In this document: one piece after another, positions 1 through 64,000 of the stretch
Layout of the letters: every line of letters begins with the position of its first letter
Position numbering within the stretch: position 1 is the first letter of the stretch
Source: Zootoca vivipara
Lineage: Eukaryota
DNA: 64,000 bases
Reading direction: 5' to 3'
Assembly: GCF_963506605.1 (NCBI RefSeq)
Contig: NC_083276.1
Location: 116,994,001-117,058,000, forward strand
The notes under the pieces: model-generated
The model's database searches: none
What the model saw: the letters and a program-made list of their open reading frames with translations, nothing else
What the model was told of the DNA's origin: nothing
Made by a program: the position numbers and the translations under genes

Positions 1-560
1 CGGGGCGGGGAGGCGGGGCCTGCTCGAGTCTCCACAGCCGCCTCAGGCGCGGCGCAGGGAGACGTTTCCCACACACTCGCGCTCCCTCAGACAACGGAGG
101 CCTGTCAGGGCCGCAGTCGCCCCCCACCCCGCGGCTTGTCTCTGTGGCGACCCCTCTCTCCTTCCTTCCAGCGAAGGTGAAAAATGGGAATGGGAAGCCG
201 AAGGCGTGGAACGAGTAGAGCCGCCACCCTTCCCCGCGAATCCCAGGGCGGACCGACCAACCCACGGCGGCCGGGGAAGGAAGAAGGGCCAGGATTCTGG
301 CCCCGCGGCCATGAGGCGCCAGGCGGGGAGGGCAGCCCAATGAAACCCTCTCGCCTCTTGAGACACGCCAGCATGTCTCCGATGGGCACGGCGGTCAGAT
401 TACGAGCGGGATGTTTCCGGCGGCCTTAACGCGGCTCGGCCTCTTCCCGCGCCCGTTTACCACGGAGGAAGAAAGCCGCCAATGGGTTGAATGGGGGCTA
501 CTTCGAAGTAACCGGGGCGTGTGTGGACAGTTCGCGCACGCAGGCCGTGGGCAAAGGGGA
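1..560. other. CpG-island-like segment at the window edge
   Basis: High GC and CpG density, GGGGCGGGG boxes at 2-18, CCAAT at ~479. Confidence 0.55.
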
Positions 561-621
561 TTCACAGGAGACACGCGTATACATACAGGCACATCCGATT
601 CAAGGAGAAAACTGGGAAGGG

Positions 622-735
622 AAATAATAATAATAATAAAATAATAATAATGGTACCAGCCCAATAATAATGATAATGGTACCCCCCCCCCCATCTGACT
701 GGGTTGCCCCAGCCACTCTGGGCGGCTTCCAACGT
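622..735 (-). mobile_element. LINE 3'-tail fragment in DLX1-DLX2 intergenic region; same family at ~2090-2150 and ~20955-21050
   Basis: (AAT)n plus CCCATCTGACTGGGTTGCCCCAGCCACTCTGGGCGGCTTCCAAC, which recurs several times in the window. Confidence 0.75.
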
Positions 736-3059
736 ACAATGTACATCTTAAGGTTGGCTGGCTTCCGTCGGTATTTGGAGCATAATTTGGCATAATTAGT
801 GATACTACGCGTCTGTAACATTTCCCAACTTCCTGTAAAGAGGGTTTGGAGTTTTTTTGTTTTGAAAAACATGCCCAGCTAGGCTTACCAAACCCTATTT
901 TGCAGCTTGTCGAAAATGGGCAGCCCCAAACACGTGGGTCCTCGGCCTCAATTTGGAAGAAACTCGCATGTTTGTACAAATAAAATTTCTCCCATCCGTC
1001 TTTACAACGTTTTTCAAACACACAACGTGCGTTAGAGGAGGCATTTTTTAAAGGCTTCCCCATAATCTCCTCCTCCAGGAGTTTTGTTTGTTTGGTGTTC
1101 TCTCTCAAGGCAGTTCAGTACTGTATTTTGGTGAAATACCAACGTGCTTGGAAAGGAAGGGAAACAACAGTCCACTGCCATCGTTTATTACTGTTGCAAG
1201 CAGACATCCGAGTGGTAGGTAGTCTTCTGAGCAAGAACAAACTTCCGATCGAGGACGAAATAGCAGCTCCGTCTATTGTCAGCTGGACTAACGGAGCTCT
1301 ACTGATTTCTGGGTGAAACTGATCCTGGCTTCCGATGGCAAGGAGCCTACACCAACTGGAAATGTATCAGATTTAGCAAGGCTGCATCGGTATGGGTTTA
1401 ATCACCAACAAAATACCGTTATAATTTACGGTCCAGAGGCAGGTTTGGATGCAGCTACAGACGTACCTGGTGGCTGAATGGTATCTACCTCAGGGTAGTG
1501 AGTGCAAATATGAGACAAGTGACTGCACCTGTGGCCCGGTGGGGGGAAACCCCACAATAATCGTATTTTGCAACCTTGCACCTCATCACACTAACAGGAC
1601 GGGGATATTGTGATTATTATTTACCGCTGAATGCGTGCATGTTGCATTTCAGGGCTTAGAATTAGATGAAGAAGGATCAAGCAGGAGTTGGTTGCATCTC
1701 TCATCAGGCGGCCTCAGCATCCAGGAAGCAACAGAGAGGTCCGACGCCTCGAGAATTAAGGTGTACATAACCGGGAATGTTTCTGGCCACGATTGGTAGA
1801 TTGCAAGGCATCACGTTCCTCCCTGGGGCTTTAAAATAAAAGTGGGGGGAGAGAACCCACCGTTTAAGTTGTCCTGCTTGAACGGAGACGCAGAGTCGAG
1901 GGAGATCGCAGCTGGGAAGACAGGAACCGGCTGGCGTTTCCAGATAACAGTATATATAGATATCTATGTATATGTATGCATATGTATGTACACACACACA
2001 CACGTGTTCCTGCTTGGAGGTGAATGTGCTCTACGATCAAAGTCGTCCACCTCTCCTTTGCCATTGTTATTATTGTCGTTCTGATCCTGAAGACCCAGCC
2101 AGATGGGCGGCGTATAAATAATAAAATTATTAAAAATTATTGTTATTATTGGCTCCAAAACACGTGTATATCGTCTCTTGTGGGGGGGGGGCAACATGGA
2201 TATCCCCTTCACACCCAAGGGTTCTCCCCGCCACACAACATTTCTTTCCCTCTTTCTGGTAACCTTTCGGGATCCAGCAGGGGAGAGAAAGAGACGGGGG
2301 GGGGCGTGGAGAGAGATTGAGAGAGATGCCTTAAGCAACAACGATCCCATTTCAGACCTTTAGCCTTGTTGCTACGTTTATTTGTCTTTAAGATTTCGCC
2401 TGGGTTTGGGGCGGGAGGGAATCTCACATGGCCACATCACAGGAGAGAGGGGTGGTGTGTGTGGGAGAGGGAGGGAGAGAGAGAGAGAGGGTGGGCCGGG
2501 AAAGAAAAGAGCTATTTTTCCTCCACCCCACCCCGCAACCCTCTGCCGCCCAGCTGCGCTGGTAAAAGCGGACAGGATGGGTAGTAGCGATGAGTGGTTA
2601 GTTCAGTTGCACAAATAACCCCACCCTACCTTCTCCAGAACGATCACGTCTGCCTGGTGGTTCACCTTGCCCCCCCCCCAATCAGTTCCCCTTAATTTCA
2701 GCTGCACCCCACTTCTTCTGGGACAACGGCTCGGTTTCACGCCCCCCCCGCCAGACCTTTCCTCCCGCTCCTGCTGCTTGTCAGAGCACCTAGTGCTTGC
2801 ATCGCCCCGGGGGGGGGGCAGGGGGAGTAGGTGGGGGAAAGAATTGTGAAAGCGCAGGGTGGCGCGTAATGTTGTGTAATTAACCCCCCACACACCCACC
2901 TTTTTCTTCTTTTTTCCAATGGGGGTGCCACCCTGGAACGCAAACTGAGCAAGGGGAATAAGCTCCCTTTGTATCTTGGGCTGGGTGGGGGGAGAGATGA
3001 TGGTCGGATGGGGGGGGGCTGGGTGGTTTTTTAAAAAATAATGCCACTGGGCAGGCGAT

Positions 3060-3760
3060 TTGCTCATTTGGCCCTATTTAAAGGGGTTGGGGTGAAAAGA
3101 ACACCCAAGAAATCCAATTAAAGCAGCTCTGGCCAAAGAGCTATTTGAGGCATGAATATCTCCCCTAAAGCTGTAGCAATCATGTGGCATTAGACACTTC
3201 CGGAATCCTATAGCCAACTTGAAAAATCCCAGANNNNNNNNNNNNNNNNNNNNNNNNNNNNNNNNNNNNNNNNNNNNNNNNNNNNNNNNNNNNNNNNNNN
3301 NNNNNNNNNNNNNNNNNNNNNNNNNNNNNNNNNNNNNNNNNNNNNNNNNNNNNNNNNNNNNNNNNNNNNNNNNNNNNNNNNNNNNNNNNNNNNNNNNNNN
3401 NNNNNNNNNNNNNNNNNNNNNNNNNNNNNNNNNNNNNNNNNNNNNNNNNNNNNNNNNNNNNNNNNNNNNNNNNNNNNNNNNNNNNNNNNNNNNNNNNNNN
3501 NNNNNNNNNNNNNNNNNNNNNNNNNNNNNNNNNNNNNNNNNNNNNNNNNNNNNNNNNNNNNNNNNNNNNNNNNNNNNNNNNNNNNNNNNNNNNNNNNNNN
3601 NNNNNNNNNNNNNNNNNNNNNNNNNNNNNNNNNNNNNNNNNNNNNNNNNNNNNNNNNNNNNNNNNNNNNNNNNNNNNNNNNNNNNNNNNNNNNNNNNNNN
3701 NNNNNNNNNNNGATATTCTGCAAGAGGAGGGCTGCGAAAAATCCTCCTGCGCTCAGAGGC
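3060..3760. promoter_or_regulatory. Probable I12a intergenic enhancer (mostly N, 3234-3711)
   Basis: Inferred from position (DLX2 side of I12b) and from non-repetitive flanks around a 478-nt N-run. The core cannot be read. Confidence 0.5.
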
Positions 3761-4235
3761 TGAGTTTCGGTTCCCAGGGACCTCAACCCCACATTTTTTG
3801 GGTGTCCTTTGGATATTTATTCTTATGGCGAGGCTCTTCCCCCCCACCAGCCCCCCAACTTAACCCCGACCCTTCTATTCACCTATTCCCCTCAACTTTT
3901 TCCTACCAACGTGCTGGTTCCAACCTTTTGCAATAAAGCAAAAGCGAATGGGGATTGCAGGAAAATTGACACCGAAGGTAAGTTAAGTGTGGTTGAGGGG
4001 CGCGGCGGGACGGGACGGGACAGGGGATAACAGGGCTTCCCTCTTTTTTATTTTTTATTTATTTTCAGTTCTTTTCTTTCTCCTCTTTCCATTCTCCGCC
4101 ACTCAGCAACCTCCACTTTTATGGGAAGCATCCTGCCTCTCGACTTTCCCAGCTCCGGGATAGGAGAAAAGGCGGAGGAGCTGATGGCGCATCAACCAAT
4201 TCTTCATCCAAAACTTCTTGTCAGTTGTGTCAAGA

Positions 4236-4238
<3 letters not shown>

Positions 4239-4284
<46 letters not shown>
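4239..4284. repeat. (GT)n microsatellite
   Basis: Seen directly. Other (CA/GT)n tracts at ~8226, ~9477, ~21827, ~31387 and ~33953. Confidence 0.95.
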
Positions 4285-4285
<1 letters not shown>

Positions 4286-5199
4286 GCATGAGGACTGGTG
4301 GGGAGGAGTGGCGCGGGGAGAGAAATGGGTGCTCAGTCCCTTAAGGTTTATATAGTATACGAAGGTAAAGACGGGGAGGGCCGCGCGCTTGACTTCGAGG
4401 ACTCTGCAAGTCGTTGAATATATATATATTTATATATGTCCCGGATCCACCTTTTGGTTTGTGTCTCCGTTCTTGAAGTAAAGCTGTGTAGGTAACGAGA
4501 GAGAGGCAGTGGCTAGCCGTGGAGAACAAGCGTGACGGTGTGGAGCGCGCAGCCACCGAGTGAGGCTGACATTGGAGAAGGGTGGGGGGGGCTTCTTTTC
4601 CAACGATGTGCCCCCCACACTTTCCTTTCACCTACCTGCTTTTAATAGCAAAAAGAGGACAAGAAGTAAAGCTGAGCATAGGAACGAGGGAACCCCCCCC
4701 CCCCCGTTTCCCGTCGCCCCCGTCCTTGACTGCCATCTCTCTCTCTCTCTCTCTCTCCTTTGATCATTTGCACTGATTTAAAGAGCTTTCTCTCTTGTAA
4801 CATTTACTTGAGCACACCCAAAGTTTGCATGTGGGTAGGTGCATATGGGTTTAAGAGGGGGGGGGACTTCGCACAGCACCCCCTTCTAATAATCTGCTCA
4901 TGGTGAAAGACCATGGCTAAAACGTCTACTAGTCGAGAGTTTCCTTTTGTCATACGCGAGTGGGAAACGCGTGTGTTGCGTGTGCTGGAAAGAGAGAGAG
5001 AGAGAATGGGAAGAAGGCAGATGGATGTAATCTGGATGGGATTTATATGTTGGACTGTTTGAAAATGCAGAGATGCAGCTGGGCTTTGCTGTGGGAGACT
5101 GACAAGTCCCCAGCTATTGAGGGGGTTCTTTAATACGAAAGAGTTGTGGGTGGATATGGGGATGGGGAGGGGGAGTGAAGATTTTGTTTTTTAAGCAGG

Positions 5200-5720
5200 A
5201 CATATTAAAGAGGTATCTGTTGTTTGGCAATTTTGCTAAGTCGGTCATCATTACTTCAACACTGTGCATTTGCTAATTTTGAAGTCCGCTTTTTTTCCTC
5301 CCCCCCCCCCCCCCTTGACAGCCCGGGCTCCGCACACCTGCAGGCAATTTGCTGCGCTCCACTCTGCAGAGCAGAGAATGGAGCGAGAAGGGATGGCAGC
5401 TCTCTCGCACCTATTTTATTTCTTTCTGTCTCTCTCTCTCCTCCCTTCTTCNNNNNNNNNNNNNNNNNNNNNNNNNNNNNNNNNNNNNNNNNNNNNNNNN
5501 NNNNNNNNNNNNNNNNNNNNNNNNNNNNNNNNNNNNNNNNNNNNNNNNNNNNNNNNNNNNNNNNNNNNNNNNNNNNNNNNNNNNNNNNNNNNNNNNNNNN
5601 NNNNNNNNNNNNNNNNNNNNNNNNNNNNNNNNNNNNNNNNNNNNNNNNNNNNNNNNNNNNNNNNNNNNNNNNNNNNNNNNNNNNNNNNNNNNNNNNNNNN
5701 NNNNNNNNNNNNNNNNNNNN
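5200..5720. promoter_or_regulatory. I12b Dlx1/2 intergenic forebrain enhancer (core hidden in N-run 5452-5720)
   Basis: 5200-5420 matches, block by block, the reverse complement of human I12b as I recall it (TATCTGTTGTTTGGCAATTTTGCTAAG, CTGTGCATTTGCTAATTT, CACCTGCA.GCAATTTGC, GATGGCAGCTC, CGCACCTATTT). Position 3' of DLX1 is as expected. Confidence 0.8.
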
Positions 5721-5926
5721 GGGAGAGGGGGAAAAAGTCATTTTGATTATCATTAAGCTGTGTGTAACCTATTGCAGAAGTGTTGAGAAATGAGGGGCTG
5801 GCGCTTCCTTTCCTCAACCCCCACCCCACCCCAAAATGGGGAAAATACATATCCCTAAATTGCACATTTTGTATTTTGTATTTTGCCATGGGCAGATTTT
5901 TCCGGGAGGGTTCTGTGTTTGCAGGG

Positions 5927-5993
<67 letters not shown>

Positions 5994-6400
5994 GTGGGGA
6001 AGGCGTAATATTCGAAATCAGTTTTTAATCATTGTAATGAGGTATTGTTTCAATAGAAGCCCTTTCGGATGATTCAGAATTTAATTAATATCCTCATTAT
6101 GAACATCTTCGAATCAGATATTTGATGAACTGCTTGTCAGTAACAAGGCAGAATTAATTAGGTCTGTGGTGAGATTAACATTTGCAAATGTACAGTTATA
6201 ATAGGCGCTAACTCGAGCCCGCCTTCGTTGGGAGAAAACTAATAATTTCTCCATTTGGACGGTTTAGCAAGACCTTTATTGAATTAAGAGGAGCCGCACA
6301 GCAACGGAGAGCAACCCAGCCAGAAGTTTCCTTGACCATCGCGGTTGGATTTCGGTTTTGATTTCCGAATAATTCTTTCTCGCATTCAGACAGAGAGCCG
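5721..6400. promoter_or_regulatory. Candidate conserved non-coding element next to I12b
   Basis: Unique AT-rich sequence with many homeodomain TAAT/ATTA cores (TTAATTAA, GAATTAATTAGG) within GC/SSR-rich surroundings; interrupted by a (GA)n tract. Confidence 0.55.
5929..5991. repeat. (GA)n microsatellite
   Basis: Seen directly. Confidence 0.95.
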
Positions 6401-8223
6401 CTGGATTCGGGCGGCGTCAGGCTTTCTCGGGGAGGGGAAGTGAGGGGGGGGCGCAAAGCGGCCACCACCGGCTCCGGCATGTGTGGTTCAAGCGTCTCTG
6501 CTAACCACCGGGTGGCGGCCAGATTTTGTCTTCGGGGGAGATCTAGGAAACCAGTCAATGAGGTTTCAGGAAGCCCCTCCGGGCTACTTCTCTCTTTCTT
6601 CCCCGGGGAATCCGGCGGGCTGGGATTCTCCCACGGCCTGGCCTGTCTGTCTCTCCTCCAAGCTGCTTCAGTTCCTTCTGCTGCCTTCCCACCCCCGTCC
6701 GTCCACCCCCACCCCCACACACCCCACATACATACATACACACACAAAATCACACACCGTACTATGGTGCCTTAGCTCCCTCCCGCTTTCCATCTCTCTC
6801 CCAAGTACATTAGCCAGAGAGGGCCGCATCATTTGATCACTCATCGCCCAGAATTGAAAAATGGGTGCGTGTCAAAACAAAAATCGATACAATTTATCAT
6901 TCGCTTCCTCCTCCAGCAGCCTCCCGGAAACCTACTCCCCACCCCCGCAACACCCACCCACTTTTGCCTCCTCCTCTCCCCACCCACTCACCCCATAGGG
7001 AACTTGCAAGCGGATGCAATCCTCAGCTTGGAGGAAATGGGGGTGGGGGGAGCGAAAGGGAGAAGGAACTTCCTTCTCTGTCTCAGAAATACAGAACAAA
7101 GATGATCTTGCCAAGGCAGCGGGAAAGCCCTGGCTCTGGGATCTCGGTCCTGATCCCAGCGGTGATCTATCTAGTTTTAATCTTTCTTTTGCTTGCTTTC
7201 CTCCGCCCGCTTGGTAGGACGTACTGAACTTTGCCGGCGGAATTTGCCCGAGTGACGCATCTCACTTGCCATTTGCCCCGAGGAACGAAACCACGACAGG
7301 CCCCACGTGCCGCTCTGCAAGCTCCTTTTCAGTTCCCTGCAAGGGAAATATGGAAAGTGTCCTCGTTCTGGCTCTGGGGTGATGGATCTGAAGGCTTATG
7401 TGGGTTGGTTGTTTATTCATTTTTAATAATAACTAAGCTGAGGATGTGGGTGGGCGGGGGTCGAGGGACATAATGCATCCTTCAGAGACTTTGGTGGTGT
7501 GCCTCAGAAATATCTCTTGAATTTTGTCTTGTCCTGATGAGCAAAGAAGGAACCAACACACACAGTCAGAGTTGTTCTTCTCCAAAAGCGGTGGCGCTTT
7601 GATCCTCCAAAACCATGTGTGCAAGGCGCAAAAGCATGTGCAAGGCGCCCAAAGTTTCCCCCTCCCCTGATCTCTCACACACAGAGAGACCACCCATAGA
7701 GAAAGATAGTAAAAACAACCCCCAAACGATGATCCACCGCTTTCTTCAATCCCTCGCCTTCCTCGCTGCCCTCCACCCCAAACTCAGTTTTATTTTATTG
7801 CCCAGGTGCATTTGTAGGGGCGAAACTAGGCTTTCTGTTACCCAGGTCAAAGACCCAGTTTGGCATCCCCCGTGCATGCTTGCCTACATATACACATACA
7901 TATGCGATGCCCATAGAAATCTTTTTTTCCCCCTCTCCTTTCTTCCTAGGCATCAGCTTCCCAATAACTGCTGTCCAGACAGATGCGCGTCTCCGAGGGG
8001 AAGGCTCCGCTGGAGCCGGTCCCAGCCTCCTGGATCCTTAATAGAGAGAGGCGGCATCATGTTTTAGGGCTGGAAACGGGTGTAGCTGCCAATTTCCTCA
8101 ACTGGAAAGTTTGAGCTTGACGAAACGGTGCAGGAGGTAGTGACAAGTCTTTGGGTTTGTTTGGGGGATGAATAATAATAAAAAAGGAGAGCTAAAACTC
8201 AGGGCAGCAAGAGGGGCGAAAAG

Positions 8224-8270
<47 letters not shown>

Positions 8271-9014
8271 TGTGTGCTCCAAGCTGTCCCTCAGGATTTC
8301 TCTTCCTTTTGAAATCCCGCGGGACCTCAGCTCCTAGACCTCAGCGCCTCTGAAACCAGCGGCAAGCCCGTCATTAATATTTTTTTTTTTTGCCCATTTT
8401 CCTCTAAGAATGCAACCGCAGACCTTTATCACTAGCTACCGGTAGCACCTGTTCTGCCTCCTGAGCCTACCGCAAGTGCGCAGTCACTGCATTCCCCCTC
8501 CTGCCCCCGCAAAGGGAAAGGCGACCGGGTAGGATGGAATTAAGCATAGCACCTTGCCTGGAAAGCTGCCTGGGAGAAAGTCTCTCCATATTTCAGCCCT
8601 TAGCTCGCTGAAGAGTTATTTATAGAAGCAACCATAAATTCAAGATCGTAGGGGGAGTTAGGGAACAAGCAAAGGAAAAGCGTTGTAGTAGATGGCAGCC
8701 CAGATTAGGTCTGGGCTTCTTCTCACCCATGCACACTGTTGCACTGAGTCGCCCCTGCGCCCTGCGCTTCCATTTGCAAGAGCCTTCCTTAATGTCCTGC
8801 AGAAGATCCGGCCCGGCTTCTCACTTCACAACTGAACGTTTCCCTCGCGCATTTAAGGTTTTTTGTTTCCACCCGACCACCGTAGCGCATCCAGAATGGA
8901 TGCAGGAACCAGGATCCTGAGCGCACAACTCACCCTTGATTTCATTTTACACACGCGCGCGCGATGCCTCGTTAGGGACTGAGCATCGTTAGGGACGATC
9001 TTTAGATCGTGCGG

Positions 9015-9472
9015 TTTATTCCTTTTAACCCAAGTTACAAATTATTCTCTCCACAGCAGGTCACATTTCCAATCAGTCAGCTGCCTTTTTCTTTTTTTTC
9101 TTTTCACGACTACGGATAGCAAGGTAGGATGTCCTAAAGTCCCCCTGTCCTGTTATCCTCTGCCCCGGCAGGAAACATAATTTCACACTATCAAAACAAA
9201 CTTTTCATCGTATTATGTGTGCAAATATTAGGGCAGGGCCAGGACGGTGAGGGTGGCTGAATCAGGGCTGCGTTGGGTGGGCTTGTGTGTGTGTGTGTTC
9301 ATCTTTTTTTGTTTTGTTTTTGTTCCCCCACCCCATATAAATTTTTTTAAAAAATAAGTTAATATCCTCAATGTAAAATTAACACTGACATTTTAGAGCA
9401 CTAAAGGAACAGCGCGGAATCCCAAGGCTAGTATCGCATCTTCCGACATAGAGCGCGAGAGAGGGTGGTTTG

Positions 9473-9510
<38 letters not shown>

Positions 9511-11113
9511 GTGACAGGCAAAATCTCCAAGAATCTCAGCTTTCACAATGCATCATATATTGTAGCCACACGCCCGATTTAAATAAAAAATAAAAAACAA
9601 TGCGGGGGGAGAGAACGGACCCGAAACAATTAAAAAGCTTTTACAGGACAACATTATTAATTTTTTATATTAAAAAATGTATAGCTACTAAAGGTTGCAC
9701 TTGAAAATAGGCGCAGGGAGATTTCACATTGATAATTCCGTGGGGTTAAGAATTTGAGATTAAAGGGAGCTGCCTGAACACGGGCATGGTTACTTCGCTA
9801 AAAGCAAAGAAAACAACGCCTTGGCCTGACTCTGCTTCCAAAGCAAACTACCATGCTTTATTTCTCTACTCCCCCCCCTTCTGATTCTCTCTCTGTTATA
9901 ATTAACTTGAGATGTGCGCTAAACGGGTAAGGATTAGATCTCTCCATAAATGTGTGTATGAAACCCGAATGCTCCCGTTCCCGTCTCCCCCACACCTTCC
10001 CGAAACAGAAAAGCGAATGCACACAGATTAAAATTAAAATTAAACTGAGCGCCTGAGCATCTCCTCCCTATTACCCGCAAGTGTGCGAGGTCGTCGACTT
10101 TGAAACAAACAGCATGAAAACAACGTCACTTCTGCAAACCAGATCTGCCCGTAAGTTTATTATTATTATTTTTATAGAAAAATGCTTAGGACTCTCATAG
10201 TGGTAGATTTCAAAGTCAATAAATAATAATAATTTAAACAACAAAAAAATCCCCCCTTTCCCCTTCGACAGAAAAAAATATATATACACCGAGGACTAAC
10301 AACGAACATTATGGGAGGTGGCGNNNNNNNNNNNNNNNNNNNNNNNNNNNNNNNNNNNNNNNNNNNNNNNNNNNNNNNNNNNNNNNNNNNNNNNNNNNNN
10401 NNNNNNNNNNNNNNNNNNNNNNNNNNNNNNNNNNNNNNNNNNNNNNNNNNNTCGGAGACCAGAAAACTCGGGATGAAGGGAATGACCTACATTTCATTAG
10501 AACAGACATGAGAGACAGACAAGAAAGAGGACATAGCTTCCTCCCCGCCCCTCTTCCTGGTACAAACAGATTATTCTTCTCATATTTTTTTTTCCTGATT
10601 GTCCAACCAAGCCGAGGGTCGGTTTTTCCGGCGCTGCTGGCAGGCTGTTGTCCGGCTGCTCTCGAGCCGATCCGTGGCTGCCGCGTCAGCTGTCTGCACT
10701 GGGAACCAGCCCCGCGTCGCATCTGTGCCTGCCTCGCCCGGCAGCTCAGCAGCGGCTGCGCCCAGGAGGACTTTCCCAAAGACGGTCCTCGCGTGGCGTG
10801 TCCTTTTTTCCTTTTCCTTTTTTGTTTTGTTTTTTGGCTGGCGCCTCTTCCCACGTTGCCTTTTCTCAGGCTCTTTGGGTCGTGCGTGCGCTTTCCCCAA
10901 ACTAACCACAGTGTTCGAGCGCGTGTTTGTGTGGGGTGTTTAGTAATTTTTCCCCCTTTTTCTTTTAAGTATTCTGGTTGATGCCGACGGAGAGATCGGC
11001 TTGTTGATTCAACTTTTTCTTTCTTTCTTATTATTATTTCAAAAAAACAAAAAAACGAACGAAACGAGCGAAATACCAAACTCAAAAGAAACTGCCCTCC
11101 AAAAAAACCCCAA
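9015..11113 (-). other. DLX1: Probable DLX1 3'UTR with candidate poly(A) signal at 9015-9020
   Basis: Follows the stop codon and contains AT-rich blocks. Minus-strand AATAAA at 9015-9020 and Pumilio-type TGTATATA at 10281-10288. The true end is uncertain. Confidence 0.45.
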
Positions 11114-11368
11114 TCACATCAGCTGAGGCTGCTGCATAGTTTCCTGGTGGGCCGAAGGGTACCAAGACGTGTAGCTGGGGATGTAAGTGGCCGGGGTCCC
11201 AGCGGAGGTCTTACCCGACGTCGAGGTGGTGTTCCAAACTGGGGGCACTGGGGGGGAACTGGCAGACAGGGACCTGCCGTTGGCCAGAGCGCTGCTTTCC
11301 AAAGCGGCCCCTCCTTGCTTCATCAGTTTCTTGAATTTGGAGCGCTTGTTTTGGAACCAGATCTTGAC
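11114..11368 (-). CDS. DLX1: DLX1 coding exon 3 (255 nt incl. stop)
   Basis: Acceptor GACAG|GTC. Encodes VKIWFQNKRSKFKKLMKQGG...SWYPSAHQETMQQPQLM*. Exon sum 313+200+255=768 nt = 255 aa + stop. Confidence 0.98.
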   Translation of the reverse strand, partial: VKIWFQNKRSKFKKLMKQGGAALESSALANGRSLSASSPPVPPVWNTTSTSGKTSAGTPATYIPSYTSWYPSAHQETMQQPQLM

Positions 11369-11862
11369 CTGTCCCCAAAGGGGGGTTGGGGAGAGAGAGA
11401 GAAACGAAAGTTGAAGGCGCCAGCAGAGAAGACAAGCCAGACAGAATCCGGGAGGCAACAGGAAAAAGGGCACCCAGTGGCCAAGAGGGTCTCTGCCCGG
11501 AGAAATCCGGTGCCAGGCCCAAGGCCACGCTTGGTTGCGATCCCCCACCCCAAGGGAGCGACGCATGATTGATACCAACGCGCGTCTTTCGCTCAGGGGA
11601 CCAAATTTCCGGAAATGGAGGCGCACTACAAGTGTGCATGCACACTAAAGCTCATACATATGACAAACTTAGTTGGTCTCTAAGGTGCTACTGGAAGGAT
11701 TTTGTTTGTTTGTTTGTTTCTCCCCTTTCTTTAGGGGAGCGAAGCGGCCCTCCAAAACCACACTCAGTAAACAAAACAAAAAAAGCTCCCCCAAAACAAA
11801 TGCGTAAATGCATCAACAGCGAAGTGTGTGGGTCATTCGAAGAGCCACAATGAAAGTTTATT

Positions 11863-11894
<32 letters not shown>

Positions 11895-13053
11895 TATATG
11901 CACGGATTGAGAACAGGAAGGCCTGCTGATTTCCATCTGAGGCAACATCCGATTTTGTTTGTTGGTTTTTTAAGGCCTAGTAATCCTAAAGACAATCCCA
12001 ACTACAGTTGCTGAAATCACGCCGCCATCCTTAATTAAAGTTCCTGCGACCTGCGCCACAAGGAAGGTGGGACCGCCTTGCTCCAAGAGAAGCAAGTTTT
12101 AGGAGGGTGATACATCACAGAGGCAAAAGGCCTCGGATCTCCCAGGCTCCAAAGCCCAAGAGGGACCCAAGTCTAGACAAATGAAATATTTTATTTGGAG
12201 CAATTTAAACAAGAAGAATAAGAAAAAATCGCATTTTGCAACGGGGATCAGTCTATTTGGGTGACAAGTACAATTCCATCCCCACCCCCCTGTACATCTC
12301 TCTCAGATAGACAAAGGTGAAGATTTGATGGTGGTTGAGAAGATAAGAGCGCGCGCCTTTGTATGGGATTCGAGGGAGAGAGGAGCCTTCTTTTAAACCA
12401 AACTAAATAGGGTCCTCCAAGACTTGAAAGACGGGCAATTAAACCGCTGGAGGAGATTGTGATATCCTTCATAAATGGAGATCTAATCACCTACATCTTC
12501 AAGACATCACCTGGGCACCTTTGTTTGTTTGTTTGTTGGAGGGGAATTAGTTCCGCTGGGTTCAGGAAGACCGCGTTAGCCAGGCATAGGAAAGGGGCAG
12601 CTACTATCACTGGGGACACCATTCTCCCAGAAATTGCCCTTAAAAAGAGGCCTGCCACTCTCCAGTGTTGGAGATCCTTGGAATGTTAACGCGGGGGTTG
12701 GAGAGAGAGAGATCGACTTATTTTATGGCAAGCTCTTGAAGAAACGTCAATGAGATTGGGGGTTTCCTAAATCTTAAATGCGCTTCGGAAGGTAGGAGAG
12801 CGAACATGGTCCTGGTGGTGGGGCAGCAGCGGAGCAGAAGAAGGTCTTTTTCGACTGATGCTTCGGAGGGGCTCTCTGCCCCACCACCTACCCTGCCCAG
12901 CTTCCCCCGGGACCTTGCCTCTTGGGCCTCGGGACTCGGGATGTATGGCGAGCCGAGAGGGCCGCGGGCAGGCGAGGCCGCCAGGAAGACGCTCGGGCTG
13001 CAGGGATGGGGCTGAGAGGGCGACGGATGCCAGGTGCTGCTGGCGCTGCCTAC

Positions 13054-13253
13054 CTGGGTCTGGGTGAGCCCCAAGGAGGCGGCCAGCTCGGCTCTCTCGG
13101 GCAAAGCCAGGTACTGAGTCTGCTGGAACCTCCGGTTCAAAGCCTGCAGCTGCAAACTGGAGTAAATAGTCCGGGGCTTTCGGATTTTTTTCCCTTTGCC
13201 GTTGAAGCGCACTTCTCCGCCTTCCACCACGGTGCTTTTCTCCGTCTCGGCCC
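13054..13253 (-). CDS. DLX1: DLX1 coding exon 2 (200 nt), N-terminal part of homeodomain
   Basis: Acceptor TTGCAG|GG and donor CAG|GTAGGC. Encodes [67 protein letters not shown]. Confidence 0.98.
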
Positions 13254-24594: not shown

Positions 24595-27122
24595 CTGTGG
24601 AGTGGGAAATAAAAAGCGTTTCAATTACAAGGGGGAAATTGCGCATCCGCCCTCAGTAGAGTGTATCTGAAATCCTTTCTGGGGAGCAGTTTCTTTTTAG
24701 TATTTGAGGTATCGGTGGCCTGAAAACGAAGCACACCTCACCCATTCCTCAAAAAGGTCCAAATCGCTCTCCGTTAGCAATCCTGCCCATACAGCGAATC
24801 ATTCCCAATTCGAGACATTGCAGCCCAATTCGAGCCTGCAGTAGTTGTTGCAACCCTTGGACGCGGTTTGTTACCCTGGTCATCAAAGGCAGAGTTAACC
24901 CCCGTTAGCTGGTGGATATCAGTGATGCAGAAAGAGGTGGAGGGTGGGAGGGAGAAGATAGGGAAGAAAATAAATTCAGGCTGTTTTGCAACTCTCTGAG
25001 TTTTTAATTTAAACCCCCCTGCCCACCGTGTTTCAGAATTATTATTATTTTAAACTGAAGGTGGAGAAACACTTTGATTTTTTTTCTTTTAAAAAAATCA
25101 AATCAAATCAAAAGCAATCGTTGTCCAATGGCTAAGTTTTGTTTCCCTTAAAGCAAAAGCAAACAGAAGCCTTTCTGAATTATAAGGAGGCACTAACAAC
25201 AGGGGTAGCCAACATGGAGCCCTCCAGATATTGTAGCTCTCATCAGCACAGCCCCAATGGTCATGGCTTATGGGATCTGAAGTCCAACATCCATGATCCA
25301 AAATGCATCTGGAGTAGGTTCCCATTGTACGGACACCTGGCTTCTCCCTCAGCACCTTCAGCTGGAAGTATGTAAAACAATAGGACCTGCTTTGGAGCAA
25401 TGTGTAAAAATGCTGGAACATGGAATTGTCTTCTCCCTTTGTTTGTATCTCTGTGTGTGATATCAATTTGGATTGTGAGGGTTGAATCCCGGCTTCCCCT
25501 CCTAGCCCCCACCCCTGCCCACTTCTGTCCTAGTTCTTTGCTTTCCAAGTGCCTATGTAACTAAAAGGGTGAGGTTGGGGCGATTGCCAGGAGTTGACTT
25601 TTATCAACAACACTGAGCCCTGGGCATGGTTTTGCTGCTGTACAAAGTTGATTCCACAATTCTATTTGGAGGGGAGACCACAACAAAGGAAGTGAGTGTC
25701 ACTCTGCATCAAAGAAAAGTTGGAGCTTCTGATCTGCTTCTTCCTCCACTACTCACCCCAATGTCAGTAAGAATCTCACAAATGGTACCTTGGAAAATAT
25801 TGTGTTGTCCGTTCTCAGTTCAGCTAAAAAAGTCAAGGGGCCTCTTCCAACTCTTATGATTCTAAGGGCAATAGCTACAGGAAGCAGAGCTTACTGGGGG
25901 GATGGACCTGGACCCTAAATCCTGGTTCTTATTTGTCAAATGGTACTGGGCAGGGATCAATTCAGATTATCTTCAAAGCTCCACTCTAATTTCAGAGAGC
26001 CCAGTGTTAAGGGCGAACTTAGCCCATGGTGGATCCAATGGGCAAGAAGGCAGTTTCTGCATGTGCTGGAGAGGGAAGTAAGGGGCAGATGGGGCTGGGA
26101 AGGCAGCCCACCTAGGGGAAGGAACATTCTGATCCTAAACCTCTCCTGCCTTCTTCCAGAGAAGAAAAGGCTAAGGAGGAAACCTTGCCCAAATCGAGAG
26201 TGGAGTCCCTAAGATAGTTGGGTGGTGGTTTGTATGCCTCCTTCTGGCAACCCCTGCAGCCAAGCTGGTGCCAAACCTATTGCTCTGCTTTCCTCTGGAC
26301 CACATCAGTGAGGCTGAGAGGGGAGTCTTGTTCTCTGGGTAGCTCAGGACCTCTATGCACACTGCCCAGGCTTGTGCCCCGAGGAGGTCACTTTGGTGCT
26401 GCTAACACAGTGGTCTGATTTCACTCCTGGAGGTGCACTCCATTGTCTCTCGAGACAGACAGATGCCAACAATAGATTGGTTGCAGCACGAACTTTTGTA
26501 AGCAGCAGCTTATTTCAGCAGATGCATCAGGGAGAGCAAAAGCACTCCAGCTTGGCACTCCAGGAGAGGCTCCCCGTTTGCAACCAAAACACTCAAGTCC
26601 TATCTGCAGAAATGGAGGCTAAATACACTGCCTTCGAAATGTCAGCCTGCCACAGCTTTCACTTAAACACAATGGACACAGCCTCCAAAGGACAACACAA
26701 AAGCTGTGATCCCAAAGTCCTCCCTTGATGCTGTGGTCACCGGGAATTCAACACGTCTCTGCAAACTCTCCTCCCCAGCCTGTTTAGCACGATAGATGGG
26801 GATGCTAAAGCCGACTGAGCAGTTTCAGTGCAGTAACAGATCGTGATGTCTTTATACATAAGAAAATCCTTCAGCCCACGTTTCCCAGAAGGTTGTGAGT
26901 CTTGGGGTAGCCCCAGTGTTATTGGACTTCCAATTCCTAGTCATTGGTCATGGTGGCTAGGGCTGATGAGAGTTGTAATCAAACAATTATCTGGAAGGCA
27001 TGTTGACCATGCTGCACTATAGTCTTGCAACATGTCAAAATGTTAAAAGAACCAGACACCTCACACCACACACCCCCACAACCAAACTAACTCCCAACAG
27101 TAGATATCCCTCCAGTCTAAAG

Positions 27123-27320
27123 CAGGGGTAGCTAATGGAAAGGCCTTCTTACGGAGATGTCAAACTTCCGGGTGGCCGTGGAAGTAAGATCCTATCCCAT
27201 GACCAACAAAGTAGGGGGGGGGATACTCAGAAATCAGATGTTATGCACCACAAAACTCCCATAATCCCTGGCTACTGATTATGTTGGCTGTGGCTGATGG
27301 GAACTGGAGTCTGTTTGGAG
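27123..27320. mobile_element. Old MITE fragment interrupted by a copy of part of METAP1D exon 7
   Basis: CAGGGGTAGCTAATG...CAGATGTT...AACTCCCATAATCCCTG; related fragments at ~25199, ~26900 and ~27800. Confidence 0.6.
27146..27217 (-). pseudogene. Partial duplicate (pseudo-exon) of METAP1D exon 7
   Basis: 27161-27217 equals 28041-28097 with 1 mismatch in 57 nt. The alignment extends through the GTAAGAA donor. The copy has TGG>TGA and no acceptor. Confidence 0.85.
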
Positions 27321-28032
27321 GTGGGGAGAACAGCAAACAAAATGCAACTCTGGAAACTGTTGAAATCAGTAATGCGCCAGGGGTTTGTGTTTTGTTGCTG
27401 TTGTAATTTTAACAGTTTCGCTCAGCCAGGGGTGCTGCTAGATATTTTAAAAGATTCAGGGTACACACCCATGATGAAAATGTGCACATGCTAATTTATA
27501 TGTATCGATGCAAGACCAGGTCTTTCTGATCATATTAAGGTGGCTGGTGGCTGGGGTCTCGCAGGCGCCGAGCTTTGGAGCGGGGCTGGAAGTCCCTATA
27601 TGCAAAACAAACATGAATACAAATAAGGGCAGGGAAGGGTAGGAGATATAGGGGCCAGCATAAAAGAGGCAGGGCTCAAGGGTCTTAGACTACTCTCCAA
27701 GAACACCTCTGCAAATAATCCCCAGTGTCTTTTGATACATGCAGGCTTGGGGCAACTGTGCCGGACGTGACGAGTGCAGACTTAAGCTTTCCCTCTTAGG
27801 TAATGTGGTTGGACTACAGCATCCATCATTCATGGCTACTGGCCATGCTAATTGGGGCTAATGGGAGTTGTAGTCCAACAACATTTGGAGGTCACCACAC
27901 TGGCTGTTTTAAGACTATTTCCCACTTGCATTCCCCTCCTTCTTTTTTAAGCTGGAAAGGAGGAGCACATCTCCTGCATGTGAACACTCAAGTGCGAGGC
28001 TCATGAACCGATGATGGATGGATCATTCTTAC

Positions 28033-28130
28033 CATGATGCCAAACTTCCGGGTGGCCGTGGAAGTAAGATCCTATCCCATGCCCAACAAAGTAGGGGCAA
28101 ACTCGTAAATCATTCTGACGGGCTATATGG
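28033..28130 (-). CDS. METAP1D: METAP1D exon 7 (98 nt)
   Basis: TTAAAG|C...G|GTAAGA. Encodes HIARQNDLRVCPYFVGHGIGSYFHGHPEVWHH, with the GHGIG metal-ligand motif. Confidence 0.96.
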
Positions 28131-28566
28131 CTTTAAAGGAGAGGAAAAGTGAAAGCATTTAATAGGAAAGAAAAAGACACTCCAGAATTCAAAGAATGAA
28201 TCAAACTTTCAATCTCTTCAGATACATATTCATGCTTGTTTCAATTAACCCATTACGGACTTCCCTCGGTTCAGTAAAATTCAGTGCTGCAAGTTCAGTG
28301 CGGCTTAAACTACATTCTTTGAGCAATGTAACAATTCTGCCACATTTCTCATGTGGCTGGGTGCTTCCCAAGTGCTCACCTACGGAATAGCAAACACTGT
28401 CTTTAAAAAGATCATGGCCTCCCATAAAAAGCTCTCTGCCCCAGGAAGACACAATAAGGTGGGTAACTTCAGTGGTTAGCTTTGGAAGACAAGAGAGGAA
28501 TCTTCCTTTCACAGGGTAATCCTGGTACTAAAAAACAAGACAACCCTTTAAAAGCAAAGTTTTGTA

Positions 28567-29080
28567 CAGTGGTACCTCGCTAGACGAACGCCTCGCGGCA
28601 CGAAAAAATCGCAAGACGAAAACGTTTTGCGATTTTTTGGCAGACTCGCAAGAAGAAGTTTTCTATGGCCGTGCCATAGAAAACTTCGCAAGATGAAGCC
28701 ATGAGGAGAAAGTCAGACCGAGAGCCCGCCTGCCTCGCGTTTCCGCCGCTGCCATCACCTGGCTTCCGCAGCAGCCAGATCCCCCCTCACTCACCTTAAG
28801 CCGCCTGCGCACGAACGGGCTGTCTGTCTGGTTGGGTGCGAGGGTCCAGCCGCTGGGGAAGGAGGGAGGGAGCCTCTCCCTGGCCCTCCTCCTGCTTCCC
28901 CCTGAAAAACTTCTGGCCATGGCGGGTGAGTCGGCACCCTTTTTTTGTGCTCCCCCCCATAGGAACGCATGAATTGAATTTCAATGCATTCCTATGGGAA
29001 ACCGTGCTTCGCAAGATGAAATTATCGCAACACGAAAAGACTCGTGGAACGAATTAATTTCGTCTTGCGAGGTACCACTG
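28567..29080. mobile_element. Tc1/mariner (pogo/Tigger-like) non-autonomous element
   Basis: TIR CAGTGGTACCTCGC...GCGAGGTACCACTG flanked by TA duplications; CpG-rich interior. Confidence 0.88.
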
Positions 29081-29679
29081 TATTTATCATGGGACTGGCA
29101 TAGGGTAACTAAGCAGGCAATGCTTTTTAAAGTTCCACCAAGCATCAGATCAGTGTGAGCATTAGTGCTAAGCTGAAAGACAAACCCCAAATCATTTATT
29201 CTACAAATCTAGGCACATATCGGGAGGAAAAAAAAAAGCTATTTTGATAGCCTCCTATGTGATGCTCCCTTATACTGAGTCGGCCCATTGGTTCCATCTA
29301 GCTCAGCAGCCAGCTCTCCAGGCTCTGCCGAGATCCTTTTAATTGGAGACTTAATGTGTACCCTTCAACACACAAAGGAGCCTGCCTTAAAACGAAGTCA
29401 TTGCCCCTCCCCAAGCAAGCTCTTTCGACTCTGAGAAGTACACCTGATATTAATAAAAACCAAATTGTTATTCTCCCCGAAGGCCGTCATCACAGAAAAT
29501 AGACATGGTTGAGCACCTCTCTCCTCAGATGCCATTTTAATGCGTTTGGACAGAAATGCAACACAGGGCTATATTGCAGCCACCACAATTGCCGAGTGGA
29601 CAAAACCTTTAGGTTGCATTCCAAAGCACTTTTAAACGGCCAAGTTTACATGCGCAGTTAACACCGGTAAATTAATATA

Positions 29680-29910
29680 CAGTGGTACCTCTGGTTAAGA
29701 ACTTAATTCGTTCCGGAGGCCCGTTCTTAACCTGAGAGTGTTCCTAACCTGAGGTACCACTTTAGCTAATGGGGCCTCCCGCTGCTGCCGCACGATTTCT
29801 GTTCTCATCCTGAAGCAAAGTTCTTAACCCGAGGTACTACTTCTGGGTTAGTGGAGTCTGTAACCTGAAGCGTTTGTAACCCAAAGTGTTTGTAACCTGA
29901 GGGACCACTG
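29680..29910. mobile_element. Tc1/mariner-type MITE
   Basis: TA|CAGTGGTACCTC...GAGGGACCACTG|TA. Confidence 0.87.
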
Positions 29911-30869
29911 TATTTTTTTAAATAGAAAAGGTCAATATTTTCCCAGAGTAGGACAGAATTTGCACAGGCTGGCAATTTGCTAACGAGCTTCAGTTTCCAC
30001 AGCATTAAGATACAAGGTACAACCCACAAAAAACCCAGTTCAGTGACGGTGGTTTGAGGGATCTTTTATATTGGGTACCTGGGTGAACTTATATTGTCCA
30101 TTATAACAGGCTGGGAGTAAAATGAGTAATGAATGGCAAATGCCGTTAGTTCAAGAGAAGCATCTGAAATAAGCATGGCTCTTGGAAGTGAAACATACGG
30201 CATCAAAGGGTATTTAATCTGGCCATAGAACATAGATGAAATGTTGCAGTACATTCTCACCTTGTAACAGGAGTGCTTCATTTCAGAGTTCAAGCCAGAC
30301 CAATTGACTCCTTGCTCCATTATATTGTGTTTTTAGGGGAAGGGGTAGAGGAGGACTATTTTGCTATTTTTAAAAAATGATTTTTAAATAGTTCTGCAAA
30401 ACTCAAGGATCCCCAGAGCTTGCTGCTGTCCCCTTTTCATTTCAGTGTTTGGGCTGCAGTGCCTAATCAGTGTGAAATATATTTTCACATTTCCCTATTT
30501 TTATAAACAATATAAAATATTTTATATAAACAATATTTTATAAAAAAACAAAACCGTGTTTATGGAAGACAATCTTACTCGGCTACGAGTGATCGCCAAA
30601 GAAGAAGAAGAAGAAATTTTTATACATGGCAGATGGCTGACGTGTTTTGCGGAACAGAGACGGAGGTCTTCAGTCAGAAGACTCTTTAGGCACTCTTCCT
30701 GGAATTTAAGAACACCACCACCACTTAAAAGGGAATCACATGGAATGAAAGTGGATTGGATGAAAGTTTAAGGTCCCACTTGCTCCAATTCCTGTTCCAC
30801 AAAAGCCTCACTTAGGTGCATTACATCACCTTAGAGACAACAAATGGCTGTTGTAGTTTTCTACAACAT

Positions 30870-31226
30870 GGAGGTGGGTGGTGCTGTGGTCTAAACCACT
30901 GAGCCTCTTGGGCCTGCCGATCGGAAGGTTGGCAGTTCAAATCTGCACAACGGCGTGAGCTCCCAGCTTCTGCCAACCTAGCAATTCGAGAGCATGCCAG
31001 TGCAAGTAGATAAATGGGTACCACTGTGGCAGGAAGGTAAACTGTGTTTCTGTGTGCTCTGGTTTCCGTCACGGTGTTCCGTTGTGCCAGTAGCGGTTTA
31101 GTCATGCTGGCCACATGTCTGTGGACGAATGCCGGCTCCCTCGGCCTGAAAGCAAGATGAGCGCCACAACCCCATAGTCGCTTTTGACTGGACATAACCA
31201 TCCAGGGGTCCTTTATCTTTACCTTT
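30870..31226 (+). mobile_element. Sauria SINE
   Basis: tRNA-derived head (TGGTGCTGTGG..GGCAGTTCAAATC), conserved body GCAAGTAGATAAAT.GGTACC and (ACCTTT)-type tail. Confidence 0.9.
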
Positions 31227-31383
31227 TGCTCTTGAAATGAGCACAGTAATATGTCAGTGTGTATATGGAAGGCATGAGAGACTGCATTCATAAATTCTGC
31301 CACGTATATACTTTTGATGTGGAAATGTTGCAATGACCTCTCTTAACAGAGCCATCATCCTGTGTTATTTGCAGTGGCATGTG

Positions 31384-31427
<44 letters not shown>

Positions 31428-31431
<4 letters not shown>

Positions 31432-31659
31432 GGTACCTCAGTTTTGGAACGTAATTCATTCCGGAAGACCGTTTGAGTTCTGAAACGTTCAAAAACCAAG
31501 GTGCAAAGGGCAGTCTGCAAATTTAATTGAGAAACACTCAGCGGAAGGTGTTCAACTTCCGAGGTGTGTTCGAAAATGGAAGCACTTACTTCCGGGTTTT
31601 TGGCATTCGAGTTCCGAAATGTTCGTCAATGGAGACATTAGAAAACCAAGGTACCATTG
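31428..31659. mobile_element. Tc1/mariner-type MITE
   Basis: CAGTGGTACCTC...AAGGTACCATTG|TA; the left flank is a (CA)n tract. Confidence 0.82.
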
Positions 31660-32929
31660 TATATATTCAGTAACACTTTTCACAGTGCAATAAAAGACAA
31701 GCTAGTTACACACACCCAAAAATAAGAGAATAAAAGAACAAAGAAAAGATAGAAGAGATAGAAAAATACAGGATCCTCTCTCACAAACATATCTTAACTT
31801 TTGTCCCATTCAGAAAAGGGGGGGGTCCTTCCTGCTTTCACCTGGGGGTGCCCCTCTCTTCTCCCAGCCTCTCACCCTTTGAGATTTCCCCTTCACTGTC
31901 TCTCACACAGGGACTTTGATTTCCACACAGTTTATGAGCTTAGCAGAAGCCCAAGGGTCGAGGCATTTAAAGAAGCTACATTTATTTTATTTTGGGAAAA
32001 AAGTTGACTATACTTGCCGGTGTGATTTCAAATAAATCACCCTATCTGCCCGTAAAGGTGAGGACTTGGTTCCTTCCTCTGGGTCTATTTACATGCAGCT
32101 TTTGTTGCATCTGCCCACACATTTACCCCATTGCTCAAGAATGTGCTGCCACTACAATAGCGCTGCCATTACAGTGAATGGCACCCCAGAGCTGGAAAGT
32201 GGAAGAGTGAAAAACTAGGTCAATAACTTTTAATGTTGCTCACAGATAACACCTTGAATGGATTTCTTTTTTTTTTTTTGAACAGGCCCTATAGATTAGC
32301 TACTGCTTGCCTACCACACCAACAACAAAAAAAAATCTTTAGCTATTACAGTATTTTGTTTGATTCTGGAACACAGCAGAGTATAGATCTCAAATGTATG
32401 ATAGCTCAAATGTCTTTATGGATCTCCTAAATACTCACAGGGAGTTAAGTAATGACACAAAGAAGCAGGAACATGGAAGTTAAAAGATTTTTCTTTTTTA
32501 AAAAAAATCTCACTAGGATTTGAGAGGTGATTTTTTTTTAAAAAAAACACAATGGTTTCACCAGAGTCACCGAAAAGAGCAGTAGAAATGAGAAGCTAGG
32601 AAGTTAACAGTTTTCTCACTTAACACATAAAAACGAACAGAAAAAAAGAGATAAGAACAAGCAATTCATTATTTCTCTCTCTCCCCCCCCCCCCAAGCAC
32701 CAAGCCTTTGTATATCTCTCTGCTTTTCGCCAAGTGTGTGCTTGCTGGTGCCAAAATAATTTAATCAATTTTTTTATATTGCCTGAATTTGCCTGAATTT
32801 TTCTTGCTGCTTATCTTGAGACACTAATGGAGACTGTCTTTTTTCATGCTTTACTCTGAAGCAGCAACAGAAGTCCCCCCCCCCAGTAAATTTTAAAAAA
32901 GGAAATTGAAAAAGAAGCGAAAGAGAAGA

Positions 32930-33830
32930 AAATACTGAAAATAAAGGAATGGGTGGAGAAAAGGAGAAGCAAATGATAAGTAAGAGGAGCTCTACCAGGA
33001 AGTAAAATAACTTTGTTTAACTGTTATACAACTGGAGCAATGGACAAAGAAATGGTGAAAGGAAAACAAGAAATGCAAAGAATATACAAAATTTAGGGGG
33101 GTGGGGAGATTATAAAAAGGGGGGATAATGAAGAAAATATAGTTATAAAAGGGGAAACCAGCAAAATTGATAAAATATTAGTAGAAATGGATCAATTAAA
33201 AGAGGTGTGGGGGAAAAAAGAGACAAGGCAGGTAAAAGCTTGGGGGGGGGGATAAAAGAAAAATACACTTAGAAAATGTTGCCTATAAGGAAAAAAGAAA
33301 ATTACTGTAAGTTAGTATGGAGATGGTATTTAACCACCAGTAAGATTAAATCAAATAAACAAGGAATATTCGGTGCTATGTCGAAGGGGACTTATGTTCA
33401 CATGTGGTGGGGGTGTAAATATGTATATATATATATTTTGGCAAAGGGTGTTTAAGGAGATAACAGAAATCACTGGGTTAAAGGTCCAGAGGTACCTAGC
33501 ATTGTTATCAATTTACAATGGGGGTGGAAGGTTCGCAGGCTATTGAGGACTTGCTCACAAATTTATTGACAGCTGTGTGAGTTAAGATAGCTAGGAAGTG
33601 CAAGATGAATATAAAATGGAAGAATTGTATAAAGAATTGCATAAAGAGATGTGGAATATAGCTAGTAATGATAAATTAACATGCACTATTAAGGTAAGAT
33701 GGGGGATATGCAGGAGAAATTATTTTGAGGAGATATGGAAGGTATTTGTAGAATTTGTACTGTTAAAACAGAAAGGGGTCAAGCCATCACAAGAGGTGTT
33801 GAAATTTTTGGAGGTTGGATAGTTATAATG
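32930..33830 (+). mobile_element. Degenerate L1-clade LINE ORF2 3' fragment
   Basis: Purine-rich; remnants of WRWYLT, HMWWGCK and FWQ..F.EI motifs typical of the L1 ORF2 C-terminal Cys-rich region, with stops and frameshifts. Confidence 0.7.
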
Positions 33831-33950
33831 GAATATGTCTCAGGGGTGTGGGGTGCACATTTTTATTATTTTGTTAAAAGAAAAAATTAAATGTATTTTT
33901 TTTTAATTCCCCAACATTGTATTTTCATTCAAAATATAATCTGTTGTCTG

Positions 33951-33985
<35 letters not shown>

Positions 33986-35332
33986 TTAAATCAACCAAAG
34001 CAAAACAGCTGGCTAAAGCATGGGCTTCTAATCAACATCACTAGTCAGAAGATCTAAGGACGTAAATGTGTAATCCATTCATTTGGGCAGAGTTTCTAAT
34101 GCATGTCTGAAATGCCCATTCAGAACAGCAGACATTTGATACTATTGGATGTAATATTGTGAAAGATGACAACAATACCAGTATATTGCACATCCATACT
34201 GCATTGTGTTTCTGCCAGTGAAGCATCTGATACTGATTGGCTGAGCCAGTGTGATAGCATGGAATATTGTTTACAAACCTTCAAGATGCTGGGAGAGCAA
34301 AGCTGTCCATGTTTGCAGTTCTGCTTCTATGAAGGAAGGGAAGGTCGCTAGTTTGGCTGGGATTAAACCACGCACTGGCCGCCCCAGGGATAGGAGACGT
34401 TTTGTGTGGCAGGGTGAGAACTGGGAAGAAATCTCAGGAAGTAGGGAAGCTGGGAGCTCAGAGACAAGCTGGCTGAGTAGGCATGTGCAAAGCAGGCAAT
34501 GAACAAGAAACTGAGCAAAGAGAAGGAGACAACAGCATGAAGGGCAGAGGGGAAAAGATTCTGTGGGGAGGAGATCTGGAAAAGTCTCACAACATTTTAA
34601 GATCAGAGCAGGCTTCCAATGGGAGAAGAGGGGAGAGGAGCACTGGAGAAAGAGACAAAATAGTCAGGAAAGCGTGGAGTGAAAGAAACAATGGGAAGTG
34701 GAGACATGAAGAAAGGAAAGTGCAAGGGCAGAAGACAAGTGGAAAGGGAGCTGTGGAAGGCAGATGAAGCATGGGGTTTCGATATCTAAAATGTAGACTA
34801 AGGCTGCACTATTTTTTTTGGGGGGGGGTGGATTTTCGGAGCAGAAATGCAGCTCTGGAGGACACATGTTCTTCAAACGTTGGACCTTTTTGCTGCTGCT
34901 GCTGCTTGGGTTTACTTTTCTTCACTGCCCTTCTCAACAACTGTTTCAGCATCTTTAATAAATAAAACCAATTTGTCTCGACAGGAAGCATTACTCTCAC
35001 TCTGTTCAGACAAATTTGTCACAAATATGCAAACGCCTCTGCCTCGTCACAGATTCCCTTACAGTTACCAAATACAGAGGAGTTTTCATGTGGGTTGGGA
35101 GGCTGAAAATGCTTTTAGACTTCATCCTTTATCCTGTATCCTTTAAGAGTTAGGTAGAAGCCAGATTTCTGCAAGCTGTGGTTTTCCAATCACTACATAT
35201 TATAGCCTAACAAATCTGGCCTCCCCCAGAAAAACCCAAAGTCAACATACACTGGAGGTAAAACCACACAAATCTCCCTATTGGCTGCAAGACAGAAGTC
35301 TGGTATTATTTCATTGCAAAGATGCCCTATGC

Positions 35333-35468
35333 CAGGCATCCCCAAACTGAGGCCCTCCAGATGTTTTAGCCTACAACTCCCATGATCCCTAGCTAACAGG
35401 ACCAGTGGTTGGGGAAGGTGGGAATTGTAGTCCAAAACATCTGGAGGGCTGAAGTTTGGGGATGCCTG
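35333..35468. mobile_element. Palindromic 136-bp hAT MITE
   Basis: TIR CAGGCATCCCCAAACT; 8-bp TSD CCCTATGC. Confidence 0.9.
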
Positions 35469-36302
35469 CCCTATGCCTTGTTACTGCCTGAAGGTCTGTG
35501 ATGTAACAGAATGCTTATATGTTTTGACTTAGTATTTGTATTCTGCTTTTCTGAACAACACTGAGCTCAAAGTGGCTCACAGTAAAACAAAACAATGAGC
35601 AGACATAATTGTACCACATGCCAATAATGCTCCTTACTGGCTGCTAACAAGCTAAGCTGCTAGCACGAAGAACTTACAGGTGGGGCTGTATTCTGTTGTT
35701 GGAAACAGATATAGGCTGGATCTACACAGATTTTTAAAAAACGCTATGAAAATGCTGTTTTAAAAAACGTAAAATATATGGAATTTGCCATTAGCTCATC
35801 AGCGCCTGTGTGTCCTATAAAGACACACAAGGAGCTACAACTATTGTATTGGTGAGAAGCTATTAGACACAAGAGTATGAGAATAATGTGGGCTGTCTGT
35901 GTACAAATGGCAGAATGGGGGTTGTGATTAGGGTATGTGAATAGGCAATGAGGGAAGAGTAGGTACAACAAACATACACACACCACATTTTTTAATCTCC
36001 TGCTGTGATTTCACGGACATTTGGCGAACATTCTAGTAGCTTTCAGTGTTGGTTTCTGCAGGAAGATTTCTTTGAGGCGTCTTTCACCACGGGGCACTCA
36101 GGATGTGAGCCACAAAACAGCTGGGAAGTCAGCATTCCTGAGCTCAGTGCCAAATGGCTCTAAGCCAGGGTTGGCTAAAGTGGTGGCCACGGGTGCATAG
36201 GCACTCAAAGAAGTCTTTCCTGGTGCCCACCGTGTCCCCTCCTTCCGTTTGCTGAGATTAGACTTGAAATAAAGCATTCAAGGGCCATTTTTATTTGCCA
36301 CT

Positions 36303-36505
36303 TTAACCAAGCCTTGGGCTGATTGACACCCGATACCCTTTTAAATGTGTTGTGGAAGGGGGGATTACTGGTTTGTTTCTGTTCTTATTTTTATCATGTA
36401 TTTTGTGTTTTTCATATTGGAATTTTATGTTGTGAACCGCCCTTAGATCTACAGGTATAGGGCGGTATACTACTACTACTACTGCTACTGCTACTACTAC
36501 TACTA
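36303..36505 (+). mobile_element. L2-type LINE 3' end
   Basis: GTGAACCGCCC...AGGGCGGTAT stem-loop followed by a (TAC)n tail. Confidence 0.65.
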
Positions 36506-36578
36506 ATTTTGCAACCAACAGAATAGGTTGCAGTGTGTGCATGGTTGTGGGCTGTGTAGGATATCCATGGGAGTTTAA

Positions 36579-36959
36579 GAGGAATGGGTGGCACTGCGGT
36601 CTAAACCCCTGAGCCCCTTGGGCTTGCCGATCGGAAGGTCGGAGGTTCAAATCCCCGTGGACGGAGTGAGCTCCTGTTGCTCTGCCCCAGCTCCTGCCAA
36701 CCTAGAAGTTCGAAAGCACGCCAGCGCGAGTAGATAAACAGATACAGCTGCAGCGGGAAGGTAAACGGCATTTCCGTGCGCTCTGGCACTTCTCATAGTC
36801 CTCCGTGTACCAGTAGCGGTTTAGTCATGCTGGCCACATGACCCGGAAAGCTGTCTGTAGACAAACACCAGCTCCCTCAGCCTGAAAAGCAAGATGAAAG
36901 CCACATCCCATAGTCGCCTTTGACTGGACCTAGCCGTCCGGGGGTCATTTACCTTTACC
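36579..36959 (+). mobile_element. Sauria SINE
   Basis: Same family as 30870-31226; tail TTTACCTTTACC. Confidence 0.9.
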
Positions 36960-37040
36960 ATGGCAGTTTCTCTGATTTGCAAATATGCCATGGGCCGAAA
37001 AAGGATGATGACCCCTCCATTAACCCATCTTAAAGGGATC

Positions 37041-37384
37041 GTAAAGGTAAAGAGACCCCTGACCATTAGGTCCAGTCGTGACCAACTCTGGGGTTGCGCG
37101 CTCATCTCGCATTATTGGCCGAGGGAGCTGGCGTATAGCTTCCAGGTCATGTGGCCAGCATGACAAAGCTGCTTCTGGCAAACCAGAGCAGCACATGGAA
37201 ACGCCGTTTACCTTCCCGCTGTAGCGGTTCCTATTTATCTACTTGCATTTTGACGTGCTTTCGAACTGCTAGGTTGGCAGGAGCTGGGACCAAGCAACGG
37301 GAGCTCACCCCATCACAGGGATTCGAACCGCCGACCTTCTGATCAGCAAGCTCAGTGGTTTAACCACAGCGCCACCTGGGTCCC
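37041..37384 (-). mobile_element. Sauria SINE (inverted)
   Basis: Reverse-orientation copy with 10-bp TSD TAAAGGGATC (37031-37040 / 37385-37394). Confidence 0.92.
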
Positions 37385-38390
37385 TAAAGGGATCATGGAA
37401 TGCATTAAAACCAATAGTTTCTTTTTCATTGTGAGACCTACCAACTGAAGCTTTTGGGTTCTAAAAACCATCCTCTCAATGGGTGGGTTGTTCATATTCC
37501 TATTCACAGCTCCCCAGAGAGATGAATTCAGGTTCTCTAAAGCCCAAGAGTAACAACACACGGTTCTGATGGACCACAGAACCACCACTAAGAGCTTGCC
37601 TACTTTACAAGCCGGTTCCGAGCCAGCAGTGAGCAGAAGTTAATGTATAAATAGTCAAACCACCAGTGTAGTACACTTCTGAGGTGCAGATCCCATGCAG
37701 CATCTACGCTGACAATAGAGAGATGGGCATCTGCCTAAGTGAGGTCTCATGCTGTGCAACTGTGCTGCAAATTACACCTGACTGAAGAGGGACAAATTTC
37801 CCCTCTTTGGCTTACCTTAGAAAACAATCCTTGTCTGCTCTCCCCTGTGGGAAAGATGAGATCTGACTCATCTTTTTTCTTCTATTGTAGTTTGCAGTTC
37901 GGTTCCAAATGTTTGTACAAATGCTTATCCCAGACCAATTCTTTGGGTGTTACTTGCATTCAAACAAAACCGCCCCATCTTTTTTATTATTATTTTATTT
38001 TGGGACAAGAGTGGATTCATCTTAAGAACTTTAACTGCACTGGGCTCAGGCGGACCAAGACACGTAGGTCATTGCTAGCCTGTCATTTAACTGACAGAAC
38101 AGCAGTAATGGAAGCTTAAGGTTGCCAGGGAAATGTAATCCGAATAGAGAAATCTGGTGTGTGACAACCTTTGCACAGAAACCGCACTGTTAAACCATCC
38201 CCATACTCTGTATGCCCAAAGATTCTGGGTTTATTGTTAGCTTATTCTTAATGTGTAATTAAGACAGCACCCCTGCTGTCTCAAAAAGGGGGGGCATACC
38301 ACCAAAAACAAAAGGGTGAAGTGGGGGAAAGGTCTGTAGAAAAAAACTGTCACCCACTGATCTTACCTTAGTCACCCTGGACCTTGGGCA

Positions 38391-38849
38391 TCCTATATAA
38401 TAAAGTACAAGTGTCTCTGCGTCCAGATTCCCTGTGTCCCGTTTTGTGCGCTAATGCGCATGTGCCCCAGGGACACAGGGACTGGACGCAGAGAAGACGC
38501 ACACACATGCACGTGCTCTTCCCCCCCGCCTCCTCCAACCGCCGCTCCCGGCCGGACACCGCCTCACTGCAGGGCACGTCAGGGAAGCGAGGGTGGAGGC
38601 CGGCGGAGGCCTCCTCCTCACAACCCTCCCTGGCCCGTGAGAGGAGCGGCGGGAGGCCGCGAAGCAGCGGCGGCGAGGTAGGCGTTTGTGTCCCGCGTCC
38701 TTCCTGTCGGCGGCTGGGGGAGAGGTTCCTGTTCCCCCTGCCGCCGACAGCAAGGACAGATCCCAGGGTTCCGAGAAGCGCTGCGCAAGCGCTTCTCCGA
38801 ACCCCGGGATGTTCTAGCGCCCGTTATTGAACGGGCTGAAATACACTAG
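38391..38849 (+). mobile_element. Non-autonomous Helitron (459 bp)
   Basis: Inserted between A38390 and T38850 with no TSD. 5' end TCCTATATAATAAA, subterminal hairpin GCCCGTT-ATTG-AACGGGC (38819-38836), 3' end CTAG. Confidence 0.88.
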
Positions 38850-40243
38850 TATTACATATTACATTAGACATAGTCTAATCCTACTGTGCCTGTACTAAAG
38901 GCAGAAAATTCCCACCAGCTTCTACAGAGCCACAATCCTTCTTTATTCTCCGACATGGCGTCTGAAGGAATTTCTGGGCATGTTGCCTGTGCACAAGTGT
39001 ATATGTGGTGGGGGGAGAAAACAAGGGCTATTGAGCCTATGGGAGTCCACTTGCAGGCACCGTGTCCGTGTTGGCACTGGATCCTTCCCCATCTATGGGA
39101 GCATCCAAACAAGTTGTCCTATTAGCGTGAAGTCAGGGCTTACTCTTCTTTCTGCCCTTGTGGTGTGTGGCCCAAATCTGCTCTGGAGTATTGGGTGGTG
39201 GTGGTAACACAGAACAGATGTGTGCAGGTGGAGGAATATGGGAAGAGAGGGCAAGACAGACCCCTGGCATAGGTAGATATTTCTTGTACAGTACTAAGGA
39301 GACAACTTAGTACAATTCAATCGGTGGAATTCACCATAGTGCTAAGTGGGGTATAAGTGTAGGGAACAGTTGTGGGNNNNNNNNNNNNNNNNNNNNNNNN
39401 NNNNNNNNNNNNNNNNNNNNNNNNNNNNNNNNNNNNNNNNNNNNNNNNNNNNNNNNNNNNNNNNNNNNNNNNNNNNNNNNNNNNNNNNNNNNNNNNNNNN
39501 NNNNNNNNNNNNNNNNNNNNNNNNNNNNNNNNNNNNNNNNNNNNNNNNNNNNNCACGCAATAAGACTCCCCACCCACCCACTACACCTGTTCTTAGTCCC
39601 CCCCCTCAAACTCCCAGAACATATTTAGAGGTATGGGGGGCTTGGGGGAGAGGAGAAGGGGCAACCTCTTTTGCACGAGTGGACCTCGTTCCGCTCACAC
39701 AGCAATGTAACTGAATCCCAACCTTTATAAACACACCATAATCAATCTTCAAACCACTCCTGGCTACTGTGCTCGTAAATTGCCTACCATCCATTTCATG
39801 GCAGAAAATTCATTATCGTGCCTCTTTTGAGAACTATGGTCAGATAGAAAAGTTGCCTTAATTAAGCAGAATCAGGGTCAGCAGCTCTTTGTCTACTGTA
39901 ACCGCACAAGACAAAAAATGATGAGCCCAAATTGCAGGTAAAAAGATTTAAACCGGACATGAATAAAGAGCCTTATGTCCATAAGAGTAGTGGTTGCAGC
40001 AGCAGAGGTTGGCTTAAAGGTGTGGCGATATCTCCATCCACACAGATCTTAAAGCCAAGGTTGAATAGTTGTCCCAGGAGGGTTGTGTGAGCAAAGTCAT
40101 TGAGTTGTTTCCTGCTTCATATCATACTGGAGTTCTGGGCACGATGCTATTTGAAATAAGATGCTTTGATATGATATCGTAACTTCTGATAAGGAGTTGT
40201 ACTTCGTAACTCGGCAGGATGTAGACCTGCTGATGGACCAGTC

Positions 40244-40379
40244 CAGGCATCCCCAAACTGCGGCCCGCCAGATGTTTTGGCCTACAACTCCCATGATCCC
40301 TAGCTAACAGGACCAGTGGTCAGGGAAGATGGGAACTGTAGTCCAAAACATCTGGAGGGCCGAAGTTTGGGGATGCCTG
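40244..40379. mobile_element. Palindromic 136-bp hAT MITE (same family)
   Basis: Same TIRs; 8-bp TSD GACCAGTC. Confidence 0.9.
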
Positions 40380-41182
40380 GACCAGTCTGTAAGAGCACTT
40401 TCTTGCCTAAGGACTTCTTTGGACTCTTTGGTCTTTTTAGGAAGGACCACATCTCATGTTCCATAGCTTATAAAGAAATTAGATCTTGCAGTGTGCCCAA
40501 TGTGCTCCATGTCATAGAGCATCTTTCTTATAGAGGTGCCTGCCAAGCAACTTCGCCAACCAATTTTTTAAAAAAATGATGGTGCAGTAAATTTCTAGAT
40601 AGCTCCTCCTGGTTTTTTTTAACCTTAGCTTCTTTTATTTTTATTTTGTGTTGTGTTATCACTTTGCATACTCCTATATCAAGGCAACCAATCGTTTTTT
40701 AAACACAAATAAATGTAGGTGGTAGGCAGAGATGACTATACAAATCATCCAGCACCTCTCCTTTTAGAAAGAAGGCACTGCAAAATTCAACTGAATTTAA
40801 CATTTACAGTATTTCAAAGGCCAGTGTCTGTTTAAGCTAATCAACAGCGCAAACTAGGTTTCTTCTGCATTTTCCTCCATTCATGACTTTGCACTTCAAT
40901 AATTTTTTTGCACACAGTTTTGCCGATGGCTCTGGCATTAGGGTGCTTCATAAAGATACAATGGCACTTTGTAAGCCTAGTCCTGCAAAATGCTTAGCTT
41001 TTTCCGATTTTGCAGATGTTGGAATAGATGCTAAAAGCCATTTATTTACCCAAAGCCAACCAGTAATAGCATGGATAAACTGGACCCAAATTTCCTAGGA
41101 CAAAACCCAACTATTTTTTAATGTACATTAGGCCCCAAGGCCCTTTTGTCAGTTAGTGGACACGCGAAAGCCAGCATTTAAA

Positions 41183-41198
41183 GATGATGATGATGATG

Positions 41199-41241
<43 letters not shown>
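41183..41241. repeat. Compound (GAT)n(AAT)n microsatellite
   Basis: Seen directly. (CAT)n also at ~11863-11893 and (TTA)n at ~13917-13943. Confidence 0.95.
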
Positions 41242-41244
<3 letters not shown>

Positions 41245-44200
41245 CTCATCATCGGGGAGAGGCAGAGCTGTAGAGCTACAAGTGTGGGAAAAAGGCCTCT
41301 CACAGTACACTTTGAAATCCAGTGCTACGCATTGCGCACTGCTCTGTGTTCTAGGCATAAGTGACAACTAGGGATGGGAGACAGTTTGCTTCTGTTCGCC
41401 TTTTAGTGCAATCCTGTTTAATTCATGCTTCCTGAAAAATATATACTAACAATACATGAACACATGAATTTTTGGATGTGGTTCTCCAAACAAAGAAAAA
41501 TGTGTGTATTAGGAGGAATGTGGATTGAAATGCTGACACGTTTCTGTGAGCACTTTTTATTTCTTTCTTTCTTTTCGAATTCACAAACTGTTGCAAAAAT
41601 CGTACCAAATCTGTACGAAAAGATGGAGGAAATGAGAAACAGAGAGAAAACAAAACTAGCAGATTCACCCATCTGCAGTGACGACAAGAGAGGAGAGGTT
41701 GAAAGATAAAAGGCCAACCATCCCCCCTTTCTCCACTTGGGATCCAGTAAAAGGAAAAGTGACAGCAAGTGTCTTTGATGTGCCACAGAAAGAGGAAGGA
41801 CGAGAGCTTTCTCCAAAATGTTTCTCCTGGGATGGCGTCAGGAAGATTGGTTTGGGGCTTGAAAGTCAAATGACGAAAAAGCTATGCCCCAGAAAGCTTT
41901 TTCTTCCTGCAAAATTTTGTGTGACCCTAGCGAGCCACCGGAGTCTAGATGTTCAAGGTGCGAGTGACAAATGTGTTTTGAAGGAAAACTTTGGGAAGAG
42001 ATGCTGAACTTGTAACCCCTCAACAATGAACCGGGTGAAAGAAATCTCGACTGAAGTAGGTAGTGACAAAGATTCACAATTACCTCCTTGCCTTCTTTTC
42101 TCGGCTGAAATAAAAAGTAGCTGCTAGGAGAAGATTAGTCAATAAAGCAGGGAGAGAAGGTGCTTGTGGCCTGGGAGAACACAAAAAGATCTGGTGCTCC
42201 GATTCTGTTATGGACTCAATGTTTTTCCAACTGAGAAAGCCTGAATATTGTGGGGCAGACTTGGGAGAATGGAAGAGGACAACAGTTAGGAAATGGATTT
42301 GAACCACTTGGATACGCAAGACCTTTCCTCTGAAGCAAGGAGTGCAAAAGGGCAATTCAAGCCTGCAAACTTGGACCAACTGTCTCCTTCAACCACACCA
42401 CCTCAAGATTTTCAGCACACTGTTTCTATGCAAGCACCCCTTTAGAGAGATTGAACTGAATGTTACATTGTAGGGGGGGAACTTTGTCTAGAAGACTTCT
42501 TCCTAGAATAGCTAGGGTTGCCATATTTCAGAAAGTAAAAACCAGGACGCCCGGAAAGTTGTTTTTTAAGGAAAATCCGAAAGTAGTTGAGCTTTTTCAA
42601 TTGACTTGCCTAAGAGCCAGGACAAATTGTCACATTTCAGAAACACCCCCCGGACGTTATTTCTGCCTTTGGAATCCCGGTAATGTCCGAGAAAATCTGG
42701 ATGTATGGCAAACTCCACCCTAAAACATCAGCTTTACACATAGGATAAGCTTTCATATATGTGGCTGCCCCAACTCCTGATTCGGAAATGGTATAGTATG
42801 ATGTCACTCTTTGCAGATTTTAAATACCCTTCCGCCTACGAAAATAATAGCTCTCTTACAGAGCGCTACAGCAGAATGCATGTTACCCTTTGAATCTATT
42901 TTCACTTAGTCTTGACCTAAAGCCTAGCCTAGCCTACTATCCTTTCGGAGATGGCTGCGATGTGAGCCAAGGCATTGTTGGCCCAAGGTTTTCATTGCAA
43001 GGGAGAAACATACTTGACACACACACACCTGAAGCACATGGAACTTGTACACTCTGCACTGCAAGCATCTTATGAAGTTTATGCCAGGCCACGCAGTACG
43101 TTTTCTGCCCACGTGAAGAGTCTCAAGGTTGCTTGGGTACATGCAGAAACAGCACATGCTAACCGTATCTATGACAGTGGAGTTAGCAAAAGTTCCTATA
43201 TTTGCAGCTAATTTTTTTTTTTTTGGGGGGGGAGGATTGCTGCTACGGTAACAAAGCTGACGACAGCTATGAGCCACCAGTTCGCATGGCATGTTCCTCC
43301 ATGGAAGCACAGAACTAGGAAAATTAAGAGCCCACCTTCGCACCCAAGTGAAAGGACTGCGCAAACTAGCTTTATGATGAAAAAAGCAGAGCAAGTGTTC
43401 TGACTCCAGTTTACACAGCTGTGCTAGGAGTTCTGCACAGAAACCCGTCTCTCCTGGACGGAAGTCTATAGTCCCTTGTTAAGCTCTGATGAGCCCTATC
43501 CTTCCGTCCTCCGAGTTTACAGAATTCCACCTTCTTTTACGTTTTGCATAACTGCGCATCTCTGCAGGTTTGCTAGATGTGTATTACTAATCTCGTGTTG
43601 AGGGAATAACAGAGGCAAAAAATACATGGTTTTTTTGTTTTGTTTTTAAAGGGAATGGGTAAGAAAGGTGCTCATTTAGAAACGGCAAGGCTCACAACTG
43701 TCAAATGCAAAATTGCGTAATTCTCAGAAGAGACGTAACACAAGGTGAGGGTGTGTGTGGTGGTAGTGGGAATCAAGTGTGTGGCAGGGAACCAAACCAT
43801 GGTTACAGAACCTGAGAGACAGGAAGCAACTGCTAACAAACAAATGCACAAAGACGTTCAGTTTTATTTCTGATTCAGAAGCACTGAAGGGGGACGCCTC
43901 GCCAAATGTAACCCGTTTGTCCTGTTAATCAGCACTGATCGAGGTGGAAAGGGCATAATTTTGCCAAAATAGATGCAACCCGACTTTGGAACCTATATGT
44001 TGGATTATGGATTTTTCCAACAGTGTCACAACGGTTTACCCAGTTGATTACATAATGCTCCCGGGAGAATTTAAACTATTTTCCTTAAGCAGCAGCTCTA
44101 GACTTAAGAGAATACACAAGTTCAGGGATTCCCTCTAATGACAATGAACGATGAAGTGTAATTAGTAATATTTTTTGAAAGCCCACAATTTAGGGCTTTC

Positions 44201-45279
44201 TCCTTAAAGAAAGGTACATTTTTAGTTTCAAACTATCACAAATTACTATATTTTTCTTACAATAGAGCTGAACTTTTATTTAAGGTGCTCTGTTTCTGAA
44301 AGGCAGACATGATGGATTGAAATAAAAGATAATTTATTGCAATGCTTACTTTCAAGTGCAGGGAGAAGCAGTGTAATTGTAATTTACAGTAGCTGTCAAA
44401 GAAAATCTATCACAGATGACATTAAAATGACTTATTTTGCCTGAGCCACTTATTGTTTAAATGTGCATAATCTGATAGAAACAGATTTCCTTTTTAAAAG
44501 TCTGCCTTTGTATTGTTCTAAGTTAATATCAAAACATATATTTATAAGTTAAAACATTTTAAAACCATTTATTGATACTCTTATCTCGGTAATTTTAACT
44601 ACAAGTTTGAAATTGGCTTGATTTAACTACAACTATGTTTGCATTCATTTGTTTAGATCTAAGTAACGACTTCCAGGGAACATGCCTCGCTGCTATAGAA
44701 ACTGTAACTTACAGAGTTTTTTTTAACAGAAAACTCGCAGAAGGTGTACATAAAGATCATTCAAATCCAGTCATTACACTTCATCTGAATTCTGGTGGTC
44801 AACTTAAATGGATGGAATAAAAGTAGGTTAGTAATTGCCTAGTCAAAGGAAACCAATCTGCTAAATAATTTTTGTAAATATATCCAATTTCTCGGAAAAG
44901 ACTTCCTATAAGATATGCTACAGTTCTTTAAGTTCTGGTCCCAGAATTGAAGAACATTCTGGATTACAGGATCCATTCAAATGCAACCAATGTATTAACA
45001 TAATGTGTTTTCTATGGAATTTCAAAATACACGCTGCAAGCATGCTATGCACATTTGTGGAAAGAAGGACACGCATTCAAATCTTGATAGGTCTCTCCTA
45101 TAATGCCGGCAAGAACGAAATCAATATATTTCCCCCACCAAACTCTCATCTTGTTTACATGAATCTACAGTGACAAAACCTACATATGCAACATTGCAAT
45201 AGGTCAGGAAAAAGCCTTGGTTGAGCAAAAACCAGCCTTTTTAAAACAGACAATAGGTAGGAGCCTAGATGATCGGGGG

Positions 45280-46620
45280 GGGGGGGGTCTGTTATTCTGG
45301 ATGTGATTGTGACTACGGACCAATCCAAATTAATTTGCTTTTCAACTGAGCTTTGCATACGCATTTACATGCGGTGAAACACTGACCTCTGTATCAACAT
45401 ATTGAGAGGAGGGGAAAGGAAAAAAGGAGAGAGAGAGAGAGAGAGAGAGGCCAATGTCACTTTCAATTCCGCTCTTCTTCTCTTTATCCTTAAAAAAAAA
45501 AATTCAGCTAGACTTAATGCAGTGAATCTAATGAAATGCATTACCCTGCAAGGAGATTTTACCAGATTTCTTCCAAGTGAATGCTGCTACTTTTGCTAGC
45601 ACTGGCTGGAGTTCACCTGCGTGTTTGTGTGGCGTGTGGCTCTCTTTTTGTAAAGAGTTAAGTCGTACACAAAAAAAAGGGGAACAAAGGNNNNNNNNNN
45701 NNNNNNNNNNNNNNNNNNNNNNNNNNNNNNNNNNNNNNNNNNNNNNNNNNNNNNNNNNNNNNNNNNNNNNNNNNNNNNNNNNNNNNNNNNNNNNNNNNNN
45801 NNNNNNNNNNNNNNNNNNNNNNNNNNNNNNNNNNNNNNNNNNNNNNNNNNNNNNNNNNNNNNGCCACGGACAGTACATTTATGTTAGCGGTAAAAGGCCT
45901 AGATGCTCTTTCCATAGCAGAGCTAATTATTCCCACTGTGACCTTCCTGATCTACCCTATTCCTAGTACATCTCATCTNNNNNNNNNNNNNNNNNNNNNN
46001 NNNNNNNNNNNNNNNNNNNNNNNNNNNNNNNNNNNNNNNNNNNNNNNNNNNNNNNNNNNNNNNNNNNNNNNNNNNNNNNNNNNNNNNNNNNNNNNNNNNN
46101 NNNNNNNNNNNNNNNNNNNNNNNNNNNNNNNNNNNNNNNNNNNNNNNNNNNGGGAAAAAAGGAACGAGAGCCACAAAGGAAAATTACTTTAACAAGAAAG
46201 TACAGAGAGTAAAAATGGAAGAAGAGACAAAAAAAATGGGGGGTGGGGGGGTGGAAGAGGGGGGGAAGTAAGCAGGGAGGGGGAAAAAAGTTTAAAAAAT
46301 AGATCTGGTAGGGAGGAATAGCAAGACAGGGAGAACAACAGCAATGNNNNNNNNNNNNNNNNNNNNNNNNNNNNNNNNNNNNNNNNNNNNNNNNNNNNNN
46401 NNNNNNNNNNNNNNNNNNNNNNNNNNNNNNNNNNNNNNNNNNNNNNNNNNNNNNNNNNNNNNNNNNNNNNNNNNNNNNNNNNNNNNNNNNNNNNNNNNNN
46501 NNNNNNNNNNNNNNNNNNNNNNNNNNNNNNNNNNNNNNNNNNNNNNNNNNNGCTTGAATAAGAATCTCGTCTTCTGTGCCCCCTTCGACTCGAGAATAAA
46601 TTTTGTTAAAATGCAAGAGC
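45280..46620. promoter_or_regulatory. Probable URE2 Dlx1/2 enhancer region in METAP1D intron 6 (three N-runs)
   Basis: URE2 lies in a Metap1d intron upstream of Dlx1 in mammals. Here three N-runs with TAAT-rich unique flanks lie 1.2-2.1 kb 3' of exon 6. Positional inference only. Confidence 0.5.
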
Positions 46621-47797
46621 ACCACCAGTAAATTTGTTGAACCCTAGGTGTTCAAAAATATGGAGTTGCATCCATCGACTCATCCCATTTGCAAAAATAA
46701 AACTACATTTTGAATTCACTTCTATTACATTCATGGACAGTAAGATAGTGAGATATGCATTAAATTTCTTTTCCCAGTAGGGGTCTGATTCAACATTTCC
46801 TATGAAAGAACAGATAGACACTATCCTTTTTCCCCAGGCTAGTTAGCCTATAATTTAAAACTGTCAAAAACACAATTTTATACAAAGTCTTCAATAAAAG
46901 CTTCTCGGATATAACCCAAAGTGGTTTTACTAAAGTTTGATTCAGACTCTGTTACAATATTTTTAAAGCTATAAATACATCAAACTGATATTTTCCTGCT
47001 CTCTTTTCTTATTTCTCTTAAAGTATTTGAAGATTCATACAGAGGGGGTGGGGGTGGGGGAGGGAGGGAGGGAAGACAGCCTCTTTTCAGGATTCTGAGC
47101 AATGCGTGTTTTTGTAGGCATCGAGATTCATGCAATTTCTTCCCGATAGCATTAACATATTAATGAAAGGGCATTAAGGCGCAACATTTAAAAGAAAAAA
47201 AAAAGTGTGTGCAAATAGCAAAAGGATCAAATAATACGTTTTAATAAACCAGAACATGATGGACCATTGGTTTTATCATATTGTTCCAGGATCAAAGCCT
47301 AGGGACCTAAAGGGAGCTCCCTTGCATTTAAATCTGCATTTTGTTATAAAAGGGGAAGGGTTCATAGTACTGAATAATTCTGACAACCTTTAGCAGTTCT
47401 TTGTGGCATTGATAAAAAAAAGTCCTTGCTGGCATTATTCATCAGGCAACAGACAGGTGAACACAACGCTCCCCCCATCTCCAATATGATTTTATTAAGG
47501 TAGTCAAAGCAGCTACCAATCATGATTCATACCTGCAAAGGTAAGGAGCCAGCCAGTCTTAGAAATGTATTTGGCTTTTCCTACAGGGCTATATCCACTG
47601 ACCCTGTCTAGTGTAATTCACTTTTAAAAATCCTTTCTTACCCAGGGAACAACATTACAGCCTGGCAGTTCACATAGTGATATCAGACTGAAATGATGGT
47701 TCTGAATCATAAAACATGTCATCAGCTTTATACCAAACCACCAATAACCTTTGTCCCGCTTGCCAGCCTTCCCTTTACTTGTCACTATAAGGCTTAC

Positions 47798-47961
47798 CTG
47801 ATTGTGTTTCCAATTACAGAGAAAGGAGCCCCAGGTCTGCAAGCTGCAATTGCTTCATCTCTACATTTCCTGGCAACCTCCACTAACTTTTGACCAGACT
47901 CATCCACGTTGCCCACTAGAATTGTTTCGGAAGTGTCACCATGGTAGCCATTGAAGTACAC
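47798..47961 (-). CDS. METAP1D: METAP1D exon 6 (164 nt)
   Basis: CTTAG|GTG...AG|GTAAGC. Encodes VYFNGYHGDTSETILVGNVDESGQKLVEVARKCRDEAIAACRPGAPFSVIGNTI(S). Not captured by the ORF track. Confidence 0.96.
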
Positions 47962-49496
47962 CTAAGCACATGCAGAAATGTAAAAGAGGCATTTGCATTT
48001 TGCAGTCAGGTGCCAGGACTTTCTTGGGTTTCTTTCGCAATGCATTTAAGATGCAAATAAAATAAAACAATTGAAATGCAGCAAGTGGAACAGAAAATTG
48101 GGTGGTGGAAGGGAGTTAGTTCTCGTCCGTCTGTTAGCTGTGATCACTCATGATAATGAGAAGGCCGTCACTGTCAAACATCATCTCGGGCGCAGGTTTT
48201 CTTCACAAACACAAGCTAGGAAATTAAAGGCTGTGAATTTCAGGCTACGGTCCTGCACAGAATTAGGCTATTCAAATCTCATTGGTCAACGGGATTTTAG
48301 TGGCCTTAACAGTGATAAGTAAACTAATGAGGAACATGGAAGCCAAGGCTGGAAAAACTAAAAACAATGTGTCACAAATTATCCTCATGAGAACGAAATG
48401 CAAAGGTTGGCACAATCTGTTGGATGAGTCAGAATTGGGATTTAGGCCTAAAGACCATCCTTCTGTGGACACACTGAGAGGCTACTTATTAGAAATAAAA
48501 TTAAATCTCATCTTGCGCTGAACATCCTCTCCCCTTCTTTCCTGCAACAGATTCGATCATGTAGGGCATGAGATGAGATATGGATGAGACCGTAAGGCCA
48601 ACATAGGATTCTTGAGGTTTACAATGTATGTCACATCTATAGATTAGACAGCTCCATATCTGGAATTTAGGATTTACATAAATCCTATATTTATGCAAAC
48701 ATCTATAACTTCAGCAGCTGGGACATCTTGAGTTGCCACATTTGAAAACAGTTCTGTTACAGTGCTTTTTATTTTATTTTTTGCATCTTACTGGGTTTTC
48801 AAAAAGAAAATAAGGCAGAAGACTAGCAATGGCGGACGTGTACACAGTATAAATGAAATGCTCTCTGGGTGCCTCCAAACTGTCTGTATTTTTCAGGAGA
48901 GATTCATGTGCTTTCTAGAACTTCAGGTTTGCACAATTAAAGTGGACTTACGAGCTCTGTTGCCCTAGTGCAACAAACCCGATTTTTTTTGCAGTTTGGA
49001 ATGTGATGGGGAAATGCATTGAAAAGTGTGGGAATGAATGGATGTTTTAACAGAAAGCCATGTAAATACCCCACAAGCGAATCAGGATGAATGCCCATTG
49101 CTATATAACAGCCCCAATAACAAAACAGAATGGATCTACCATATATTTTGGAAAGTTGCTATTTTTCTCTGTTTGCTCTGCGGCTTAAGGTATCGTAATC
49201 TAATTTTGTATGATGGTTCCCAAGTTCAAGGAGCAGGTTTTCGTTTATGAATCAAAATGGCAGGCTGCCCCTTTCAGAACTGCACTGATTTTAAAACTGC
49301 ACTGGTGGTTTTTGTTTGTTTGTTTCCTAGAATTTCTGAGCAATGCTGGGCACAAGGCTAATACTGCTCAATAAAGACCAGACATAGCCTAACCACTGTG
49401 TAACCTTTGTGGTAGCAGATCAGGATAAATGCTGATTAAACTGGTTATCTGGAGGTACATCAGAGAAACAAAAGTCTTCGCTTTGTCACTATATGG

Positions 49497-49728
49497 CAGG
49501 GGTGGCCAACTCCCAAGAGAGTTAAAAACTGGCAATGATCTACCCCCTTTTGGGGGGTTCAGGTCAAAGTTGTTGAGTTTTTTCAGGGAGGAGGTAAAAT
49601 GTTGAGCTTTTTTAAGGGGAGCCACAGTTGATCAGCTTCTTTGGGGGGAGCCAATAATCTACCAGTGATCTACTGCAGGCGTCCAGTGATCTACTGATAG
49701 ATCACGATCTACCTGTTGGACATGCCTG
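49497..49728. mobile_element. hAT MITE
   Basis: CAGGGGTGGCCAAC...GTTGGACATGCCTG; 8-bp TSD CTA(T/C)ATGG. Confidence 0.8.
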
Positions 49729-49832
49729 CTACATGGTATTACGCAGCTCGGATTTTATCAGCAGCTAACATTTATTAAATAGTTTCCAACTAGAGTACTT
49801 TACGGTATAGATTTCTCAGCTGACAACATCTC

Positions 49833-50208
49833 TGTTATGTACTGAGCTGAATCCTAGAACAATAGGATTCAGAATCAGCGGGAGCTACCCAATCCAACTC
49901 CAGGTGGAAGTGAATCCGCAACCTGATTGGCCTGCTGGAGCAGCCAATCAGGCGGCGGGCAGAAGTGAATCTGCTACCTGATTGGCCTGTAGGAGCAGCC
50001 AATCAGGCTGCAGGCAAAAGTCAATCCACAATATAATTGGCCCACAGGTGTAGCCCTGAAGTAGCCAATCACGCAAGGCCCATTGTGTAAATAATGTATA
50101 TAAGCAGATGGTTTTGGGAAAAGAGCCATTCGTCTTCTCTTCTCCTCCTTGATGACTATGAGCTGAATAAAGAGCATGAAATTCACTCTTGACTCCGAGT
50201 ATATTTCA
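49833..50208 (+). mobile_element. Solo LTR (376 bp)
   Basis: TG...CA termini, 5-bp TSD ATCTC, repeated CCAAT units, TATATAA at 50097, AATAAA at 50166. Confidence 0.88.
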
Positions 50209-50675
50209 ATCTCCAATTTTAGAATGGTAGAGTCTTAATATCTGCTGTTTAAGAACTATGCACAATAAGGTACACAAGAGACATAAATAAAATCTATGTA
50301 AGAAACATTATTTTAATAAGATAGAGCTTGCCAAAATGTTTCTTATTAAGTTTAAAGGGAAACACCTGGGACTAATCCTGCACAAAGCCTGAAAGAGTCA
50401 GTGTCTGTTTTCATAGAAATAGGTCCCATTGTACATAATAAAACTTTCCCCCAAGGAAACACACATCAGGGCATAACTGCGCCTACTCACTAAAGAGTGT
50501 GTGATAGACATGTTACAAAGAAAGTTTAGGTGAAATCCAGATTGTTTTTGGCACATCATCTCCCACCCAATTGAATGTGATTTATAGCCTGAGGCATGTT
50601 CATTCAGAAAACAAAATTCCACCACATTAAATGATAGTTGTTTCCACTTATGCTTTGAGTCATGCTGTCTAATCC

Positions 50676-50721
50676 CATAACCTCCAACATTTCTCTGATG
50701 AAAATAGGGACATCCTATTCA

Positions 50722-50778
<57 letters not shown>

Positions 50779-51082
50779 TATACCTCACCCATCTGACTGG
50801 GTTGCCCCAGCCACTCTGGGCAGATTAAAAAATTAAGTAAAATAAAAACATAATAAAACATTAAACATTTTTTAAAAAACCTTCCCCTGCAGGTCTGCCT
50901 TCAGATGTCTTCTAAAGGTTATCACCTTGGCTCGGGGGTCGCATAACTCCATACCCTCCAACATTTCTCCAATGAAAAGTGTCCTAACGAAAAGCGGGGC
51001 ATTCGGGGATCAAATCAGAAACAGGGACGGCTTCTGTAAATCTGGGACTGTCCTTGGACAATAGGGACGCATGGCGGGTGTG
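50676..51082. mobile_element. Composite non-autonomous element with embedded LINE tail and (ATT)n
   Basis: Colinear with the reverse complement of 53829-54278. Confidence 0.7.
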
Positions 51083-53062
51083 CAATCCTATTCATATTTA
51101 GCCACAAGCAAATCCCACTACCCGGTATATTCAATACTACTTACCCCCGCCCCCCAGGTTTCTAGGGAGTAAGCTACACTGGGCACTATAGTATGTACTT
51201 CTGACTAAGCGTTCGTAGGACTGCACTATTAAGCATGTGACTGTTCACTGCCATACTGAGCATTGCAACTAAGAAGAAAGTCTTGTGGCACTCAAAGCGA
51301 CTTCCTTCTAAGAAGGGTGCATAAGATCGCTGAAAGTCTCCCCAAAGTTTCATGGGACTTGCATGCCTAGCAGTGCAATCCTATACACGTCTAGCCAGAC
51401 AGAAGTCCTATTCATTTCAGTGGGACGTACTCCAGAGTAAGTGTGTACAGGATCGTAGCCTATGTCTCTTTGGATTGCACTCACTGGATGCAAACCGCCA
51501 GGCCAGCTGCTCCAACCTAACAAATGGAGATGGTACAGCAATTTTATCTGGTTAATTGCTTCCATTATTTTTAATGAATAGAAACCAACAGATGCTATCC
51601 TTTTCACTACCCAGTAAAACATCTCTATACTATGTTCTTTCAGGAGTTAGGGCATTTCTCAGTATCCTTTTGCTTATTACTTTACCTCTCGGTCATTCAG
51701 ACACAAAAGCACATGATCTCTTAAGCCACTACTATGTTGGGGGTGGGTAAAAAAAGCACAGTTTAAAAATCAAATCTTATAATTTCAGCCACTTTTCCAT
51801 AGCCTTGGAAAAGCAAGACAGTATAAAGATATGCAGTATAAAGTATACATCTTTTATAAAGATGTATTACGCTGGTGATGCTACAATGCATACAATTCAT
51901 TTTTAATTTTTTTTTATATTTTTAAGGTGCATAAACAATAGTTAACAGCAAATAAGTAGAATATAGTAGTTTTCAAAGTGTCAGTGCTAAAATTATGACT
52001 GTCTATTAAGAGATGGGATAGCCCTACATGATAATTATTGGTTAAGAGCTGTAGTGTGCTGGTAGTCAGTGAAATACAAAGAACTGGTTTCTACAATTCT
52101 TTAAACAATATGTGACGTCCATGTGATTGCAGTAAATAAAACACATTCCGCTGTAGTCTCTAATTTTTCCACAAATTAATAGAGTAAAATACATTTAGTT
52201 TGTTATTGCTAGACAATTTGCACTCGCCAAAAGAGCATTTACATTTGATAGACAGATTATTATTTAATCATTTTATAGATTGTGTACACATCCATAAACA
52301 AATTATTGTAAAATGCCATGTACCGCAATTGTCCTTTTCTTCGGTCCATAATCATTGCTTCTACCTATGAAATAGCCCAACTTATGCCCATTAGGAAAGG
52401 TTAATTATGAACACTGCCAAGAAAGTCCTCAGACGTATTAGATATAAATCATTATAGACTAACCAAAAGGAGGAGGATCAATAACTGCAGGAAGTAGACA
52501 TTTTATTTGTGATTTTAACATTAGGGACACCAGGAAAGGTTCTATGATTATAAGGGAAAATTTGGAGTGAACTTTAGAAAATTATTTTTTTTATGGTACT
52601 TTAAAGGTAGGGTGCATTAACACTGGAATTAGCTTAGATCTGAGTGAAAAGGCAAAATCTGAATCTACAACAAGCATACCTTTGTGGGAATAAATGCGAC
52701 ATTAACGAAATTACACTTGCGGCTTATTTTAAAGATGCTTACTCAGAAGTAAGTGTCGCTGAGCTCTACAGCATTCATGTTCAGGGCATGTGTGCTGAGA
52801 CCTACAGCTTTAGAAACATGTCATCTGGTCTTAGGGTAAAATGTTCTATGCCGGAATACACAGCGTCAGTCGCAAGGGGAAAGACTAGCACAAGGAACTA
52901 ATGGCAGGAAGAGAAGGAGTTTACAAACTGCCAATGGCCCAGTAATGCAGAGAGAATCTTTTGTTTCCATGGCAAAAGTGGGCTCTAGGGCAATATATAC
53001 TTGATTTAAATAGAAGGAAGATCTAGAAGCTGGGGGTAAGAATCGGAGCCAACCGTCTTGAA

Positions 53063-53315
53063 CAGGGGTCAGCAAACTTTCTCAGCAGGGGGCCGGCCCA
53101 CTGTCCCTCAGACCTTGTGGGGGGCCGGACTATATTTTGGGGGGAAAACAATGAACAGATTCCTATGCCCCACAAATAACCCAGAGATGCATTTTAAATA
53201 AAAGGACACATTCTACTCATGTAAAAACATGCCGATTCCCGGACCGTCCGCGGGCTGGATTTAGAAGGCGATTGGGCCAGATCCGGCCCCTGGGCCTTAG
53301 TTTGCCTACTCCAGG
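53063..53315. mobile_element. hAT MITE
   Basis: Starts CAGGGGTCAGCAAACT; perfect 8-bp TSD GTCTTGAA. Confidence 0.85.
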
Positions 53316-53374
53316 GTCTTGAATGATACAGGATGCTGCCTTAGAAGCAGTAATAGCTCAAGCCATTTTTAAAA

Positions 53375-53785
53375 ATTATTATTATTATTATTATTAGAAT
53401 TTATACACCGCCCTATACCTGGGGGTCTTGGGGCGGTTCATAGAATAAAATCAAGATATAAAACCACAAAATACATAATAAAAACAAAAACAACCCAATG
53501 CCCCCCCCACAAAAAAAAACACTTTTTAAAAGGGCATAGGATGTAAATCAGAACAACCAAAGGCCTGGTTAAAAAGGAACGTTTCTGCCTGGCACCTAAA
53601 GATGTATAATGAAGGCGCCAGGCAAACTTTCCTGGGAAGAGCATTCCGCAGAGGGGGAGCCACTGCAGAGAAGGCCCCATTTTCCTGTTGCCACCCTCTG
53701 GAGGGCCTCTAAAGATGATCTCAGGGTCTGGGTAGGTTCATATGGAAAGAAGCAGTTCTTGAGGTATTGCGGTCCTGAGCAATTT
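53375..53785 (-). mobile_element. L2-type LINE 3' end
   Basis: (ATT)n tail next to the ACCGCCC...GGGCGGT stem-loop, followed by a typical L2 3' region. Confidence 0.7.
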
Positions 53786-53828
53786 ATTTGCACCATTATA
53801 TGCATAAAATCAGGCTCTAGGGCTCTAG

Positions 53829-54191
53829 CAGACCTTTCAAGTGTCCCTACTTTCCAGGGACAGTCCCGGATTTACAGAAGTTGTCTCAGTTTCTGATTTG
53901 ATCCCAGAATGCCCCACTTTTCCTTAGGACATCCCTGTTTTTGTTGAAAATTGTTGGGGGGGGGGGTATTATAGGACGTCCCTATTTTCTTCAGAAAAAC
54001 GTTGAAGGATATGGACTTATGTGACTCCCAAGCCAAGGAGATAAGTAACTATACCAGCTTTAGAAGACGTCGGAAGGCAGCAATGTATAGGGATTTTTTT
54101 TAAAAAAATGTCATTGTGTTTTTATATACGTTGGAAGCCACCAAGAGTGGCTGAAGCAAGCCAGTCAGATGGGCAGGGTATAAATAATACA

Positions 54192-54232
<41 letters not shown>

Positions 54233-54278
54233 GAAATAGGACATTTCAATTTTCATCATAGAAATGTTGGTGGGTATG
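53829..54278. mobile_element. Composite non-autonomous element (inverted copy)
   Basis: Colinear with the reverse complement of 50676-51082. Confidence 0.7.
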
Positions 54279-55189
54279 CTTCAGGAGGCAATATCGTTAG
54301 AGGCCAGGATCCAAGGAACCATGCGATTGAGGCTGTGTCCAAGACTGTTTTGATGTACACTTTCTAGGAGCCTTTAACGTAGGCTTACTACTACTACTGA
54401 AGGAGCTACACTAGTGGCGTTCCACTTTGGGGAATGAGTTACTCTGGGAGCCACGACAGGCAAGAACGTTATTTTCTCGAAGTCTTTTTTAATGCTTGTA
54501 CTCTATTCTATTCTATTCTATTGCATCTGCATTGTAAGCCACCATGTGGAGATAACTGGACACACACAAAAAAGCAGAATATGCACCTTTAATGTGGATA
54601 AATAAATGGATGTAGCAAAGTGTTCTGAAACAGAAGGGACTTTCAAAATTACTTTTGTAACATGGCTCTGCTGGTTTCCTTGTTTCCTTGCTTGCTTGTA
54701 AAAAAGGGGGCGGGGGTTAAACAGTCCCATGGGAAGTGTCCAAGCTATAGTTCTGTGGGTTCCAGACAGCAGCAAAGATCCATAAAGGTATTGTAGGTTG
54801 TGTGACTTCTCAAACATTGGAAGGAATCAAACACAACTGCAGAAGAGCAAAGAAAAAAGCAGCTGCAAAAATTGGTGCTCTGCAGTGCCTCAGGGGGAAA
54901 ATCAAGGCACATTTAATAGTTATTTGGAAAATTTATATAATGCTTAATTGCAGTTCATCTCTAAGCAATGAACAAGTCACTCAATCCAATGCAATAAAGG
55001 TTAGAAAAAACACCCCATGTAAAGTTTGTTTGTGGCTTCTCTAGTATGCAACTTTTGTTGTATCGGTAAAAGTTTTCAAAAGCGAGTAATCGCAACATAA
55101 GGAGTCCATCAAAAGAAACTGGAAACCATAGTCTTGACAGCTATTTTTGTGCATGTTGACTCTGACTTTGAGCAGAAGACCCCTTATGC

Positions 55190-55325
55190 CAGGCATCCCC
55201 AAACTTCAACCCTCCAGATGTTTTGGCCTACAATTCCCATCTTCCCCGACCACTGGTCCTGTTAGCTAGGGATCATGGGAGTTGTAGGCCAAAACATCTG
55301 GAGGGCTGCAGTTTGGGGATGCCTG
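55190..55325. mobile_element. Palindromic 136-bp hAT MITE (same family, opposite orientation)
   Basis: Same TIRs; TSD (C/T)CTTATGC. Confidence 0.9.
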
Positions 55326-55705
55326 TCTTATGCCATCTCACAGGCTGCTTGTGAAATTGCTCTCCAGTTGGAACTAGGGGTTGGGAGCCAGTGGTCTAGG
55401 AGCTGAATGTAGCCCCCAGACCTCTTTGTCCAGCCCTCAGAACTTCCCCCAGGCTATGCCCTTCACAATTGTAATCCCTCTTACCTAGGAGTAAGTCCCA
55501 TTGAATGCAACGGGACTAACCTATGAGTAGACATGGCTAGGACTGCAAGTGCATACAGGAATGCCCTGATGGATAATTTTGGTTTAGAAAGGTGGCTTTA
55601 GGAAGGCAGGATTTTGAGAAAAGACATTGTGTGGAAAGGAGAATACTTAAGCTTTTCTTCACTTCCTATTTTTCCATGCTAAATCTTCCCACTAAGCTGT
55701 TCCAT

Positions 55706-56075
55706 GGGACGCGAATGGCGCTGTGGTCTAAACTACTGAGCCACTTGGGCTTGCCGATCAGAAGGTCGGTGGTTTGAATCCCTGCAACGGGGTGAGCTCC
55801 CGTTGCTCGGTCCCAGCTCCTGCCAACATAGCAGTTCGAAAGCACATCAAAGTGCAAGTAGATAAATAGGTACCACTCCGGCGGGAAGGTAAACGGCGTT
55901 ACCATGCACTGCTCTGGTTTCGCGAGAAGCGGCTTAGTCATGCTGGCCACATGACCCGGAAAAACTGTCTGCGGACAAACGTCGGCTCCCTCAGCCAGTA
56001 AAGCGAGATGAGCACCGCAACCCCAGAGTTGTTCTCGACTGGACTTAACTGTCGGGGTCCCTTACCTTTACCTTT
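55706..56075 (+). mobile_element. Sauria SINE, full length
   Basis: GGGACGCG head, (ACCTTT)n tail, TSD TAAGCTGT(T/G)CCAT. Confidence 0.93.
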
Positions 56076-57091
56076 TAAGCTGTGCCATGCCCACCTCATT
56101 CAATAATTCTAGATGCATGTTTACTCAGTTGATGCATCATTTCATATTTTGGCATCTAACATGTAGCTTGCCTGTGACCGTCAACATAGAAGACTTGAGG
56201 ATTAGGCCTATACATGTATTTTGAACAGCAAGTGTCACTTGTAGTTAAATGGGTGACATTACAATGGTTAGTTTAGGGTTGTGCAGAATGCAATGCGTTA
56301 TATTTTATTAAAACCCCCACAAACTAATACTTATTACAATATAAAGATCAAAATATCTAAATCCACATCTATCTAAACTATTATCAAACATGAACTGATT
56401 TCAGAGGTTAAAGTGTGCCAACGTTAAATTAAATAAATTTTACGGGAAGGAAGCAAGGGATGGTGTCCAACTAAGTCTGAGTAGAACCATTAAAATTAAT
56501 GGACTTAAGTTAATTATATGAGTCTAACCTGAGTATGGCTAATGTTCAATATCATCATAGTAATGATCACTGCAGAATTTGGAAACTCTGAATGGTTATG
56601 CAATTTTTCCTTGGGCATTGCAAAATCTGCCTAACTTAATGGGTGATCCATAAGGCAAAAATGACAAAAATAAAAAAAATCCTCAAAGGTGCATAATGGA
56701 CTGCAAACATGACAGAGGCACCACAGATGGAATAAAGGTGAAATCACTGTTAGCATCAAGGAAGTACCCGTTGTTCCAAAATTTACAATTACCGGTAAAC
56801 TTGAAGTTTCCAAAAATTCAGGAAGTTTAAAAACATACATGTTATTTTAAAAGTTTGAAATTTAGGACTTACATGCATAATAAAGATATAATAGCCAAAA
56901 TTAATTTAATGAGTTGTAAAGGAAAGGAGGTTATGAAATATTGACAAAACCCAATTATTTTCTCTTTTGATAACTGCACATATTTCTATTTATGCTTTGA
57001 GCATATTCTGGTTCTTACAAGGTTCATTTTCAAACCAAGACTCATACCACAAAAATGGAACGTCCCTATTTAGATCAATGGCTATATTGGA

Positions 57092-57119
57092 TATATATCT
57101 ATATCTATATCTATCTATC

Positions 57120-57169
<50 letters not shown>

Positions 57170-57188
57170 ATCTATACACACACACACA
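57092..57188. repeat. (TATC)n tetranucleotide repeat followed by (CA)n
   Basis: Seen directly. Confidence 0.95.
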
Positions 57189-57998
57189 GTGGGATCCACA
57201 ACTCAGATAAGTGAAAGGATTGGGTTTAAAACTTAAGTCTCAAGGGGAAACCAAGCAATGTGCAAACCCGAAGAATTGGGCTATAAACTTAGTCTGGAGG
57301 GAAATCCAAGCATTTTGGATTAACTGAGCTGCAGAGAAAGTTGCGTATTTGTGAGTAAAGGGTTCAGGGCTCTTATGCCACAAATGGAACACAATACTAC
57401 CTTCAGGGATTTTAATAAATGTNNNNNNNNNNNNNNNNNNNNNNNNNNNNNNNNNNNNNNNNNNNNNNNNNNNNNNNNNNNNNNNNNNNNNNNNNNNNNN
57501 NNNNNNNNNNNNNNNNNNNNNNNNNNNNNNNNNNNNNNNNNNNNNNNNNNNNNNNNNNNNNNNNNNNNNNNNNNNNNNNNNNNNNNNNNNNNNNATCTCA
57601 TACATATCTGTCTTCAGCTGCTGCCCAGTACTGTGGTGNNNNNNNNNNNNNNNNNNNNNNNNNNNNNNNNNNNNNNNNNNNNNNNNNNNNNNNNNNNNNN
57701 NNNNNNNNNNNNNNNNNNNNNNNNNNNNNNNNNNNNNNNNNNNNNNNNNNNNNNNNNNNNNNNNNNNNNNNNNNNNNNNNNNNNNNNNNNNNNNAAACAC
57801 AGAGTGTGTGTGTGTGGGGGTGTGTGTGTGTGAAACAAAAGAGGAAACCAGCTGCTTGGCTTGGATGTAAAACGGCACGTTTATCCCATGTTACGCTACA
57901 TTTGCAATCTACTATTCTTCCTGTTGCTACTAGAAAATCTGTAAGTTGATCAAAGGCTATTAAAAAAAAACAACCTCCAAAAAACACGGATTACTCAC

Positions 57999-58041
57999 CG
58001 TGACATCAATGTTGATAACATCACCATCTTGGAGAGGGCGG
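57999..58041 (-). CDS. METAP1D: METAP1D exon 5 (43 nt)
   Basis: TTAAG|C...ACG|GTGAGT. Encodes RPLQDGDVINIDVT, including the first metal-ligand Asp. Frame is continuous with exons 4 and 6. Confidence 0.95.
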
Positions 58042-58879
58042 CTTAAGCATCGTCATAGGAGGGGGGAAACAACAACAACACATAATGGTGATGACAGGCA
58101 GTTCTCAATAAGGAAATGTAAGAAAGCACACACGAACACGCACATAATCACATATACACCTAAACAAAAGTAAGAGGAGCGAACATAATTGAGTAGAACG
58201 GGGAGGAGGTAGATGGAATCGTCTTTAAGCTCCCAGCAGTTCAAAAGAATCCCAAACAAATAAATGGGATAAAATATTATCATATTAAAATAATATAAAA
58301 GGCAAGAAACGAAAATTATAACCATGATGATCTCATCACAATTACAAGACTGATGGTTGGCACCTTTTACTTTGTGAAGAGGCAATATTAATTAATAATT
58401 AGCTATATATGGGGGGTATAATCTTTTTTTTTTAAAAAAATCCACCTTTAGGCAATATAATTTTTCTTTTGAGTGATTTTCTCTCTCTCTTGGATGATAA
58501 CGCCCCATAGCCTGCTGGGAAGAGATGGCAAAGCACTAATCATTGTTTTTATTACTGCACACCTTCCTTATGTGCCAACATCATTTTCTTACAGCGTGAC
58601 AACCAGCTGTATTAAGACTTTTTTTTGGGTAGCATTCAATGATACTGCTGCGGACACTGGGTGACATTCACCAAGCATGGCTGCTGTGAAATCTCTATTA
58701 AGGAAGAAGCTTCCGTACAGACCCATTGAATTAAACATATATATATGTGGCAATGGCATTGGGTGGATTTAAAGCATCATGCATTTATATTGTATAAAAT
58801 ATAAAAAGAAATACACACTGTACTAGCAAAATATTTCAATTCTGCAACGGGAGGGAAAAGAAACAAGAACTCGGAGTAC

Positions 58880-59028
58880 CTGTCAGGAATCCCATGGCAC
58901 ATCACATTGTTGACTGAGGTACAAACAGATTTTGGAAAATTTCCATAGCCCAGAGGTGATGGGTAGGCATCTTGCCTGATTATTTCATGGTGAACCAAGC
59001 AATCTATTTCTTCTGTAGTCATGCCAAC
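58880..59028 (-). CDS. METAP1D: METAP1D exon 4 (149 nt)
   Basis: TTTCAG|GTT...AG|GTACTC. Encodes [49 protein letters not shown](S), a type I MetAP motif. Confidence 0.96.
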
Positions 59029-59592
59029 CTGAAAGATTGTGATTTAAAATTTGCAATGAATTAAGTGCCTGGTGGGTCCTGCATATGGAACACGATAAAA
59101 GGAATGCTTTTAACAAGAAACTAGAGCCACCACACAGCTTGTGCCCCTGACAAAAATTAGCTTCCTTGAAGAACGGTTCGATACCAGGCGCCTGTTATGG
59201 GAAGCACTTGGTCACTTCCAGAAGAAAAGCAAATGAGTAGCTCGGGATTTTGGACCCTTGGGCAAGACTGCTCTCCAACAGGCAGCCCAGTGGCCACAGG
59301 GACATCAAAACATAAGGAAGTTGCCTTGTACTGAGTACTTATCTATGTAGCTTACCATCGTCGACACAGACTGTTAGTATCTCTCCAGGGTTTCAGCCCT
59401 ACCAGGAGAGAATTGGAACTGGACCTGGGACCTTTTGTATGCCAATTAGCTTCTGGGCCCAATTAAAGGTGCTGTTTTTGACCTATTAAGCCTTTAACTG
59501 CTGAGGACCGCAACATGTCAAGGACCCCCATATAAACTGTCCTGGACTCTGCTTCCATCATCTTAGGCCCTTCTTTGTGTGGCACCTCCACG

Positions 59593-59937
59593 CATAGCTG
59601 CCAAGTCTCCTGTTTTCCCTGGGAAATCCCTGTTTTTCCAGCAGTTCCTAGCTGAAAAAACGGATTTTTTTTGTTTCCCCCCGGTTTATTCTGGCGTGGT
59701 GGCCATTTTGGAACTGGGCGGAGCATGCTCAGAAGCGACTTTTGATGCTGCTCTGCCCAGTTCCAAAATGGCTGCAGTGCGACTTCTGGCACGGCGGCCA
59801 TTTTGGAACTGGGCAAAGCAGCATCAAAAGTCACTTCTGAGCATGCTCCGCCCAGTTCCAAAATGGCGGCAGCGCTACTTCTGGTCTGCTATTTCCGCCC
59901 GGTCCCTTATTTCTCTGACAGCAACTTGGCAGGTATG
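59593..59937. mobile_element. hAT MITE with internal nested palindromes
   Basis: TIR CATAGCTGCCAAGT / ACTTGGCAGGTATG; 8-bp TSD CCTCCACG. Confidence 0.87.
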
Positions 59938-61866
59938 CCTCCACGAGGCCCAGAGGCCGGCAACATGAGAACGGGCCTTTTCTGTGGTGGCTCCCTGTTT
60001 GTGGAATGCTCTCCCCAGATTGCAAATTGAGGATTCTCTCACGTGACCTCTGTTCTTCCTGGAAGGTCCGTGCAAAGTGAGAATAGCAGCACTGTGGGGT
60101 TGGCGGGTGCTTTGCTAGTCTTGGGGTCCCAGCTAATTCCCAACAATGCCACCCTCTTGGGAGTCACCCCCAACACTGCCTAAATTTCATCCTTACCACA
60201 TATTTACCATTTGCCTTCCCAGGCCACTTCCATGCATCTGCTTGGAAGCAGATTCCTTGGTGCAGGTCCTGCGTTTTTGTTACGTTACTCTATAAAATGC
60301 CATGTATACACTGATAGTGCTATATAAATAATGAACCGCAATATGGCATTTGCATTTTCCTGGAGAGCCATTTTCTCCTCAACAGCTTTAGACAAAAGAA
60401 TTTCCTGTTCCAAACTTCTCTCTACAGTACAATCAAAATTATTTCCCTCTGTATATGCTAGCACCACATTCAAAATCGCAACGCCACTTTAATATTTCAA
60501 TTCATACTTGGGAACAGTTTGTATAGCAATGTAAGCAGCCCTGACTACAATACAATTTAAACCTGTATTAGCATTTCCATTTTGACACCCTGGTTTCAGA
60601 CACCTATCATTTCTAGAAACTTCCATTTTTCTGGCTTGGATTTTCCAGATTCTGTTTTATACTGGAGCTGATTGTTTCCAGTAAGAATTTGAGAGGAGGA
60701 AGAAGAAAGCTCTGGACCATTTTTGAATATGAGTAAAGTGGAGGAAAATATACACTTTAAATATTATCATTACAACTCTTTTCCCCAGAACAGAACCAGC
60801 TGTGAAATGGCGAGGGTTGAAAGTTGAAATTTGGTAGGAAAACCTCCCTCATTGTCAAGAAGTGCCTTTGAGTGTTCCTGTGAAAATTGGTTGTGATTTG
60901 AATGAGCTATAAGCCTATGAATACGACACTTTAGCAAAGGCACTATGATAGGTATAAACTTTCAGTCCCTTACTTTGGTTTCTAGCCATACGCAGCAGCT
61001 CTCAACACAGCAAAAAGATTTAGGAAATCAGGTCACACTGTAACTGTGCCTGAATTCCTTCTTCCACGTGAAATGGGCATAACAGTTGAGGTTTGGAGGT
61101 TACAATGATGTATGTGGTAGTACATCAGGTGCTGCAATGGGTTTAAGCCGTTCAAGGAACCGATTACAGTTCTTTCGCTCTGGATAGAATTCCACCACTG
61201 CGGAAGATGGGCAATGACCTCGCTGCCTTTGGGCAGAGAGGGAAGCTAAAAATAAATAAGACAGGCATACTTTGTCTTCACTGACGTACAGCACTGAAAA
61301 CGCATGACCCAACGATGGCTGTTGTGATTCTAACAACAGGCACTTCAGCAGGTTCAGTTTCTATCCCAACACTGCTACAGATGCAAGCATGGTTTGAGGT
61401 GTGGACCTAGGAAACCAGGGTGCCATCTGCAATATACATTTAAAGCAGTAATCGTGACACTTTAAAACATCATGGTTTCCCTTCAAGACTCCTGGGAACT
61501 GCAGTTTGTTAAGGGTATTGAGAGGTGCTGGGAGACACCAATTCACCCCACAAAACCACAATTTTCTGAGTGGTTTAACAGCCATTCCCTCTTTTCAGGC
61601 AACTCTAGGATTTGTAGCTCTGTGTGTGCGGGTGGGTGGGGGGAGTCTCCTAACTCTCAGCACCTTTAACAAACTGCATTGATTCCTGTGGGGGGGCCAA
61701 GTTCCTATTTCAATCTCTATCTGTTTCCTCTTTGCTTTGTTTTCCCTATAAACTTTCCCCAGTTGCTATTTGGGCAGTATAGTTTTATGAGGCTCAAGGG
61801 GCAATTTTCAACAAAAAAGGAGAAGTGTAGGGGAAAGTTTGTCCATCTTTCTTTTCTCCTTTACAG

Positions 61867-62033
61867 CAGAGCTTTCCAAACTTTTCAGGTTGGTGACACA
61901 CTTTTTAGACAAGCATCATTTCTTGGCACAGTGATTCAGTTTTACTATCAAATCAGAGGTTAAACTAACCCATTTCCAGCCATGGGAGGAGCGTGGAGAG
62001 CAGTGCAGCCCACACACAGTTTGGAAAGCTTTG
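61867..62033. mobile_element. hAT MITE
   Basis: CAGAGCTTTCCAAACT...AGTTTGGAAAGCTTTG; TSD CTTTAC(A/G)G. Confidence 0.8.
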
Positions 62034-62231
62034 CTTTACGGCATTCTTATCAATTTCTTCCAGTTAATTCTAGATATCACTCCTCCTAAGAGCAAACTCG
62101 GTGTTTCTGTGTGCCAACATGCATGGCATCAAAATGAGGCTACTGAAAAACAAGAGAGAGTTATTAGCATGCCTGGGTGCAGTGGAGAGGGGATTCTAGC
62201 TTGATGCCTTGCCCATTGGAGCGCATGAAAT

Positions 62232-62738
62232 CAGGGTTGCCATACGTCCAGAATTTCCCAGACATACCCAGAATACTGTAGTTGGAAGCAGTGTCTAGGC
62301 GGAAATCTGTTGTTGTTTTTAATTGCTTTTATTTTTTATCTATGTCATTTTAAATTGTGGTTGATATTAATGCTGTATTCTTAGTTTTAGATTTTATGAT
62401 TTATGTGGAAATTGTATTCCATTTGGCTGCGTACTTTTTGATTTGTTTTGTTTATTGTTTATGACTTTTGTTATGTTGGTAATTATTTAAATCTTGTCAT
62501 GTTGTAAGCCGCCTTGAGCGTTGTTTTAACTATGGAAAGGCGGCATACAAATAAAATGAATGAATGAATGAATGAATGAAATCGCCAAAATGTCCAGGAA
62601 ACTCCAGACATATGGCAAGCCATGTTGGCAGCGTTGTTTTTGCTGATTTCCCTAGAAAATAGCTCAAAATAGGCAATTTTTAAAAGCGATTTTGCTTTGT
62701 GTCTAAATTTTGATTTTTTTTGAAATATGGCAACCCTA
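62232..62738. mobile_element. MITE (AGGGTTGCCATA TIR) carrying a LINE 3' tail with (GAAT)n; related copy at ~42513-42722
   Basis: Ends CAGGGTTGCCATA...TATGGCAACCCTA. Internal GTAAGCCGCCTTGAG...GGCGGCATACAAATAAA(ATGA)n. Confidence 0.7.
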
Positions 62739-62749
62739 TTTAACATCTC

Positions 62750-63180
62750 TATGAGACCACTGGGAGAGATTGTCTGGGGACCTGGAATGTGTAGTCATCA
62801 ATATGCTGAGGATGCATGGCTCATTTTCATCTTCATCTGATACCAAGGAAACTGTTGACATTCTGGATCAGTGTTTTGGCAGTTGTGATGGGTGGGGTGA
62901 GGACTAATCACCTGAAGCTTAATCAAGACAAGACAGAGGTGCTCCTCCTGGCTGTGTGGGAACAGGCTCTGGAATAGGGATTCAAACTGTTTGGGATGGG
63001 GTAGCACTCCGCCTGAAGAACTGGTTTGGAGGTACTCCTGAATTTACCTTGCTCCTGGATTCTCAGGAGGTGACCGGAGTACCTTTGTCCAGCTTAAACT
63101 GGTGCATCAGCTACGTCCATTCCTGAGGTGGTCTGACCTATGTAGTTGCATCTAGACTGAATTTCTGAAATGCATTAGAC
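62750..63180 (+). mobile_element. Degenerate L2/CR1-group reverse transcriptase fragment
   Basis: Remnants HQYAED (YADD-like) and LKLNQDKTEVL. Confidence 0.75.
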
Positions 63181-64000
63181 ACAGTTGCATTCACACATCA
63201 CTCAGTCTAAGCCGTGCTTTGGCGCTATGCCGTGGCGTAGCGTGTGGGGCGGTTGCCCCGGGTGCAAAATTGTTAGGGGGCACAAAATTTCAACACCCAG
63301 TGCTGCCTCAATACAGCTGCACGCTTCTGTTGCTGGGATTTGTTGGAAATGGCTTTTCCATGTGAACCAGGAAGTGACCTCTCCAGACAACAGAACTGTG
63401 AGCATTTTCACCCCTCCCATTCTGAAAATCTGGTGATATCTGCTGTTGGGAGGGAACAGTTAGGAATTGTTACTTTGTTGTTTTTCATTCCTGACTCTGC
63501 TCTCTGCTGTGTGCTGTGTGCAGTTTAATATCTTCTGTAGACAAGATGGCTAAGTGAGAGGCTGTAACACTCACAAAGCCAGATCTGTAAATATGCAGTA
63601 GTTAATAGAAATAAATGAGGAATGTTTTGAAACCTCTACAAATGCTTCTGCTGTTTACTGCTGATTTGGTGCTCATAAAGCCCAGTTATGAGTCCATGAT
63701 TCCCGGGTGTATGCTGAAGGTGTTCCAGACGTCCTGCCCAGGCATAGGGGCCTAAGAAGACCTGGACAGATCCTGGCATTTACCCACATATGGTAGCAGG
63801 CGGATGGTTGCTGGTAGCAGACTGGTGGTTGCAGATGGCTATTGATGGTTGGATAATTGGATGTTTCTGATCCATTTCCATCTGATGCTGCACATCGGAG
63901 TTGAGCTGTGAGCTGAAGCTGTTTTTCAAGCTGCTGTTTGATTTACAGAAAGGTATGTTGCTGGCTGCCAGGAAGACAGCAGAGACGCTTTTCCAGTTTG

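What the first reader, a model, noticed from the sequence alone, without database searches (positions are those of the whole stretch)
3234..57794. N-runs appear to have selectively erased the locus's ultraconserved enhancers
Seen: nine N-runs of irregular small size (478, 269, 128, 177, 172, 173, 205, 172, 156 nt at 3234, 5452, 10324, 39377, 45691, 45979, 46347, 57423, 57639). Most have unique, non-repetitive flanks; two are only 44 nt apart; meanwhile long SSRs and transposons are assembled through. The 5452-5720 run begins close to where the readable I12b homology stops, and its length fits the missing part. The others sit where I12a, URE2, URE1 and conserved 3'UTR blocks are expected. Inference: they are hard-masked segments, such as false positives of a human/mammal contamination screen. 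They would then map the most conserved elements and cause false 'enhancer loss' calls in this genome.
Basis: partly seen in the sequence, partly recalled or inferred. Interest (0 to 1): 0.75.

Follow-up and report, generated by a model that had tools for sequence, protein, structure and literature searches.

The report
Scan masks over known DLX enhancers
The nine blanks are likely masks added by this scan rather than a trait of the genome or its assembly; three lie inside the known DLX1/DLX2 enhancer URE2 and two more likely lie inside the known enhancers I12a and I12b, so the finding is ordinary.

Summary
The window holds DLX1 and exons 4-10 of a METAP1D-like gene; no run touches a coding exon. 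Three runs (45691-46551) lie inside URE2: the readable flanks match the published URE2 alignment, and two runs equal an orthologous span to the base (205 and 172, hand counts). That fits letter-for-letter masking, not gaps. Published primers place 3234-3711 in I12a and, more weakly, 5452-5720 in I12b. Four runs have no named element; URE1 could not be placed. So 'hard masks over conserved enhancers' is largely right. The claimed source is not supported: the task states that the scan itself replaced stretches of this window by N, and 110 kb of the same assembly outside the window, including the DLX5/6 cluster with an I56i anchor, hold no N. The worry about false enhancer-loss calls in the assembly therefore has no support. 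The scan reached the same reading before on other DNA (e1-10287349). Open: whether any single run is an assembly N.

The parts
3234..3711 (.). N-run (478) inside the span of the I12a (branchial-arch, 'AR') enhancer amplicon
   Evidence: human AR reverse primer at 3131-3150, 3 mismatches, 0 of 100 shuffles; amplicon 685 bp; the AR forward primer had no significant match
5452..5720 (.). N-run (269), likely inside the I12b (brain, 'BR') enhancer amplicon
   Evidence: best local matches of two I12b forward primers lie side by side at 5852-5870 and 5876-5889, each marginal (1 and 2 of 40 shuffles reach them); no match at <=3 mismatches; order and spacing agree with human coordinates
10324..10451 (.). 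N-run (128) in the likely 3'UTR of DLX1
   Evidence: 666 nt past the last DLX1 codon, before the first downstream AATAAA at 10161; conservation not tested
11114..14429 (-). DLX1 coding span: exons at about 14118-14429, 13054-13251, 11114-11368, all readable
   Evidence: Pfam Homeodomain E 1.5e-11 for exon 2; the name DLX1 rests on recall of the protein and on synteny with PMC2891724
22842..59028 (-). METAP1D-like gene, coding exons 4-10 at about 58882-59028, 57999-58040, 47800-47961, 28034-28129, 24548-24592, 23123-23200, 22845-22919, all readable
   Evidence: Pfam PF00557 hit over cut-off at window 47782-47964; exons found by short motifs and splice context; numbering counted back from the last exon, 10-exon structure recalled
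39377..39553 (.). N-run (177) in METAP1D intron 6, no named element assigned
45620..46790 (-). URE2 forebrain enhancer ortholog, readable parts at its ends and between the three N-runs
   Evidence: human URE2 primer exact (22 of 22) at 46769-46790; readable stretches match the published alignment by eye; in intron 6 as published for mouse
45691..45862 (.). N-run (172) inside URE2
   Evidence: hand count between readable anchors: 172 in mouse and chicken rows, 176 in anole row
45979..46151 (.). N-run (173) inside URE2
   Evidence: hand count anchor to anchor: 188 here, 181 anole, 174 mouse and chicken; the junction lies in a length-variable pyrimidine tract
46347..46551 (.). N-run (205) inside URE2
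   Evidence: hand count between readable anchors: 205 in anole row, 204 in chicken row
57423..57794 (.). pair of N-runs (172 and 156, 44-nt island) in METAP1D intron 5, 205 nt from exon 5; URE1 is a possible but untested identity

Best explanation
The nine N-runs are likely the scan's own letter-for-letter mask, laid over blocks that are likely the most mammal-like non-coding sequence of an ordinary DLX1/METAP1D locus. Shown: the runs exist; three lie inside URE2 and keep the orthologous length; the same assembly has no N in 110 kb elsewhere, DLX5/6 included. Inferred: that all nine, not only some, are of that origin; that likeness to mammalian DNA chose the places; that the enhancers are intact in the assembly and the animal.
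For: Task statement plus (these nine are the only N in the window, so at least some are the scan's). Length kept in URE2: 205 vs 205/204 and 172 vs 172/176 by hand count. URE2 is 96% identical between mouse and anole in the published table. Enrichment in three named enhancers. 0 N in 8 of 8 neighbouring 10-kb stretches and in 3 of 3 stretches over DLX5/6, where the human I56i primer matches exactly; PMC1310613 says three of the four intergenic Dlx elements are human-mouse-rat ultraconserved, so an assembly-wide screen would be expected to have hit that cluster too.
Against: In the window a scan N and an assembly N cannot be told apart, and the window's own place in the assembly was not examined. 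Four of nine runs have no independent anchor. The middle URE2 run differs from the published rows by 7-14 nt. Only 1 of 4 I56 primers matched, and the core of I56i was not verified. The controls cover 110 kb of 1.44 Gb.
Confidence: 0.88

Rival explanations
1. The deposited assembly itself hard-masked these blocks as false positives of a human or mammal contamination screen.
For: The same length-preserving, enhancer-centred pattern would result. PMC5017631 notes that true conservation can mimic human contamination in vertebrate assemblies.
Against: The task names the scan as a source of N in this window. No N over DLX5/6 or in 80 kb of flank in the same assembly. Three literature searches (listings, and passages of one paper) showed no report of such masking of enhancers in an assembly.
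Confidence: 0.07
2. Some runs, most plausibly among the four without a named element, are true assembly gaps that happen to share the window with scan masks.
For: 10324, 39377 and the 57423/57639 pair have no orthologous anchor here; one abuts a CA-rich tract.
Against: Same size class (128-177) as the URE2 runs; irregular sizes; a 48-sequence, 1.44-Gb assembly with a 135.7-Mb sequence and no N in 110 kb sampled.
Confidence: 0.04
3. The enhancers are really lost or broken in this lineage.
For: None; their cores cannot be read here.
Against: N is not a deletion; readable URE2 flanks and islands match the tetrapod rows closely and the spacing is kept.
Confidence: 0.01

Closest known systems
URE2 enhancer of Dlx1/Dlx2 (PMC2891724: passages, methods section 13 and supplementary file 1 seen)
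   Same: Readable flanks and islands at 45620-46790 match the published tetrapod rows; lies in intron 6 of the Metap1d-like gene, same strand as Dlx1.
   Different: About 32.4 kb upstream of the DLX1 start codon here against about 12-13 kb in mouse and human; activity not tested in this species.
I12a and I12b intergenic enhancers (PMC3695995, PMC8520905, PMC1310613: passages, Table 1 and primer file seen)
   Same: Order DLX1 - I12b - I12a - DLX2 and relative spacing agree with human coordinates; conserved lengths of 429 bp (I12a) and 318 bp (I12b) in catshark vs mouse are near the 478 and 269 runs.
   Different: Identified only by primer anchors and position; the stop-to-stop distance is about 16.2 kb here against about 12.3 kb in human (hand arithmetic).
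Earlier scan finding e1-10287349 (masked conserved element near LMO4)
   Same: Paired irregular N-runs with a short island in conserved non-coding DNA, read as blanks added by the scan.
   Different: Another genome; an unreviewed AI note, not independent evidence.

Membership tests
URE2 ortholog | Sequence homology to published URE2 | tested here: met
   exact 22-nt primer match; readable stretches match the alignment by eye
URE2 ortholog | Position in Metap1d intron 6, upstream of Dlx1 | tested here: met
   between exons at 47800-47961 and 28034-28129; exon numbers counted back from the last exon
URE2 ortholog | Forebrain enhancer activity | not testable with these tools
   shown for mouse, zebrafish and elephant shark in PMC2891724, not for this species
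I12a ortholog | Homology and position between Dlx1 and Dlx2, nearer Dlx2 than I12b | tested here: met
   1 of 2 amplicon primers anchors at 3131-3150; position fits
I12b ortholog | Homology and position between Dlx1 and I12a | tested here: inconclusive
   two forward primers give adjacent but individually marginal matches, reverse primer none; position fits
URE1 ortholog | Homology and position upstream of Dlx1 | not testable with these tools
   the defining paper is not held; only the name was seen; one search gave no coordinates in its listing
Assembly-level contamination mask | N at equally conserved elements elsewhere in the same assembly | tested here: not met
   0 N in 30 kb over DLX5/6; one locus only
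Assembly-level contamination mask | N present in the deposited record at these places | not tested
   the window's own place in the assembly was not examined
Ordinary scaffold gap | Fixed or estimated size unrelated to the true span, often at repeats | tested here: not met
   URE2 runs equal the orthologous span; no round sizes; SSRs are spelled through

The most novel reading that the evidence does not exclude
The deposited chromosome-level assembly itself carries contamination-screen masks over the cores of URE2, I12a, I12b and four further conserved blocks, so that comparative scans would wrongly call these enhancers lost; the unnamed blocks in METAP1D introns 5 and 6 would be further candidate Dlx1/2 enhancers.
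Probability: 0.07. Interest if true: 0.35.

Novelty: not a real feature. Interest (0 to 1): 0.04.

Why it matters
As biology it matters little: the locus and its enhancers are published. For the scan it is a practical note: irregular N-runs of 100-500 nt in conserved non-coding DNA of vertebrate windows are likely the scan's own blanks, and first readers will keep flagging them. Only if the deposited assembly held these N would it be a real caution for enhancer-loss studies.

Tried and rejected
Hidden coding exons under the runs: rejected, all 10 mapped coding exons in the window are readable. Avoidance of exons as evidence of selectivity: rejected, 60% of random placements do the same. Distance from DLX1 as a way to name URE2: useless, the region is about 2.5 times longer than in human; homology was used instead. 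Rfam: 0 matches at gathering score in the window. Primers without a useful match: human BR forward at <=3 mismatches, BR reverse and AR forward (12 of 40 shuffles reach them), 3 of 4 I56 primers. A search for uc.98/uc.99 with DLX1 (names recalled) found 0 papers. PMC3436827 does not mention DLX1, DLX2 or METAP1D in its main text. Three primary papers were not held under the ids tried (the id was recalled), and PMC3695995 has no readable supplement; they may hold I12a, I12b and URE1 alignments that bear on the weaker assignments.

Full report
Observation. The window holds nine N-runs at exactly the stated places and sizes, 1930 N in all and no others. None has a round gap size. The 18 flanks of 300 nt found no second match in the 174 kb held; this is not a genome-wide test. 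Simple repeats are spelled through.

Locus. The window lies on a 135.7-Mb sequence of a 1.44-Gb, 48-sequence assembly. DLX1 is on the minus strand, 14429 to 11114, in three readable exons. A convergent DLX2-type gene ends about 5.1 kb left of the window. A methionine aminopeptidase gene of the M24 family lies upstream of DLX1 on the same strand, with seven coding exons in the window, all readable. The names DLX1, DLX2 and METAP1D and the exon numbers 4-10 rest on recall of the proteins and on the synteny described in PMC2891724. By position, two runs are intergenic, one is in the likely DLX1 3'UTR, four are in METAP1D intron 6 and two in intron 5. That none touches a coding exon is not remarkable: 60% of random placements do the same.

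URE2. PMC2891724 places URE2 in the sixth intron of Metapl1 and prints an alignment of nine species. By eye, the readable sequence before, between and after the three runs at 45691-46551 matches its tetrapod rows. A human URE2 primer from PMC1310613 matches exactly at 46769-46790, with 0 of 100 shuffles giving a match. Hand counts between readable anchors: the 205-nt run spans 205 bases in the anole row and 204 in chicken; the 172-nt run spans 172 in mouse and chicken and 176 in anole; across the 173-nt run the anchor-to-anchor distance is 188 here against 181 (anole) and 174 (mouse, chicken), with a length-variable pyrimidine tract at the junction. Sizes that track the orthologous span this closely are what a letter-for-letter mask gives, not a scaffold gap. 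The published mouse-anole identity of URE2 is 0.96. The readable islands are also well conserved, so the runs mark only part of the element (40% of the amplicon span).

I12a and I12b. The human I12a ('AR') reverse primer matches at 3131-3150 with 3 mismatches (0 of 100 shuffles); its 685-bp amplicon would cover 3234-3711. The forward primer gave nothing significant. For I12b ('BR'), the human forward primer has no match at 3 mismatches or fewer. Its best local match and that of a mouse primer from PMC8520905 fall side by side at 5852-5889, each reached by 1-2 of 40 shuffles; the reverse primer gave nothing. The order and spacing fit human coordinates. So I12a is a good assignment and I12b a probable one. 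Five of nine runs and 1297 of 1930 N lie in the three amplicon spans, 4.2% of the window (P about 0.001 for 3 of 6 clusters). URE1 could not be placed, and the runs at 10324, 39377, 57423 and 57639 have no independent identity.

Who masked? The nine runs are the only N in the window, so at least some are the scan's. All nine look alike. Controls in the same assembly: 0 N in 30 kb left and 50 kb right of the window, and 0 N in 30 kb over the paralogous DLX5/6 cluster, where the human I56i primer matches exactly (the other 3 of 4 I56 primers did not match). PMC1310613 counts three of the four intergenic Dlx elements among the ultraconserved sequences, so a screen run on the assembly would be expected to have blanked that cluster too. 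It is one control locus, and the core of I56i was not verified. The window's own place in the assembly was not examined, which leaves open whether any single run is an assembly N.

Literature on the rival. Three searches were seen as listings. PMC5017631 (passages) warns that real conservation can mimic human contamination in vertebrate assemblies, but the passages seen report no case of enhancers masked for that reason. An earlier unreviewed note of this scan reached the same reading for another genome; it is not independent evidence.

Verdict. The mask is most likely the scan's (0.88), so it says nothing about this genome or its assembly, and the enhancers beneath are long known. Papers seen: PMC2891724 (passages, section 13, supplement 1 whole), PMC1310613 (passages, first part of Results, supplement 1), PMC3695995, PMC5450843, PMC8520905, PMC3436827, PMC5017631 (passages only).

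Noticed in passing
window 27146-27217 (-): A second, partial copy of METAP1D exon 7: 72 bp at 93% identity about 0.9 kb downstream in the next intron, with an in-frame stop and without the exon's 5' part; likely a small decayed local duplication.
   Followed up: partly
window 14429-46790: URE2 lies about 32.4 kb upstream of the DLX1 start codon, against about 12-13 kb in mouse and human; METAP1D intron 6 is about 19.7 kb.
   Followed up: partly
G000:C13:18619990-18686891: The third Dlx pair (likely DLX3/4) has its homeobox exons about 67 kb apart, against about 17 kb and 20 kb for the other two pairs.
   Followed up: no
window 49907-50042 and 59689-59884: Short tandem duplications of 55-bp and 95-bp units in METAP1D introns, likely parts of mobile elements; not identified.
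   Followed up: no
window 30821-31342, 36303-36701, 55666-56061: Three stretches whose translations resemble each other, likely copies of one interspersed repeat; not aligned or named.
   Followed up: no
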